Positions 1 through 64,000 of a stretch of 64,000 nt of DNA are shown piece by piece. Both the position numbers and the translations under genes were made by a program. The DNA is from Pelagomonas calceolata (Eukaryota). How positions within the stretch are numbered: the first letter of the stretch is position 1; each line of letters begins with the position of its first letter. A model generated the notes under the pieces. The model was not told the DNA's origin. It searched no databases and was given only the letters and a program-made list of their open reading frames with translations. The stretch is from assembly GCA_918797485.1 (NCBI GenBank), contig CAKKNE010000005.1:3534001-3598000 (forward strand). The letters are read 5' to 3'.

Positions 1-231
1 GTCTTCGTCCACATATCTCCTATTCACGGCGATGGCCGCCGGGTTCGCCAGGTCGACCGTCGTCTCGAAGGTGGACCGCGACGCGCGCTTCGTATCCTTG
101 AGAAGGTGGCGCGCGGCGAAGATGCCGTTCCGCTCGTTGCCGTGCGTGCCGCCGACGATGGCTACTCTTCTGACTACATGGCCGTCGTCCTTGAGGACGG
201 TCTTTGCGAGCGCGGCCATGGATCGACGCAT
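1..231 (-). CDS. Aspartoacylase / succinylglutamate desuccinylase family zinc hydrolase, N-terminal part (runs off the window start)
   Basis: Not in the ORF track. Manual translation: MRRSMAALAKTVLKDDGHVVRRVAIVGGTHGNERNG...LANPAAIAVNRRYVDED, with the aspartoacylase motifs VAIxGGTHGNE and NPxA...RYxDxD. The start could be 231 or 219. Confidence 0.8.
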   Translation of the reverse strand, partial: MRRSMAALAKTVLKDDGHVVRRVAIVGGTHGNERNGIFAARHLLKDTKRASRSTFETTVDLANPAAIAVNRRYVDED

Positions 232-623
232 TTAGTGTGCTGCCTCGGCAGCGTGGCGTCGCGCACGGCTGTGTGGCTGGTGATCCGCTGCACACGTGTG
301 CGGATGTTTTTTCCAGTGATGGCGCGTCGACGGCGTGGTGGCGGCGCTGTCAATAGTGCGCAGCAATCGTCGGCTCCAGCTGTTGCGCAGCGCGATCGTC
401 GATCGCTACGCCAAGCTATCCTCGATGCGCGAGAGGGCATAATTAGCTAGCGCATAGAGAGGTACTAGGCATCTTGAGAGCACCAGAGTTTGCAGCAGCC
501 CCAGGGCCTCCGCCGGAGCATTTTTACTGGTGCCCGTGCGCATTCATCCGCCGGAGTCAAGCCCACGGGCAAGGAGAGCGCAGCCAAAGCGACATGGCAT
601 AACACCACAAGAGGCAGCCTACC

Positions 624-1613
624 ATGGGAGATGATGAATACGGCCCCGCGACGGCCGCCCGGGCGAAGTGGGACTTCGTGCCCGAAGAGCCTAGTGGTTT
701 GGCCCTCACGGCTGATGATGAATTGGAGGTCTGGCCCACGGAAAAAGGGTGGTGGTTCGCGCGTAAAAAACGGGGCGGCTACGAGGGCTACGTGCCCCGC
801 GACTACGTGCGCGTCGAGGGGCGCCACGCCGAGGCGGCGTTCCCGGGCCTCTCGGCGCGCGTCGCCACGATCTCACCGCGGCGCGCGGAGCCGCCACGAA
901 ACGACGACGAGGACGAGCTGCAGCTCGCGCTCGCGCTGTCGCTGAGCGAGGCCGAGGCGGCGTCCGCGCGGCCGCCGCCGCGGCCCGCGAGCTCCCCGCG
1001 AAGCCCGCCGTCGCCCGCGCTGTCGGAGGTCGTCGAGGTCCTGACGCCGCCGACACGCGCGTCCGCGCCGCCGCCGTCGCCCTCCTTCACCGAGGCGCGC
1101 CGGCCGGCCGCGGCGCCGCCGCCGCCTCCACCACTCTTCGACGCGGAGGCCCTCGCCGACGCGGCCCTCGCCGAGGTCCTGCCGGCGGCGGCGCCTCCGT
1201 TACCCCCGCGCGAGCCCGAGGCGATGCCCTCGCCGGAGTCGAAGCCGACGTCGCCGCGCGATAGCGGCCCGCGGCGCCAGAGTTTGCTCAAGTCCGCGCG
1301 GCGGTCTATTAGGAGGAGCCTGGGCATCCCCAAGCCCGCGAAGGCGTCGCCGGCCGAGGTCGCGCGTCTCCGGCGCCAGGCCGCGGCCGCCGAGGCCGAG
1401 GCGACGCGGCTCCGCGGCGCGCTCGAGGCGGTGCCGCTCGACGAGAGCACGGAGTGCCAGGTCTGCATGGCGCGCGCGAAGGACACGGCACTGGTACCAT
1501 GTGGCCACGTGCTCTGCGCGGACTGCGTCACGCGCTCGAACGACGCGCGGCTCGTGGAGGAGTGCCCCGTGTGCCGGGAGACGGTCCAGTCGACGATGCG
1601 TGTTTATATATAG
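624..1613 (+). CDS. SH3 + UIM-like + C-terminal RING finger protein (putative E3 ligase)
   Basis: SH3 signature (AKWDF...L...DELEV...GWW...GYVPRDYV), UIM-like DEDELQLALALSLSE, and C3HC4 RING CQVC...PCGH.LC..C...CPVCR. Confidence 0.8.
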   Translation: MGDDEYGPATAARAKWDFVPEEPSGLALTADDELEVWPTEKGWWFARKKRGGYEGYVPRDYVRVEGRHAEAAFPGLSARVATISPRRAEPPRNDDEDELQLALALSLSEAEAASARPPPRPASSPRSPPSPALSEVVEVLTPPTRASAPPPSPSFTEARRPAAAPPPPPPLFDAEALADAALAEVLPAAAPPLPPREPEAMPSPESKPTSPRDSGPRRQSLLKSARRSIRRSLGIPKPAKASPAEVARLRRQAAAAEAEATRLRGALEAVPLDESTECQVCMARAKDTALVPCGHVLCADCVTRSNDARLVEECPVCRETVQSTMRVYI

Positions 1614-1671
1614 GTTAGTTATGAAAGAGGTTTAGAAACGAGGAAAGGGGAGAGTTCAGTCTTTTCGCGGG

Positions 1672-2987
1672 CTAGGAAGTACACTCGTACCCCTCGTCGT
1701 CGGGCTCGCACGGCTCGTTCGTCCACTGGTAGATATTATTGTAGTGGCAGCCTCTGTTCTGGCACCTCCCTGCATTGGACGAACCGCAGAGCGTCTTGCC
1801 GTACGTCGCGCAGTAGTTCATAGCGTCCGACCACGTCACGGGCGCCCAGGTGGCCGGTTGATTCCAATGTCCGGCGTTGCAGCTTCCGGATACCGTCCTG
1901 GTACAACCGGACGAGCCAGAGCCGTCGTCGTTGCAGCACGCGAACGCGATACCCATTTCAGATCCGTCGTCGCGAACTAACGCGTCCGGGTCCGTCTCGC
2001 AATATGGGGCAACGTCTTTGATCCCCCGAACCACCCGCACGCCACACTTTGGGAACTCGGCGCACGCGACTGGCAGGCCCGCGTCGCCGGCCTGACACTC
2101 CTGACCCGTCCACTGGTAGTGACCGTTGTAGTGGCACCCCCTGTTCTTGCACGGCTGCTCGACGCCGCAGAGGACCTTGCCCTCAGCCGCGCACACGTTC
2201 GTGGCCTCGTGCCACGTCTTCGGCGCGAAATTCGATACCGGATTCAGGAAACCCGCGTAGCACTCGCCGTCCGCATCCGCCCGCGTGCACGTGCTGTAAC
2301 GCATGTCGGCGTCGCAGCACGCGAAGGCGATCTTCTTGCCGGCGTGCTCGGTCGCCCAGGGATCATCTTCGCAATGGAAGCCGGTCCCATCGCCGCGGTT
2401 GATCCGCACACCGCACGTCGGGAACTCGTTCGTCGGTGAGGCCGTGGGCGCGGCACTGGGCTTGGGCGTCGGCGCCGGCGTCGGGCGCGGCGACGGCTCG
2501 GCGGTCGGAGCCGGCGTAGGCCTCGGCGACGGCCTCGGCGTCGGAGCTTGAGTAGGCTGCGGCGTCGGGTCGGGGAGACCGCCGACGCACTCGAGAAACT
2601 TCTCGGCGTTGATCAGGCCGGCGCCGAGCTGGCCCTCGTATTCGAGGTCGTCGATCTCTGTCGCATATTCGTAGGCGCACGTAAGTAGCTCGTTTCTCGT
2701 CGCCAACGGCTTGAGGGAGAAGCCGAGGGCGAAGATTCCCGCTACGACGGGGGTCGCCATCGACGTGCCGGACATGTAGACGTATCCGCTGTCTATATAC
2801 GTCGCCGCTATGCGAACGCCAGGCGCGCTGATGTCGACCTGTGTGAAGAATTATCGGAAGGCGTGAAATTTTTATTTCTGCACAGATCTCCACGCAGGGG
2901 CCGTAATTGCTAAAGGAAGCCTTCAAAGGGGGGTTGTACCTTGTGTCGAGTGCCGCGACGCTGACGACGCCGTCGTCAGTAAAATGC
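1672..2987 (-). pseudogene. 5'-truncated subtilisin-like (S8) protease + Pro/Thr linker + two Cys-rich repeat domains; intron 2839-2893
   Basis: Spliced read VVSVAALD...ASFSNYGPC|VDISAPG...YMSGTSMATPVVAG covers the catalytic Ser region. No catalytic Asp/His region or signal peptide is visible before the next gene's promoter. Two copies of a CGVR...IAFACC...TW.EA...C...GK.LC...C.NRGCHYN..YQWT..C domain follow. Confidence 0.55.
2839..2893 (-). mobile_element. 55-nt miniature introner-like intron
   Basis: GTGGAGAT|CTGTG...TCACACAG. The first 8 nt match the next exon start GTCGACAT at 6/8. Removal restores subtilase YGPC|VDISAPG. Confidence 0.65.
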
Positions 2988-3002
2988 CTGAAAAAGCTAA
3001 TA

Positions 3003-3026
3003 GCTAGCGGCCAGTAACACACTAGC
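3003..3026 (-). promoter_or_regulatory. Double-CTAG intergenic motif
   Basis: Reverse complement GCTAGTGTGTTACTGGCCGCTAGC. Confidence 0.6.
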
Positions 3027-3117
3027 AAACAGACAGTGGGTTCAGTTGGGCAGTGCACATAAAAATGGAGCACCCAGGGCTGCCCAAACGCATGCGTTGA
3101 GGCTGCCATCAACTAAA

Positions 3118-6100
3118 ATGAACGCCATGGAGTTCTACCTCCGGAGCGTCGACGCCCAGACCTGGCAGGACTGCGAGGCGGAGGGCGTAGACCCCGATGC
3201 CGCTTTAACAGAGCTGCCCTCGCCGGCGCCCGAGGCACCATCAATGATCGTCGAGGTCGCCCCGCCGGCTATTTTAAAACCGCCACCGGCGCCGGCCGTG
3301 CGCCCGCCTAAACCACCACAGTCGCCCCAGCGCCGCGTGCCCCAGTCTCCGGCCTCCGCGGCGTCCGCCCGGCGACACAGCCGCGTGCCCCAGTCACCCG
3401 CCGAAGCTGATGACCAGCAGGCACCTCTCTACGAGGCCGTCACCTTCCAGCCAACGCACCGGCGGCCGACCAAACAACCCATAGTGCGGTCGCGGCCGCC
3501 CCTAAGGCAGCGCGCCTACGACGCCCCGCACGCCGGCCGCGCCGCGCGCACTTTAACCGCGAAAACCAAAGGCCAGGAGCTCGTAAAATCCTGGCCCTGC
3601 CGCACGCCCATCATCTTAGATGCTGCAAATGCGAGAAGGGAGGCCAAAAATGCAGTGCACGCGCCGAAGGTTCGGATTGACCTCGAGTGGTGTTATGGGT
3701 TTGACACGTCGATCGTGGGGCGGAATTTATTTGCTATCGATCGTCAGCGAGTTATGTTCGCTTGTGCAGCCCTGGTCGTGATCTACGACACAAAAAAACA
3801 TACCCAGAAGTTCTTCCGCGGGCATGGGAGCCGCCGGGTCACTTCCCTAACAGTAGACAGACGCATCGCTTGTTCGGGAGACGCCCATTCAAAACCAGAG
3901 GTCTTAGTCTGGGACGTCGAAACGTTACAAGTCCTCCACCGGCTCGGGTCGGGCTTCTTCCACCACCATGTGCTCGTACTGTGTTTGTCACCAAATGCAA
4001 AAGCGTTAGTGGCCATCGACGCCTCGGAAACCCATAACCTCGGCTATTGGCGTTTAGATGATCTAAGACGATTAGCAAGATTGAAAAAAGAAAAACAGGA
4101 ACACCAAATCAGCGCGCGGGAAGCGCACGCCCACTGGGGCGGCATGGCTTCCAATGATGTGGCTTCGGACGATCTGAGGACCAAAGAGCAAAAACCAGCC
4201 GCATGTCGGCGGGCCGAGGTCCACGAGCCCCCCGCCGTGTATGATGGGTGCTGGATGTTCGAGGATGATACGAAGGAGGAACTCGTGGAAGGCGACCACG
4301 CGGGCGCGGGCGCGAAGCCGCAGTTCTGCACCGTGGGGCCCGGTGTGGAAATCAAATTTTACGGCGCGTTCGTCGCGTCGTCCTCCACGCCATCGGCGCG
4401 ACGCCTGCTCGATGGCGTGGCGATGCCGGTTCCTCGCCGCTCGACGGGGCCAGCACGGCCACGTCATCGCCGAGAAATGACTTAGTGAAGAACTATCGGT
4501 GCACGCGACACACTGGTTGATTTCCACACAGGTTGGGCCGGGGAGACACGTCAAGTTCTGGACGGCCTCCAAGGGCATTCGCGTCGATAATAATAGGGAG
4601 GACATGACGTCCGCCAAGCACCAGTGGCGCGTCGATAGTAAGAATGGACAATGGCCCACGAAAGACGAAACTACTCCCATGTTCCAATGTGTCTTCGTCG
4701 CTTCCACGCAAACATTATTGACGGGTGGGGGGGATGGTCAAGTATATGCGTGGAAGGGGCGGGTGTGTTTTGCGGTATTTCCGGTGCACGGTTCTACAGT
4801 GAAGGGCGTGAATCCGATTCGGCTCACCGTTGATAATGACAGGCTGTGTACCGGTGATTCAACAGGGAGGGTGCGGTGCTGGGGGGCGATACCACCTTCA
4901 GGTAAAGGTAGTAGTGCGGCGGGCTGGCGCGCGGGCGGCGCTCTTGTTGTCGATGATGCGAGGGGCATGGAAAAAGAGACGTCGCAGGGAGCGCCTTTGC
5001 GAGACGTCTGCTTTTTGGGAGACGACATGCTTGCGTTAACGTCACAGGGCGTCTTGGTTCGTATTGATACGAAGGGTGCGCAGTCCGTGCTGTTAAGTGG
5101 GCACTTCTCGCCGACGCCTACTACACAATTGCGAGCCTGCGCTACACTATCAAACAATAGAGTCGTGACGGCGGGCATGGACCGGCTGCTTTGTGTGTGG
5201 GACGTCGAGTCGAAGGAGCTGGTGAACTATACGCGGTTGTTGCGACCGGCGCGGTGCGTCGATGCTTCTGAGGGTAAAATAGCCGCCGGTCTAGATGACG
5301 GCAGCGTTGTGGTCGTGGATGCGTCCACGATGGAAACCTTGTTCATAATCAAGGGCGGCTCTCATACAAAAACAGAAGTAGAAGAAAGAAGGCACCACGG
5401 CCTCGGCCCGTGCGGCCTCATGGCCGCGCAATCCGCGGGCCAGCAGCACGAGGCTTTGAATGCCCAAAAGGTGTCGGACGACGGCGTCGACAGCGTGCGG
5501 CTCACGCCTGACAAAGTTGCGGTCGGGCGCCGCGACGGCTCGCTGCGCGTGTATGCCATGGACGGCGCGCAAGTCGTTTCATACAACAACTGCGGGAGCC
5601 GCATCATCCAGATCGACTGGGACGCCTCACAAAACTACATCAGGTGCGCCACGGCGGCGAAGGAGCTGCGGTGGTTCGACGTCAGCCAAAGGAAGACGAT
5701 CAGCGCGCGCCGCGCGGCGGAATTGGATTGGGAGAGCCCGACGACGGTCTTCGGGCGCCACTGCGTCGCGGCGTGGTCCTCTTCATTTATAGTGGCGTCG
5801 TGCCACGCCGCGCGGGGCGTGCTCGCTTCCGGAAGTGACGCGGGTATATTAAGGTTGCTCAAGAGCCCGGCCGTGGTCCGGGGCGCCCCCGGCGTCGACG
5901 CCGCGGCGCACGCCTCGTCCATCACTTCCGTAAGATGGAGCGGCGACCGCCTGTTTACGGTCGGCGGCCGCGACCGCGCTTTATTACAGTGGCGCGTCGT
6001 GCCTTTGATGGAGAAGAAGCCGCTCACGGCGCTCCAGAAGGCGCGCGCCTCCCGATTCTGGAAGGACGCGCGGTCGAAGCTCGCGCTCATCGCGAAGACG

Positions 6101-6701
6101 GCCAAGACGACCGTCGGGGCGCTGCCTGTTGACGACGACGACGACGACGTCGTGTCCACAACGTCGTCGTCGGCGGCGCGGAAGACGGGCGCGCGCTCGG
6201 CCCTCTGCCACCTCTGCGGCGCGGCGAACCCCGTCACGAGTCGGCTCCGCCATGTGGAGGCCTGCGCGGAGCGGTGGACGCGCGTGCACGAGGCGGCGCT
6301 CGCGGCGCCCGGCGACGACCTCGACGACCCGGGCGAGCTGCCGCCGGACCCACACGCGGGCGTCGTTTGCTCCCGCGTCCCTTTCCGACGCCATCGACGC
6401 GACTACCCTTCCTCCACGCCATCGACGCGAGGGGTCTACACTGCCTCTACGCCATCGACGCAACCGCTTCGGTCACTCACAGGACTTCGACGGGCTGAGC
6501 ATGCCCGAGCTGGACGCGCGCAACGTCGAGTCGGAGCGCGTCTTCTTCGAGCACGCGCTCGTGCCCTGCGAGCACTGCGGGCGGCGGTTCCGGCGGGACG
6601 CGCTCCGGAAGCACCGCGTCTCGTGCACGGCGTCGCGGCCGTTTGCGAAGCCGCTCGCGCGGCAGACTGAGGGACGTGTGAAGGTGAGTAATTGGCGTTA
6701 G
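3118..6701 (+). CDS. EML/EMAP-like WD40 protein (HELP-like motif) with C-terminal C2HC zinc fingers; join(3118-4332, 4532-~6355/6361, 6483-6701)
   Basis: LEWCYGF HELP-like motif, many WD repeats, AHASSITSVRW...TVGGRDRALLQW, zinc fingers CHLCG...H...C and PCEHCGRRF...H...C. Three track ORFs join through two introns. Confidence 0.75.
4333..4531 (+). mobile_element. Introner element (199-nt GT-AG intron with TSD and TIRs)
   Basis: GTGGGGCC (7/8 match to the next exon GTTGGGCC) + CGGTGTGGAAATCAA ... TTGATTTCCACACAG (14/15 inverted repeat); internal hairpin 4385-4420; splicing gives FCT|VGPGRHVKFW. Confidence 0.85.
6356..6482 (+). other. Intron with three copies of ACGCCATCGACGC (donor 6356 GC or 6362 GT)
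   Basis: Ends CTCACAG; removal joins the EML frame to the C2HC-finger frame DFDGLSMPELD. Confidence 0.6.
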
Positions 6702-6782
6702 CTACTAGTAGTTTTCGGTCGATACAATGTTACAACAGCTCGAGTGGACAGCTCCGACGTCGCGGGGGCTACATACGACCGA

Positions 6783-7190
6783 CTACTTCCCCTTGCCCGT
6801 GCTCTCGTACTTCACGTCGGACAACATGGTTTCGAGCATGGACAGCTCCTTCGCGTCGCGCTTGTCCATCGCCGCGAGCTCCTCCTTCGTGCGGCCCGCG
6901 CGCGGGTCGAGCATCTGGTTGTAGCGCGCCGTGCAATCGGCCGGGTTCGTTGGTGTGCACTGCTTACCCTTGACGCGGTATTTCTCCGCGTTGATGGCCG
7001 CCTCCTCGAGGCTGACGCCGCTCGCGAACGCAGCATTCGGTGCCAACACAGCGGCCGCGCCGGCGGCTCCGAAGGTCAAGCTGCTGAGCAAATGGCGACG
7101 AGACTTGTAAGACTTGTACGACGAGACCACTGACAGAGCATCACTGCCAGCTGCCAACAGGGCGAAGACGGCAGTCGTGCGTGCAACCAT
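6783..7190 (-). CDS. Small plastid/thylakoid-lumen-targeted protein of unknown function
   Basis: MVARTTAVFALLAAGSDAL signal peptide, then an SRRHLL twin-arginine-like motif, a hydrophobic stretch and an AFA cleavage-like site. Confidence 0.6.
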   Translation of the reverse strand: MVARTTAVFALLAAGSDALSVVSSYKSYKSRRHLLSSLTFGAAGAAAVLAPNAAFASGVSLEEAAINAEKYRVKGKQCTPTNPADCTARYNQMLDPRAGRTKEELAAMDKRDAKELSMLETMLSDVKYESTGKGK

Positions 7191-7308
7191 GATTGTGAAT
7201 GGTGTCAGTGGTATGCTGGGCGAGTGTGCCTTGCCTGTAAGATGTCTACGCGACGTCTGCGACGAGGTATGCGTGTGGTTGATGGCTGCTGACTCTGTGA
7301 AATGCTTT

Positions 7309-7331
7309 GCTAGTGCCTTACGGCCGCTAGC
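7309..7331 (+). promoter_or_regulatory. Double-CTAG intergenic motif
   Basis: GCTAGTGCCTTACGGCCGCTAGC between divergent starts. Confidence 0.6.
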
Positions 7332-7479
7332 TATTCTTGCCACGGCTTCAAACAGTCCTCGTGGCCAGCCCAAGGCCTCGTCTATTTCCGCAAGCCTGGC
7401 CGGGAGGCCCCGGCAGATCTCGACCCGATGCAACGCCATCTGCAGCGCCGCGCTCTCCGGACGACGACAGGAGACAACG

Positions 7480-8592
7480 ATGATGGCTGCCCCACCGCAC
7501 CTCGACGCCATCGCGGAGAGCCCGCTCAAAGGCTGCGCGCTCCTGGGCAGCCCCGTGCTTGACGAGTGCGAAGACAACGAGTTCGAGCTGTTTAAGGCCC
7601 GCATAGACGCGGCGGACACGGCCTATGAGCTCGCGCTAGAACAGAGCCGCTTCGAGAGCCGCGTGGAGGCGCGGCGACGAGCGTCCGCGAGCGCACGCGC
7701 GAGCGCGGAAGCCCGCAGCGAGGCGCGTGCCCAACACGACGATTACTTCGCGCGCCAGCGCCTCGAGGACGCCATCGCGGGCGTCAAGGACCTCGTTGGC
7801 GAAGTCCCCGACGCCGTCGACGACGGCCTGACGCCGCGGTCGTCGCTGCGGCGCGCCTGCGACGACGCGGCGGCGTTCCTGGCCGAGGAGGCGGCGGAGC
7901 CCGCGCTGCCGTCGCCGGGGCCGCGGGAAACGGACCACTCCCCGCCGCGGACGCGAACGCCGGTGCGGACCGAGGAGGCAGCCGGCGACGAGTCCGATGG
8001 CTCCGAGGATTCCGGCGACGGAATCCTCGCCGCTGATTATGAGGGGCCTGGTGCAAACCGGCGGGGCGACGTCGGCGCCGCCCCGGCGCCGGCGGCCGAC
8101 GAAGACGACGACTCCTCCGACTGGTCGTCTTCCGCCGAGGCGCCGGCGCCGGCGCCGCTGGACGACGACGACGACATCTCCATCGTCTCGGTGTCGTCGG
8201 CGACGGCCGAGGACGCGTCGGAGCGCCTGGAGCGGGCGGAGGGCTACTGTGAACGCTACCCAGCGAAGGCTGCCAAAGTATTGCGGCCGTGCATTACCGC
8301 GTGGCGCGGAGGCGCGCCGATAGACTACGCGTCGAATCCGGACGTGGGACCCGTGCTTGCGGTGTCGTGTTGCTACGCCTACGCGCGGGCGACCGCGAAC
8401 GTCGCGGTGCAGGATGGCAACTGCGGGGAGAATTCGCCGGCCCTCGTGGCCGACGCGCTGGAAGCGCTCGACCAGGCGCTCGAACTGGACCCGTCCCACG
8501 CGCCGTCGACGCGGCTCCGCGGACGACTGCTGCCCCTGCTCGGCGAGGCGCTCTGCCCGCGGAGGATTCGCGCGAGCTTCCGGCCTGAGTAA
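7480..8592 (+). CDS. Hypothetical protein with an acidic middle and TPR-like C-terminus
   Basis: Long ORF with GC3-biased codons; ALEALDQALELDPSH is a TPR-like motif. Confidence 0.55.
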   Translation: MMAAPPHLDAIAESPLKGCALLGSPVLDECEDNEFELFKARIDAADTAYELALEQSRFESRVEARRRASASARASAEARSEARAQHDDYFARQRLEDAIAGVKDLVGEVPDAVDDGLTPRSSLRRACDDAAAFLAEEAAEPALPSPGPRETDHSPPRTRTPVRTEEAAGDESDGSEDSGDGILAADYEGPGANRRGDVGAAPAPAADEDDDSSDWSSSAEAPAPAPLDDDDDISIVSVSSATAEDASERLERAEGYCERYPAKAAKVLRPCITAWRGGAPIDYASNPDVGPVLAVSCCYAYARATANVAVQDGNCGENSPALVADALEALDQALELDPSHAPSTRLRGRLLPLLGEALCPRRIRASFRPE

Positions 8593-8603
8593 CACAGTGA
8601 CAA

Positions 8604-9035
8604 TTATTCTTCCCGGCGCTCCTTCCAGACGCCGACGCGCGGCGCCGGCTTCTCGTCCCCCTCGGGGTCGGGCTCGCGGAAGGCCGAGACCACGTAGGCC
8701 GCCATCAGCAGGTTCAGCACGACGACGGCGCAGATCGCGGCGCAGGCGTCGCGGTGCCTCGAGGGCGGCAGCAGCCGCTTCACGGCGACGAACGCCCCGG
8801 GCGGCGCCAGCGCCACGCCCACGACGTAGAGCACCAGCTTCCGCGCGACGGCGCGGTTGTCGGGCGCGCTCAGGATGTCGACGGGGCCCCACTTCCGCAC
8901 GCCCGTCGCCGGCGCCGGCTTCGGTTCCGAAGCTTTGCTTTTACCATTGGTACCTTCCGCCCATTGTTCCGCGCTCCAGTCGGTGCTCATGTCCCCGCCC
9001 ATGTTGCCGCCGCTGTTTCCGCCGCGGCGCCGCAT
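8604..9035 (-). CDS. VMA21-like V-ATPase assembly factor
   Basis: Two hydrophobic segments, KLVLYVVGVALAPPGAF and AAICAVVVLNLLMAAYVVSAFRE, in a VMA21-like pattern. Confidence 0.55.
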   Translation of the reverse strand: MRRRGGNSGGNMGGDMSTDWSAEQWAEGTNGKSKASEPKPAPATGVRKWGPVDILSAPDNRAVARKLVLYVVGVALAPPGAFVAVKRLLPPSRHRDACAAICAVVVLNLLMAAYVVSAFREPDPEGDEKPAPRVGVWKERREE

Positions 9036-9315
9036 ACCTGCGCGTGTGGGCCAGTCGCGCGGTCGCCGCGAGGCGACGGTGCGGTCCCGGCCGAGTCCCA
9101 CCACAGGCACCGGTTGCTCTGCGACGCGTGAAATGGGAGCGCCCGCGGCCACTGGGAAAGGCTCACTTGCGGGCGCGAAGATGATTGGCGTCGGACAGTT
9201 TGTTGTGCACGCTGGGCGCTTGCTGTGCGTCTTGGCGCAAGGCTTTTGCACTTATTCGCTGCAACGAGGCACGAGAGGCTGCAAAACTGCGACTGCAAAG
9301 AGTGCCGGGCTATTC

Positions 9316-9339
9316 GCTAGTGTCTTACAAGACGCTAGC
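9316..9339 (+). promoter_or_regulatory. Double-CTAG intergenic motif
   Basis: GCTAGTGTCTTACAAGACGCTAGC between divergent starts. Confidence 0.6.
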
Positions 9340-9586
9340 GGCGTTTTGCGGGCGTTTTGCCTCTAGCGCTCGCTACAGGCACAGTAGGACGCCTCCGAAG
9401 CTTCAGCCCTTCCGCTGGTCCTCGCTGCTCAGCCTGAGAGAAGTAGCACTGCCGGAGAGGCCGTCCAGCCACTCAGTCCACAAACCAGCGGTAGAAAAAA
9501 GACGCGGTCGACGCGCTAGAAGACGCGCCAAGAGACAACGAGACGCCGTCGACGCGCTCCCAGGAGACGCGCCGCGATAGACCGCC

Positions 9587-10225
9587 ATGGGCCTCTACGA
9601 CGGCCACGCCGAGGACATCCCCGAGCCAGTCAAGATGCCCGTCGACGTTTTGGAACTCGCCAAGCCCGACGCGCCCCCCGAGCACCGCATCACGTTGAGG
9701 GTCTGGCGCCACCCGGTCGCGCTCGACGAGGCGCACTCGTACATCGGGGGGACCGCGACACCCTGGAGTTGCGGCGAGAGCACGCGGGGTCATGGTGGTT
9801 TGACGCCGCGGTTGGACGCGACGATCCCCTTCACGCCTGAAAAGACGACGTTCGAACGGTTGCGCATTCCCATCGAGACGGTAAACGTCAAGGGCATGCT
9901 GCGGCGGACGGCGCTGTTCCAGGAGATCCTGGCGGTGATGCTGGAGCTCGAGAACCCGCACGACTACCCGCCGGCGCAGTCGCTGGCGTACCGGTTCGCG
10001 ATCTGGCCCGACGACGAGCCGGAAAAGTCGCCGCTCGGTACCAAACCTGATTTGATTCCGAAGGAGGCGGAAGGCGATTTGATCTCGAAGTGGCTCCCCG
10101 ACCCGCTCGCGCGCGATTTGATCATCGTGCCGCAGACGCAGATCGATCGCGAGGACCGGTGCACGCTGGTGCGGTGCGCGGGCGACGAGGAGGGGAAGGA
10201 TTCATTAGATGTAATGGTTCGGTAG
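9587..10225 (+). CDS. Hypothetical protein
   Basis: 212-aa ORF with protein-like composition and CCGCCATGG start context; probable 5'-UTR intron upstream. Confidence 0.6.
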   Translation: MGLYDGHAEDIPEPVKMPVDVLELAKPDAPPEHRITLRVWRHPVALDEAHSYIGGTATPWSCGESTRGHGGLTPRLDATIPFTPEKTTFERLRIPIETVNVKGMLRRTALFQEILAVMLELENPHDYPPAQSLAYRFAIWPDDEPEKSPLGTKPDLIPKEAEGDLISKWLPDPLARDLIIVPQTQIDREDRCTLVRCAGDEEGKDSLDVMVR

Positions 10226-10227
10226 TT

Positions 10228-11124
10228 TTAGTCCCTAGTCCGCTTGCGGTCCATCATGCGTCTATATTCATCGGTGTGGTGCGCGAGGGGCTGCGCGGCG
10301 AACGGTTGAGGTATGTGGTTCGCTCTCTCACGTTGCCGCTCGGCCTCTATCCTCTGTTGTTCCGCAATCACGTCGCCCTGCAACCGGCAGGGCAGCGAAT
10401 GCTCCCAGGGCGAGACGCGGATCGGCGCCTGGACGCCGCGCAGTATGTCGCGCAGCGGCCACCTCAGTCGAGAATCGTCGTCGCGCACGTACCTCCTAGC
10501 TAGTGTCAATTCCACGGCGTCCTCGGCGCCTGATCGGAACCTTCGAGCGTGGCCTAACGCGACGAAGGTCCCAAATTCGTTCCTACCTCGAGCCGCACAC
10601 AACACGTAGGGCCCCGGTTGTCTCGGGGTTCGCGGCGGCGGCGGCACGACGAAGACGTTCAATAAAGGCGCTCCCGGGATCTGCTGCGGCGCTCTGGGAG
10701 GCAAGGGATCGCTTGCACCTATCTCGGGCGGAGGGTCCTCGATGCGGTCGTCGAACTCAAATTCGTGGGCGTCGTCGCGATACGCGCGTCGATACCCCGC
10801 ACCATCCGGCGGCTCCATCAAATAATGCCCTCGAAACTCGCCGCTCAGTTGGAGCAAAGCTCGGAGGTCCATGTCCCCGGTCGCAAATTGCCGCGCGCGC
10901 ATGGGATCCACGTCGAAATTCAATTCAAAGAAGTTGAAACTTGACGAGAAGTCCGCCGCCGGTGGGGCGTGGCTTGCTACCGTCGAGAGCCAGGACCCGC
11001 GCCAACTTACGACGTTTCGTTCGCCGCCGACCCAGGTGACGCGGCCGTGCCAGTAGAAGAGCGTGTCGCGCCAGTCCTCGTCGCGGTCATCCAGTAAGCC
11101 CGTCGTCGGGCGGATGTGCTGCAT
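10228..11124 (-). CDS. Hypothetical protein
   Basis: 298-aa ORF with globular composition, convergent with the previous gene. Confidence 0.6.
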   Translation of the reverse strand: MQHIRPTTGLLDDRDEDWRDTLFYWHGRVTWVGGERNVVSWRGSWLSTVASHAPPAADFSSSFNFFELNFDVDPMRARQFATGDMDLRALLQLSGEFRGHYLMEPPDGAGYRRAYRDDAHEFEFDDRIEDPPPEIGASDPLPPRAPQQIPGAPLLNVFVVPPPPRTPRQPGPYVLCAARGRNEFGTFVALGHARRFRSGAEDAVELTLARRYVRDDDSRLRWPLRDILRGVQAPIRVSPWEHSLPCRLQGDVIAEQQRIEAERQRERANHIPQPFAAQPLAHHTDEYRRMMDRKRTRD

Positions 11125-11305
11125 TTTGTGAATACTCTGCGGAGATGCGCTGCGGGTCGCTTTCTTTTTGTTGGATACTGCTTGCGCGTGCGAGAATCGG
11201 CTATGCTGGTGCTAGCGCAAAGTTCAGCGGTACGTCTGCGTGTGTCTGGTGCCTGTAGCTGCAGTTGTGCGCCTCGCGCAGGCCAATTTACCGAGGACAG
11301 CTGGC

Positions 11306-11331
11306 GCTAGCGTGCCTGTAAAGACACTAGC
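11306..11331 (-). promoter_or_regulatory. Double-CTAG intergenic motif
   Basis: Reverse complement GCTAGTGTCTTTACAGGCACGCTAGC. Confidence 0.6.
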
Positions 11332-11652
11332 CTGCAGCGCGGCAAGGCGAAAACTCTTCCAGACCTCTCCGAGAAGGCCTCCGTGCCGCCGGTAGAGCTC
11401 TGCCGCCATCTTTTTTTTTATTTCTGTGCGGAGGAGGCGACTGCGAAGGTAGGCCACACGGTTTGGAATTGAGCTCGTAGAAGCTCGCAAGCGCCAGCGA
11501 AGGTACGCACCACCGCCATTCACGCCGCATACGGGCAGCGAAGACGCACACGCGCACGCCGTCGCCGCAGAAAGCAATCACGCCTCGAGAGCCCTCGCGC
11601 TGTCGCCGCAGCGACCTCGAAACCCCACGCGCAGGGACAAGCACACGCCAAG

Positions 11653-12317
11653 ATGACGAACCAGATGGTGCGCGAAGTACAACACCGGCGTCGACGATCC
11701 ATGGAAGACGCGCCCCACCGGCCGCGCGCGCGCAGGCGTTCACCAAGGCCTTCGACCACAAGTGGATGGTCGCCGAGCCCGGCGGCTTGTTCGAAGGCCC
11801 GAGCGGCAAGCACTCGAGCCGCGTCGGCGAGCTCAAGATCGGTGCGTGCTCCGTGTCCCGTGGAACACTTGGGACCCGCCGTACCTCACGCCGCCTCCGT
11901 GACGCAGGCGACATTATCAAGGCCGACGCCGAGACCTTCGACCCCGACAACAAGATCATCTGGAGGCTGCACGCGGACACGCCTGTTGGAGAGAAGGGCA
12001 ACTGGATGTACGCGCCCGTGCGCGGTCCCAAGACCGCGGTCCCGCTCAATGAAGCTTTACTGAAGCGCGTCGAGGACGGCGTCAAGTTCTACAAGGTCAA
12101 CGGCAAGAAGGGTACCATCGTCCGCAAGGAGGCGGACATGAGCAGCGACAAGGTCCAGATCATCGAGTCGGGCACGGTCGTTAGTGTTGTAGAGACGACG
12201 GAGCTCGACAACGGCAAGGTCCGCTACGAGATCGACGAGCCTGTACAAGGTTGGGTCACGTCGACGCAGGTCGACCGCTGGTACAAGGAGCTGCCGCGGT
12301 CGGCGTTCGCGAAGTGA
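11653..12317 (+). CDS. Small protein with two SH3b-like beta modules; join(11653-11667, 11736-11841, 11908-12317)
   Basis: GTGCGC...CGCAG (68 nt) and GTGCGT...CGCAG (66 nt, in frame) introns. Spliced product: MTNQMAFTKAF...VGELKIGDII...GNWM...VRKEADMSS.KV..I..GT.V.V.E...RY.I..P..GW. Confidence 0.6.
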
Positions 12318-12432
12318 GGCGTCTCCCGCCCCCGCGTGTAACTAGTTCTTTCTCTGTCGGGGCGCGTCGACGGCGTATGTAGGGTTACTGTCCCCGAGGG
12401 TGTTGCGTGACCTGAAATATATATCCTGGCTT

Positions 12433-12455
12433 GCTAGTGTCTTACAGCCGCTAGC
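12433..12455 (+). promoter_or_regulatory. Double-CTAG intergenic motif
   Basis: GCTAGTGTCTTACAGCCGCTAGC upstream of a + gene. Confidence 0.6.
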
Positions 12456-12646
12456 TGTGCTCACCTGCAAATTCGCCGCAACGCCTCGCTCGGCTCGTTG
12501 TGAAGGCAGACGCCGCTGCAAGTGCGTCGCATATATACGTTGTTGACTGCTACGCGCCGCTAAGGTTGCCAAAGCAGCTGTCCGCGCTGCTGGACGGGTT
12601 GCACAAAAGAGCGTCTGACGTTTGGTGCGCCGCAAGCGCGGCAACG

Positions 12647-13852
12647 ATGGCCCGCTGGACCCTCGCCCTCCTCGCCGCGACGCACGCCTTCCAACCACAT
12701 GCACCGGTACAAAGGTTACGACCGTTACGAGTAGAGGTCTTCGACGAGGCGACTTTGCTCGTAGAGCAGGCCGTCGAATGGAGCCGAGACGAGCACCCGC
12801 TCGCCGAACCCTGCGTCTGCGAGACGGCGGAGCCGATCGTGACGTCGACCATCTTCTGGAGTGTGGTCAATGATGCCTGTCAGTTTCCTGCGAAAGAAGC
12901 TAATATCATCTTCGATAAGGATGATTTCCCGGTGGACGAGTGGTCCGACATGGTGTCGGGTCTGGGTATTGAAGGTTTAACTTGTGAGGTGGAGGACGAC
13001 GCTCCTTTACCTTGCGTGAAAGTGACGGTTGATTGGTCACCGGAAGATGCTGGGTTCGTGAGCGACGAGATGGCGGACGCTTCTGTAGAATCCCTGAAGA
13101 CCTGGGTGCAGGACGTCATCGTCGACTCGAAGGTCTGCCCCTTCACGCGTTCCGCCGAGGTCGCGGCGACAGGACTAGAAAACCAAGGCGTCGAGAAGGG
13201 CCCCATCATGTACCCCGTCTGCGGCGCCGTCGGGTCAGGTGGCGCTGCTTTAGTTAGAGTTCTGAGGGCCTTCTGGGGGTCTTCCATAGACATGCTCTCG
13301 CAGCCGCCCTCACAGGCTTCTACAGTACTTTTAAGTGTACCGGCGTATGCGGAACGGGACCACGACGCCTTCGTTGACATGACACAAGTCGTCGTGAAGA
13401 CCCTGAAGCACATCGGCGCGGAGCACCAACTCTCACTAGTATTTTTTCATCCCGATTATGAGAGAGAGGTGATAGAACCGGTGGACTCGTTCACGCACGG
13501 CCACCTGCCCCCCCAAAAGTGGCTGCGGGCCTACGTGCGGCTCACGGAGGGCGAGGAGGTCGCTACGGGGTTGAGCGAGGCTCAATTAAAACACGCCGAC
13601 TATCAAAGGAGGGCGCCCTTCACGATGATAAACATTTTACGCTCGGAGCAGGTCGAGGCCGCCGAGGCGGTCGTCCCCTGGGAGGTCATCGAGCCCGAGC
13701 CCGATAGGCGGGTGCGCGTGTCCGGCGCGCGCGTCTACGCGAAGAACATCTGGCGCTTCGCGACGGACGCGTCGGAGCGGACGGTGGACGGCTACAAGTA
13801 CCTCGTGACGGGGGGCAAGGCCGGGAAGGGGCCGGCGGTCGGGGTTTCGTAA
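12647..13852 (+). CDS. Plastid-targeted DUF1415-like protein
   Basis: MARWTLALLAATHA-F presequence; WV.DVIV...VCPF, FHPDY and RRAPFTMINILR motifs resemble DUF1415. Confidence 0.6.
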   Translation: MARWTLALLAATHAFQPHAPVQRLRPLRVEVFDEATLLVEQAVEWSRDEHPLAEPCVCETAEPIVTSTIFWSVVNDACQFPAKEANIIFDKDDFPVDEWSDMVSGLGIEGLTCEVEDDAPLPCVKVTVDWSPEDAGFVSDEMADASVESLKTWVQDVIVDSKVCPFTRSAEVAATGLENQGVEKGPIMYPVCGAVGSGGAALVRVLRAFWGSSIDMLSQPPSQASTVLLSVPAYAERDHDAFVDMTQVVVKTLKHIGAEHQLSLVFFHPDYEREVIEPVDSFTHGHLPPQKWLRAYVRLTEGEEVATGLSEAQLKHADYQRRAPFTMINILRSEQVEAAEAVVPWEVIEPEPDRRVRVSGARVYAKNIWRFATDASERTVDGYKYLVTGGKAGKGPAVGVS

Positions 13853-13968
13853 GATCTATACATAAACTTACCGCGCCGAATACGCCATCGACGTGGCGCG
13901 GCGATGGCGTGGGGGCGGACATCCACGAGAACCCATACGCCATCGACGCGACGCTCCGTCGCAGATGG

Positions 13969-14739
13969 CTATTGCTTCTGGTTAAACGCCTTCGTGTCGG
14001 CGACGCGCCACATGTAATACGACGCCAGACTTCTATAGGGCGCGTACGGCGCGAAGAGCGCCTCGAGCGTCGCCCGGTCCTTCTTTGCGTCGAGCGTCCC
14101 GTTCTTGCCGTGGCCGCTCACCCCAAAGAAGCGCTGCGCGCCGTTGCGGACTCCCAGGTCGCCGAGCGGCAGCACGTCGGGCCTCTTCAGGTCGAATATG
14201 AGGTACATGTCGCAGGACCACGGTCCGACGCCCTTGATGGCACAGAGCCTCTCGCGCAGTTCCTCGACGGGCGCGTCGCGCAGAAGCGCGTCCGACAGGT
14301 CCCCGGCCGCAAACGCTTGACACACGGCAACAATAGCTCGGGCCTTCGCGCGGCTCAGCCCGCAGCTGCTCCGCGTCGCCTCGTCGAAGCCGTCGTCGCC
14401 CTCGGCACGCGACAGGAGCTGCGCGCGGTCGAAGCCCCGCGGGCAGAGCTCGCCGAGGGTCCGCCGCCAGATCGACGCCGCCGCCGCGCCGGCGAGCTGC
14501 TGGCCGACCACGATCCTACACAGCGCGCCGCACGCCGAGTCCTCCGCGACCTGCTCTTCGAGATACGCGGGCGGGCCGTGCTCGTCGATGACTGCCTTGA
14601 GCCGGCCGCCGTCGGCCTTGGCCACGTGCGCGAGGCCGGCGGCGGCCCAGGCCGGCGTATGCGTCTTCTTGGGCGCCGGTGTTGTGGCAGCCCGGCGCTT
14701 TGCGACCTTGCTTGGCGTTGCTGGTGGGGCCCGCTTCAT
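13969..14739 (-). CDS. DNA-3-methyladenine glycosylase (AlkA/MAG, HhH-GPD)
   Basis: IVVGQQL, GLSRAKARAI, LCAIKGVGPWSCDMYLIF, DVLPLGDLGVR and PYRSLASYYMW motifs; the start may extend to 14787. Confidence 0.9.
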   Translation of the reverse strand: MKRAPPATPSKVAKRRAATTPAPKKTHTPAWAAAGLAHVAKADGGRLKAVIDEHGPPAYLEEQVAEDSACGALCRIVVGQQLAGAAAASIWRRTLGELCPRGFDRAQLLSRAEGDDGFDEATRSSCGLSRAKARAIVAVCQAFAAGDLSDALLRDAPVEELRERLCAIKGVGPWSCDMYLIFDLKRPDVLPLGDLGVRNGAQRFFGVSGHGKNGTLDAKKDRATLEALFAPYAPYRSLASYYMWRVADTKAFNQKQ

Positions 14740-14899
14740 GAATGCGGCAGCGGTGGTCAGGAGTGCGATGGTGCTGCGGAGTGCCGTGATTCCGCAGGGA
14801 TGTTTGGAAACGTCTCTTGGGCCTTGAACAGGCGTGTAAAGGCTTGCTCGGTAGTGGCTTTTACTCTGTTTTGTGATTTTTGCTCGGAGAGCATGAGCT

Positions 14900-14923
14900 G
14901 CTAGCGGCATGTAAGGCACTAGC
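14900..14923 (-). promoter_or_regulatory. Double-CTAG intergenic motif
   Basis: Reverse complement GCTAGTGCCTTACATGCCGCTAGC upstream of a - gene. Confidence 0.6.
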
Positions 14924-15093
14924 ATCGAAATTAGATGCTGCTTTGACGATGTCTAGCTAGAGACAACACGGCACGCTTCTTTGCTCGTGACTGGCTAGGA
15001 TACTAGTAGTATATGTGCGGAGGTCTGGGGATTTCGTTCGAGGGGCGGACGGGGCTTGGTGTCCAAATGGTCGGGGGAAAGGAAGGAGCAACC

Positions 15094-15881
15094 TCACTGG
15101 TCCGCCGCCAACTTCACGGACTCGTCGGGCACCTTGTCGATGACGTCGAGCGACTCGAGCGACCCGCCCTGCCACGACGGCTGTTCCTCCACCACTCTAA
15201 TTTCTTCCTTCCCATCCATCGCCTCGGCTTGGGGTGGCGCGCCGCCCGCGCGGTGGTACGGCCAGCGCGACTTGAGGCGCACGCAGACGCCGACGTGGGG
15301 GTGACACGCGAGGAAGCAGATCGCGCACGACCTGTGGGTGTACCGTTGACGGCGGCACAGACACGACCTCAGTGACCGATACGCGATTCGAACGCGTAAC
15401 CTTCAGGACTGGAATCTGACGCGCTACCGTTGCGCCAATCGGTCGAAGGCAAGTCGTACGAGGACGCCGCCGCGGTACATCGGGATCTCGGAGTCGCACG
15501 GGATCGCCACGTTCTCCACGATGCAGCAGCACTGGCCCTGGTGCTTGATGCACGTCGTCGGGCACTTGACGCCGATCGCGCAGCAACACAAGCCTATCTG
15601 GCAGCAGACCTCCTTGTCGACGAAGGACTCGCAACACGTGAGCGGCGGCATTCCGGCCTTGAAGCAGAAGCGCTGGACGCAGCAGAGGAGTTCGCCCTTG
15701 CACGACGCCCCAATGCACTCGGGGCAATCGGCGTACAAACTCAAATTGCAGCAGAGGCACCCGTTGATGAGGATGAGGTCCGACCTGCGCGGCGAGACGA
15801 TCGCGGCGACTCGGCGACGGCGGGCGCGCGAGTAATTATAGTTTTCTGCGCGGTTGTCGGCTCATCCACGACTTGGACCAT
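15094..15881 (-). CDS. Cys-rich small protein; intron 15332-15478 and a probable first intron ending at 15785
   Basis: Dense CC/CxC repeats; removal of the GTACC...CACAG intron gives EIPM|SCAICFLACHP. First-exon boundary uncertain. Confidence 0.6.
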
Positions 15882-16152
15882 GATTCAAGGCGGAATTGAT
15901 GGACGTCGCGCGCGCGGAGGAGGTAGTTCAAGCCTGCAAGAGCACTTGGAAAACGCGCTCTGCACGGCTCGGGCGCGGCTCGCCGCGCGGTTTTTCGCGA
16001 CCGCGCCGCCCCACAGACGTCCACCGCCACTGCGCTGTGGTTGTTGCGCGTAAGAGTCCACAGGCGCGCTCGCGCAGCCGCCCAATTTACTGGCTGTGAA
16101 AGTCCAGAGCAAAGGCAAAAAGCAAGGCAAACGAGCACTACTAGACTATGAA

Positions 16153-18495
16153 TTAAAAGAACGACAACCTCGGCGCCGACGCCTCCGCACCGAGCTCGGC
16201 GCGGACCGCGTCCACGAGCGCCGCGAGGCCCGCGGAACTCGCGACGACGGGCTCCTCGTCCGCGTCGTCGTCGTCCCAGTCGTCCCAGTCGTCGATGGGC
16301 TCGGCGGCGTGGGGCGACAGCGGCGTCACCGGCGTCTCCGGCGGCCCCAGCCCCAACGGAGACAGCGGCCGCGGGGCTTTCACGGGAGTCCGTGGTGGGG
16401 TTTGTTGCCCAGGGCACGCCGCTATCAACGAAGCGAGCGCCGCGCGCAGGTGCGTCGCGTCGATCGAACACACGGCGGCCGCGAGCGCACATAACGCCGC
16501 CAATCTAGCCGCGGCCTCGCCGTCACTTCGCCGCACGCGGCTCCAGGCCGGCGCCAGTTGCGCAATCATAGAAGAGGCGGCCCGGGCGACTGTATCCGCA
16601 CCGTTTCTCTCGCCGAGGGCCACCGCAAAGGTCTCCCTTTCTGCGGAGAACGCCGCCGCTCGGAAGACCGTCCCTAACATGGAGCAGGCGTGGTCCGTAA
16701 TACGACCCGTCGGCTGGAAGACACATAGTGCACCGCGTAGTAAGACACAGAGGGCCTCGGCGACGTGTTTTCTCGACGTGGGCCGTTCCCGGTCGCCCCG
16801 TTGGTTCCCTTCCAGCGCGAGTAACCAGTCCACAAGTGCAGGACCAACCGACTCCAGGGCCTGTGGATGTCTCAAACACGACACGAACTCGCATAACGCC
16901 GGCTCGGCTAATCTCCTCAATTCAGAAGGCGCCTTCGCTAGATGAAACCACTGTCTGCCGGGATCCCTCATTTCCACTTTAAAAAATGCCCCGAACCGCT
17001 CCTCCGCGATGGCGCCGTCGGGAATACACAACGCCAGCCCCCTCACAATAACCAGTCGCTCCTCGATGCGCAACTCCTCGGTCGCCGTCAAATTGTACGT
17101 CCCCCCCGGCGTCCTCGATGGAGACGCCTTGGGCTCGGCGCGCGCATCTTCTTCTGTAGCAGGATGCTGTTGAATTAATTGGACGCACTCCAGCAACACG
17201 GGTCGGAAGGCCTCGATGCGCTCCGACAGTTTCTCCGGGGCGGCAACAACCGCCCTAGAGACGGCCCTCTCCGACTGCTCGACGCTCTCCGAGTCGCCGC
17301 CGGCGCCCTCGTGCGACAGGCCCCACCTTCTGCCCCTCGGTGTTCTTTGAGCTTCCATCAGAGACTCATCAATATACCTCAGAAAAGAGCACGCGTGGTG
17401 TAGGAGTCGAGCCGCGACGGCGTCCGGCCCCTTTTTTAATAATGAAAGAGCAATAGAACCAGGTGTATGAGACACAAAAGCTATTTCTGCGCGAGCGGTA
17501 GAGTGCGCCAATTGTCGAGCCGCCCTTCGTACCTCGAACGGCTCGGCCTCATCGTCCGTTCGCACGGTCGTCCGGAGCCACCTCATCGAAATCTTGAGTA
17601 GGGACGCGCGGTAAGTCGCTCTGGACTCGTCGACGTCCGGGTAATTTGCCATGGCCCGCGACGCTTCATCGGACAGCACGCCGTCGAGGGTCATGAGCGA
17701 GCCTTCCGCTCGCCGCCAGTCCGCCAAGGACGCCTCGGAGATGCTCGCGACGACTCTCGAAGCCAACTCCAACCCTTTGGACGCCAGGCGCTGCAGCTGC
17801 TCGGCGGCGCCCTGCCGCACCGTCGACGCCGCATCTCCCAACAACGCTACCGTAGCGTCGATGTCGAAATCAGCAACATCATGGTTCTTGATCAGCACGT
17901 TGGCACCTTCCAGCAAGCCCGCCAGCGCGGCCGCCCGCCGTTCCCGATCAATACCCTTCTCCCGCAACCAAGCCTCCCGTTCCATGGAGATCGTCTCCAA
18001 CAACGACGCATCAGCCGATGCCATTACTCTAGCGGCGGCCTGGCGCACCGTCGGCTGCTCATGGCTTAAAGCTTTGCGGGCCACAATATGAGCTTCCCGC
18101 ACGATACTAACTGAACCCCGCGTCACGAGCTGCTCCAAGGCTCGACAAAGGCCGTCGTACCGCCGCCAGTCGTCGTTCTCGCCCAAAGCATCGAGCTGTT
18201 CCCCAAAATGCGCCGCGAGCCTCGCTCGGTCGGTTGATGCGAGGGGCACCTTGGCCACGCCGCGGGCGCAGGCTCGTCTCGCCTCGGACCAGACGTCTCC
18301 TAAACTAACGTCGGCGACGTGGATGCAGGCTGCGAGCGCTTTCGCACTGTCCGATGCATTTGTTTCGATGCTGTCCAGGGTGGCACAGAGCAATTCCAGG
18401 CGCTTGGCCGCGTCCGTTTCATTGGATGCGGCGCTGGCCCATTCTGCCGCCGCGACGGGTGCTACTCGTGCCTTCGTCGGGCTGAAGCACGCCAT
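16153..18495 (-). CDS. HEAT/ARM-repeat protein
   Basis: 780-aa helical ORF with HEAT-like motifs (WSEARRAC, DDWRRYDG, PTVRQAAA, STVRQGAA, FEVRRAA). Confidence 0.65.
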   Translation of the reverse strand: MACFSPTKARVAPVAAAEWASAASNETDAAKRLELLCATLDSIETNASDSAKALAACIHVADVSLGDVWSEARRACARGVAKVPLASTDRARLAAHFGEQLDALGENDDWRRYDGLCRALEQLVTRGSVSIVREAHIVARKALSHEQPTVRQAAARVMASADASLLETISMEREAWLREKGIDRERRAAALAGLLEGANVLIKNHDVADFDIDATVALLGDAASTVRQGAAEQLQRLASKGLELASRVVASISEASLADWRRAEGSLMTLDGVLSDEASRAMANYPDVDESRATYRASLLKISMRWLRTTVRTDDEAEPFEVRRAARQLAHSTARAEIAFVSHTPGSIALSLLKKGPDAVAARLLHHACSFLRYIDESLMEAQRTPRGRRWGLSHEGAGGDSESVEQSERAVSRAVVAAPEKLSERIEAFRPVLLECVQLIQQHPATEEDARAEPKASPSRTPGGTYNLTATEELRIEERLVIVRGLALCIPDGAIAEERFGAFFKVEMRDPGRQWFHLAKAPSELRRLAEPALCEFVSCLRHPQALESVGPALVDWLLALEGNQRGDRERPTSRKHVAEALCVLLRGALCVFQPTGRITDHACSMLGTVFRAAAFSAERETFAVALGERNGADTVARAASSMIAQLAPAWSRVRRSDGEAAARLAALCALAAAVCSIDATHLRAALASLIAACPGQQTPPRTPVKAPRPLSPLGLGPPETPVTPLSPHAAEPIDDWDDWDDDDADEEPVVASSAGLAALVDAVRAELGAEASAPRLSFF

Positions 18496-18634
18496 TTCTC
18501 CCTTGTGGGGGCAGCCTACAAAAGCGACTGCGAAATGGCAGGCGAGGCCGCGGGTTTTGAAATTCAGGACGTGTCTGCGGAGGCTTCAGGGTGCGGGCGA
18601 CTCTCAGGGATCGGTGATTCAAACCTGGCCTAAA

Positions 18635-18657
18635 ACTAGCGGCTGTAAGACACTAGC
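18635..18657 (-). promoter_or_regulatory. Double-CTAG intergenic motif
   Basis: Reverse complement GCTAGTGTCTTACAGCCGCTAGT between divergent starts. Confidence 0.6.
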
Positions 18658-18940
18658 AAGCCGGCCAGAGAGGCCAATCTCCCGCGCGCCGCAGCAAAGG
18701 ACCGCCACAGACCTCATAGCTCGCCTGGAGCGCTGTGGAGTCGCATCACTCGCTCGTGTGAGCCAGCAGCGCCAAAAGAGCGCCGCGCGCAGCACCTAGA
18801 CGGCCGCGCGCCCAGCCGGCGGGAACAGCCTGCCGCGCGCGCAAGCCACGGGACCAAGCCAGCGGTCCCGCCAGCTGCCGCGCAACACCGCCGCGTCGCA
18901 CTGACAGCGCCGCCAGCGCCGCGCCGCGCCGCAAATTCAA

Positions 18941-21900
18941 ATGGCGACGCTCTCCATAAAGACGATCAAGATCAGCGGCTTCCGGTCCTTCCGCCAGCAG
19001 GATTGCATCGAGCCCTTCGCGAGTGGCCACAACGCCCTGGTCGGAAGGAACGGCGCGGGCAAGTCCAATTTCTTCGACGCGGTCCAGTTTTGTCTGTTAG
19101 CCCCTAGATTCTACAACCTGAGGCAGGAAGAGCGTCAACGACTACTACATGAGGGTTCAGGAGCCACGGCGACGTCGGCCTACGTCGAGATCACCTTCGA
19201 CAACTCGTCCGGTAGGGTCCCGATCGAGGGCGACGACGTGACGCTCAGGAGAGCCATCGGCGCGAAGAAGGATGAATTTTTTGTCCAGCGGCGACGCGTC
19301 ACGAAGCGAGAAGTGGAAGGGCTGCTCGAGAACGCCGGATTTAGTAGGGCGAACCCCTACTACATCGTGCAGCAGGGTAAAGTGTCAGCTTTGTGCGTCG
19401 CGCGGGACGAAGATAGGTTAGCTCTGCTGAAGGAGGTGGGCGGTGCGGGCGTCTACGAGACGAAGCGGGCCGAAGCGGCGAAGACGCTCGACGAAACGAG
19501 TGCGAAGCGGGAGTCGATCAAAGGTGTTCTCCAGGCCATCGACTCGAGGTTACAAGAGCTCGAGGGCGAAAAAGAGGAACTGCAGCGCTACGAGCGGCTC
19601 GATCGAGAACATAGGGCGTTGCAGTACGCGTTGCATGACGGCGAGCTCCAACGAGCTCGTACGGCCCTGGAAGCGCTTGATGGAGAGAGAGACCAGCACG
19701 CGGACCGGGCCGATGATGCCCACGCGGACCTGGCCGAGGCCGATCGAATCGTCGATAGTGCGCAGAAGGCCCAGGACCGAGCTCTAGCGGATGCGGAGTC
19801 GAAAGAGTCAGATGCGGCACGAGCGCGAGATCAACTGTCAATATCTTTAGCAAGAAAGGCCGAGGCCCAGGCGCGGCGAGACGGTCTGCAAGCGCGCGTT
19901 TCTAGGGATGCGACGTGGAAGGATAGAGCTGTCAGAGCCCTTTCACAGGCTACGGAGGCGTGCACCGAGTCGCGACGCGAGATGAGTGACAAGGAGACCC
20001 AACGTAGAAAGTTGAAAGATAAAGATTTGGAGGCCGTTCATGCGCTGCAGCGGGCGGAGGCGCGCCACCGGGAGCTCGAAAGGGGCGAGACCTTCTCTTC
20101 CAAACGAGAACGCGATAACGCGTTGGGGCCTCGCTTGGAGGAGTTGCGCGAGGCCCAGTCGCGGGCGGACGCTACTGCATTGAGAGCTCAAGAGACGTTG
20201 AGGGAGGCGTCTTCTCGTTTATCTAAACTCAAGGAGGACGTCGCAACGACCCATAGGAAAGCATCACAAAGTCAACAGGCCGCAGAAAAGGCGGCCCAGC
20301 AGCGCGACGCCAAGGCGGAGGACGTGCCGTCCCTCGAACGAGCCGCCGCCGAATCCAAGAGAGAAGCCATGCGCTTCCGGACGAAGGAGCAGGAGTGTGA
20401 GCGAGAGGTGAAGGACGCCCAACTCGAGTTGACGAGTTTGGCACCTAGAGCCGTGCAGCGAGGCCTGCGAGCGCTGGACGAGTTGCTTGCCAACGACTTG
20501 AAACACCTCAAGGCGAAGGTGCGAGGGCCGTTGGTGGAACACATTCGTCTCGCGGCGCCGAAGTACCTCGAAGCTGTTGAGAGTGCGGCCGGTCCTCGCT
20601 TGTGGCAGGTCGTTGTAGATGACGACGCGACGGCGGCGGAGCTCGTGCGAGCTTTGGAGCAGGACTCTACCAGAGGCAGACTGACTTTTATGCCCCTCAA
20701 CCGGTTGAGGGTGCCTTCGCCAGTCCAGGTGCCCGACGACGCGCTCGGGGACGTCGTATCGTTAAGACAGTCGGCCTTCGACACGTCAAGAACGTCAAGC
20801 GTGGATCCCGCCCTCGACTTGGTCTTTGGAAGACACTTATTAGCTAGAGATCTAGACTGCGCCGCGCGGCGGTCTCGGCAGTTAGACGCCGATGCGGTCA
20901 CGCTTGAGGGCGACGAGGCGTTTCGCAAAGGAGCTATCAGAGGTGGTGGTCGCGATCGGGCTTCGGCACTCCGAGCTTGTTTGTTGAGGAAGCGGGCGCA
21001 GTCTCAACTCCAACAGGCTTCACAGGAGCGGGAACAGGCCCAAAAACGCTTCGATGCTGCTCAGAAGGCCGCGTCGACCGCGATCAAGAGCAGGGACGAC
21101 GCCGAGCGGGCGCGGGCGCATCATGTCGCGGCGTCGCAAGCGCTGATCCGCGACCACGACGCTTTGCATTCCAGATGCGTCGAGCTCGAGTCGAAAGTGG
21201 CGAGAGACCTGCCCGATCGCTCTGCCAACGCTTTAGCTGCCGCCAGTGCTCTCAAAGAGGACGCCGACGCCGTGGAAGCTAGATTGAAGGCGCCGTTCAA
21301 GGCGTCGCGGACGCTAGATGCGGATCGACGCGAGTTAGACGAGCTGAAGGTAGGTGGTTCTCGCAGAGTCGCGCTCGAGAATGCGAGGAATGAATCGTCA
21401 CAAGCGCTGCAAGCTGTGGACGAGTCGCTCCGAGAGCTGCGAGCCACCTTCGAAAATAAATTAAGGAAGCGGCGCGACGCTCTCAGAAGCGCTCTGGGAC
21501 TCGTCGCGTTGGTCGGGGACCAAGATTCGGCGGAGGGCGACCCTATCGTCGAAGATGCGATGGATACTGATGAGGATTTTACCGATGTCGAGCCGGTCAG
21601 TGCGCACGAGGCCTCCGAGCGACGGGCCGAATTGGCCAAGGCGGCGTCTTCACTCTCAGCGTGTGTGTCGGCGTACGACGCCGACGCTGCGCTCGTCAAG
21701 GATGCTGAACAAGATGCGTCGGACGCGCGTTCCAGAGCCCACGGCGACGCCTTCCAGCGCTTAGAAACGGCGCTCCAGCGCCAATCGGTCGCGAGGAACG
21801 CTTTAGCGGAAGTTACTAAATCAGGAGACGCCTTACACGCCAAAAGGGCGCGTTTGGTGGATCGCTCGGAAGCTGCTGTTCGCAAGCTCCAACAGGTAGG

Positions 21901-22690
21901 CGCGTTACCCCAAAGGGAGGTCGCGACCTTCCGGGACCTGCCCGAAGATCGACTGGTGGAGCTCCTCGCGACGTGCCACGCCGACAGAGCCAAGTTCTCG
22001 AAAGTGAACAAAAAAGCTCTCGACCAGTTCGTGGCCTTCGCGGACCAGCGGTCCGGACTGTTGGATCGCGCTAGAGAATTAGATGAAGGCGCCAAGGCCA
22101 TCCTGTCGCTGCTATCGAATCTGGACGCCAAAAAAGATGAAGCGATCGAGAGGACGTTCCGGGGCGTCTCGAAGCACTTTAGCGACGTGTTCTCGGAGCT
22201 CGCGCCCGGTGGGTCGGCCGAAATGGTCATGGTGCGAAGATCTGTACCGGAAGCGTCTTCTCAGTCGTCAGCATCGACCGGCGCCGGCGGAGCGTTCCGG
22301 GGCGTGAAGATTCAAGTGAGATTCCCCGGGAGTGGTGATGACATAACGGAGATGAACCAGCTGAGCGGCGGGCAGAAGGCGCTCGTGGCGCTCGCGCAGA
22401 TCTTCGCGATCCAGCGCTGCGATCCGGCGCCCTTCTACTTGTTCGATGAGATCGATGCTGCTCTCGACGCTACTCACAGAACGGCCGTCGCGTCGCTCAT
22501 CAAGAAGCAAGCTCATTCCTCAGAAAATCAAGCGCAGTTCATCACGACGACGTTCCGGCCGGAGTTCGTTTCGGTCGCGGACGCGCACTTCGGCATCTCG
22601 CTGCAGCACAAAACCTCCAGACTGCACAAGATCAGTAAGGACGACGCGACGGCGTTCGTGACGGAGAACGCTACGAATGAGCAGCCCTGA
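18941..22690 (+). CDS. SMC3: Cohesin subunit SMC3
   Basis: Walker A GRNGAGKSNFF, ERQRLLHEG, FSRANPYYIVQQGK, hinge GRLTFMPLNRL, LSGGQK, IQRCDPAPFYLFDEIDAALD, QFITTTFRPE. Confidence 0.95.
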   Translation: MATLSIKTIKISGFRSFRQQDCIEPFASGHNALVGRNGAGKSNFFDAVQFCLLAPRFYNLRQEERQRLLHEGSGATATSAYVEITFDNSSGRVPIEGDDVTLRRAIGAKKDEFFVQRRRVTKREVEGLLENAGFSRANPYYIVQQGKVSALCVARDEDRLALLKEVGGAGVYETKRAEAAKTLDETSAKRESIKGVLQAIDSRLQELEGEKEELQRYERLDREHRALQYALHDGELQRARTALEALDGERDQHADRADDAHADLAEADRIVDSAQKAQDRALADAESKESDAARARDQLSISLARKAEAQARRDGLQARVSRDATWKDRAVRALSQATEACTESRREMSDKETQRRKLKDKDLEAVHALQRAEARHRELERGETFSSKRERDNALGPRLEELREAQSRADATALRAQETLREASSRLSKLKEDVATTHRKASQSQQAAEKAAQQRDAKAEDVPSLERAAAESKREAMRFRTKEQECEREVKDAQLELTSLAPRAVQRGLRALDELLANDLKHLKAKVRGPLVEHIRLAAPKYLEAVESAAGPRLWQVVVDDDATAAELVRALEQDSTRGRLTFMPLNRLRVPSPVQVPDDALGDVVSLRQSAFDTSRTSSVDPALDLVFGRHLLARDLDCAARRSRQLDADAVTLEGDEAFRKGAIRGGGRDRASALRACLLRKRAQSQLQQASQEREQAQKRFDAAQKAASTAIKSRDDAERARAHHVAASQALIRDHDALHSRCVELESKVARDLPDRSANALAAASALKEDADAVEARLKAPFKASRTLDADRRELDELKVGGSRRVALENARNESSQALQAVDESLRELRATFENKLRKRRDALRSALGLVALVGDQDSAEGDPIVEDAMDTDEDFTDVEPVSAHEASERRAELAKAASSLSACVSAYDADAALVKDAEQDASDARSRAHGDAFQRLETALQRQSVARNALAEVTKSGDALHAKRARLVDRSEAAVRKLQQVGALPQREVATFRDLPEDRLVELLATCHADRAKFSKVNKKALDQFVAFADQRSGLLDRARELDEGAKAILSLLSNLDAKKDEAIERTFRGVSKHFSDVFSELAPGGSAEMVMVRRSVPEASSQSSASTGAGGAFRGVKIQVRFPGSGDDITEMNQLSGGQKALVALAQIFAIQRCDPAPFYLFDEIDAALDATHRTAVASLIKKQAHSSENQAQFITTTFRPEFVSVADAHFGISLQHKTSRLHKISKDDATAFVTENATNEQP

Positions 22691-22838
22691 TTTCAAGGTG
22701 GCGCGCACAAGAAGACCAAGCAAGACGCGCCCCTTAGGCCCCTGCATAAGGCGGGGCTTTCGTATTCGTAGCATAAGCTTCCCCGTGCCGTTGACGGTAC
22801 GGGGCACACTGGCCTAGTGAGACACTACAGGTACATTA

Positions 22839-23630
22839 TCACCTCGGCGGAGGGCCGCCCGTCGCGTCGAACGGCGCATCGCTCGCGAACGCCACCGGAC
22901 GCTTCGTGGCGGGGTGCGCGAAGGCGAGCCGCGCACTGTGCAGGCAGAGGCGCTCGTGCGCCGCGCCGCCGTGGAGCGCGTCGCCGAGCAAAGGGTGGCC
23001 GATCGACGCGAGGTGGACGCGGAGCTGGTGCGCCCTTCCGGTCCTGGGCGCGAGCTCGAGCAACGCGGAATGCTCTGCCGTTTCCAGCACGCGGTAGGCC
23101 GTCGTCGCGGCCCGCCCGCCCTCGGCTTCGCTCAGGAGGGCGACGCGGTTGTAGCCCTCGGGGGTTAGTATCTTGCCGATCGCGCCGTCGATCACGCCTT
23201 CGGCCGCGGGCACGCCGGCCACCGCGCCGACGTAGGTCTTGTTGACCTGCCGGTCCTGAAATTGTATGCTCAGGGCTCGGAGGGCGGCCTTCGTTTTCGC
23301 CAGGACGCAGATGCCAGACGTGTCCCGGTCGAGTCGGTGCGCCACCCCGACCGCGTCGCCGCGGGTGCTACGGACGCGCGAAATGAGGGAGTCATGCTTG
23401 TGCGGCTGCCGGCCCGGGACGAACAGCAGGCCCGCGCCCTTGTCGACGACGAGGATGTCGTCGTCCTCGTGGAGTACCTCATAGGTCGCGCCGGGCAGGG
23501 TCGCGCCGTCGTCCTTCGCGGCGGAGAGCGCTATGCGACGCCTTGCCGTCGCACGGATGCGCCGACGGGCCGTCAGTGTTGTGAGTGCCTCTGCAGTGCC
23601 AGCAGCTATCAACGCGCAGCAGCGCAGCAT
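22839..23630 (-). CDS. RluA/RluD-family pseudouridine synthase, probably organelle-targeted
   Basis: VVDKGAGL, HRLDRDTSG, TGRAHQLRVHLASIGHPLLGD and LCLH motifs; N-terminal presequence. Confidence 0.9.
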   Translation of the reverse strand: MLRCCALIAAGTAEALTTLTARRRIRATARRRIALSAAKDDGATLPGATYEVLHEDDDILVVDKGAGLLFVPGRQPHKHDSLISRVRSTRGDAVGVAHRLDRDTSGICVLAKTKAALRALSIQFQDRQVNKTYVGAVAGVPAAEGVIDGAIGKILTPEGYNRVALLSEAEGGRAATTAYRVLETAEHSALLELAPRTGRAHQLRVHLASIGHPLLGDALHGGAAHERLCLHSARLAFAHPATKRPVAFASDAPFDATGGPPPR

Positions 23631-23821
23631 CGATGGAAATTCGATCGTCGCGTGAAATCGATGCAAAAATATTGACCAACCGTGCCAGTGCTAGCTCCCA
23701 ACGATCATCTGTGGCCGCGTGCGGCGCGCTCTTCACTCATTAAGCGACCTAGCGTCCATTGATACACTAGTCGCCGACTCGCGGTCCAACACGCTCTGAA
23801 GGCTGTAGCACGCGCGCGCCA

Positions 23822-25087
23822 ATGAAGTTTGCATTTGCCGCCCTGGCCCTGGCCGCCAGCGCTTCGGCGCTGACTCCGCCGAAGAGCGCCGTTGCCTCGG
23901 CGACCCGTGGCGGCTCTCTGGAGGTTGGTGCACTTAAGGCTGCCGCCGCGCCCATCAAAGAAGTTTCGGCCCTCCCGCGGGGTGGCGTGATCGCCAACTT
24001 CGTCGGCGTCGACGTCGCGCTCCTCAGCTACTTCTTCTTCTGGTACCTGGGCAACTACTACTGTCCGCGGCCCGCGTCCGAAACAAGAACTCCGTGGCGC
24101 AATGGATAGCGTATCAGACTTCGAATCTGGGGGTTGCGGGTTCGAGTCCCGTCGGAGTTGGGCCGTACGCCATCGACGTGAGTTTGAAAAAACTCACGCC
24201 GCCCCCCCGCGCGCGCAGACAACATCACGAACAAGCTCGCCCTCAAGAACTCGGGCGGCGCCCAGGGCTTCCCCATGACGATCGCTTCGCTACAGCTCGG
24301 TGTGGGTGTTATTTATGCCCTCTTCGCCTGGGCGGCGCCGGACATGCGCTCCGCCCCGTCGATCACCTTTGATGATGTGAAGGCCATGGTCCCCGTGGCC
24401 TTTTGTGCGATGATGGCCCACTGCGCGTCGGTCTTCGCCATGTCCGCGGGCGCGGTCAGCTTCGGCCAGATCGTCAAGGCGGCCGAGCCTGCTTTTGCGG
24501 CTGTTTTATCCCAGTTCGTCTACGGCAAGCCCATCTCCAAGGCCAAGTGGCTCTGCCTGATTCCCGTGATCGGCGGCGTCATCATCGCCTCGTTGAAGGA
24601 GCTCGACTTCGCCGTCTCCGCGCTCATCGCGGCCTGTAGCGCGAACCTCTTCGCGGCCTTCAAGGGCAACGAGAACAAGAAGCTCATGGAGACCAAGGGC
24701 CTGAAGGACCGCCTCGGCACGGTCGGCAACCAGTTCGCGGTGACCCAGATCATGGCCTTTATCATGTCCCTACCTCTCTTGTATTTGACGGAAGGGTCGA
24801 AGTGGGGTGAATTTAGAGAGACCCTGTCCACGAACAGCGTCGTGAAGAACAACTTCCTCTACTCGGGCCTCTTCTTCTACGGCTATAATGAATTGGCGAC
24901 GATGACGATCAAGAAGACGAATGCCATCACGCAGTCCGTCGCGAACACGGCGAAGCGCGTCATCGTGATCATCGGCGTGGCTTTAGTGATGGGCGAGTCC
25001 CTCCCGGCCCAGAAGCTGGTGGGGTCGGCGATCTGCATCGGCGGCGTCATGCTCTACTCGATCATCGACGACCTGATGAAGAAGTAG
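23822..25087 (+). CDS. Plastid triose-phosphate/phosphate translocator; join(23822-24062, 24219-25087)
   Basis: Signal peptide; spliced WYLGNYY|YNITNKLALK; AVSFGQIVKAAEPAF, SVANTAKRVIVI; multiple TM segments. Confidence 0.9.
24088..24160 (+). tRNA. tRNA-Arg(UCG), inside intron 24063-24218
   Basis: 73-nt cloverleaf: acceptor AACTCCG/CGGAGTT, D-arm GCGC-AATGGATA-GCGT, anticodon stem TCAGA/TCTGG with TCG at 24121-24123, T-arm GCGGG-TTCGAGT-CCCGT, discriminator G. Confidence 0.92.
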
Positions 25088-25395
25088 GTCCGCTCCTCTC
25101 TCCTCCCGGTCGGGGCTTAAGTAAGTAGCACTATAGAGTATCGACAGCCCATCATCATCACGGCGAGCGCGGGGGGCGACCGGGGTCGGAGAATCCGGTC
25201 CTCAAACTCAAACCCACGCGTCTCACGCGTCCCAAACTCAAGCTTACACCTCCAGACGGGTCTAAAACTGACACCGCGGTTGCCGCCCCGCTAGTCCACT
25301 GCCCTAGCGGCCGGGCTGCCGGCTGCACGCAGTGCCCGAGCTGGGCAGCGTCGCGCGCGGGAGCAGCCCGCCAACGACACAAAAAAGTAGCAGCC

Positions 25396-26305
25396 ATGGC
25401 AGAGGTGGCGCCAGCGGGCGCGAAGGAGGTCGACCAGCGGCCCAACACGCATGACCCCTTCTGGGACGGCCAGAATGATATTTTGAAGACCTACTCGCGC
25501 GCGCCTGTGTGGAATTATTGCGGAGACCTTCGCGAGCCTCCACGCCATCGAGCCGCAGCAGTTACGGAGGCAACGTCGAGTCTTGGCCTGGAATCTCCAC
25601 GCCATTGAGCAGACGCAGTCACGGGGGCGACGTCGCGTCGATGGCGTGGGGCGCCTGCGATTGATTTCCACACACAGGTTCAACTACGAGGCGCTCACGG
25701 CGTACAAGCAGAAGCTGCACCGATCGGAGATGCTTGGCGCGATAATTGTCCCGCCGTGCATGCTTCTTGCCCTTCTCTCATATCCTTGCGACATGGCCAA
25801 CATCCGCGACGAAGTGAACGCGCGCCACATCGCGCTGACGGCGGATGGATTACGTTACGTCGTGGACAAGCACCCGACCGGCTGTCGGTTACAGTGCCAG
25901 GACGAGGGCCGCAGCTCGCAGACCGTGCCCTACGACAAGATTACTGACTGCGACGTGGAGGAGCCGGCCGGGAGCGAGGGCTGCCCGTGCATGCTCGTGA
26001 AGCGCACGATGTACACGTTCAACGTCGCCACGGCGAACGGCCCGGCGCTAGGCAACGCCATGGCGGGCCCAGGCCTGTGGGGCATCGACGCGCCCTACGA
26101 ACTCAAGAAGGACGTGTGGTCCATGAAGCGCGGCCAGGGCATCGCCGGCGTCGAGGCGGCATACAACGCCGCGCCCTCGGTCGCGTCCATGGATCGGAGC
26201 GGCGGCGGCGGGGGGATCGGCGGCGGAAACTCCGAGCAACTCCTCGCACAGATACTCCAGTGCATCAAGGAGCAGAACAGCATCCTCGCCCAGTTGAAGA
26301 AGTAG
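25396..26305 (+). CDS. Membrane protein with a bacterial-PH-like domain, copy 1; join(25396-25496, 25678-26305)
   Basis: Spliced KTYS|FNYEAL aligns with uninterrupted copy 2; TM segment, then VPYDKITDCDVEEPAG...FNVATA (bPH_2-like, tentative). Confidence 0.75.
25497..25677 (+). mobile_element. Introner element (181-nt GC-AG intron)
   Basis: 8-nt GCGCGCGC + CTGTGTGGAAT ... TTGATTTCCACACACAG; CCACGCCAT/ATGGCGTGG hairpin; site empty in paralog copy 2. Confidence 0.85.
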
Positions 26306-26321
26306 TGAGCCTTTCCCTCGG

Positions 26322-26611
26322 GCTACATAAATTGCAGTTCGCTTTATATATCTAGACACGCACGGGTTCCGAACGCCGCGCGGTTAGAAGGCCAGCCGCC
26401 CGCGGACGCGCTCCTTGCCGCGCGCGACGGCCCGGCGCCGCGCCGGGAGGCCCTCGCCCTCGTCCTCGCTCTCCGGCGAGTGCAAGTATTATTGGCGTGG
26501 CCCTGGTCGTGGGCGAGTCGCTCCCGGCCCAGAAGCTCGTCGGCTTGGCGATAGATCTGCATCGGCGGCGTCATGCTCTACTCGATCATCGACGATTTGA
26601 TGAAGAAGTAG
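26322..26611. pseudogene. Duplication junction: 3' fragment of the 27807-29411 gene (-) fused to a 3' fragment of the translocator gene (+)
   Basis: 26322-26489 matches ~27744-27912; 26488-26611 matches 24968-25087 with a 4-nt ATAG insertion. Confidence 0.85.
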
Positions 26612-26769
26612 GCGCCCGGTCCTCTCCCGTCCCGATCGGGGCGCTGAAAGGCTACTAGGGATGCCTAGCATACTAGGCGCAGCGCGCAGCCGGCTGCACT
26701 CCCCAGAGCTGGGCAGCGTCGCGGGAGCAGCCCGGTTAGGCTGGCCAACTACACCAGAAAGTAGCAGCC

Positions 26770-27622
26770 ATGGCAGAGGTGGCGCCAGCGGGCGCGAAGG
26801 AGGTCGACCAGCGGCCCAACACGCACGACCCCTTCTGGGACGGCCAGAATGACATCCTGAAGACTTATTCATTTAATTATCAGGCGCTCACGGAGTACAA
26901 GCAGAAGCTGCACCGGTCATATTGTTTGGGACAACATATTTGCTTCCCGCCGGGGTATCTTATTGCCGCCCTCACGTACCCGTGCGAATTGCCGCGTCGT
27001 CCTCCACGCCATCGACGCGACGCCTGCTCGATGGCGCGGCGATGCCGGTTCCTCGCCGCTCGACCGAGCCAGAAGCACCCGACGCACTGGTTGATTTCCA
27101 CCCAGGTGCGACATGAAGAACATCCGCGACGAAGTGTACGCCCGCCACATCGCGCTGACACAGGATGGATTACGTTACATCGTGGACAAGCACCCGAGCC
27201 AGTGTCGGCTGGCGTGCCAGGACGTGGGCCGCAGCTCGCAGACCGTCCCCTACGACAAGATTACTGACTGCGACGTGGAGGAGCCGGCCGGGAGCGAGGG
27301 CTGCCCGTGCCTCCTCGTGAAGCGCACGGAGTACGTGTTCAACGTGGCCACGGCGAACGGCCCGGCGTTCCATTCCTCCATGAGCGTTGGCCTGCGGGGC
27401 ATCGACGCGCCCTACGAACTCAAGAAGGACGTGTGGTCCATGAAGCGCGGCCAGGGCATCGCCGGCGTCGAGGCGGCATACAACGCCGCGCCCTCGGTCG
27501 CGTCCATGGATCGGAGCGGCGGCGGCGGCGGGGGCGGCGGCGGAAACTCCGAGCAGCTCCTCGCCCAAATCCTCCAATGCCTCAAGGAGCAGAACAGCAT
27601 CCTCGCCCAGTTGAAGAAGTAG
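26770..27622 (+). CDS. Membrane protein with a bacterial-PH-like domain, copy 2; join(26770-26981, 27106-27622)
   Basis: Near-identical termini to copy 1; spliced TYP|CDMKNIRD aligns with uninterrupted SYPCDMANIRD in copy 1. Confidence 0.75.
26982..27105 (+). mobile_element. Introner element (124-nt GT-AG intron, 5' TIR absent)
   Basis: GTGCGAAT vs next exon GTGCGACA (6/8); 26993-27064 matches 4374-4445 at 70/72; ends CACTGGTTGATTTCCACCCAG; site empty in copy 1. Confidence 0.85.
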
Positions 27623-27806
27623 TGAAGCCTGGAGTCGTTCACCCCAGACCTTCCTCTCGGGCCCCGTCCCGCCCCCGGCCCTGAGCCCTCATACGCCGTC
27701 GCCCCGAGTGTTTCTGCATGGAAAGACCCGTCGGAGCATCCAAGCTACGTAAATTGCAGTTCGCTTTATATATCTTAGACACGCGCGGGTTCCGAACGCC
27801 GCGCGG

Positions 27807-29411
27807 TTAGAAGGCCAGCCGCCCGCGGACGCGCTCCTTGCCGCGCGCGACGGCCCGGCGCCGCGCCGCGAGGCCCTCGCCCTCGTCCTCGCTCTCCGGC
27901 GAGTTCAAGTATGGCGGGGTTTCCGCGATGATGCGCGGCGCGAGGACCGGCGCCGGCGCCGCGGGCGCGGGCGCGGGCGCGCCCGTCGAGCCCGAGCGCC
28001 GCGCGGCGGCCGATCCACCGCGGCGGCGCGCGGCGGCGGCCCGCGCGCGGGCGCCGCCGCGCTGGCGCGGCGGTGACGGCGAGGCCGCGTCGACGAGCGT
28101 CTGCGGGCCGCGGGCCGCCGGCGACCGCGCCGGCGCCGGCGCGCGCGCCACCGAGGCCGAGGCAGCGGAGCGGGGCGGCGCGCGGCGCGCCGAGGCGTCG
28201 CCGGCGAGCGAGCCGAGGACGCGCCGCTGCGTCGACGCGCCGAGCAGCCGCAGCGACCCCGCGCGGTCGAGCGAGCCCGCGCGGCGCAGCGGCGCGCGCA
28301 CGGGCGGCGGCGCCGCGGGCGGCGGCGGCGGCGGCCGCGTGCGCGTGCGCGCGAGCGGCTGCGACGACCGCGGCGCCGACGCCGGCGCGCGGCGCGGGCG
28401 CGCGCGCGGCGCCGGCGCGGCGGCGGGCGGCGCGGGCGTCGTCGACGGCGCGGCCGGCGCGGCCGGCGCGGGCGCGGCGGCCGTCGCCGCGCAGAAGGCG
28501 GCCCAGGAGCCGCCCGACGGCGCGCCGCCCGACGACGACGCGCGGCGCTCGAGGCGCGGCCGCTTGGCGGGCGGCAGCATGGACCGCGCGGGCGCGGGCC
28601 AGGCGCCGTCGTCGTTCTGGCGCGGCCGGCGTCTGGGGGGAGGCGGCGGCTCGTCCTGGCTCGCGAGTTCCAGGGCGGCGGCGAGGCGGTCGAGGACCTC
28701 CGGCGCGAGCGTTGACAAAGGTGGCTGGAGCGCCGTCGCCACGAAGGATGGGAGCGACGCGTAGTCGACGTGGTAGTCGGCGTCGTCCGCGGGCCGCGCC
28801 CTTCGCGGCGGCTCGCAGCGCACGTGCGGCGCGTTCAGGGCGAAGGACGCGTGCTCGACGATGGCGCGCACGGCCCTAAAGTCCCGATCCTGCAAGCGGC
28901 GCGCGTCCGCGCTGAGCGTCACGCGCAGGAGCACCTGCAGCTCCGCGTCCCTCAGCTTCCTCCTCGCTTCGTCGGCCGACGACGTGCGCGTGGGGCTCCG
29001 CGCCGGCAGCGTTTCTGTAGTCGCTCGTTGCAAGGGCGGCCGCACGCAGCGCGCTCTCACGGCCCGTCGTAACGCTCGCGCCTCGACTCGTGTCGAAGCC
29101 CCGAGCTCCTGTATCAATTGGGGCACCCATGCCACGGCCAGCGTGCGCGGCGGCGGCACGCGCCGCGCGACCGAATCAGCACAAGCCCGCCAGCAGACGT
29201 CGGCGACGGCGTCGCGGCGCTCGCCCGGCGCGGCGCGCGCGCCGACGGCCGCCGCCGCTCGCCTCGCGGCGCGCGCGAAGGCGGCGTAGTCCTCGAACAA
29301 CGCCGGCGCGGGACGGCTCCGGCCGGGCGTCGGGGCCTTGGGCTGGTTCCGCGCGCCGACGGGCGTCCGCGGCGCGGGCGTGCGCTTGGGTGGGGGCGAG
29401 GCGGGCTCCAT
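27807..29411 (-). CDS. Low-complexity protein, possibly Sld3/Treslin-like
   Basis: KLRDAELQVLLRV resembles the Sld3/Treslin-domain REx(E/Q)LQ(I/V)LLR motif; C-terminal IIAETP is a CDK-type site; the rest is Pro/Ala/Arg-rich. Confidence 0.4.
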   Translation of the reverse strand: MEPASPPPKRTPAPRTPVGARNQPKAPTPGRSRPAPALFEDYAAFARAARRAAAAVGARAAPGERRDAVADVCWRACADSVARRVPPPRTLAVAWVPQLIQELGASTRVEARALRRAVRARCVRPPLQRATTETLPARSPTRTSSADEARRKLRDAELQVLLRVTLSADARRLQDRDFRAVRAIVEHASFALNAPHVRCEPPRRARPADDADYHVDYASLPSFVATALQPPLSTLAPEVLDRLAAALELASQDEPPPPPRRRPRQNDDGAWPAPARSMLPPAKRPRLERRASSSGGAPSGGSWAAFCAATAAAPAPAAPAAPSTTPAPPAAAPAPRARPRRAPASAPRSSQPLARTRTRPPPPPPAAPPPVRAPLRRAGSLDRAGSLRLLGASTQRRVLGSLAGDASARRAPPRSAASASVARAPAPARSPAARGPQTLVDAASPSPPRQRGGARARAAAARRRGGSAAARRSGSTGAPAPAPAAPAPVLAPRIIAETPPYLNSPESEDEGEGLAARRRAVARGKERVRGRLAF

Positions 29412-29858
29412 TGTTTATATCGTGGGCGCTGCGCGCGGAGAGGCGCTGCGAACTCGGTTCGTGCGCTTCGCCGACGCGCGGCGTAAATAATGGCCTTCGC
29501 TGCGCACACTGTTTTTGGCGCCAGCGACGGCTCAGGGAGCGCGGCTTCTTGCACAGTGCCACCCGGCCAGATGAGATGACGTTCTGGCAGGCCCTTATGT
29601 GCCGCGCGGGCTCGGCGAAACTGTTTCGCGCTGCGCGGGCTCCAAACAACCGCTCTCACTAGCGTAACACCTCTAGAGATCAAAATACGAATTCGCAAAG
29701 CGCACACGTTACTGCAAGGACGTGTCTTAACGCGAATAACCTCTCAAGCAACACGAGGAATGCTCAAAATTTCGGCAAAACCGCGAACTGGGCCCACGTT
29801 TTTGCACGCGTCTGCTGCGCTAGCGGCTGCATTGACGGTCCAACGGGCGCGTGCAACA

Positions 29859-30352
29859 TGATACGATCCATATCTCGCATTACTACCGCAATGCGGCCAG
29901 CCTCAAGGTCTTTCAGGGCCCCAGTAACCACTGCACACCAATCCACCTCGCAGCTGTACGCAAAACGCGCCTGGAGCCGGCCACTCAGCACAAGCGACGG
30001 CGACGACGCAAACGCGAGAGCAACCGACGACTACGCGCCGGCCGACGCCGCGGCGAACGTCGTCGACGAGGACGCGCCGGCGCCGCTGCTCACACCAAAA
30101 CAGCGGGGCATCAGCAAGAAGGCGCCGCCGCTGAGCGAGAAGCAGAAGAAGAAGCTCGCGGCACTGACTCAGCGTGGGAAGTCAGCTTCGAGTCGACGTG
30201 GTCGCCGCGACGCCGTCGACGCGGCCGCATGAGAGTCTACGCGTCGCGAGAGAGCCGCGGCAGTTTCGCGACGTCGTCGTTCCGTGCAGGCGCAATGGGC
30301 GGACTACGTGGAGTACATGGACCACCAGCGGACACAGGGGTGGAAGACATGA
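29859..30352 (+). CDS. Small hypothetical protein with one intron (acceptor 30289; donor uncertain)
   Basis: N-terminus resembles an organellar transit peptide; the last exon probably reads AQWADYVEYMDHQRTQGWKT*. Confidence 0.4.
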
Positions 30353-30755
30353 GTCGCGCCCGCGTGCGCGGGAAGTCGGGAGTCGCACGCGCGCGCTCAC
30401 GGACCTAGGGAAGTCTAAAAACTGTGTGTGTACATCCCCTTTAGGAGGTTAGACACCTCGCGCTTCGTAGGAGCCGTCGCGGCGGCCACGCGAGCGCCCC
30501 GCACTTCCTTCTCGCAGCTGTTTCACGCTCGCACCGCAGAGCAGCCAAGAAATTTGACAGGTGCGCCCGCGTGCAGGAACGTGCAGCCTCGCCCGCCCAT
30601 TGCCCGCCTCCGCGCCGCCGCGTCGCAGCTCGTCCGGCCGTGGCGGCCGTCGGAGAGGCTGCCCAACTTTTGTTCCAGCAGGAAGCTGCCCCACGCCCAT
30701 AGATAAGCGGCTCGTGCGAAGACCGCGCTCCCCACGCAGCGGCAGCGACGAAACC

Positions 30756-31586
30756 ATGGCCGACGGCGCCGCGGAGTCGACGAAGGAGCTGACGGACGAG
30801 GGCGCGAAGGTGACGACCGTCGCCGAGGGCACGGACGCGACGGCGGCGCCGCCGGCCGAGCCGGCGAACCCCCTGGCCGAGCCCATCTTTGTGAGCGTCG
30901 TCCACACCTTCGTGGACGACGAGAAGAAGGCGGCCTGGTGGGAGAAGATGGGCCCGCTCATGGGCGACAAGGAGCAGATGGCCGCCATGGCCGCGAGCCA
31001 CAAGGCGCTCGGCTACGTGAACCACTACGCGATGCCCTGCGGCCCGGACGGCGCCAAGCTCAACTGCCTCTGGGAGTGCCAGACCGAAGACGCCGCGGCG
31101 AAGTTCCAGGACTTCATCGACAACGACGCCGTCAGCCCGGCCTCCGGCGGCACCTTCACGAACGACTGCTACCGCGCCATGCCCGGCGCCCTCGTGCCGG
31201 CCACGGGCTTCACGGACGCCGAGCCGGCGGAGCCCAAGGCGTCCTCGGGCGCCTTCTTCTGGGTGCTCCACACGTTCAAGCCTGATGGGGCCGCCGGCTT
31301 CTGGGGCAAGATCGGCCCCGCGCTCGGCGACCCGGCCAAGTTCGCGGCCATGGTCGAGGGCCACAAGGCCGCCGGCTTCTACAACCACTCCTTCGTCGCG
31401 ACCAAGGCTGGTGGTTCGGACCCCATGGTCTGCATCTGGGAGGCCAAGGCCGACTGTACTACTGAAGAATTTCAGGCCTTCATCGACAACAACGACATCG
31501 CGCCGGGCGACGAGTTCCTCGACAACGCGGTCTTCAAGATCGCGCCCGGCGCAAGCGTGCCGTCGGCCATGTTCCCTGCCGAGTAG
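30756..31586 (+). CDS. Protein with two tandem ~110-aa homologous domains, function unknown
   Basis: Repeated pattern V.HTF...A.(W/F)W.K.GP..GD....AAM...HKA.G..NH...C.WE...FQ.FIDN...PGA.VP; strong codon bias. Confidence 0.75.
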   Translation: MADGAAESTKELTDEGAKVTTVAEGTDATAAPPAEPANPLAEPIFVSVVHTFVDDEKKAAWWEKMGPLMGDKEQMAAMAASHKALGYVNHYAMPCGPDGAKLNCLWECQTEDAAAKFQDFIDNDAVSPASGGTFTNDCYRAMPGALVPATGFTDAEPAEPKASSGAFFWVLHTFKPDGAAGFWGKIGPALGDPAKFAAMVEGHKAAGFYNHSFVATKAGGSDPMVCIWEAKADCTTEEFQAFIDNNDIAPGDEFLDNAVFKIAPGASVPSAMFPAE

Positions 31587-31692
31587 GTGCTGGGCACCCG
31601 GGCGCCTAGGGGTAGGCGACGGGCAAGTAACAACAGCTGACTAAACGAGGAGCGGCTAGAGGTCACGGTAGACTAACAATGAAAAGTAGTTA

Positions 31693-34600
31693 CTACCTCC
31701 GTACGATGCTCACCTCGACGGATCCTGACGCAGTGAGCGGCCCGCCCAAACCACTGAACCCCCCGTCGTCGACTTCCACAGATATCGTGTCGCTCCCGAG
31801 CTCGCAGTTCTCACACGCGTAGGTCACGACGCCCAGCGCGTCGTTCAGCGCCTCCACCGAAGCGTCGACGACGACGCGGCGGTCCTCGACGCCGGTGCCC
31901 TCGATGAAGGACAGCCTTGCATCAGTAGCGCCGAGCGAGACGACGCCCTTTTGCACCGTCACGGTCACGACGAGCCGCGGCTCGATCCTCAAACCCGTCG
32001 ACGCGTCGACGCCGAGGTCCGCGTCGTCGGCGTCCGGATCGCCAATGGATGCGAAGCCCTCGAAGCGGTTCCAGCCGTCGGCCGACGCCCCAATGGGTCC
32101 CTTCACCAGAGAAACGGTCGGCGCCTGATTGTGCCGTCGCACGAAGACGCGCATCGTGGCCACCCCTGTGGCATTCTCGCCGCGCTCGCACCCGTCCGTG
32201 ACGTTCGCTATACAGTGGAGCGGGTCGTCGCGCACCGACGCCTGGATCTCGACCGCGCCTGCATACTGCGGCGCCGCCACAAACCATAGGTCGGCCAGCA
32301 ACAGATTCAACTGCGCGCTCGTCCCGCGGAACGTCTGTGTTGAATCGCGTGTAAGGTCGCCCGCCAGCACTTCAATTGAGGGAGGCGGCGCCACATCCAA
32401 CGACAGGCCGCCCGCCTCTCTCGGTAGAACATCTAACACGAGCGTGAGCACGTCATCATCAGCGTCGTGCACGGCGAACGCCTGGGGCCGGCCCTTCCGT
32501 TGCGACGCGTGGCCTCCATTCAAACCGCCGTCCAATTGCATAGCGCCGCGCCGCGCGGGGTAGTACAACGCATTTTTTAAGGAAGCCAGCGCGCCGCCGC
32601 CTTCATCTAAACTCCTTCGGTCCAGATCCATAACCGTCGTGTCGAAGACTGGTTTAGTGTTGGCCCGCGTGCCGTCCGTCGCCCACAATCGGGTAGCAAC
32701 CGGGGCTTCTATCGAGCGATCGACCTCGTCCGCGGGATCTGGCGTGCGCGCGACGTAGAAGAGCCTGTTATCTAGCCGAGTCAGGTATCTAGGCGACGAG
32801 CCCAACGAACCTAGTCGAGCGTCGGCCACGAGCCGCGTGCCCGCCTTAGTCCCGTCCGTCTTCCAGAGCTCCCGCCCCACTCGGCCATCATCAGCAGAGA
32901 AATAAACTTTGTTGTGTAACACGGCGAGGTACTCCGGGGACGACGAGCCGGCCCCTTGGTGGACGTCCGCGACGCGTGTTACTTGTAAAGTAGTAGAATC
33001 AGTTAAATCGGCCCAGGCCGCGCGCCACAGCTCCCGGCCGTGACCGTCGTCACTGGCCGCAAATAGTAGCACATTATTCAAGCAGACGAAGTGGTCCGGC
33101 GAGCTAGAACCTTTGCCCGGTCTTATGTCCCTCGCTAGTCTCGTCCCTGATTCCCCTCGTTGTTCGTATAGCACGTTATCATTTGCGGAATCACCCGCAT
33201 CTCTATTCAGATACCCCAACCCGCCGTCCGACGCGTACAATTCGTCCCCTCTCAACCCATCATTTGCGACGAACCACAGGACATTACCGCAGCTTTGCAA
33301 GTATTTCGGGTCCGAACCGTCGGGGCCCCTCCGTACGTCTGCGACGAGGCGCATGACGCCTCTCCCATCTTCATCTTCTTTCGAGAAGCGGTGGAGTTCT
33401 CGCCCATGTTCGGACATCGCACCGAAGAACAACGCTCCATCAAAAACACAGAGATACTGGGGGTCAGAATGCGACGCGGAATTAACGGCACGAAACGTGC
33501 CTTGCGGCGAGCCGTCGGAGGCCCAGAGCTCCCTACCGGAAGGTGCCACGTCATACGAGTCCGGATCCGCTCTACACACGATGCCCGCAAACCTTGACGT
33601 TTTCAGTGACACACCCCGCCAGCCGCCCTTGACCAGGTCGACGTCCGGTCTCCGGGAGTCGGGAGACGACGCCGCCTTATATAAACCCGTGACATGACTG
33701 TCGGAGAAGCGGAAGTGCTCGCGCTGCACATTTTCGTAGGACCAGGCCTCCCAGCCACATTGGGAATAGTAGACCCTTTCTTCATCAGTGGCCAGGTCAT
33801 GACGTTTCTTCAGAGGGTTTTCATCTCTCCCACCTTGCGACGGGCCGTAGTTCCGGCCCGTGAAAACGGTGAGCGCTTCCTCAGAGTTCATCCAGCGCCA
33901 GCCCCGGGGGCAGTCGTACGTCTTTCCTGGCTCCCACACATTATTTGCGGAGACGACGAACGCAACATCACTATCGAAAGAAGCTCGCCGCATGGAGTCG
34001 CATTCGTCCCGGTATTTCGGGTCGATCCGCCACTCGTCCGCGGCGTGACCGGCCGCAGAGAAGTAGAGCAAGTCTTCATATTTCGTGAGATAGCGGGGAT
34101 CACTCCCTCTTCTACCAGGCATAATATCAGCATTCATGTTCGTGATGGAGCCGTCCGTGCTCCACAGCTCGGCGCCATGTTGATCATCCTCCGCAGCGAA
34201 GAAGAGTCGCTCCTGGTAGTTGACGAAGTATCTAGGGCGTGAGATGTCATGCACGGGCGCCGACTCCCACCCTACGATAGGTTCGGAGTCGTAAAACTTA
34301 AGGTCGACGTCGTAGTCGCGCGTCGGTCGTGACGACCAGAGCTCGTACCCCAAGTGCGCTTCCAATGAAGAGGGATACTGATACTCGATGACATCCTCGT
34401 CATAGACATACGCAGAAGCTTCTTCTTCAGTCCACATTGTTTGTCGATAGTAGCGACCGGCCTCCTCGTGCGACGCGCCTTCTAGCTTACCGCGACCGCC
34501 CTGGTCCAGGTAGAGGGCGTAGCCACCTGCTAATTCCGGTGCCGTGACGACGGGCGCGTCGTTCGCTTTCCTTACTCTAATTTTGACGGCTTGCGAGTGC

Positions 34601-37600
34601 GACAGACCGCCGCGGTCGTTACACGTAACAGTCAGAGAGGCCTTGCCATGCCAGTCTCGCAACGGCGTGAAGATCAAGGAAGCTAACAAACTATTCGCTT
34701 TGGCCTCGGTCGCTAGGAACTTGATGTGGGAAGAACCACGACTCATGACGAAGTCACTTGGCTCCAGAAAGACGACCTCGCTCACTTGTGAAGAGAAGGA
34801 GCTCCGTCCATGCGTCGTCGTAATGGCAATTTCCAGCGCGGCGTCGGTGTCGACGTCGCGCACCGTGAACAGATCTGTCAAAGGCAGAGGCTCGTCTTCG
34901 GTAGTGACGAGCGCGTCGTCGTTGACACCGACCGCTACCAGAGATAACCCGTCTCCGGTGGTTTGTGTGTCGCCTTTGTTTGTGACGCTCACCGTTTCTA
35001 GACGAGCGGCCCGGACCACTGGTCTATCATTGACCGCCGCTATGCTAATAGCCGCATCGACCGTATGCGCTTTATCACCATCAGCTATTGTCAAAGAGAG
35101 GTGGTCTCTACTACGACCATCGTCACTATTATAGTTCAAGGCCGGCCAGTAGTGCATGTCCCACAGCGCCGCGTTGAGGTTGGCGGCCGTACCTCGAAGG
35201 GTCGCGTTGCGCCACCACTTCAGATTAGTCCCGGTCAGGAGACCGTCCTCTCTACGAACAGGGGCCGCATCGAGCAGCTGGAGGATCTCGCCGGTCGCGG
35301 CCCGGCCGCCTTCGACGAGTTCGGGCCAGCCCTGTCGCACCACATCTCCATCCGTCGCGGGACCCGTTCTACGGGAAGCGTCCCTATCGTGCGCGGCCTC
35401 CACGAACAGCACACCGGGGCAGCGTATGGAACACAAACTAATTTTCCCATGCTCGACACTTATGTCCAGTCGTAGCGTCGCGTCCTGCTCTATTTTATGA
35501 TTCTCGAACGCTTGGGGTACTTGCACACCGCCCACCAACTCTCGTATTGCCGAGGCTGCCGTCATTCCACCACGTGTGGCGGCTTCCAGCGTTTCACTAT
35601 TCGCCTCCGCGTCTAAATCTCTAACTCGTAATGACGGCAGCCTGATCCTCCGGTCCTCCTCGGCGTTTACTTCGAACTGCAGCACCCTCTTCCAGTTACC
35701 TTCGTCATACCTCGTTTCACCGGTCGTGCCTCTGTAGTAAGACGCTTCGTCATCGCGACGCATTTCTACGTAAGGCGCGTCCGGCCTACTGGCTACGTCT
35801 AGGAGGATCGTGGCTTTGTCGTAATGATTGTGCGCATCGTGTACTGTTATGTTCAAATGATCTACACCGTACCAATTTGGATCAGTCACGTATTCTAGTT
35901 GTGCGAAGGCTTTGTTCAGTAGTTCGGGCTCGCCGCGCACTTCTAGGCGTTTGGGCTCCTTGACGAGACTCTCGAGACCCAAACTATCAAACCGGTCGAC
36001 GCGCAGCGTCCCTCGCAACGTTACCAAAGTGACCTTCAGCCTTGAACCGTCCGCGTCACTTACTGAAATACCGGCAAAGGCCTTTCGCGGCACATCCTCC
36101 GCGAAGTTGGCGAAGGCCGCCACAGCGAGCCGCCGGTCGCACTGGGGGTACTCTTTCAGCTTGTCCGACACCCCTCGCGTCCGTAGCAACGACGACTGCG
36201 GCGCCGCTAGACAAGGCGTGCCGACGCGCGTCTCGTTCGGGATTCTGAGGACCGGCGCGTCGTTCCAGGTCACGGACGGCGCTACCCTTAAAGGTATGGA
36301 CAACGAGGCCGTCCGCCCGAAATTCGTCAAATCTTCGACCAGCAGATCAATCTCATCTGTCGCGGTGAAGTCGCGTGGCGGCTTATAAAGCAGACCGGCC
36401 AGCGCCGCGTTTACTGCGGACAACGGTCCGCGCGCCACGATCGACTTATCAGCGTCGCCGTCGCCGACCTCGTACCGCAGAGGCGACTGGAACCAGGCGT
36501 CCACACCCAAAGAAATGGCGCCGTGCGTCGTGGACGCCCGCAGGACATAGGAGGCTTCAGCGTCGTCCGGGTCTATCACCTTTATGGAAGGTAAGTAGAG
36601 GTCGTGGTCCTCGTCCACCACCACGGAAACACCGTCGTCATAGGGTGAGTGAATAGAAGGCGGGTCCGCTTTTGGGAGGATGATGATAGGTATCGTCTTC
36701 ACGTCAAACAGCGACGGTTCCACCACAGAAGTACCGTAGGCCGGCGCGCAGGCCCTGCAGCCCCGGACGCCGGCCGCTTCGTGGATCGAGCCGTAGCCGC
36801 CGTCCTCGTAGCCTACCGTTAAGTGTGCCCTCGGTTCCGTGCTGTTTAATGAGTGGTCATCCTTCAGACCACGGAAGCGTAATGACTTCAAACAACGGTC
36901 CCGGTCTTCCGGCGTTACTCTTATTCTGATAGAACCCGTGCGCCAGCCGTTCTCCGTAGATTGTTCTTGTGTTGCGAAAGGAGCGTCTCGCACCTCAAGC
37001 TCTTCGCCAGAACAATCCATCCAGAACGTGCCTTGCTCAACAGAAACAGTGAGCGCGCCCTCGGCGGCCGGGAAGGCCCGCGGGTCGTCGCCATCATCAT
37101 CAACACTTACCAAGTGGCCGAGCTCCAAGATCGCATCCTCGTCGACCGTCAGCGGCTTGACTCGTATTAACTCGAGATCCCGTCGCAAAGACGAGCGGTC
37201 CGTGCCGCCCGGGAGGCCTCTGTACACGGAACCCGGCACCGCGACGTGGGGCCTGTCATTGACAGCGTTGATTTGGATCCGTATGGACCCCGTCGTTTTT
37301 AATGAGTCGCACCTCTGACCTAAGCCTTCGGGCAGGCCGCCGAAGTCGTTCCCGAGGTCGTCTACCTCCAACGTGACCGTGTCGGCCGCCACATCTACTA
37401 ATGGGAAGGTGAAGTAGTCTCGGGCCGGTTCGTAGGAGACGTGAGCCAAAGCCGTCTGCGCATGCTGTAAAGTACTTCGGAACGTCACGGTCGACTCCGC
37501 GACACCCTTGCCCTGGACAAAGGTCAAGGCCGACCGTATGGACGAATCCAGCGTAAGGGTACCATTGCCAGCGGTCAGCATGACCTGCACTTCTGGGAAA

Positions 37601-40600
37601 AAGGTGGCCGACGTCCGCGTCGCGGACGTGTTCAACGTGTATCCATCCTCATCCGTATACAGGTACTCGCGGAATTTATGAAGATCGTACAGCTCTTTTA
37701 AGTTGGCGTGGTCCGCGTCAGCAACCTCGAACCCGATGGAGACGCCGGCGTCCTCATTCGTAGAAACGACCTTCTTCACTGGTGTGATCACGGGCGCGTC
37801 ACAAGAGGAATCGACGAACAGGGGCACCTCCAGGCTCGTTTGCTGGGCGCCGCCCCGTCCGACGTTGCCCCGGTCCGATGCCGTCACAAACAAGGCGTCG
37901 TCGCCGGCATAGTCCTTGGAGGGCGTGTATGCTAGGGAACCCAATGCGTTCGAAACATCTACCGGTGAACCGTGAATATGCAACATGTCTCCCGCGCCGG
38001 TGACCGTGGCATCAGTCGCATCAACCGATAGCGTGCCGCGGTGGACGACGGCCGACACGTCCATCGCGCCGTGGGCCACATCCCCACAATCGACGTCGCG
38101 CACGTTCAGACCGATGGCATCGATCGTAGAATCCTCCGCTACGAGTATTGTGGAGGTACTCAGGCGCAGCCTCGTCAGTTGATCGGATGACGCGTTTTCG
38201 AGATGAGTCACTTCATTTTGCTGCTGTAGAACAGGGGCATCATTCACGGGGTGCACGAAGAACAGGACAGATGCGGTACCACTAAATCCCGTGGCGTCCT
38301 CGATGACGACTGTGATGTTCTCCAGAGCTATGTCATGATCGATAACACCACCAGCGGTACCGACGTCAGCTAACGTTTGCGCGGCATGCTGCGAGTTCCA
38401 ATGAAGGTCCGGTTTGTAGAGTATCCCTTGTAGTGCTCTATTAGTCTCAAACAACGTGTAGTTTTGTAGTACGATAGCGTGGGGCCACGTTTTATCATCA
38501 TCTTTTGATAGTGGCAGCCTTAGACCGCCCCTTCGCGAAGAGATGTGTAACGAATACGAATCTTTGACTTGTGTGCGCGTGAACGCGTGCTTCGCGGAAG
38601 ACACCTGGCCCGCATCAGCATGTGGTTCTATAGACCCAAGCCAGGTCGGATGATTTGCGTCCACGTAGGCGAAGGTGCCATCTGTGGAGTCACTATCGAA
38701 CCTATTAGCCTCGCGCCAGGGGCCGGTCCACGTCTTTGTATTGATCGAATCCAGCGACTCTGATGCAGGAACGAGCCACCTCCTCAACGGCTTCGTGAGG
38801 TCCTCGAGGTCGCCGTCGACTACCGAGAAGGTACTCGAGACGTAGATTTCACTGGTCTTCTCGCCGCCGAACTGGATCACTGCATCTTCGAGAGCTTCTA
38901 CATCCATCAACGGTGCCGTGACCACGGGAGCGTCTCTTGTGCCTCGGACATGTACTGCGAGACGTACCTCGCTCGTCTTGATACCGCCGGCGCCGTGCGC
39001 CGCGTCGCCGCCGTCACGAGCGGTCAAGCGCAAAACGTCGACGCCGTTCCAATTTTCATCACTTTGGTAGCATAAACCTCCTAAAGCGAGATTGATGGCT
39101 CCCAGCGTGCCGCGCATGACTAATACTGAAGAACCTTGGGAAGCGTCTCCACTGACCACCTCGAGGTTCTCGAAGACGTCGCCCTCGAAGGCTTGGTCGA
39201 GGACCGCGGAAGCGCCCCGCTTGTCTCCAGCTCGCAAGGCTACCACCCCATCGTCGACCGCCGCACTGATTTGCAAATGAGCCGGCCAGGCTACCTCAGA
39301 AGAAAAATCTCGCCCGTAGACGAACCGCACGTCCGCGTCATGTATCGATAAACCTCCTACGAGTACGCAGCCCTGGTCTTCGTCGACGTATCGCGACGGC
39401 ACTACCACAACGTCGACTTGTGTAGAACAGTAGCACCACCTTTCCTGGTCAAGCATGCACCACCTTTCATCATCATCACATGACACGCAGCCCTCTTCAT
39501 CCACACAATCGTCTTCGGGCGAGGACCACTTCGCAGCACAGGTGCCGTACGCTACGGGCGCATCCACCGCGGCACTGATGACGGGCACGCACACACCATG
39601 AGACAAAGTGGCGTTGTTCCTTCTATAAAATGCCGACGCGTCATGAACGTCGGACAGGTGGTCGTACCGGCCATATAACAGGGAGGTACCTCGACCAGCT
39701 GACGAAGCATGAGATGGGTGGTGCGCGGCCTCCGCATCTCGCTGTGTAGAATCGACGTGCCACGCGGGGACGTCGTTGACCGGTCGCACTCTTACTAAAA
39801 GTTCTGCGGTCGTCGACGCGTTCGACGCATCCTCTGCTGATATTGATACGGTGTCGACGCCGTGCCAGTCCTCATGCGAGATGTACGATAGTGTAGAGAG
39901 GGCTGAATTTATTGTTGATAGGGACCCTTGGATAATTAATGAGCCGTTCACAGATGACGCCGCCTCGGGATGTACTCGTTGCGTGTTTACAGGCATGCGT
40001 TTCAGGACGCCCGGATTGGTGCTCGTGCCGCGGTTCGCCTCTTGTAAACCGCCCCGTCGCAGCGTCTCGGTGTACGACGCCTCGCCGCCAAAACGCGCGT
40101 CGGTGGCCGTCTGATGCACCGCTAACACGCCATGCAACGCTTCTATAGAAACGGTGTGGACCTCGCCCGGTGCCGCATCGACGTCTACGACTTCAATACC
40201 AGTCATTCTCGCTTCGGCGTCCTCATCGACAGCTAACGCGCCGGCACCATCTCGGAACAGCACAGAGGGGGCATCGTTCTGATTCGCCACTTCAATTGAC
40301 AGCCCATGATAGGCCGTGGCGTTCCTCCCGTCTTTCACCGAAGCGTCGACCACGACGCGACCGTGGTAATTTCGTGCCGGTTGGAAGGCCCACGTCTGTA
40401 GCACGTCGCTTATGGAATGCGGCGCGCCCTTTACAACAAATGAAGTACTACCAGAGTGCGGGTCGCCCTCTATACGTGAAAGTGATGCTATTGCATTGAT
40501 ACGCACCGTTCCCGCATTTGTTGCATCTCGTAAACGCGTCACGCGGCACCGCTTCGTGGAGGGGCCTCGCAGTTGTGACGGGTCCGTCTGGAAATCTCCA

Positions 40601-43600
40601 GAGTCGTACGCGTCGCGTTCGAACGCTATATAGTAGATAAAGCCGCCTTGCGGTACCCTTGCCCTCGAGACAACCATCAGGGCCTTTCGATCGGGGTGGG
40701 GCCTTTGTAAGGAAGGTAAACGCTCAAGAGCGTCCTTGACGGACGAAGCCGTCGCGTCCGTCGACAAGGGTCGCGTCCACGTCTCATCAGCACCCCACCT
40801 TACTCTCCACGTGCCTCGTAGTTGCGACGCCTCGCGCTCGAGCGCCGCCGACGCTTCATCTGATAAACGTGACTTGAGGCCCGCTCTTGATGCGTACGAC
40901 TTTGACCGTGTTATAGACGTGTTCATCAAATCCCAGACGTCTTCCTCGGCATCTATCAACGCAAGGACATCCCTATTCAAATTGTCGTTGCCCTCGACCG
41001 CGAGAACGCGCAAGAGCGGGAGGGCATGTGGGGTGTTGACAAAGGTAACTCTCCACACGGTCGTACCGGCATTGTCATGCTTCGACACGGACACAGAGGC
41101 CTCCTCCCCCAGATCGCCCCAATTAGGTAAGGACAACAGGTGCGCTTCCACCGAAGAATTGGGCCCCGGTAGACTGTGGGGCGGGTAGGCGTGATCGAAA
41201 CCGCGATTGAACTCCGCCATCCCATCCACTTCTTCCTCCACACTACCTGGCGCTATTCTGGGAATTGGTCTCGTGAACCGCAATGAGCCACTCGCGAGGT
41301 AGTGACTGCCACCTGAATAGATGGAGCAGTTCCGCGTGTCGAGGCCGATCCTCATGAAGTTCCTTCCACGCTTAAGTGATAGCGCATGGATGGATACGTG
41401 TGGATCGTGCGACACGTCGATTCTGTGTAATTGCGGGTCCCCGAATCTAGCACGTAATAGAGAGGACGTTACTGATGCGTGTTCGCCTCGCAAGTGCGAA
41501 CCGTCGACTCGCAGGTCGACCGAAGAGTCCATGAAGGTACAATGCCACTCGAAGCCGCCCGACTCACTTTCTCCCGATCTAGTTACTAACACGGCAGTGA
41601 CCGAGGGTAAGCTCATGAGAGCTCTTTCTAGGTCGGTGGACGACGCGTTATGTCGTACAGAAGTAGAGTAGCCCTTCACAAGGACAGAAAACGAACCATG
41701 AATAGCATTCGCGTGCCGCACCGTCTCCACACTTGGTTTGAGACCGTCCCAGATCGACGCATCCGCATGAATTAGGACAGGTGCCGACGCGGCTTCAGGA
41801 GTAGAACCTTCAAACGTAATGCGCCACTCGTGGCCGCCGTTCACTGGAGCCGGTCTAGAGTACCTACTACCGACGGACTTGTAGTACGACCGTCGCACTT
41901 GATAGTCGTCGACGTATCTAGCCCCTCCAAGCGAGTCGTAGCGGTCGTAGTGCTGCGACCCGAACGCGGCGTAATCCTCCCGCGTCACACTAACGCGGAG
42001 ACCGGCCCGCTTGACGTTCGGTAGGCTCATGAGTTTTGCTTCTACCGACTGGTGCGATAAATCACCATCTAAACCATCGCTTTCCCGCAGTCGTTCGCCC
42101 GCAGAACCCGTCCTTTCATCAGCAATTCTCGCGACGGCGTCGAAGGCGATAGGTTCGGTCGTGGCTCTTGTCGCGGCGCCGTCTGGTAAACCTTCTATAT
42201 TTGTTAAGTCCACGACGAGGCGAAAGGCTCCCCTTTCCACTTGCGACGCGTTCCATGAAGCGTTCACGACCCTGACGACGTGGACGGCCGTGGACCGCGT
42301 CGTGATTAGTGCTGAAGTTTTGATAGAATGGACCTCGAGCGCGCCTTCGCTCCTTGCGGACACTTTTAACGTTAGGGCACGGTCGTCGTCGTCCGACGCT
42401 TCCAGAGATGGTAGTGAGACCCAGTCGCTATCCTCCTTCATCAGAACGTCCTCAACATCCCCCGTTATGAGCGGTGGGTCGTTATAAGCTGCTGCTCTTA
42501 TACTGATAGAAGTGGCATTCGTCAAGACACCGTCAGAGGCCTCCACTTTCAAGGAACCAGAGATGTAGCCGTCGCGCTCCGCTATGGCATCATCAGGGAC
42601 CCACGTTAATGTACTGAGAGCAGCATTCAACGCGGCCTGGTTCGCTCTCAACGAAAGCGTTCGTTGATACGACGACGGCGACTCCGTCCCCGCACCACTC
42701 TCGACATCTTGGACGCGGCCAACGACCTTGACTCTACCAGAAGTAGCGGTCAACGTCACACTGACCACCTCAGAATCGGGGTCGTAGACGGACACGCCTG
42801 GGATGGGCGTTTCGGTCTTCGTGCCGTTCCTACCTAGTGCGACACCTTTCGACGCCTCGTCAAATAACACTTGAGATGGACTCGTGACGCGCGGCGCGTC
42901 AGCAACCGCATGGACGCGTATCGGAAGGGCTAGCGTCGCTATTAACGCATCTGAAACGGGAAAGCCGCCTCCATCGTCGGCGACGACGTCGACGACGTCG
43001 TCGCCAGACCAGTCCGGGGCACTCACGTATTCTAGCTTTGCGAGCGTGGAAGTTATCGACGAGGGCGTGCCCTTCAGTTCGATGCCATCATTCTCGAAGA
43101 GTATAGCACCAGACGCCGCCGCGAACGCCTTGCCTCCTTTTATATGTAACGAGCCGCTCCTCGCGGACACTCGCAACGAACACGTTACATCAGGTGCCTC
43201 CGCGTGATCGTAGTCCGGATCTACCAGGGAGATAGCTAGCGGTAGGTACGTGTCTTCCTCGACCTCATACGGTCCAGCACCAATGAGTACAGGAGCGTCC
43301 TGCACGCCCTCTATCGCAAGTTCTATGGTCGTGGCGGCGAGTTCTATATTATCTTCAGTGAGATTCAATCGTAAACGGGCGTGGCCGTGCCAGTCTTGTG
43401 ACGGGATTAATGTAATGTCGGCCAATGCGGCGCTCAAAGATTGTACGGTGCCGCTCAGGCGTAGTTCATCACTCTGTAGAACTGCGACGCCATGCTCCAG
43501 CCACGTGTCGTTCCGGAGCAGGAAGGCCGTGAAATGGTCGATGCTGATGGACAGGACGGCATCAACACTACCAAGGTCGTTCGGAACTAATGAAACGACC

Positions 43601-45009
43601 TCCCCATGACCACCCGTCGCAGGCCACCCGTGACTGGACCCGCCCAGCCTCATCACTTCGTCCTCCCGCGCGTGGACGGCGCCGTCCAACGCTGAGACGG
43701 CTTCTCCCGCAAGGAATTGCGGCGCGTCGGCGACCTCCTCTAGTTCGATAATGGCCGTGGCCTCGGCAGACGCGCCCGCCTCGTCGACGACGCGCATGTC
43801 GATCGACGCTTCGCCGGAGAAGTCTCTGGGAGGCTCGAACCGCAACCCATCCAAAGCTCGATTCACAGCGTCGACGCCGCCCCTCAATACTAACGAAGAC
43901 GAGTTCGGAGGCCACGCGCCATCGCCTTCGGCCGTGGCGATATTTATGCCGACGGGTTTCGCCGCTAGGAGTAATCTACCAGTACTTGCTACTAAGTCGA
44001 GGGACACGTCGTCGGCGTCCGCATCCGTTACGACGATGCCTCTTACGGAAATCAGCGCGTCCTCGTCACCCTTCCAAAACATGTCGCCCAGGAACGACGG
44101 TTTTGCGTTCGTCGGAGAGACGCGTACCGAACACGTCGCCTCCGACATTCCTAGGGAAGTGCCGTTCAATTCAGTTAAACCCGTGAGCTCGAAGCGTATG
44201 GCGTGCGTGCCTCGCTTTGCGCCTTTGTACACTAGCAGTTGCGAAGCGACCATCCTTCTTAGTGAAGCCGGCGAGCTCAACACCAAAGATGTGGGCGTCG
44301 CCACGGACAGGAGGGAGTCCGTGCCGTTCAGGATGGACACAACAGATGGCGAGGACCACGCGAGCTTCATGACTGGATAATCCTCGACGCCTCCACTAAA
44401 AACGAGAGGTATACTGGTGGAAGCACCCTCCTGCACCACTACGGGGGCCGAGCCGCATCCCAATAAGGTGGGTGGCGCCGCTGGCGCGACGTCAATATCC
44501 AGTGACGAGGGAGGGCCTCCGTCGACCGACGCCGTCACGAGATCGGGCCCCGGCGTGCGAGGCGGTTCATACGTAATACCGCAGGTCCTCAGCAGTGCCG
44601 TCAGTCGCAATGGCGTCGCTTCCAGCGTCAGCGGCGCGTCCTTCACGAGACGGACGCCATGCGCATCATGCGCCGTCGGCTTTAAGGTGATAGCGCCGCG
44701 GTCCGCCCCTATGACCAGAGACACCATCGAATCACCTCCGTCCACGTCATTGATCGTTGCGTTGTCGAGCACGCAGATTTGTGAGCCACCAGCTTCTGCC
44801 GTTAACGCACCGGAAACAAGCAGCGTCGCCGCGTCGTCGATAGGAGCGACGACTATAGGTATGACGGTCGAGGCATTATCAGCGTCGGCGTCGGTCGTGA
44901 CCTCTACGGTAATTTCGTCGGCGCCGTAGAAGTCGGCCTGCGGCTCGTAGACCAGCCTGGGGGCAGCGGTCTGGAGCAGGGCAGCTGCCACGAGTAGCCG
45001 CAGCATCAT
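31693..45009 (-). CDS. Giant secreted protein (4438 aa) with cadherin-like/Ig repeats and a C-terminal ELWxxDGT beta-propeller
   Basis: Signal peptide MMLRLLVAAALLQTAA; many (P/A)VNDAP ... L.Y.P..D..G.D.L..(V/A).D repeats; ELWSTDGS, ELWASDGS, ELWKTDGT, LWATDGT. Confidence 0.85.
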   Translation of the reverse strand: MMLRLLVAAALLQTAAPRLVYEPQADFYGADEITVEVTTDADADNASTVIPIVVAPIDDAATLLVSGALTAEAGGSQICVLDNATINDVDGGDSMVSLVIGADRGAITLKPTAHDAHGVRLVKDAPLTLEATPLRLTALLRTCGITYEPPRTPGPDLVTASVDGGPPSSLDIDVAPAAPPTLLGCGSAPVVVQEGASTSIPLVFSGGVEDYPVMKLAWSSPSVVSILNGTDSLLSVATPTSLVLSSPASLRRMVASQLLVYKGAKRGTHAIRFELTGLTELNGTSLGMSEATCSVRVSPTNAKPSFLGDMFWKGDEDALISVRGIVVTDADADDVSLDLVASTGRLLLAAKPVGINIATAEGDGAWPPNSSSLVLRGGVDAVNRALDGLRFEPPRDFSGEASIDMRVVDEAGASAEATAIIELEEVADAPQFLAGEAVSALDGAVHAREDEVMRLGGSSHGWPATGGHGEVVSLVPNDLGSVDAVLSISIDHFTAFLLRNDTWLEHGVAVLQSDELRLSGTVQSLSAALADITLIPSQDWHGHARLRLNLTEDNIELAATTIELAIEGVQDAPVLIGAGPYEVEEDTYLPLAISLVDPDYDHAEAPDVTCSLRVSARSGSLHIKGGKAFAAASGAILFENDGIELKGTPSSITSTLAKLEYVSAPDWSGDDVVDVVADDGGGFPVSDALIATLALPIRVHAVADAPRVTSPSQVLFDEASKGVALGRNGTKTETPIPGVSVYDPDSEVVSVTLTATSGRVKVVGRVQDVESGAGTESPSSYQRTLSLRANQAALNAALSTLTWVPDDAIAERDGYISGSLKVEASDGVLTNATSISIRAAAYNDPPLITGDVEDVLMKEDSDWVSLPSLEASDDDDRALTLKVSARSEGALEVHSIKTSALITTRSTAVHVVRVVNASWNASQVERGAFRLVVDLTNIEGLPDGAATRATTEPIAFDAVARIADERTGSAGERLRESDGLDGDLSHQSVEAKLMSLPNVKRAGLRVSVTREDYAAFGSQHYDRYDSLGGARYVDDYQVRRSYYKSVGSRYSRPAPVNGGHEWRITFEGSTPEAASAPVLIHADASIWDGLKPSVETVRHANAIHGSFSVLVKGYSTSVRHNASSTDLERALMSLPSVTAVLVTRSGESESGGFEWHCTFMDSSVDLRVDGSHLRGEHASVTSSLLRARFGDPQLHRIDVSHDPHVSIHALSLKRGRNFMRIGLDTRNCSIYSGGSHYLASGSLRFTRPIPRIAPGSVEEEVDGMAEFNRGFDHAYPPHSLPGPNSSVEAHLLSLPNWGDLGEEASVSVSKHDNAGTTVWRVTFVNTPHALPLLRVLAVEGNDNLNRDVLALIDAEEDVWDLMNTSITRSKSYASRAGLKSRLSDEASAALEREASQLRGTWRVRWGADETWTRPLSTDATASSVKDALERLPSLQRPHPDRKALMVVSRARVPQGGFIYYIAFERDAYDSGDFQTDPSQLRGPSTKRCRVTRLRDATNAGTVRINAIASLSRIEGDPHSGSTSFVVKGAPHSISDVLQTWAFQPARNYHGRVVVDASVKDGRNATAYHGLSIEVANQNDAPSVLFRDGAGALAVDEDAEARMTGIEVVDVDAAPGEVHTVSIEALHGVLAVHQTATDARFGGEASYTETLRRGGLQEANRGTSTNPGVLKRMPVNTQRVHPEAASSVNGSLIIQGSLSTINSALSTLSYISHEDWHGVDTVSISAEDASNASTTAELLVRVRPVNDVPAWHVDSTQRDAEAAHHPSHASSAGRGTSLLYGRYDHLSDVHDASAFYRRNNATLSHGVCVPVISAAVDAPVAYGTCAAKWSSPEDDCVDEEGCVSCDDDERWCMLDQERWCYCSTQVDVVVVPSRYVDEDQGCVLVGGLSIHDADVRFVYGRDFSSEVAWPAHLQISAAVDDGVVALRAGDKRGASAVLDQAFEGDVFENLEVVSGDASQGSSVLVMRGTLGAINLALGGLCYQSDENWNGVDVLRLTARDGGDAAHGAGGIKTSEVRLAVHVRGTRDAPVVTAPLMDVEALEDAVIQFGGEKTSEIYVSSTFSVVDGDLEDLTKPLRRWLVPASESLDSINTKTWTGPWREANRFDSDSTDGTFAYVDANHPTWLGSIEPHADAGQVSSAKHAFTRTQVKDSYSLHISSRRGGLRLPLSKDDDKTWPHAIVLQNYTLFETNRALQGILYKPDLHWNSQHAAQTLADVGTAGGVIDHDIALENITVVIEDATGFSGTASVLFFVHPVNDAPVLQQQNEVTHLENASSDQLTRLRLSTSTILVAEDSTIDAIGLNVRDVDCGDVAHGAMDVSAVVHRGTLSVDATDATVTGAGDMLHIHGSPVDVSNALGSLAYTPSKDYAGDDALFVTASDRGNVGRGGAQQTSLEVPLFVDSSCDAPVITPVKKVVSTNEDAGVSIGFEVADADHANLKELYDLHKFREYLYTDEDGYTLNTSATRTSATFFPEVQVMLTAGNGTLTLDSSIRSALTFVQGKGVAESTVTFRSTLQHAQTALAHVSYEPARDYFTFPLVDVAADTVTLEVDDLGNDFGGLPEGLGQRCDSLKTTGSIRIQINAVNDRPHVAVPGSVYRGLPGGTDRSSLRRDLELIRVKPLTVDEDAILELGHLVSVDDDGDDPRAFPAAEGALTVSVEQGTFWMDCSGEELEVRDAPFATQEQSTENGWRTGSIRIRVTPEDRDRCLKSLRFRGLKDDHSLNSTEPRAHLTVGYEDGGYGSIHEAAGVRGCRACAPAYGTSVVEPSLFDVKTIPIIILPKADPPSIHSPYDDGVSVVVDEDHDLYLPSIKVIDPDDAEASYVLRASTTHGAISLGVDAWFQSPLRYEVGDGDADKSIVARGPLSAVNAALAGLLYKPPRDFTATDEIDLLVEDLTNFGRTASLSIPLRVAPSVTWNDAPVLRIPNETRVGTPCLAAPQSSLLRTRGVSDKLKEYPQCDRRLAVAAFANFAEDVPRKAFAGISVSDADGSRLKVTLVTLRGTLRVDRFDSLGLESLVKEPKRLEVRGEPELLNKAFAQLEYVTDPNWYGVDHLNITVHDAHNHYDKATILLDVASRPDAPYVEMRRDDEASYYRGTTGETRYDEGNWKRVLQFEVNAEEDRRIRLPSLRVRDLDAEANSETLEAATRGGMTAASAIRELVGGVQVPQAFENHKIEQDATLRLDISVEHGKISLCSIRCPGVLFVEAAHDRDASRRTGPATDGDVVRQGWPELVEGGRAATGEILQLLDAAPVRREDGLLTGTNLKWWRNATLRGTAANLNAALWDMHYWPALNYNSDDGRSRDHLSLTIADGDKAHTVDAAISIAAVNDRPVVRAARLETVSVTNKGDTQTTGDGLSLVAVGVNDDALVTTEDEPLPLTDLFTVRDVDTDAALEIAITTTHGRSSFSSQVSEVVFLEPSDFVMSRGSSHIKFLATEAKANSLLASLIFTPLRDWHGKASLTVTCNDRGGLSHSQAVKIRVRKANDAPVVTAPELAGGYALYLDQGGRGKLEGASHEEAGRYYRQTMWTEEEASAYVYDEDVIEYQYPSSLEAHLGYELWSSRPTRDYDVDLKFYDSEPIVGWESAPVHDISRPRYFVNYQERLFFAAEDDQHGAELWSTDGSITNMNADIMPGRRGSDPRYLTKYEDLLYFSAAGHAADEWRIDPKYRDECDSMRRASFDSDVAFVVSANNVWEPGKTYDCPRGWRWMNSEEALTVFTGRNYGPSQGGRDENPLKKRHDLATDEERVYYSQCGWEAWSYENVQREHFRFSDSHVTGLYKAASSPDSRRPDVDLVKGGWRGVSLKTSRFAGIVCRADPDSYDVAPSGRELWASDGSPQGTFRAVNSASHSDPQYLCVFDGALFFGAMSEHGRELHRFSKEDEDGRGVMRLVADVRRGPDGSDPKYLQSCGNVLWFVANDGLRGDELYASDGGLGYLNRDAGDSANDNVLYEQRGESGTRLARDIRPGKGSSSPDHFVCLNNVLLFAASDDGHGRELWRAAWADLTDSTTLQVTRVADVHQGAGSSSPEYLAVLHNKVYFSADDGRVGRELWKTDGTKAGTRLVADARLGSLGSSPRYLTRLDNRLFYVARTPDPADEVDRSIEAPVATRLWATDGTRANTKPVFDTTVMDLDRRSLDEGGGALASLKNALYYPARRGAMQLDGGLNGGHASQRKGRPQAFAVHDADDDVLTLVLDVLPREAGGLSLDVAPPPSIEVLAGDLTRDSTQTFRGTSAQLNLLLADLWFVAAPQYAGAVEIQASVRDDPLHCIANVTDGCERGENATGVATMRVFVRRHNQAPTVSLVKGPIGASADGWNRFEGFASIGDPDADDADLGVDASTGLRIEPRLVVTVTVQKGVVSLGATDARLSFIEGTGVEDRRVVVDASVEALNDALGVVTYACENCELGSDTISVEVDDGGFSGLGGPLTASGSVEVSIVRR

Positions 45010-45211
45010 TCTTCACCAGTCTTATGCGGAATCCATGCCTGACCACGGTCCAGTGCTTCGTCTGGGCTGGGGCGCTGCCCGCAAAGCCATCCAAGTCCGC
45101 TGAGATGGGAGAAGGTGCGGGGTCTCGCGCTCAAAGGCCGGACGGCCTTGGCCACCCAGAGAGAAATCACGGCCCGCACTTACCTCGTGGCCCCACGAGA
45201 CCTCATGTGTT

Positions 45212-45234
45212 TCTAGTGTCTTGTGGACGCTAGC
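45212..45234 (+). promoter_or_regulatory. Double-CTAG intergenic motif
   Basis: TCTAGTGTCTTGTGGACGCTAGC between divergent starts. Confidence 0.55.
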
Positions 45235-45318
45235 TAACTCTGCGGCTGTCTTGTCATCGATGCGTTTTGCCCTCAAACGAGGTAACAATGCATAACATGA
45301 GGGTGCCCTACCGATAAT

Positions 45319-47061
45319 ATGAGACTACTACCACTACTACTCGCGGGCGCTGGCGCCCTGCTGGCGCCCCCCCAACACTGGGCCAAACTGCACCTCAGCT
45401 CGACGCCGGCAAACATGCGCCTCAGGCTCGCCGCGGCGCCGGTCGAGCCCGAGATACCCGTCGCCGCCAGCGAGGTGCGGACCGACCTGACGGAGGAGCA
45501 GCGCGCCGCGTTACGAGCGTTCGCCGAGATCGACGTTGATGGAGACGGCGAGCTGACCGCCGACGAGATCTATCACGCGCTGTCGAAGAATGATGCGGAC
45601 GTGAGCCTCGAACACGTTAAAGAGCTTGTGGCCAAGGCCGACACCGACGGCAACGGCACCGTGAACCGGCAGGAATACCTCGCCGCCGTCGCCGCGGACG
45701 TCATGCCGACCATAATCGTCGACGCCGTCCCTGACGGCGTTATAGATATAGAGCCCGAGGAGCCCCGAGATGAGGCCGGCGCTGGAAGAGGAGGCGCAAG
45801 GTGGAGAGTAGTAGCAGCCTGGGCGCGCTGGGAGCGGGGCGGCCTCTTGTCGCATTTGGAAGAGGACGACCTCAATACCTTGAGAGACGCTTTAGCCGCG
45901 GCGGCGCCCGCCGCGGAGCTGGTCCAGACGTCGGCGGCCGACGCGCTGGAGGCGCGGCTGGAGATCGTCGAGGTCGTCCTGTGTGTGGGGGGAGACGCGA
46001 CGACGTGCGTCGCGGCCTTCGCCTCGGCCGCCGGTGGTACGGACGAGATAGGGGTGTCTTCATTAAGGAGGACGCTGGCGGCGCCCGTCGCCGCGGAGAG
46101 CGACCTCAAGCAGCAACATAATGCTGTGGACGCGTGGCTCGCCATCGATGCGTGCGCCGTCGATGTCAGACGCAAGGCCGCGGTCGAGACGACTGATGCT
46201 AGAGCATTAGTAGCGGAGCTCGCGACGACGGCCGTGGCATTGAGGCGGCTCGACCCTTTGAGGAGGAAGCGCGTCGCGCTGCAGGCGGTGCACGTGCATT
46301 TGCCATTAGGCGAATTATTAGGAGACACGCAGGCTAAAAGCCTCTCAGCACAGCAACAGGTCGCGTTTAGAAGATTATTGGACGACATCGAGGACCGGTC
46401 CTACGCGACGCTATTTCCCGAGTCGTACGCGCACGCGAAGCGCAACGTCGCCAAGGCAGCGGCGGCCGTCGGCCCGGCGGGCCCCGAGGCCTTTGCGGCG
46501 TCGTGTCGGGCGTCTTTATCGGAGACGATCGCGTCCTGCGATGTGTTACTCTCAAAATTTTTCCCGGACGACGCGACGGCGTTAACGCTGTCGGAGACGG
46601 CTCTGGTATTACCGCCCGCCGTGCGCGTCGAACGACGGTTAGTCGTGGAAGCTAGAGTCAAGACGGCCGCTTCCGCGTTGAGAAAGATGCTCGGCTCGGC
46701 GAACACGAAGGCCGTGCGCGACGTGCTCGGTTTACGGGTCATCGTGCTCGGCGCGCGCGCCGACGAGGACGCTCACCCTGATTCATTGTATGCCGTGCGC
46801 GACGCGCTGCACTGTTTGGGGAATGAGCTCAAGCATCGTTCCAAAGATTATGTGCGAGCGCCGAAGCCGTCGGGCTACCGGTCGCTCCACTCGACGCTGT
46901 TGCGGCCCTTGGACGGGTTGCTGGTCGAGGTCCAGGTGCGGTCGCGCGACATGCACTGGCACGCGACGTTCGGCGACGCGGCGCACGCGAAGTACAAGGT
47001 CGACCGGCGGGACCCGTTGTTGAGGGGCGCGGCGCAGAAGCTGCTGCCGGCCGCGGACTGA
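45319..47061 (+). CDS. Putative plastid RelA/SpoT homolog ((p)ppGpp synthetase) with two N-terminal EF-hands
   Basis: Signal peptide; EF loops DVDGDGELTADE and DTDGNGTVNRQE; synthetase motifs ARVKT..S..RKM, DVLGLRVI, KDYV..PKPSGYRSLH, EVQVRS..MH..A..G.AAH..YK. Confidence 0.85.
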   Translation: MRLLPLLLAGAGALLAPPQHWAKLHLSSTPANMRLRLAAAPVEPEIPVAASEVRTDLTEEQRAALRAFAEIDVDGDGELTADEIYHALSKNDADVSLEHVKELVAKADTDGNGTVNRQEYLAAVAADVMPTIIVDAVPDGVIDIEPEEPRDEAGAGRGGARWRVVAAWARWERGGLLSHLEEDDLNTLRDALAAAAPAAELVQTSAADALEARLEIVEVVLCVGGDATTCVAAFASAAGGTDEIGVSSLRRTLAAPVAAESDLKQQHNAVDAWLAIDACAVDVRRKAAVETTDARALVAELATTAVALRRLDPLRRKRVALQAVHVHLPLGELLGDTQAKSLSAQQQVAFRRLLDDIEDRSYATLFPESYAHAKRNVAKAAAAVGPAGPEAFAASCRASLSETIASCDVLLSKFFPDDATALTLSETALVLPPAVRVERRLVVEARVKTAASALRKMLGSANTKAVRDVLGLRVIVLGARADEDAHPDSLYAVRDALHCLGNELKHRSKDYVRAPKPSGYRSLHSTLLRPLDGLLVEVQVRSRDMHWHATFGDAAHAKYKVDRRDPLLRGAAQKLLPAAD

Positions 47062-47090
47062 TTGCTTGTGTTTATAATTTTGTGTCTGTC

Positions 47091-47801
47091 TTACCCGTAC
47101 GCCGCTTGCAGCTTTTTTACGGCGGGCGTGGCGTCCGGCGCCGGCGCGGTTTTGGGCGTCGGCGCCGCTTCCGTTTTGGGCGTCGGCGTTGGCGCTGGCG
47201 CAGTCGTCTTCTTCGACGGCCGACAACGCTTCATCGCGGCGCGGCAGACGGGGTAGACGAGCTTCGCGAGCTCCGCGTAGCCCCGCTTCGTGAGGTGGAG
47301 CCCGTCGTCCTCGAAGGCGTCGAGGGACGACGTGTCGACGACGCGGTCCTCGCCGAATTTCTCGACGATGAGTTCGTTCAGGCGGTAGCGCCGCTTCGTC
47401 AACCCAAAATCCGGGGACCGCTCCTCCGGGGCGGGCATCCTTGGCACCGTGCAAACCACGGCGACCGCTGATTCGACCGCTGTTTGATCGACCATCGCCG
47501 CCAGCGCGCCGACGATCTTCTCTTCTTCTATCTGAGGATAGGCGAGCAGGTCGTTCGTCCCGGCCAGGATGACGAAGAGCTTGGGCGGCAGGCGCCGGCG
47601 CTCCGCGATCTCGGTCGTCACCGCGTAGCGCTTGGCCATCGACACCGCCGTCTCGCCGTTGTTGCCGCACGTGATGACCTCGTGCTTGCCCTTGCCGCAT
47701 TCCTTGTCGAGGAGCTTCTGCAGGATGGCGCCGTAGGGGTATTTGTCCTCGCCCTGGCTGTAGCCACTTGTCAGGCTGTCTCCGAGGCAGACGATGCGCA
47801 T
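47091..47801 (-). CDS. SGNH/GDSL hydrolase
   Basis: IVCLGDSLT, GNNGET, LAGTND and DGLHL blocks. Confidence 0.85.
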   Translation of the reverse strand: MRIVCLGDSLTSGYSQGEDKYPYGAILQKLLDKECGKGKHEVITCGNNGETAVSMAKRYAVTTEIAERRRLPPKLFVILAGTNDLLAYPQIEEEKIVGALAAMVDQTAVESAVAVVCTVPRMPAPEERSPDFGLTKRRYRLNELIVEKFGEDRVVDTSSLDAFEDDGLHLTKRGYAELAKLVYPVCRAAMKRCRPSKKTTAPAPTPTPKTEAAPTPKTAPAPDATPAVKKLQAAYG

Positions 47802-47909
47802 AATGGTGGATAGGCTGCCCCTGTGGTCTTTGCTGTTTCTAATTACGCTCAAGTGCAGCTTTGCGACTGCTATGCCCACTAAACAAGCGCTGCGCACCGC
47901 GCTCCATTT

Positions 47910-47933
47910 GCTAGTGTCTTACATGCCGCTAAC
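47910..47933 (+). promoter_or_regulatory. Double-CTAG intergenic motif
   Basis: GCTAGTGTCTTACATGCCGCTAAC between divergent starts. Confidence 0.6.
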
Positions 47934-48114
47934 CCTAAGAAAATAGTGGAGTCAGCCGGCGGATCTGCGGCCAGTGCTCAGCCGACAACATTAAGTGGAC
48001 ATAGTGAAGGCCTTCATAGGGTCCTTCTGCTCCCTCGTGCTGCCGCGAGCCAACTGTATCTCAGCCGTCAGCCTTTGACGTGGCATACAAAGCCTGCCAC
48101 CGTCCGTGAGCACC

Positions 48115-48975
48115 ATGCGGCCGCAAAAGAGCATGCCAACCCTGTCCCTGCCTCCAGACGTTGTCGGCGCGATATTCCAGTTCCTCAAGCCCGCCCACGT
48201 CTTAGATGCCGCCCCGACAGCGAAAGCGTGGGCCGAGGCCGGCGAATCAAAATTAGTCTGGGACGGCCTGGTCGCGCAAACAGTCGATACCGCTGTCCGT
48301 GATGTGCTCGCTGTCGGCGGCGCATCAACTCACAACGCGAAAGCGGACGCGGCCGTGCGAAACGCCCTCGACCGCTGCGACCAGAAATCTAACAAATGGG
48401 CGGCAAAAAATCCAGCCCTGGCGAGCGCCAAGGCGAAAGCCTGGTACAAAATAGGCGTCGCCTTACCCCCCGTCACGGCCGCGGTCGTCGCCGAGGTGTT
48501 ACCGTATCGATGCGTCATCTCGTTAGACCGGCGCGTCTACGACTGCACGAAGTTCGTGTTCGAAGGCAGCCCCTACCACCACCCGGGCGGCTCGTCGAAC
48601 ATCCGGCGCGAGCATGGGAGGGACGTCGGGCGTTTTTTTGACATCTTCGCGCACGCAAAAAGCTGTGTGGAAATCAAATTTCAGGCGAATTACTTCTGCG
48701 TCGGCTCGAAGAACCTAACTCACTGGTTGATTTCCACACAGACTATGACCGCGCATCGGTTGATGCGCAAGGATATGCTCGCCTGGGACGGCCCGTTGCA
48801 CGCCGGCGCGCCGTCTCTCCCGGCTTGTGTGCTGACAAGGGCGCGGCGGCGACGACGCCACGTGAGCGAGGCATCTTCATCACGATTCTCGCTCGGCCAC
48901 CTCATCTTCGGAGCATCGTTAGCGATGCTGTGCCGCGTCGCGAGCCGCTGGACCTCGGCAATAGATCTAAGTTGA
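48115..48975 (+). CDS. F-box-like + cytochrome b5 heme-binding domain protein; join(48115-48654, 48742-48975)
   Basis: LSLPPDVVGAIFQFL...W F-box; VYDCTKF...HPGG...GRD...F...H|T..A..LM b5 motif; hydrophobic C-tail. Start 48115 or 48133. Confidence 0.7.
   Translation: MRPQKSMPTLSLPPDVVGAIFQFLKPAHVLDAAPTAKAWAEAGESKLVWDGLVAQTVDTAVRDVLAVGGASTHNAKADAAVRNALDRCDQKSNKWAAKNPALASAKAKAWYKIGVALPPVTAAVVAEVLPYRCVISLDRRVYDCTKFVFEGSPYHHPGGSSNIRREHGRDVGRFFDIFAHAKSCVEIKFQANYFCVGSKNLTHWLISTQTMTAHRLMRKDMLAWDGPLHAGAPSLPACVLTRARRRRRHVSEASSSRFSLGHLIFGASLAMLCRVASRWTSAIDLS
48655..48741 (+). mobile_element. Introner element (87-nt GC-AG intron, in frame, perfect 15-bp TIR)
   Basis: GCAAAAAG + CTGTGTGGAAATCAA ... TTGATTTCCACACAG. 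Confidence 0.85.
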
Positions 48976-48978
48976 AAA

Positions 48979-50358
48979 TTATTGCCTTGATCCCTTCGTC
49001 ACGCGCTCGAACGCCGCCTGGAGGCGCTCGTAGCGCGCCGTCGCGTCGTCGCGCCGCGGCACGACGCGCGTCCGGTGCGGCGCGGCCCTCCGGCGCGGCG
49101 GCGTCGGCGCCTCCTCGGACGAGTCCGGCTCCGACCAGTAGGACGGTTTTTCTGGTGGCGGCGGTTTTGGTGAGGGCGGCCGTCTAGGAGGCGACGCGCT
49201 CGGCGTCGGCGGCCGCTCCCGCCGCTTCGGCGCGCGGCCCAGCGCCGCGCGCAGCGCGTCGACCTCGTCGGTCAGCCGTCTAGCTTCGCGCTCCGCGTCC
49301 GTACAACGGTCCTCGGCCGCGCGCCGCAGCGCTTCGAGATCGCGCGCGCGCCGCGTCCCCCGGTTTTGAGCTTCGCGGAGCTGGTCCCGCAGCGCTTCTT
49401 CCCTTTTAGAAGCCTCCGCGGCGGCCTCGGCGAATTTCGTGTACGACTCCGTGCGCCTTCGGTCCGCGTCGCGCCGCATGATCAACCGCCTCTGTTCACC
49501 GTCGCGCTCGGCCTCGACGGCCGCTAAGCGCCGTTTCAATTCATTGCATTCATTCTCCGCAGCGTCGGCGCGGCGGCGCTCGTCGCCGACACGCCGTCGT
49601 AAAGCCCCGCCGAGCTCGACGGCGCGGCGCTCGCGTTTTCTAGCGTCGTTCAGCGCGGTCTTGACCGTCGCCGTGGCCTCGCGCGCCGCCAACAGCTCTT
49701 TTTTTAGGGCCGTCTCGTCCGACTTTTTTTCGATCTGCTGCGGCGTCGGGGTCATACTACGCCGCCGCCGCTCCCGTTCGAGCTCCCTTTTCAAGGCGTC
49801 GCGCTCCTGCTCGACGAGGTGCTTCTCCGCGGTGACCTCCCTTATTGTACCGCTGAGGCCGGCGATCCGCAGCTTGAGCCGCTCCTCTATTGACTTCGCG
49901 GGCGCGTTCTCCGGCCGTCTTATATTGCGATCGTCGACGGCCACGGTCTGATTCGTTGTGAAGGCCGGCGACGGCGGCGGCAGCGTTGATGGACTGCCGG
50001 CCGTCCACATTTCTGAAGGACGCTGCCGCGGCGGCGGCGTCGGCGGCAGCGCGCTGTCGTCGTCGTCCTCCTCGCACCGTCGCAGCGCGCCGCCTATGTT
50101 CACGACCGGCGACGCCGGCTCGCGGATCGGCGGGTTTTCCGCTTGTAACCGGGCCTCGCGCAGCTTCCGCGCCGACTCGTCGCGCCGCTGGGCCAGGGCG
50201 GCGTCGGCCTCCTGGAGCTTTATGGCGCGCTCCGCGAGGAAGGAGTCGACGACGGTCCCATCATTTGTGACGTGGAGCTCGAGCGACGGCTCGCTCGCGT
50301 CGTCGACCAGGTCGTCGGCGAAGGTTTCTCTGTCATTTAAAAGGTCGACGACGTCCAT
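48979..50358 (-). CDS. Coiled-coil hypothetical protein
   Basis: Long E/R/A-rich heptad regions flanked by Pro-rich stretches. Confidence 0.6.
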   Translation of the reverse strand: MDVVDLLNDRETFADDLVDDASEPSLELHVTNDGTVVDSFLAERAIKLQEADAALAQRRDESARKLREARLQAENPPIREPASPVVNIGGALRRCEEDDDDSALPPTPPPRQRPSEMWTAGSPSTLPPPSPAFTTNQTVAVDDRNIRRPENAPAKSIEERLKLRIAGLSGTIREVTAEKHLVEQERDALKRELERERRRRSMTPTPQQIEKKSDETALKKELLAAREATATVKTALNDARKRERRAVELGGALRRRVGDERRRADAAENECNELKRRLAAVEAERDGEQRRLIMRRDADRRRTESYTKFAEAAAEASKREEALRDQLREAQNRGTRRARDLEALRRAAEDRCTDAEREARRLTDEVDALRAALGRAPKRRERPPTPSASPPRRPPSPKPPPPEKPSYWSEPDSSEEAPTPPRRRAAPHRTRVVPRRDDATARYERLQAAFERVTKGSRQ

Positions 50359-50738
50359 TGTTTTGCGCGCTGTGCTGTTTTTTGCTTTGCTTTGCTTAGA
50401 GCTAGGCCGCCTAGCCACCACGACCGCCGCGGTGCTTTAAACTGGTGAGTCTGTGCGTTTGCTCGTGATGCTTCGGCTGCGGGGCAAATGAGCCCGCGTT
50501 TTCTCGCGACCGCAGCCAATGGCAATAGTCAAGCACTGTGCAAATGCTGGAAAAGACAGACTGGCACGTATGGCCGAGCACAGCCCCTGTCAAGATCAAA
50601 ATGGAGCCATAATCATCTAGTGTCATCGACACACTAGGATTTAGCGCACGGAGGAGTCCTAGCACCGTAACATCGACTACGAGGAGTCTCCCTCGACGCC
50701 GTCGCCGCGACAGGAAGAGACTAACATAAACCCCGAAC

Positions 50739-51609
50739 TTAGGACACGGTACACGTGTCGGCGACCTCGTCGGGGACCAGCGACTCGATGATCGCCTCCT
50801 TGTCCGCCTTGCACTGCTCGATGGCGTCCCGCAACCTTAAATTGGCGTGCTCCTGGCGCTGCAAGGCGTCCTTGACATCTTTATAATTTTCTTTGATCTG
50901 CGTGATGTGTCGGAGCGTGTCGTAATGGAGCCTGATGACGAACTTGACCATTTCCGAGTCGTCGCGCAGTTTCTGCGGGACCATGGCCAGCTGGTCGTTC
51001 TCGGAGCAGTCCAACACCTCTAATGTATCTAAGCCGCCGATCTCCACGGGTAGAGTCTCCAACCGATTATGCTTGAGGCGCAGTTCCCTCAACTGCTGCA
51101 AGGAACCCAACGACGCCGGCACCGTCACCAGCGAGTTGTGCTCGGCGTTGAGCTCCTCGAGGAAGAAACACGAGCCCAGTTCCTGCGCGGAGCATCGCGG
51201 TTGCTCGACGCGGTCCGAATGGCCTCGGAATCGAAAAAGAAACCACCCACTTCATGGTGAGATGGACACGAGTCGTTTGAATGAAGTGAAGGCGCCTCAA
51301 CACGACGGGACGCCGAGATCGCACCTTGGGTATATCTTCCAAATAATTATGGTCGACGTTTAGTATCCTTAACCGCGTGCACTTGCCGATCGTCCTTGGT
51401 AATGCCTCTAACCTGTTGTGACTGACGTCGAGCTTCCACATGAATTCTAACGTGCCGATGGTCTTCGGTAGGGTGCTCAGCTCGTTGTGCTCCAATTGCA
51501 CGCGCTTGCTTCGCGGATCGAGGGGGTGCTCATCGAGCGTCCGCCAGCCGCGCATGGCCAGATCTACCAAACCTTCTTCCACTTCATCTAACTCGTCTTC
51601 GTCGATCAT
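50739..51609 (-). CDS. Leucine-rich-repeat protein with a C-terminal coiled coil; join(51609-51325, 51182-50739)
   Basis: LxxLxLxxNxLxxLP repeats continue across a 142-nt GT-AG intron (EDIPK|ELGSC). Confidence 0.85.
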
Positions 51610-52392
51610 GATGCCTTAGTGCGGCGGCTCAGGTGTCCACAGCTGGTCTGGCTCGATGGCTTTGACTCCTGCAGCCGAATAAAGCTCGTCAGACGAATGG
51701 CGTCCTTGTAATGCGTGCAGCCCGACGGCTCCTACGTCGGAGGGCAGCCATTTTGCGGGCCTGTATAGGCTGCCGCTGCCGGGCGCTTTGCCCAAGGTGG
51801 GAGGCGCAAGACTAAATTTGTTAATTTTTTCGTGGGCTCGGAGTACTCCCTGTGAGGCCTAGAACGCCTGTTAAGGAAGCATGAGGGGGCTCACATTTAG
51901 GCGCTTTAGTGAGGTCTCGCCAGGCTTGTCCGCATAGCAGGCGGCAAACAGCGACGCTAGACGGCTGCTCTGGACGCGGTACGTTGCTCTGCGCTTAAAA
52001 TCACTGCTCTCGGCACTGTGTTCAAAATCGCTTGCGCTGCGGGCGTCCTCGCGGCGATCAGCAGCTCCAGCGACTGAAAGGCGAGGGTGGCCCAGCGGCG
52101 CGGCGCGGGACGCGCACGCGGCACCAATCGCCGAGCGAGCTACCACGGGTCGCGCGCGGCCGCTGAGCATCTCTTGCACACGTGAGGAGGCCCAGCGCGC
52201 CGCTCGCCGCTCGCCGGCGGCACCCGAGACCGCTACGCTCCCCTGAGCAAGGCGGACACGGGCACGCTCGTCGAAGCACTCGTGACGCCGTCGACGCGAC
52301 GCCGTCGACGCGGCACCACGCCATCGAGACCACGCGCACGCGAGGCGCTCACCGTTCATACCACGCAGGTCCGTGACGCGTCTTGAGCGACC

Positions 52393-53124
52393 ATGAAGCT
52401 CAACATCGCCTGCCCGTCGACGGGCGCCCAGAAGTGGGTCGAGGTCGACGACGAGAAGAAGCTGCGCGCGTTGTACGACAACCGCATCGGCGCCGAGGTC
52501 GAGGGCGAAGCATTGGGCGAGGAGTTCAACGGTTATGTCTTCCGTATTTCTGGAGGCAACGACAAGCAGGGCTTCCCCATGAAGCAGGGTGTGCTCTGCA
52601 ACCACCGCGTCAAGCTCCTGTTGAGGGCGGGCGCGTCGTGCTACCGCCAGCGGAGGTCGGGCGAGCGCAAGCGCAAGTCGGTCCGAGGGTGTGTGGTTGG
52701 CCCGGACCTCGCCGTGCTCAACCTAGTAGTGGTCAAGCAGGGCGACGCCGAGATCGAGGGCCTCACGGACACGCAGGTGCCGGTTAGGTTAGGCCCCAAG
52801 CGCGCGAACAAGATTCGCAAGCTCTTCGCGCTGTCGAAGGAGGACGACGTGCGCAAGTACGTCATCCGCCGCAAGTTCACGAAGAAGAACGGCAAGGAGG
52901 TGACCAAGGCGCCCAAAATCCAGCGGCTCATCACGCCGATCATGCTCCAGCGCAAGCGCGACATGAAGCGCAAGAAGATGGCCCAGGTGGCCAAGGTCAA
53001 GAAGGACGCGGAGGAGTACCACCGCGTCCAGACGCAGCACATCCAGGCCGCGCGGGCCTCGCGGCGCTCGGCCGTGTCGAAGCGCCGGTCGTCGCGGCGC
53101 TCCAAGGCCGAGGCGACGGCGTAG
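52393..53124 (+). CDS. RPS6: 40S ribosomal protein S6 (eS6)
   Basis: [55 protein letters not shown]. Confidence 0.97.
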
Positions 53125-53188
53125 GCGCGGGCTAACAAACTTAGATCAATTCGCCTTCTTCTTGGCTGTGTGCCGTACGCGTACGCTT

Positions 53189-53212
53189 CCTAGTGTCTTA
53201 CAGGACGCTAGC
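53189..53212 (+). promoter_or_regulatory. Double-CTAG intergenic motif
   Basis: CCTAGTGTCTTACAGGACGCTAGC upstream of SELENOS. Confidence 0.6.
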
Positions 53213-53423
53213 CCACTTTGCGCGACGGCGTGCGGCGTTCATCGTAGTTCTCGGCGTTTCGCCGCTGTGTAAATAGCCTCGACGCTACCGCTTCGCGGCG
53301 GCGACCAGCTCTGCTGCGCTGTAGCGCTTCGCGGACTCATTCTCAATCTAGCGCCTGTAGCGCCTTGTACTCCTGCTGCGCAAACGCCGACGGCGCGCGC
53401 TGTAAGAGGAAGAGCGCTCGAAG

Positions 53424-53825
53424 ATGGACGCAGTCATGCGCCTCCTCGCGGACCCCGCCGAGGCCTTCGCGCAGTACGGCTGGTACCTGGTCGGCGCCGC
53501 GGTGGTCTATTTTTACGTGCTGCGGCCGTACGTCGACGGCGAGGTAGCGCGTAGGAAGCTCGCGGAGGCGAACGACCCGTCGCGGCGGCGGGCGCTCGAC
53601 GAGAAGCGCGCCGCGGCCATCGCCGACCGGCAGGCGAGCCTCGACAAGGCGGCGAAGGAGCGGCCGCCGCCGCCCAAACCGAAGCCGAAGCCAAAGCCAA
53701 AGCCCAAAGCGCCGGCCTCGTTCGGCGGTGGCGGGCCGTTGATGGGCCACCGGGGCGGCGGCTCGAGCTACCAGCGCCCGAACCCGCGGTCGCGCCGGCC
53801 CGGCGGCGGCGGCGGCTGAGGCTAG
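53424..53825 (+). CDS. SELENOS: Selenoprotein S (SelS/VIMP)-like, with Sec encoded by TGA 53817-53819
   Basis: YGWY + TM helix, coiled coil, Gly-rich tail ...RRPGGGGG-TGA-GGC-TAG (GGUG*); SECIS-like stem downstream. Confidence 0.85.
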
Positions 53826-53870
53826 GCCCCGCACGCGCTGCGGGGCGACACCGAAACACGCGAACGGACG

Positions 53871-53934
53871 CCTCCCGGTCCCAATGACGGCGCGGCCCGC
53901 TACCTATGCGGCCCGCGCCCGACGACCTCAGGGG
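53871..53934 (+). promoter_or_regulatory. SECIS element candidate
   Basis: Helix I GGTC/GACC; core ATGAC (53884) ... CGAC (53920); helix II GGCGCGG-C-CCGC / GCGG-C-CCGCGCC; loop TACCTAT. Confidence 0.7.
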
Positions 53935-53982
53935 TAGTTCGACGTAAAAGTTGTAGTATTACTAGTCTCGACGGCCGTCGCG

Positions 53983-55437
53983 TCAGTCGTCGTCCGGTAG
54001 CGGCGGTAGCGGCCCCAACCAACTTGCGGACTTCACACACACATTGCAGCGGCGGCGCCCAACCAACTTTGGCGACTTCCAGGACCATTGCTTTTTCGAA
54101 AACGCCGCCTCGGGCAGCAATTTACCGCACGCCGCGCAAATCTTGACTTCCAACGGCGGCTTCACCGGCCACGCCGTACTACGGAGTATCATCGGCGGCG
54201 GCGGCGGCTGAAATAGAGGTATCGAGCCTTCTACTATCGGCGGCATGTACGGTGCCGGCGGCATGTATATCGGCGGCGGGTATGACGGCGGCGGCGGGTC
54301 GGGACCTATATAAAGTGAGTCGACCCGAGGCTGGAACTGATACGTCGTAATCACTAATTTCTGCTGCTCGTCCGTGATGTAGACGAGGCCCCCGTACTCG
54401 ATTTTCCAGCGCTTGTCGCCCCGCGCGCCGTCGCGTGCCCGTGTAATCGTCCCGTATTTCTTGGCCGTCTGGAGATCGCGGAGCGCCACCGCGCGCTGCT
54501 GCATGCGCGCCGCTCCGTGGGCCGTCGGGACCGCCGTGTAGGCGCTCGTGGCGCGCGACGCGAACGTGGCAGCGGTGGCGCGTGACGAGATCGTGACGCC
54601 CGACACCTCGCTCGCTTCGTCCGCCTGGCGCGAGCGGTGACCCCCGTCGAACGCGATCTCGCGCAGGAGATCGTCATCCAGGGGCGCGGCGGCGGAGCGA
54701 GACGCGGCGAGAGTGGGCAGGCACGTCGGCGCGAGAGGGGACGCCTCGAGACGCCGGACGTCGACGGCCTTGCGGTTCTGGATTCGGAACTCGATACGGT
54801 CACCCATGCAAAGGAAAATCCTTCCTCCAGAAGCGCCCGCAAACGACTTCGACACGTAGACATCGTTGCCCGTCTGGTCGACTCGCACGATTCCCCCCCG
54901 TGAGTGCCTGTTATCCTTACCGGTAAGGGTACGCGGCAATGATCTTCCCATCTCTGTAACCTTACCGGTGTAGACGATATCCTCCGACGGAGCAAGTGAC
55001 ATAATGTTGGACCGCAGCTGCGCGAATTTATCCGCGCACGCAGCTCGGAGTCCGTCCACTGAATCAGAACGGATATAGAGCAAGGTGCAATGATTCTCGA
55101 TCTCCCGGCGCGTTTGTTTATCAAGGTTCATCCATGCCCGTCTGAACTCGGCATCGAAATCTTTGCATTCCGGGTTGAGAGCGTTCTGTAGCGGCGAAAT
55201 CAAGTAGAGGCCGGCGTGTCGCGCGACTTGCGTGAGTCGCGTCGGCGACTCGGCGTCCCGCGCTCGGCGTCGTTGCGCACGGCTCAGAGCCCTATCGGTG
55301 AAAGGGTCCTGCGAGACCTCCTGCTGCACAGCGGGCGTTGGCGTGAGCGCTAATCCATCGAGCGCCTTTGCCGCCCAGGCATCTAGGCCAGTGTTCTCAT
55401 CGACCGCTTCGAGCGCCGGTCTACCGGTGAAAGCCAT
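53983..55437 (-). CDS. Hypothetical multidomain protein (OB-like segment, DUF4258-like segment, C-terminal C4 zinc finger)
   Basis: HGAARMQQRAV...LQTAKKYG...GLVYITD...VITTY; CAACGK...FSKKQW...RRCNVC. Confidence 0.6.
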   Translation of the reverse strand: MAFTGRPALEAVDENTGLDAWAAKALDGLALTPTPAVQQEVSQDPFTDRALSRAQRRRARDAESPTRLTQVARHAGLYLISPLQNALNPECKDFDAEFRRAWMNLDKQTRREIENHCTLLYIRSDSVDGLRAACADKFAQLRSNIMSLAPSEDIVYTGKVTEMGRSLPRTLTGKDNRHSRGGIVRVDQTGNDVYVSKSFAGASGGRIFLCMGDRIEFRIQNRKAVDVRRLEASPLAPTCLPTLAASRSAAAPLDDDLLREIAFDGGHRSRQADEASEVSGVTISSRATAATFASRATSAYTAVPTAHGAARMQQRAVALRDLQTAKKYGTITRARDGARGDKRWKIEYGGLVYITDEQQKLVITTYQFQPRVDSLYIGPDPPPPSYPPPIYMPPAPYMPPIVEGSIPLFQPPPPPMILRSTAWPVKPPLEVKICAACGKLLPEAAFSKKQWSWKSPKLVGRRRCNVCVKSASWLGPLPPLPDDD

Positions 55438-55560
55438 GGAAATTCTTGTTGTTCTAGGGACGCTTGAAGAGCCGAGAGAGCGCGCACACTCGCTCGCGCG
55501 CGCGCGCGCGCTTTGCTAAGATCAAATCGGGTTTTTCAGGCAGGCTACAAGCAATCAATA

Positions 55561-57570
55561 TTACGGCGGAGAACTCACACTCCCGGACGAACCAGACCCG
55601 AGCAGCGCGTCGTGCGTCGCCGCCGCCGCCCGCGCGTCGTCCGCGTGCGACTTGACCTGCGCCTCGGCGCCCCGCAGACTGGCGCGCAAACCCGCCGACT
55701 CCGCCTCCCAGGCCTGCTGGAGCTTCGCGACCTCGCCGCGCAGGTCGTCGCGCTCCCGCGAGTGCACGACGATGACGGCCTCGACCCGTCCCAGCTCGGC
55801 GCGCGCGACGGCCGACGCCGCTTCCGGCGCCTCGTCGTCCACGAGCACGCCCTCCACGGAGCCACCCGCGCCCGATGCGGCCAGCGCGTCCCGCAACCGC
55901 TCGCACGTCTCCTCCCTCCTTTGATGCGCGCTCTCGTCGCCCATGCTCTCGCGGCGCCGGAACCGCGGCGGCTTGGCCTCGGCGGCGGCGTCGGCGTCCG
56001 CCAGCGCCGCCGCGGCGGCCGCCCTAGCCGCGCGCGCGTCGGCCTCCTCCGCCGCCGCGACGGCCGAGTCCGCGAAGGCCGCCTCGTGCGCCGCTATGCA
56101 CCCCGTCGCCTCGCGGCGCGCGTCGCGCGCCGCTCTTCGTAGACCGTCCCGCCGCGTGAGCGACGAGTCGAGGACGCGCCGCAAAGCTGCCTCCTCTTGA
56201 CTAGCCGCCCGCAACGCCGCCTCGAGTCTACCAGAAACATCTTTGGTCTCGAGGCGCGCCGCCGCGAGCAGGTCGTCGACCTCGGCGACGGCCTGCCGCG
56301 CCTTCGAGGCCAGCGCGTCGTGCTCCGAGGGCGGCGGCGGCGGCGTATCTCCATCATCGCCGAAGGGGTTCGGCGCCGCGAGGAGCGGCCCGAGCGCCGA
56401 GACCGCCTCGGACTCGTCCCTTCTCCAGTCGCTTTCGGCCTCCAATCCATGTAAGGACGCCGCCGCGGCTCGTCTATGATCCGCGAGAGCCCGCTCGGCG
56501 GCTTTCCGCTGTTCCACGGCCCGCTCGACGCCCCGCCGATCGTGAGGAAGCACCTCCTCTTCGAGGCTCCTTAATGCAGCGTCCGCGATGCCGGCCTCGT
56601 CCGTGGCCGCGCGCGCGTCGGCGTGGCGCGCCGCGACGGCGCGCTTGCGTCGTCTAGCCGTCTCCTGGAGGAAGCGCAGCCGGTCGTCGGCGACGCGGTC
56701 CTCGGCGGCCCGCTGGTCGGCGACGCGCTCCCGCATCGCTTGCTGCGCGTTCGACGCCGCGGCGTCGGCGGCTTCCGCCTCGACGGACTTTCGAAGTTCC
56801 TGCGCTGCGATTAACTCCGCGGCCTCGGCAGCCTCCAACTCTCCGCGTAATCTTTCCCGCGTCGCCTCTTGCGACGCCTGGGCTTCGCTACGGGAGCTTG
56901 CCGCGGCATCACGCGCCTTGGCGAAGGAAGCTAGAGCGTCGCGCCGCGCGATCAAAGCTGATAGCGCCTGCTCGCAGCGCGAGGCCTTGACCTCGAGGCC
57001 GCCCGTCGCGCCGGCGACCTCGGCTTCCCGCGCTCGCAGTTTACGTTCCAGCTCGTCGCGCGTCTTCTGCGCCGTGAGCGCGTCCGCCTCAGCCAAGAGC
57101 CGTCTTTTCCGCGCGGCGACGATGGCCGACTTCGTCGCGTCCGCGGCCGTCTCCCTTAGTAAAAACGCGGCAAAAGCATCTGAACGCACGCAGGGGCCCG
57201 ACGCGTAGACGTCGCGCAGCCAGCGCTCCCACTCTCGTCTTCTCGCTTCGACGGCCTTGTTCCATTCGTCGCGCGCTGAGCGGGCCTTCGCGCGGCGCTT
57301 CTGGTCGTCTCTAAATAAAGCCGCCATGAGCGGGTAATTCGTGTCCTCCTCCCGCTCGTCGGGCGCCGCCGGCGCCGCGCGGGTTGCGGAGGGCGGCTCC
57401 GGCGTCTGGTCCTCGCACTCCGTGGACAGGGTCTGCGCGAAGCTCTGGAGCTGGGCCTCGCTCACCGCGGGCCGGACGACGCCATGTCTTTCAATGACGT
57501 CGAAGGCCGCGGGCAGGTTCTTGAGGGGCGGGGCCGTGGCCAGACGTACTGACGGTCCTGCTGTGGCCAT
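55561..57570 (-). CDS. Coiled-coil protein with a possible PX-like N-terminal region
   Basis: VEARRREWERWL...SDAFAAFL resembles the PX C-terminal helices; long Ala/Arg/Glu heptads. Confidence 0.55.
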   Translation of the reverse strand: MATAGPSVRLATAPPLKNLPAAFDVIERHGVVRPAVSEAQLQSFAQTLSTECEDQTPEPPSATRAAPAAPDEREEDTNYPLMAALFRDDQKRRAKARSARDEWNKAVEARRREWERWLRDVYASGPCVRSDAFAAFLLRETAADATKSAIVAARKRRLLAEADALTAQKTRDELERKLRAREAEVAGATGGLEVKASRCEQALSALIARRDALASFAKARDAAASSRSEAQASQEATRERLRGELEAAEAAELIAAQELRKSVEAEAADAAASNAQQAMRERVADQRAAEDRVADDRLRFLQETARRRKRAVAARHADARAATDEAGIADAALRSLEEEVLPHDRRGVERAVEQRKAAERALADHRRAAAASLHGLEAESDWRRDESEAVSALGPLLAAPNPFGDDGDTPPPPPSEHDALASKARQAVAEVDDLLAAARLETKDVSGRLEAALRAASQEEAALRRVLDSSLTRRDGLRRAARDARREATGCIAAHEAAFADSAVAAAEEADARAARAAAAAALADADAAAEAKPPRFRRRESMGDESAHQRREETCERLRDALAASGAGGSVEGVLVDDEAPEAASAVARAELGRVEAVIVVHSRERDDLRGEVAKLQQAWEAESAGLRASLRGAEAQVKSHADDARAAAATHDALLGSGSSGSVSSPP

Positions 57571-57758
57571 CTTTTGCCGCTGTCGCGCTGGAGTATCTCT
57601 CTTGGTTGGATTTGGGCTCTCTGGCTTCTCACGGCCTGTGGCAGCGCGTGGAGCGGAGGCGCGCTGGACTGCGGTCTCGCGGCGACTGTCCACGCGCCCG
57701 CAGGTTGAATCAGTGTCCAAGACAGCCAGACAGCTCGACGCCCAATTGGCCAAAAGGA

Positions 57759-57782
57759 GCTAGCGGCATGTAACACACTAGC
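57759..57782 (-). promoter_or_regulatory. Double-CTAG intergenic motif
   Basis: Reverse complement GCTAGTGTGTTACATGCCGCTAGC between divergent starts. Confidence 0.6.
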
Positions 57783-57891
57783 AAATGGCTACATCGCTTT
57801 TTTGCGTCGTACGCGCGCATTGCTTGCCTAGCGACACGCTAAGACATAGCACGCATCTATGCCCACAGTGGTGCTGCCGTGAGGAGCATCC

Positions 57892-59568
57892 ATGGCCCCA
57901 AAAAAGGCCTTCACCCAAGCCAAGCAACAGGCTCTCACGAAGCACGACAAGTCGAGCGCGACGTCCTTCGACGCGAGAGTGGTAGGACTGTGCGCGGCGG
58001 CGAACGACAGCCCCTACGTCTTCACGACGTCGTCGTGCAGCGGCCGGCACCTCCTGTGGCGCGGCGAGGGCGTCAAGGCCACGCAGTCCTTCGCGCGGGG
58101 CCGCGTGAGCCACGACCGCGTCGACGCGGCGTACTTTCTGGACCACGACGCCAACGACCAGGCGCCGTTTCGCAAGGCGCCGCTCGACGCGGCGCCGGAT
58201 AGCGAAGGCGCGCTCTGGCTGCGCTACGAGCCGCTGATCCTCCACGCGCGCTGCGCCGACGCGGGGGCGGCCCAGGCGTTCATGCGCGCAGCCCGGACCG
58301 TCTTCAAGAATGTGGGATTGCAGTCCGCGGCCTTCGAGACCGACGGCGCGTGCGTCGCGGTCGTCGGCGACGAGGGCCTCGACATGCCGCTGCGGAGCCC
58401 GGACGGCAAGGCGCTGTTCTCCGAGGCGCACGTCCCCTGGCTCGTCGCGACGCTCAACGAGAAACATGAGAGAAACTGGGCCAAGACACGGCGCTTCGAG
58501 GCGGCGCTGCGCGCGGTCCTCGAGGAGCTCCACGCGGACCGGGCTCATGGCGACGACGACGACGACGCGCTGAAGCCGCGGCGGGCGCGCTACGACGTCG
58601 TCGGCGACGTGGCGGTGCTGCGGCGCCCCGTGCTGCCCGACGAGGACGCGGCGGCGCTCGCGGCGCGGATCCTGGGCTCGAACGGAAGGCTCCGCGTCGT
58701 CGTCGCGCCGCCCGCGGGCGCGCAGCTCGCCGGCGCGCACCGGAGCCCCGCTACTGCTTTGGTCTGCCTCGGCGGGCGGGACCGGCGGCCGCTGGTCACG
58801 ACGCACAACGAGCACGGCGTCTCCGTCGTCGTGGACCTGAACGCGTGCTTCTTCACGCCGCGCCTGGCCACGGAGCGGCTCCGGGTGGCGCGCGCCGTCG
58901 CGCGCGACGAGCGCGTGCTGTGCCTGTTCGCGGGGTGCGGCGCCGAGGCGCTCATTATCGCCGCGACGACGGCGTGTTCCAAAGTCGCTTGTGTCGAGGT
59001 CAACCCCGTCGCGACGCGGTGCCTGGAGCGGTCCGTCCAGACGCTTCGACGGAGCAAGGGCGACGCGGCGGCCGACCGCGTCGAAGTGGTCTGCGCCGAC
59101 GTCCTCGACGACCTGGCGGCGCGCGCGCGGCGGGGCGAGACGTTCGACCGCGTGCTCGCGCCGCGACCCAAGGGCAAGCGGGACGGCGACCGCGTCGACG
59201 GCGCGGCCGCGGACGACGACGGCGCCGACGGCGGCGGCGGGCCCGACGGGATTCGCTTCCTGGAGGCGATCTTGCCCGTGCTCACGCCGACGGCCGTCGT
59301 CCACTGGACCGACTTTGCCGCGGACCATGAGTTGCCGGCGTGCGAGCGGACGCGGACGTTTCTGACCGAGGCGTGTGCGCGTTTGGTGGGCGCGCCCTGT
59401 CATATACTCCACAGCGCCAAGGCCGGGAGTTCGTCCGTCGCGGCTCGACAATACAGGGTGACGGTGGACTTTCGGCTCGCGGATATCGGTCCGCGCGGGG
59501 CGTCGGTGCATCCCGCCGGGCTGCCCTTGCGGGGGTCGCAGAAGTTGCGTGTTGTCGACGAGGAGTAA
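57892..59568 (+). CDS. tRNA wybutosine-synthesis TYW3 + TYW2/Trm5-like fusion
   Basis: FTTSSCSGR and EPLILH (TYW3); YDVVGDVA, FFTPRLATERLRV, VLCLFAGCG, VEVNP (Met-10+/Trm5-TYW2 SAM domain). Confidence 0.85.
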   Translation: MAPKKAFTQAKQQALTKHDKSSATSFDARVVGLCAAANDSPYVFTTSSCSGRHLLWRGEGVKATQSFARGRVSHDRVDAAYFLDHDANDQAPFRKAPLDAAPDSEGALWLRYEPLILHARCADAGAAQAFMRAARTVFKNVGLQSAAFETDGACVAVVGDEGLDMPLRSPDGKALFSEAHVPWLVATLNEKHERNWAKTRRFEAALRAVLEELHADRAHGDDDDDALKPRRARYDVVGDVAVLRRPVLPDEDAAALAARILGSNGRLRVVVAPPAGAQLAGAHRSPATALVCLGGRDRRPLVTTHNEHGVSVVVDLNACFFTPRLATERLRVARAVARDERVLCLFAGCGAEALIIAATTACSKVACVEVNPVATRCLERSVQTLRRSKGDAAADRVEVVCADVLDDLAARARRGETFDRVLAPRPKGKRDGDRVDGAAADDDGADGGGGPDGIRFLEAILPVLTPTAVVHWTDFAADHELPACERTRTFLTEACARLVGAPCHILHSAKAGSSSVAARQYRVTVDFRLADIGPRGASVHPAGLPLRGSQKLRVVDEE

Positions 59569-60102
59569 TGTGTCTATGTTTTCAGTATAGCCGCGGTGTC
59601 GGGTTTTTTTTAGCGCCGTCCGTCGATTTGCCTCTGGGGGGCTTGGGGACTCCTGCGGGGGTGACTGAGACGTCTCCGCGCGACAAATTCGGCATTTCGC
59701 TCGGGGGCGCCTCCTCTCTCAAGCGCCAGTTGCTCAGCGGCGCACAGCTATTTGCGGGCCATCAGCCGCCCCGCTGCGCCCCCTGACGCGTTGGAGAGAA
59801 AGCCTGAAGGCCACTGGTCGCCGCAGGCGCGGAAACCGTAGGCATTTTGGTGCGATAGGGCGTTAACAGCACGCCGCAGCGTAAACTCACTCTCAAGCCG
59901 CCACAGCGCGGCGCGGGCCGCCGCGCGGTCCCCGTGGCCTTCACACGCGGCGCAGACGCGCTTATACCGCGACAGCACTTGCGAACTGCGCGCGCTGCCT
60001 CGGGAATCGGCTAACAGCTGCGGGGCGCCGTAACAGACGCAAAAAATTCGCCACCGCCTAAACGCCGCCGCGCCGCCGAAAACCAAACGCCACACAGGCA
60101 TC

Positions 60103-61740
60103 ATGGCTTCGACGGACTACGTCGGCCAGGTCCAGGCCCGCATGGAGTCGCTCGCGGACGGGTTCATGGCGCGCGCCATCTCGCTGGCGCAGGCCGACAT
60201 GGCCGTCCTCGACGAGCAGCTCGAGCACGCGCGGAAGAAGCTCCGCGGCGAGAAGGGCGCGCTCGTGACCGCGAGCAGCGCCCTGGCGCCGCCGTCGCGC
60301 GCGCCGCTCGCGACGATCACCGAGGCGAGCAACTCGCCGCGCGTCGAGGCCGCCGCCGCGAAGCCCGCGCCGCGCGCGCCGCCGGCCGCCGCCGCTACCG
60401 CCGCCGCGCGGCCATCACCGCCGACGAACGAGAGCGACTCCGTCGCCAAGGCGCGCGCGCTCGTCGAGTCGTACACGTTCAAGGAGCTCCAGCGCGAGCT
60501 CAAGTCCCGCGAGCTCCGGGCCGCCGGCAAGAAGCAGGAGCTCAAGGCCCGGCTCGAGGGCGCCCTCGTCGCGGAGCTCGAGGCGGCCAAGGAGGCCGCG
60601 CCCATGGAGGAGGACGTCGTCGAGGCGCCGGCGCCGGCGCCGGCCCCGAAAAAGCCCGCGTCGCCGCGCGCCGCGCCGGCGCCGAAGGCGGCGCCGAAGC
60701 CGAAGCCCGCGTCGCCGCGGGCGGTCGCCGCGCCCAAACCCGCGCCGCCGAAGGCCGCCGCCGCGCCGCCGCGCGCGCCGCCGCCGCTCCCGCCGCGGCC
60801 CGCGTCGCCGGCGCCGCCGCGGCCCAAGTCGCCGCGGCCCGAGGCGCCGCCCGCGCCCGAGGCCCGGTCGCCGAAGGGCTCGCCGAAGCCGGGCCTGGGC
60901 TTCGTGGCGTCGATGCAGTCGCTCTTCGGCGGCAAGAAGGACGGCGCGCCGGAGCCGCCCAAGTCGGCCAAGCCCGCGGCCCAGCCGACGCCGCAGCCCG
61001 ACCGCCTCGCCGAGGTCCGCGCGCGCCAGCTCCAGCAGCAGAAGGCGCGGGAGCAGGCCGCCGCCGCGCGCGAGCGCGAGACGCAGCAGCGCCTCGCCGC
61101 CGAGAAGAGGCGCCGCGACGCCGAGGAGGCCGCGCGGCGCCAGGCGGCCCTCAAGCGCCAGGAGGAGGTCGCGAAGCGGCGCCAGGAGCAGCGCGAGGCC
61201 GAGCTCAAGCGCAAGGCGGGCATGGACGCCGCGCCGCCGCCGCCGCCGGCCGCCCACAGCCCGCCGCCGCCGGCCACCGCGCCGCCGCCGCCGCCGGCCG
61301 CGGCCGCGCTCTCGCCGCACCGGCCGGCCGCGCCGGCGGCGAAGCCCGCGCGGCTCACGCCGGGCCCCGACGCCGCGGCCAAGAAGCCCGCGCCCCAGCC
61401 GAAGCCGAGCCCGCTGGACACGTACGAGATCAGCGACCGCGAGGAGTCGACGGACGACGAGGACGAGAACGAGGAGCGCCAGCGCAACAAGCACATGCCG
61501 GACTGGGCGCGCGGCGCGGCGCTCCGCGAGGCCCTCAAGGGCCAGCGCGACGCGGACCCGGCCCAGGTCTTCCAGATCGGCGGCTCGACGTGCGAGCTCG
61601 CGGCCATCTTCAAGACGGACCGGGCCTTCAAGAAGCGCACGTCGTCCCAGAACTGGGGCGCGGACCTCGCAAGCCAGCACGAGCAGCAGCGCTACAAGCA
61701 GGACATGGGCTTCCAGTCGCCGCCGCGCGGCCCGTTCTAG
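60103..61740 (+). CDS. INCENP-like chromosomal passenger protein with a SAP-like motif
   Basis: C-terminal IN-box YEISD...PDWA...Q...DP..VF...CEL..IF...KRTSSQNW; single-helix region; ELQRELKSREL...GKKQELKARL. Confidence 0.8.
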   Translation: MASTDYVGQVQARMESLADGFMARAISLAQADMAVLDEQLEHARKKLRGEKGALVTASSALAPPSRAPLATITEASNSPRVEAAAAKPAPRAPPAAAATAAARPSPPTNESDSVAKARALVESYTFKELQRELKSRELRAAGKKQELKARLEGALVAELEAAKEAAPMEEDVVEAPAPAPAPKKPASPRAAPAPKAAPKPKPASPRAVAAPKPAPPKAAAAPPRAPPPLPPRPASPAPPRPKSPRPEAPPAPEARSPKGSPKPGLGFVASMQSLFGGKKDGAPEPPKSAKPAAQPTPQPDRLAEVRARQLQQQKAREQAAAARERETQQRLAAEKRRRDAEEAARRQAALKRQEEVAKRRQEQREAELKRKAGMDAAPPPPPAAHSPPPPATAPPPPPAAAALSPHRPAAPAAKPARLTPGPDAAAKKPAPQPKPSPLDTYEISDREESTDDEDENEERQRNKHMPDWARGAALREALKGQRDADPAQVFQIGGSTCELAAIFKTDRAFKKRTSSQNWGADLASQHEQQRYKQDMGFQSPPRGPF

Positions 61741-61793
61741 ATCTCTCCCCTTCTCCCCCCTTCTAACAAGAGACACTACTTATCTCTGCTTGC

Positions 61794-63008
61794 TTAGGGC
61801 ATGTCGACGTAGACGACTCGTTCGACGGCGTCGTAGCGGACGGGCAGGTCAACGGCTCCAGATATCCTACAATCGAGCTCCCCTCTCCGCTCGAACACGT
61901 GCACTCCGCCACGCGAGTAAAGAGAGTGACCAACGATGTAGTCGTCTGGGCCATCGTAGTTGACGACAGAGAGGATGCGGTCCGATTCGCTGTATGCCGT
62001 GTGACGCGGCATACCTCCATCAAAGCTAATCCACTGGTCGTTTACCGTGTCGTAAGCGTAGTGCTCGCGACCGTCAGAAGGTTCGCCGTCTTTCCTATGA
62101 TCCGTCAGGTGGATGAGCGTTCTATCCACGCAAATGCCGGGCCATGGCACCGTATAGTTATATGGCGCATACCCGTGTCTCAAATCTACGATTTCGACTT
62201 CTTCGGGAATGTCTAGGGTTCTCCACGTTTCTGTCTCGGTGTCGAAGACGCGAAAAAAGTCCGGCTCCATGCGGTCGAGGACATAGATTTCGGAGCCCAC
62301 GGCGACTGCGACTAATTGATGACCCAGTCCGCTTTCTGCTACCGGCAGCGGCGGCGGCATCGGTGGCATGTCCACCCATCTCTGGGCGTCAGGGTCAAAG
62401 CTTTGAAGTAAGATGCGCCATTCATGGTCATCGCGACACAATCCGCCCACATATAGACGACCAGCGCAGCCGACAGCAAACAGTTCGCGACGCGCGCCTT
62501 GAGGATATGCAGACGATAGTGGAATCGTGAACCACTCGTCGTCGACTGCGTCGTACACGGACACACCAGCGTACGTGCTGTTTTGTTTCATGCCGCCGGC
62601 GAGGAAGAGCTCGGAACCGATAACTGCGGTTCCCGCGCGAGCCACCCCACCAAAATGCAACCCACCAAGTATGCGCATCTCGGCCGACATCGGCACAAGG
62701 CGTCGCCACACGCGCCCGGACACGAGGGCCATGAAGCAGTCGCCCACGACAACGAGCGCTTCCTCCGTAATCTCCTCCGCGCGCCGCGCCTTGAGGAAGC
62801 GTTCACTCCGCATAATTGCGCGAAAGCCGACCGACGCGTCCGCGACGGCGTCGTGGTCCTCGCGAGGCAATCGTGCGAGGCAGGAGAGCATGACGTGTTC
62901 CGGCAGGACCTGAAACGCTCCCAAATGAGACGTCTTCGCCCTGCGCTGCATAGCTTTCACGAGTGCGCGCCGCGGCTCCTTAAAAGTGTATGGATACTTG
63001 CTCTCCAT
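61794..63008 (-). CDS. F-box/Kelch-repeat protein
   Basis: LPEHVMLSCLARLP F-box; Kelch blades ELFLAGG...YD...DEW and RLYVGG...FDP..QRW..MPPM. Confidence 0.8.
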   Translation of the reverse strand: MESKYPYTFKEPRRALVKAMQRRAKTSHLGAFQVLPEHVMLSCLARLPREDHDAVADASVGFRAIMRSERFLKARRAEEITEEALVVVGDCFMALVSGRVWRRLVPMSAEMRILGGLHFGGVARAGTAVIGSELFLAGGMKQNSTYAGVSVYDAVDDEWFTIPLSSAYPQGARRELFAVGCAGRLYVGGLCRDDHEWRILLQSFDPDAQRWVDMPPMPPPLPVAESGLGHQLVAVAVGSEIYVLDRMEPDFFRVFDTETETWRTLDIPEEVEIVDLRHGYAPYNYTVPWPGICVDRTLIHLTDHRKDGEPSDGREHYAYDTVNDQWISFDGGMPRHTAYSESDRILSVVNYDGPDDYIVGHSLYSRGGVHVFERRGELDCRISGAVDLPVRYDAVERVVYVDMP

Positions 63009-63119
63009 GAGGTATCGTCAAGACCGCTGGGGTCACGCAGCGCAGGGGTGACAACGAGTCGTCCTGACGGTCAGATTTTGCCACAGCGCCCGCGTTGTGT
63101 GCCCAACTTGATCGAGCTT

Positions 63120-63142
63120 GCTAGTGTCTTACTTGCGCTAGC
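63120..63142 (+). promoter_or_regulatory. Double-CTAG intergenic motif
   Basis: GCTAGTGTCTTACTTGCGCTAGC between divergent starts. Confidence 0.6.
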
Positions 63143-63291
63143 TCTGCGAGAGGGGGCGCCGCGTCTCGGGGCCACGCGTCTTTACGGCCGCCAGCGCTGT
63201 GGCCAGCACGCTCATAGGTGCGCCCCAACGCGGCAGAGTCAAGCCTTTTGACGCCTGCGCGCCAGCGGCACCGATTGAGATCTGAGGAGGC

Positions 63292-64000
63292 ATGGGCGTC
63301 AAGGGCCTCTGGAAGTTATTAGAACCGTGCGGCCGTCGTATTCATGTCGAGACGCTCGAGAACACGACGCTCGCTGTTGATGTCAGTATCTGGATGACAC
63401 AATTTGTGAAAGCGATGCGTGACGAGGAAGGTAGACCGATCAAAAACGCCCACGTCATCGGCACGCTGCGGCGCGTCGCGAAGCTCCTCTATCATGGCGT
63501 GCGACCGGTCATTGTGTTTGACGGCGGCGTCCCTGCTCTCAAGGAGCGGCTCATCCGCCAGCGGCGCATGCGGCGCGAGCGCCGCGAGGACGACGCGCGG
63601 TCCACCGCGAAGCGGCTCCTCGCCGCGCGGCTCCGCGCCGAGGCGTTGCGGAGGAAAGCCCCGGCCCAAAATACTGAGGCGGCCTACGCGGGCGGCTTCG
63701 ACCCGGGGAGCCAGGGCGAGGCCGCACCTACGAGGGCGCCGGCGCCGCGCCCCGCGCCCACGCAACCGTCACCAGAATCGTCGTCGGACGACGACGACGA
63801 CGACGGCTGCGAGTGGGAGCGCGGCGAGACCGCGGACGGTTTAGGGGTGGCGGCCGACGGCGACGCTTCCGCCGTCGACGTCGAGGCGCTCATCGCCCTG
63901 CCGCCGGCCGTAAGGAAAGCAAGGGTCGAGGCCGTCAACCGCAAGCAGCGCGTCGCCGCGCGGCGGCGCTTGATGCCTGTGGCCGGGGACGCCGACGAGT
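63292..64000 (+). CDS. ERCC5: XPG/Rad2 endonuclease, N-terminal part (runs off the window end)
   Basis: [15 protein letters not shown]...[19 protein letters not shown]...NAH...R..KLL..G.RPV.VFDG..P.LK. Confidence 0.88.

What the first reader, a model, noticed from the sequence alone, without database searches (positions are those of the whole stretch)
2839..48741. Family of intron-generating elements: 8-nt donor/TSD + 15-bp TIR that supplies the 3' splice site
Seen: five introns in four unrelated gene types (2839-2893, 4333-4531, 25497-25677, 26982-27105, 48655-48741). Four end in TTGATTTCCA..CAG and the 55-nt one ends in TCACACAG. In four, the inverted end C(T/G)GTG begins exactly 8 nt after the GT/GC donor. 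In three, those 8 nt match the next exon's first 8 nt at 7/8, 6/8 and 6/8. Two share 70/72 internal nt. Established: Aureococcus introner elements were described as non-autonomous DNA transposons with 8-bp TSDs whose TIR carries one splice site, with the other co-opted from the TSD. Inference: insertion is removed by splicing without changing the protein. Sizes of 55-199 nt and decayed TSDs suggest an ageing family. No transposase is present in the window.
Basis: partly seen in the sequence, partly recalled or inferred. Interest (0 to 1): 0.8.

Follow-up and report, generated by a model that had tools for sequence, protein, structure and literature searches.

The report
Known intron-making transposon in marine alga
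Five introns in this algal DNA are copies of one roughly 200-base element with transposon-type ends, three of them shown by RNA reads to be cut out exactly; it is very likely the intron-making transposon family already catalogued in the alga Pelagomonas calceolata, so it is real but not new.

Summary
RNA reads splice three of the five introns at the stated coordinates; the other two were not covered and rest on homology. Two tandem paralogues each carry one intron that the other lacks, with colinear spliced reading frames. In 96 marine-metagenome copies the element is 203 nt at full length, with a 15-bp TIR and an 8-bp TSD (43 of 96 perfect). It makes introns in either orientation (38 vs 42 of 80): each TIR ends in CAG and the donor GT/GC comes from the TSD. 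No transposase or long copy was found. The mechanism is published for Aureococcus, and Gozashti 2025 lists a P. calceolata family of matching anatomy (fam2: 340 copies, 202 bp, hAT, co-opt 5' / carry 3'); I could not compare sequences, and no tool named the organism. The scan noted other introners in other genomes, none in this one. One side lead: three further RNA-confirmed introns carry a decayed TIR-like end 9 nt after the donor. Verdict: real, already known.

The parts
2839..2893 (-). I1: 55-nt phase-0 intron, GT donor, heavily deleted copy (intronic TSD 2886-2893, left TIR 2871-2885, right end 2839-2853; exonic TSD 2831-2838) in a subtilase-domain gene
   Evidence: TSD 6/8; left TIR 12/15; spliced peptide aligns without a gap at the junction to 3 subtilases among 16 hits; no RNA laid
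4333..4531 (+). I2: 199-nt phase-0 intron, GT donor, near-complete copy (TSD 4333-4340 and 4532-4539; TIRs 4341-4355 and 4517-4531) in an EML-type WD40 gene
   Evidence: TSD 7/8, TIR 14/15; 181 of 191 aligned nt match the family consensus; Pfam EML propeller runs across both exons; no RNA laid
25497..25677 (+). I3: 181-nt phase-2 intron, GC donor, diverged copy in reverse orientation, TSD decayed (2/8), in paralogue A
   Evidence: RNA joint in 64 and 57 reads; profile match is on the minus strand, E 3.6e-9; absent from paralogue B
26982..27105 (+). I4: 124-nt phase-2 intron, GT donor, left TIR deleted, TSD 6/8, in paralogue B
   Evidence: RNA joint in 60 and 34 reads; 112 of 116 aligned nt match the consensus; absent from paralogue A, whose site matches the exonic TSD at 7/8
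48655..48741 (+). I5: 87-nt phase-0 intron, GC donor, perfect 15-bp TIRs (48663-48677, 48727-48741), TSD 3/8, in frame and stop-free, in an F-box/cytochrome b5 gene
   Evidence: RNA joint in 45 and 50 reads; spliced peptide continues the b5 His motif as in homologues
25396..26305 (+). Host paralogue A (242 aa spliced, no Pfam family on a close homologue); natural empty site for I4
26770..27622 (+). Host paralogue B (242 aa spliced); natural empty site for I3
1672..3112 (-). Host of I1: subtilase C-terminal part (PF00082); 5' structure not resolved
3118..6701 (+). Host of I2: EML-type WD40 protein, probably with a second intron near 6350-6480
48115..48975 (+). Host of I5: F-box-like plus cytochrome b5-like protein

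Best explanation
The five introns are copies of one 203-nt element with 15-bp inverted ends and an 8-bp target duplication, likely a non-autonomous cut-and-paste transposon, and splicing removes the element plus one duplicate so that the message is restored (shown by RNA for three, predicted for two). Steps: (1, inferred) a transposase encoded elsewhere, probably hAT-type, inserts the element and duplicates 8 bp. (2, shown) Both ends read CAG at the 3' end of their own strand, so an acceptor is offered whichever way it lands. (3, shown statistically) Copies in coding DNA are found almost only where the duplicated 8-mer begins with GT or GC on the gene's strand; that dinucleotide is the donor. 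(4, inferred) This bias comes from selection against unspliceable insertions, since no further target preference was detected. (5, shown for I3, I4, I5) The spliceosome cuts from the first base of the upstream duplicate to the last base of the element, giving a 211-nt intron for a full copy and no change in protein length. (6, inferred) Afterwards the interior is deleted and the intronic duplicate drifts, giving the 55-199 nt copies here. The host is likely Pelagomonas calceolata or a close relative and the family likely its published fam2 (about 85%).
For: RNA joints at exact coordinates for 3 of 3 introns laid. Reciprocal presence/absence in tandem paralogues with colinear spliced CDS. Reads from other copies leave the window's sequence exactly at 48663 (50 and 36 reads) and 48741 (485 and 439 reads) with mixed flanks whose consensus starts GT. 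Metagenome scan: 121 stretches, about 2100 estimated. In the 96 of 121 distinct copies with both ends and flanks, flank identity peaks only at k=8 (0.82 against 0.36 shuffled, other k 0.20-0.32), 43 perfect. 94 of 96 have GT/GC at a TSD start on one strand, background 0.32. Where only one strand offers a donor and the coding strand could be called, they agree in 61 of 63. 77 of 80 oriented sites have GT/GC; orientation 38:42; GT phases 30/3/23 fit GT availability in codons (p 0.12) and not uniformity (p 3e-5). Literature.
Against: No transposase, long copy, or same-allele empty site was found. I3 and I5 have lost the TSD (2/8, 3/8), so their origin rests on the TIRs and the family. I1 and I2 have no RNA test. 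The copy set is biased: it needed an exact 21-nt right end and came from 4 of 64 parts of the collection; 25 of 121 copies were left out for lack of a left TIR at 3 mismatches or fewer or (by subtraction, none further) short flanks, and 6 more from the strand test. The strand call is my own codon score trained on 14 window genes. No tool named the organism, and the published family's sequence was not in the files I could read. Relatives carry element sequence at the I4 and I5 sites, so those two insertions are not recent.
Confidence: 0.93

Rival explanations
1. These are older introns into which a MITE later jumped, so the element did not create them.
For: I3 and I5 show no clear TSD. Relatives at 94% and 66% protein identity have an interruption at the I5 site.
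Against: The second TSD copy lies in the exon and the element's last base is the acceptor. Paralogues lack the introns. In 77 of 80 oriented copies the donor sits exactly 8 nt from the element. The relatives' interruptions are the same element.
Confidence: 0.03
2. The introns spread by reverse splicing of excised intron RNA and reverse transcription, not by DNA transposition.
For: No transposase was found; the I2 intron folds better than shuffles (z -3.5), which the TIR alone can explain.
Against: A spliced-RNA route would copy the whole intron in the sense orientation without an 8-bp duplication. Here the first 8 nt differ per site and match the local exon, and both orientations occur equally.
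Confidence: 0.02
3. It is an introner as described, but the mobilising transposase is not hAT; P, Merlin or Mutator-type enzymes can also leave 8-bp duplications (own knowledge). This rival concerns only step 1.
For: No partner was found. The published hAT label rests on a blastn hit to a non-autonomous Emiliania element. No excess of A at TSD position 7 beyond the donor constraint (19 of 80, p 0.08).
Against: TSD is fixed at 8 bp with a short TIR starting with C, typical of hAT (own knowledge), and the published table calls the matching family hAT.
Confidence: 0.25

Closest known systems
Pelagomonas calceolata introner fam2 (Gozashti et al. 2025, PMC12130899, Dataset S2 rows seen)
   Same: TIR DNA element of 202 bp (sister rows fam3 and fam39: 203 bp), GT 281 / GC 42 donors of 340, AG acceptor, mechanism 'co-opt 5' carry 3''. 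Here 203 nt, GT 65 / GC 12 among 77 oriented donors, same mechanism.
   Different: The table gives TIR 13 and no TSD length for fam2; I measure 15 bp and 8 bp. No sequence was in the files I could read, so identity is by anatomy only.
P. calceolata putative introner elements (Guerin et al. 2022, PMC9481584; passages and Supplementary Note 3 seen)
   Same: 956 putative IEs, intron length peak near 210 bp (203+8 = 211 here), GT and GC donors, AG acceptor, conserved TIR, 63% GC genome.
Aureococcus anophagefferens introner elements (Huff et al. 2016; not held; known from recall and from passages of Roy et al. 2020 bioRxiv, and table rows of Gozashti 2022)
   Same: One splice site carried, the other taken from the TSD; 8-nt duplication; introns in either orientation; about 200 nt.
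   Different: Different organism; sequence relationship not tested. The +12-bp variant of Aureococcus sp. (Gozashti 2022 Fig. 2F legend) does not apply: the listed RNA joints for I3 and I5 use the TSD donor.
Polarella glacialis ILE classes 6, 8, 10 (Roy et al. 2020, 10.1101/2020.10.14.339549; passages seen)
   Same: 8-nt TSD supplying the donor, element supplying the acceptor, either orientation.
   Different: Dinoflagellate host, GA donors allowed, orientation biased; here only GT/GC and no bias (38:42).

Membership tests
Introner (TIR/TSD type) | Sequence-similar introns at unrelated gene positions | tested here: met
   Five in four gene types; 121 further stretches
Introner (TIR/TSD type) | Spliced out of mRNA at element-defined boundaries | tested here: met
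Introner (TIR/TSD type) | Terminal inverted repeats and a fixed-length TSD | tested here: met
   15/15 TIR in the consensus; TSD peak at k=8 only
Introner (TIR/TSD type) | One splice site carried, the other co-opted from the TSD | tested here: met
   77 of 80 oriented copies; 61 of 63 strand agreement
Introner (TIR/TSD type) | Empty homologous sites (gain, not loss) | tested here: met
   Reciprocal in paralogues for I3 and I4; no empty allele found among fetched loci; not tested for I1, I2
Introner (TIR/TSD type) | Insertion into nucleosome linkers | not testable with these tools
   No genome or chromatin data held
hAT superfamily (non-autonomous) | 8-bp TSD and short TIR | tested here: met
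hAT superfamily (non-autonomous) | Autonomous partner with the same TIRs encoding a hAT transposase | tested here: inconclusive
   None in 69 window ORFs or exons and 10 locus ORFs; longest copy 294 nt; whole genome not available
P. calceolata fam2 (Gozashti 2025) | Length, splice sites and mechanism | tested here: met
P. calceolata fam2 (Gozashti 2025) | Sequence identity to the published family | not testable with these tools
   TIR motif not found in the supplements held or in any relevant paper text
P. calceolata fam2 (Gozashti 2025) | Host species | tested here: inconclusive
   No named close homologue; marine eukaryote of about 63% GC

The most novel reading that the evidence does not exclude
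Most of the remaining 'ordinary' introns of this alga are decayed introners of an older sister family with a 9-nt donor-to-TIR offset. Three of the four other RNA-supported introns examined here match the left TIR at 10, 9 and 9 of 15 positions exactly 9 nt after the donor (chance about 0.0025 per GT/GC site). The genome would then hold a complete series from fresh transposon to generic intron, and TSD co-option would account for much of the species' 14% GC-AG introns that a preprint ascribes to GC content.
Probability: 0.3. Interest if true: 0.5.

Novelty: already known. Interest (0 to 1): 0.22.

Why it matters
Introners are the best documented route to mass intron gain, and this is a clean example in an abundant open-ocean alga. 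The mechanism has been in print since 2016 and a family of the same anatomy is listed for P. calceolata, so it does not open a new question. What it adds is detail: TSD length, unbiased two-way insertion, phase bias explained by codon GT availability, a paralogue pair with reciprocal empty sites, and a lead on an older layer of decayed introners.

Tried and rejected
Whole-genome search: no genome is held for the window or for the three loci tried. Alternative donor inside the left TIR that would add 12 nt (as in Aureococcus sp.): the listed joints for I3 and I5 use the TSD donor; the joint tables were cut (2 and 46 rows hidden), so a minor isoform is not excluded. In-frame retention of I5: the spliced joint is seen; retention level was not quantified. 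Viral carriage: one 18-nt hit in a phage-like contig (L121) with no further similarity, rejected as chance; the left-end pattern gave 0. Autonomous copy: of 16 copies without a left TIR and with over 300 nt upstream, about half show a degenerate left end within 210 nt and the rest are unresolved (11 had only about 300 nt of flank); the ORFs of L059 and L062 have no transposase family. Empty alleles among the 121 loci and the window: none. Target preference beyond the donor: not significant. Other TIR+TSD families in loci and window by de novo search: none recurrent. Further clear copies in the window: none. Naming the organism through homologues: failed. Distant homologues are proteins only and cannot show intron presence; P0090 reads through both the I3 and I4 positions on a contig of up to 22.8 kb, a weak hint of an empty genomic copy. 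Paper searches: introner+Aureococcus+TIR, introner+Pelagomonas (9), 2023+ introner papers (31), orientation (49), Pelagomonas+hAT (50, none), TIR motif (54, one irrelevant hit), hATv (62).

Full report
Observation. I1 (2839-2893) only makes sense on the minus strand, where it starts with GT, has the inverted end 8 nt in, and ends in CAG. First-8 against next-8 matches are 6, 7, 2, 6 and 3 of 8 for I1-I5. The left TIR matches the consensus at 12, 14, 11 and 15 of 15 at offset 8 in I1, I2, I3 and I5 and is deleted in I4. I2 and I4 share 70 of 72 internal nt. The acceptor-end pattern occurs 5 times against 0.03 expected.

Are they introns? I5 is skipped exactly (GC..AG, 87 nt) in 45 and 50 reads and one contig. 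I3 (GC..AG, 181 nt) is skipped in 64 and 57 reads and I4 (GT..AG, 124 nt) in 60 and 34 reads, both also in contigs of two other runs. The raw-read runs are one sample and may be the window's own strain. For I1, the spliced peptide aligns without a gap at the junction to 3 subtilases among 16 hits; for I2 it restores the EML motif, with weak scores (E 0.007-0.01) against four fish proteins, and the Pfam EML propeller is split across the two exons. I5 is in frame and stop-free, yet is spliced, and the product continues the cytochrome b5 His motif.

Are they gains? Genes A (25396) and B (26770) are tandem paralogues. I3 is only in A, I4 only in B, and the spliced sequences align without gaps at both junctions. 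The empty site in A matches I4's exonic TSD at 7 of 8 and differs at the wobble base that forms the G of the donor; the empty site in B likewise has A where A has the wobble G. 71 of 72 homologue alignments spanning the I3 junction have no gap there; at I4, a variable region, 33 of 76 have none, including 27 of the 28 above 60% identity. The exception, P0091, reads through a copy of the same element at that site, and P0281 (94%) and P0285 (66%) do so at the I5 site. These two insertions are therefore shared with relatives, or were repeated; from protein alone the TIR in P0281 starts 9 nt after the His codon against 8 nt here.

The family. Reads from other loci leave the window's sequence exactly at the two ends of I5's element, with mixed flanks (agreement about 0.5) and a consensus starting GT behind the right end, so the host has many copies. 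An exact 21-nt scan of metagenome contigs returned 121 stretches from 4 of 64 parts, about 2100 estimated. Of 121 distinct copies, 96 had both ends and flanks; 25 had no left TIR at up to 3 mismatches and were left out. Flank identity peaks only at 8 bp (0.82; shuffled 0.36), 43 of 96 TSDs are perfect, lengths run 54-294 nt with a mode at 203. The consensus of 24 near-full copies has a perfect 15-bp TIR; those copies are 73-97% identical to it. I2 matches at 181 of 191, I4 at 112 of 116, I1 and I5 keep only the ends, and I3 is a diverged copy in reverse orientation.

Mechanism. Each TIR ends in CAG on its own strand. 94 of 96 TSDs begin with GT/GC on one strand or the other (36 forward only, 38 reverse only, 20 both; background 0.32). 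With a codon score trained on 14 window genes, the coding strand agrees with the donor side in 61 of 63 callable one-sided cases; 5 were unclear and 6 of the 96 had short flanks. Among 80 oriented sites 77 have the donor in the intronic TSD, orientation is 38:42, and GT-intron phases (30/3/23) follow the availability of GT in codons. No other target preference was significant, so the donor rule is best read as survival of spliceable insertions (inference). Shorter copies have more decayed TSDs (mean 7.5 of 8 at 195-210 nt, 5.9 below 120 nt), consistent with deletion and drift after insertion (inference). Transposition itself and the enzyme are inferred: no transposase family was found in 69 window ORFs or exons or 10 locus ORFs, and no long copy was seen.

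What is known. Roy et al. 2020 (passages) describe for Aureococcus anophagefferens one site carried and one taken from the TSD, and an 8-nt, either-orientation pattern similar to it; Huff et al. 2016 itself is not held and is recalled. Guerin et al. 2022 (passages and Supplementary Note 3) report 956 putative introners in Pelagomonas calceolata with a 210-bp peak, GT/GC donors, AG acceptors and TIRs; the figure and IE table could not be seen and may hold the sequence. Gozashti et al. 2025 (passages and Dataset S2 rows) list 11 P. calceolata families; fam2 has 340 copies, 202 bp, TIR, hAT, co-opt 5' / carry 3'. Gozashti et al. 2022 (passages and table rows) list small families in Pelagomonas MAGs. 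A review (PMC11282704, passages) gave background only. No tool named the host; a 63% GC marine eukaryote with this intron anatomy points to P. calceolata or a close relative (inference, about 85%). Earlier scan notes hold similar introners in other genomes and nothing for this one.

Side lead. Of four other RNA-supported introns examined, three (9038-9223 minus, 24063-24218, 30161-30289) match the left TIR at 10, 9 and 9 of 15 at offset 9, against 0.0025 per random GT/GC site; ten offsets were looked at, their right ends match poorly (5, 5, 7 of 15) and only the first shows a TSD-like match. The fourth (30561-30739) has no such signal. The joint tables were cut, so these four are not all introns of the two stretches. 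A published P. calceolata family (fam5) has a 9-bp TSD call. A preprint (10.1101/2024.10.30.620910, passages) ascribes the species' 14% GC-AG introns to GC content; this family's GC share is 12 of 77.

Verdict. Real, correctly interpreted, and very likely already catalogued. Interest 0.22.

Noticed in passing
window 9038-9223 (-), 24063-24218 (+), 30161-30289 (+): RNA-supported introns with a decayed TIR-like sequence exactly 9 nt after the GT/GC donor (10, 9, 9 of 15); possibly an older 9-bp-TSD introner layer.
   Followed up: partly
window 24088-24160: A tRNA-Arg(UCG) gene lies wholly inside the spliced intron 24063-24218 of a triose-phosphate transporter family gene, on the same strand.
   Followed up: partly
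window 15372-15444 (-): tRNA-Trp(CCA); 51 and 26 reads run from its end back to its start with about 32 foreign letters between, as from a tandem tRNA array elsewhere or a circular form.
   Followed up: no
window 6380-6470, 13850-13960, 52280-52330: The element's internal palindromic motif occurs without TIRs, in a probable second EML intron, between two convergent genes, and upstream of the RPS6 start.
   Followed up: partly
window 48655-48749; proteins P0281, P0285: Relatives read through a longer copy at the I5 site whose TIR appears one base further from the His codon; I5's exonic TSD also offers a GT on the minus strand. Intron sliding or parallel insertion.
   Followed up: partly
window 27075-27107: Over 2400 reads per run carry the element's right end followed by one foreign flank (agreement 0.94), so a copy elsewhere seems retained in an abundant transcript.
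   Followed up: no
window 31693-45009 (-): Intronless 4438-aa ORF with bacterial Ig and cadherin-like repeats in a low-GC stretch (56-60%), transcribed over its length; a candidate lateral acquisition.
   Followed up: no
window 1672-3112 (-): The subtilase gene seems to hold only the catalytic-Ser part, with its 5' end abutting the EML start; it may be truncated or have unrecognised upstream exons.
   Followed up: no
window 45319-47061 (+): EF-hand plus RelA/SpoT domain protein.
   Followed up: no

Follow-up and report, generated by a model that had tools for sequence, protein, structure and literature searches.

Do two tandem gene copies that carry introns at reciprocal positions record two fresh intron gains, with each copy serving as the empty-site control for the other? 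Such a pair lies in the 64,000-nt stretch of the Pelagomonas calceolata genome analysed here (contig CAKKNE010000005.1, positions 3,534,001 to 3,598,000; hereafter the window), and a sequence-only reading had described it as two independent, precise gains since the copies diverged. Intron gains are normally called, and targets before insertion read, against empty sites in paralogs or orthologs. At this locus of a recombining planktonic species the control fails: introns move between alleles and between paralogs, and the empty site has changed at precisely the base on which the co-opted splice site depends.

Two gene copies with reciprocal, spliced introns

Copy 1 (25396..26305, forward strand; exons 25396-25496 and 25678-26305) and copy 2 (26770..27622, forward strand; exons 26770-26981 and 27106-27622) each encode 242 amino acids, and 209 of the 242 residues are identical between the two proteins. 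Their spliced products equal the UniRef P. calceolata proteins P0086 and P0087, respectively, over 242/242 residues, and the RNA of copy 1 starts near 25342. Intron 1 (25497..25677, forward strand) is a 181-nt GC-AG introner lying in phase 2 within Ser34 of copy 1 (KTYS/FNY), and intron 2 (26982..27105, forward strand) is a 124-nt GT-AG introner lying in phase 2 within the Pro codon of copy 2 (YP/CDM). Coordinates and the alignment of the copies agreed with the earlier description of both inserts, each site being uninterrupted in the opposite copy. Stranded raw RNA reads, all of them sense, were spliced at exactly these points: the joint 25496>25678 was crossed by 64 (X21) and 191 (X24) reads and the joint 26981>27106 by 60 (X21) and 128 (X24) reads, X21 and X24 representing one sample. 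Both joints were additionally found in contigs of two further studies (X8 and X13, presumed to be RNA), and no intron-free DNA joint occurred among the joints listed.

Neither P0086 nor P0087 matched a Pfam family, and a search of genome-contig and viral-contig collections with P0087 returned no relative. The ESM Atlas placed the 242-aa protein with DUF7642/bPH_2 clusters at 0.89, which is a lead only. A hydrophobic segment just before the YP site (codons 49-70; approximately 25540-25610 after splicing; genomic 25722-25788 and 26914-26981) was hypervariable, with 22 types among 52 in-frame proteins, and the rest of the protein was conserved; this segment is probably a membrane span under diversifying selection. 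In the public P. calceolata gene model P0156 (CAH0377410.1), copy 1 continues into copy 2 in an incorrect reading frame, and the model apparently fuses both paralogs. P0073 is a comparable copy-1/copy-2 hybrid transcript.

A tandem duplication with mosaic copies

The two copies belong to a tandem duplication (24968..27912, no strand assigned) with a unit of approximately 1.5 kb, unit 1 spanning about 24968-26488 and unit 2 about 26488-27912. Each unit contains the 3' end of the upstream gene, a member of the triose-phosphate-transporter family (Pfam TPT, E 8e-80), followed by the 242-aa gene and its 3' flank. At the tandem junction (26488..26612, forward strand), the duplicated TPT 3' fragment is frameshifted and carries a 4-nt insertion. 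Over 40 codons this fragment differed from the intact copy by 11 synonymous and 2 non-synonymous changes, and it was about as close to its own original (107/121) as to the metagenomic relatives L001 (107/120) and L007 (108/120), the identities lying at 88-90%. The tandem arrangement itself was corroborated by DNA bridging the junction near 26488, namely, a contig of X1, possibly the source sample (26363-26582, 0 differences), a seawater contig of X9 (26391-26583, 2 differences) and the relative L003. In the DNA runs X2 and X5, no piece crossing the junction was among those listed, which speaks neither for nor against the tandem. Among the sequences examined, no single record, and so no long read of the kind that the sequence-only reading had called for, covered both copies whole.

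Synonymous differences between the copies were unevenly distributed, with 1 in codons 1-27, 0 in codons 172-205 and 9/21 in codons 28-48, around the site of intron 1 (site 1). The nearest neighbours of the copies also shifted between segments in unrooted segment trees, and in the 135 nt of exon 3' of the empty YP site, copy 1 had 2 differences from L003, 4 from L007 and 7 from L001. The uneven differences and the shifting neighbours suggest that the paralogs exchange patches. As judged from relationships without a rooted tree, the tandem itself probably originated when haplotypes that had already diverged crossed over unequally, with exchange continuing afterwards.

The TPT gene contains a 156-nt GT-AG intron (24063-24218, forward strand) that is spliced in RNA and houses a tRNA-Arg(TCG) gene at 24088-24160; this tRNA gene appears to be intact in L001 and to have an internal deletion in L007. 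A tRNA-Trp(CCA) gene is located at 15372-15444 on the reverse strand of the window.

Element anatomy and family

A near full-length relative of intron 2 at 4333..4531 (forward strand; 106/117 identical to intron 2) served as the anatomy reference. It begins with 8 bases that repeat the start of the next exon (7/8), followed by a 15-bp terminal inverted repeat (TIR; 14/15), and its right TIR ends in the acceptor AG. The plan of the intron 2 family is accordingly a 15-bp-TIR element between two 8-bp target copies, with the first two bases of the intron-side copy as the 5' splice site. Splicing is seamless because the donor comes from these two bases and the TIR ends with the acceptor AG. In intron 2 itself the left TIR has been deleted and the right TIR kept (TIR match 3/15). 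A 6-base repeat at its ends was considered as a 6-bp target-site duplication (TSD) and rejected, as it is what remains of the 8-bp TSD beside the 5' deletion. At the YP site, the first 8 bases of the element matched the next exon at 6/8 in copy 2, at 7/8 in the second copy of L003 (5' end) and at 5/8 in L007, whose 162-nt YP element has both TIRs (14/15), including the intact left TIR missing from copy 2. The TIR match was 14-15/15 in the intact members (window 4333-4531, window 48655-48741 and the YP element of L007). The short element at 48663-48741, within the second of these, has perfect 15-bp TIRs. On both strands a GC or GT lies 8 nt ahead of it, but it has no 8-bp duplication that matches.

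Intron 1 has degenerate TIR-like ends (9/15 ungapped) starting 8 nt after the donor, and no recognisable TSD (2/8 in the window, 3/8 in L007); since the 8-nt spacing between donor and TIR is that of the other members, the target copy may have decayed. A third introner of 68 nt occurs at KIT/DCD in L007 (2124-2191) and L003 (275-342), identical in both and present in neither window copy. Its first 8 bases matched the next exon at 3/8, again no recognisable TSD, and a read-through ORF matching it (P0142) was found on 145 contigs. The full insertion anatomy, TSD plus TIR, was therefore seen for the intron 2 family and not for intron 1 or the KIT intron.

The earlier identification of the inserts as introners was upheld, and an ultimate origin by insertion is supported. 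Both introns are spliced precisely at GY..AG ends, resemble elements at unrelated loci by a likeness that extends to the intron ends and is not owed to paralogy, and show TIRs or TIR remnants; a TSD supplying one splice site was found for intron 2. Intron 1 sequence is common to ORFs with unrelated flanks (P0133 and P0135-P0141). Summed contig depth over both introns exceeded that over the exons by a factor of hundreds to thousands, a figure that is not a copy number.

Intron states in relatives

A metagenome scan returned 29 loci, six of which were close and were aligned (L001, L002, L003, L005, L006 and L007), the distant ones being checked by tblastn only. Intron states were additionally surveyed in 164 proteins, including ORFs read through unspliced DNA, which were judged from protein sequence alone, so that an empty site 1 there could reflect partly spliced RNA. 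An exact look-up found 6 of 10 sequences; those absent were three window ORFs and one L007 ORF. The wild relatives are short-read contigs, in which mis-joining through repeats is possible.

All possible states were encountered. Neither intron was present in L001, P0024 and P0158; L001 is syntenic and single-copy, and the genomic sequence of L001, L005 and L006 runs through both sites without an intron. L002 resembles a transcript. Site 1 alone was filled in copy 1, P0147 and P0150, and the YP site alone in copy 2, the second copy of L003, P0088 (71 contigs), P0058, P0157, P0163, P0159 and P0161. Both introns in one gene were found in L007 and in the read-through ORFs P0130, P0164, P0131 and P0132, in which a site-1 element, an exon and a YP element follow one another, as confirmed by a check of the element frames; these ORFs represent two types of exon and three variants of the element. 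L007 lies directly behind the TPT gene, the position of copy 1, and bears the site-1 intron (173/179 identical to intron 1), the YP element and the KIT element, each flanked by the right exons, with private changes in the 108-nt exon between the site-1 and YP introns; its sequence ends inside the gene. A doubly filled gene is not explicable by partial splicing, which cannot create both introns. In P0161, the YP element stands behind the hydrophobic segment of copy 1 itself, which reverses the arrangement in the window. The YP element stood behind 5 of the 22 hydrophobic-segment types as well as that of copy 2, i.e., on at least six exon backgrounds, and YP elements differed by 9-13% among alleles.

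L003 shares the tandem junction; its first copy has the YP and KIT elements and its second copy the start of a YP element. The first YP element is 114/115 identical to that of copy 2 and may be a chimera. The second element runs into unrelated sequence and was excluded from identity comparisons beyond its 5' end.

The site-1, YP and KIT introns thus combine in many ways, and the exons around them are of many backgrounds. Intron state is not a property of the paralog, as shown by the double-intron genes and by P0161, and the claim of two independent gains since the copies diverged does not survive them. A relative with both introns, the case that the sequence-only reading had itself named as contrary, exists in L007, although its status as a strict outgroup is not established. 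Considering that relatives carry both introns, one or neither, the reciprocal arrangement in the window likely reflects a polymorphism that has been reshuffled and not a pair of recent gains.

Two side observations concern the relatives. In L005 (5001-5400) and L006 (47-446), the gene is truncated, frameshifted (4-nt) and intronless, and its genomic surroundings are different. In P0024 and P0158, in which site 1 is empty, Tyr is replaced by Phe beside site 1.

Junction codons of empty sites

The empty sites had been called codon-exact, which holds for the amino acids and not for the target bases. At the empty YP site of copy 1 (25784..25794, forward strand), the Pro codon ends in T, in place of the G of the filled alleles and of L002, L005 and L006; because this G is missing, the co-opted GT could not form in copy 1. 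In the empty site 1 of copy 2 (26863..26880, forward strand), six adjacent codons with the junction codon at their centre have each changed synonymously to an A/T third base, and 3 of the 8 target bases differ. On this comparison of bases, the empty sites are not naive pre-insertion sequence; neither copy keeps the target as it was, and the proposed use of each as the control for the other must be given up.

Over the three introner sites, the junction codon had a derived A/T third base in 8/8 empty allele-sites and 0/6 filled ones, against 33/743 in the background, in a post hoc test on one gene; the 8 empty allele-sites are not independent and amount to five distinct derived codons at three sites. 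Any synonymous change had a background frequency of 120/861 away from the sites. The derived state was judged against L002, with which L005 and L006 agreed where they covered the position, their outgroup status being assumed from divergence, and the junction counts, with their background of 33/743, excluded codons whose amino acid was unlike that of L002 or whose third base in L002 was A/T. At each site, the junction codon was alone among 59 comparable four-fold positions in being changed in all empty and unchanged in all filled alleles. L001 was changed at all three sites despite having no intron. The base affected directly follows the intron AG, as the first of the exon, beside the end of the element, and the change is silent because all three introns are in phase 2. 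Meanwhile, filled alleles showed heavy change in the intron-side target copies. Linkage of a marker beside an insert is expected; the repeated change on the empty side is the unexpected part.

A run of six A/T-ending codons did not occur in the 3477 codons of 11 window ORFs. In these 11 long ORFs, A/T-ending codons were clustered, with an autocorrelation of 0.25 at lag 1 and 0.18 at lag 2 (shuffles, 0.00 +/- 0.02), and runs of such codons varied between alleles of the TPT gene. Two candidate causes were rejected. Nucleosome-scale A/T periodicity as the source of the A/T patches was not found in the window, the maximum z being 2.7 at one lag among the 29 listed (11 ORFs, some including intron sequence); the spectrum of the window sequence likewise had no A/T periodicity, and a CG rise at 178-195 bp was weak (1.4-1.6 x median). 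In intronless L001, moreover, spacings of 36 and 53 codons separate the changed sites. CpG decay alone was also rejected, since codons in CpG context changed less than others away from the sites (23/277 vs 97/584).

Origin of the intron pattern

We favour, with somewhat more confidence than doubt, an explanation in which long-lived introner insertions, each made in a single allele, segregate and are reshuffled by recombination and conversion, the junction changes arising from local isolation and mutagenesis. A short non-autonomous DNA transposon would insert, presumably by transposition, into a single allele, and the insertions would persist as presence/absence polymorphisms. Recombination and gene conversion would reshuffle the introns among alleles and between the tandem copies, the tandem having been made by unequal crossing-over between divergent haplotypes and its copies continuing to swap patches. 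The weakest step is that the unpaired insert would locally block exchange and raise mutation; never-filled alleles would drift at the base beside the insertion point, and splicing would hold that base in filled alleles. The mirror pattern of the window would be a single state out of this mixture. Under local isolation, both haplotypes should change, and the one-sided exon changes fit this poorly; splicing constraint and the changed intron-side target copies answer this only in part. As the exon changes are on empty alleles only, and different empty alleles have different derived codons, loss of introns with a scar fits at least as well.

That loss is the main rival, which we consider possible but well short of an even chance. 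The introns would once have been common or fixed, and the empty alleles would be secondary products of excision, of which the frame-restoring, wobble-only repairs survived, reciprocal loss yielding the two window copies. Elements of the hAT type change the adjoining base when they excise. At this locus the changed base adjoins the element end and is silent in phase 2 in all three introns, five distinct codons are derived at three sites, the pattern of change in empty and constancy in filled alleles is confined at each site to the junction codon among 59 comparable four-fold positions, intronless L001 is altered at all three sites, and the exon of copy 1 3' of its empty YP site is nearest to filled alleles (2 and 4 differences vs 7 from L001). 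One repair event cannot, however, give neighbouring synonymous changes such as the six in a row of copy 2, joining across two target copies would retain the G, and A/T-ending codons are clustered throughout the window (lag-1 0.25 vs 0.00 +/- 0.02). The broader form of the idea, that empty introner sites of P. calceolata are excision scars and that phase-2 copies in four-fold codons can leave silently with only the wobble base changed, seems unlikely to us. If it were true, groups of codons ending in A/T, in a genome rich in GC, would map present or past introners of other alleles, transposon-driven intron loss would have a sequence-readable record, and new insertion sites would be predictable from codon usage alone.

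The order originally proposed might be rescued if duplication of an intronless gene was followed by the gain of one introner per copy, and genes with both or neither were produced afterwards by conversion between the paralogs. The existence of intronless, single-copy, syntenic L001, the exchange of patches between paralogs and the near identity (114/115) of the element in the copy-1-type gene of L003 to that of copy 2 are in its favour. We nevertheless hold it to be improbable, as the YP elements of L007 and P0131 are more complete than that of copy 2, the YP elements are 9-13% divergent on at least six exon backgrounds while in the TPT fragment, a very rough clock, no more than 2 of 40 codons have changed non-synonymously, and the target sequence needed for the co-opted donor is kept at neither empty site. 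Less probable still is that the double-intron and swapped states result from chimeric assembly or incomplete splicing of RNA and that the two states of the window alone are real. Very high-copy elements do break or tangle short-read contigs, and L003 contains one clear mis-join or rearrangement, but the right exons around three introns and the private changes of the 108-nt exon in L007 argue against this, as do double-intron ORFs spanning two exon types and three element variants. Partial splicing cannot make a gene with both introns.

Comparison with known introners

DNA-transposon introners were reportedly described by Huff, Zilberman and Roy in 2016 in Aureococcus anophagefferens and Micromonas pusilla. 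In the introner mechanism, as outlined in PMC9860276, the element brings one splice site, and the duplicated target provides the second, and a family of Aureococcus sp. has an 8-bp TSD and adds 12 nt to the mRNA. The elements at the present locus share the use of a splice site from the target duplication with introners of this kind and the 8-bp TSD with the Aureococcus sp. family; unlike that family, they add no nucleotides to the mRNA. For P. calceolata, 956 putative introners with GT and GC donors, an AG acceptor and a conserved TIR have been reported (Guerin et al. 2022, PMC9481584, Supplementary Note 3). Our introns agree in species, by protein identity, and in GT/GC donors, AG acceptor, terminal TIR and membership of a repeated family, and differ in that intron 2 is without a left TIR. 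In the available text of PMC9481584, no TSD length and no allele comparison were found, and the logo in its Figure S3 may hold the TSD. The accessible portion of PMC12130899 had nothing on introner donors, TIR, TSD or co-option. The elements are therefore of a known kind, in a species in which introners are already published.

What merits pursuit is the pattern at the junction base; if it is genome-wide, it would provide a direct test, from population sequence only, of how new introns are kept or lost. Within the texts available, the literature search found neither a report of polymorphic introners in P. calceolata nor one of empty-site junction-codon changes. At polymorphic indels, nucleotide divergence has been reported to peak (PMC5127803; PMC3673634); unlike there, as far as those sources are available, the exon changes here are on insert-free alleles only and affect the single base beside the insertion point. 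In wild Micromonas, introner polymorphisms and hot spots have been described, and introners were suggested to impede recombination (Simmons et al. 2015, PMC4540971). As in the accessible account of that system, presence and absence vary among environmental alleles of one gene, with nearby independent insertions. Unlike in that account, the polymorphism here also extends across tandem paralogs, and the empty alleles have a changed junction codon; the word 'synonymous' does not appear in the main text of PMC4540971. At the present locus, the N-terminus of P0129 suggests a different intron ending approximately 4 nt upstream of site 1, which may mark a possible insertion hot spot.
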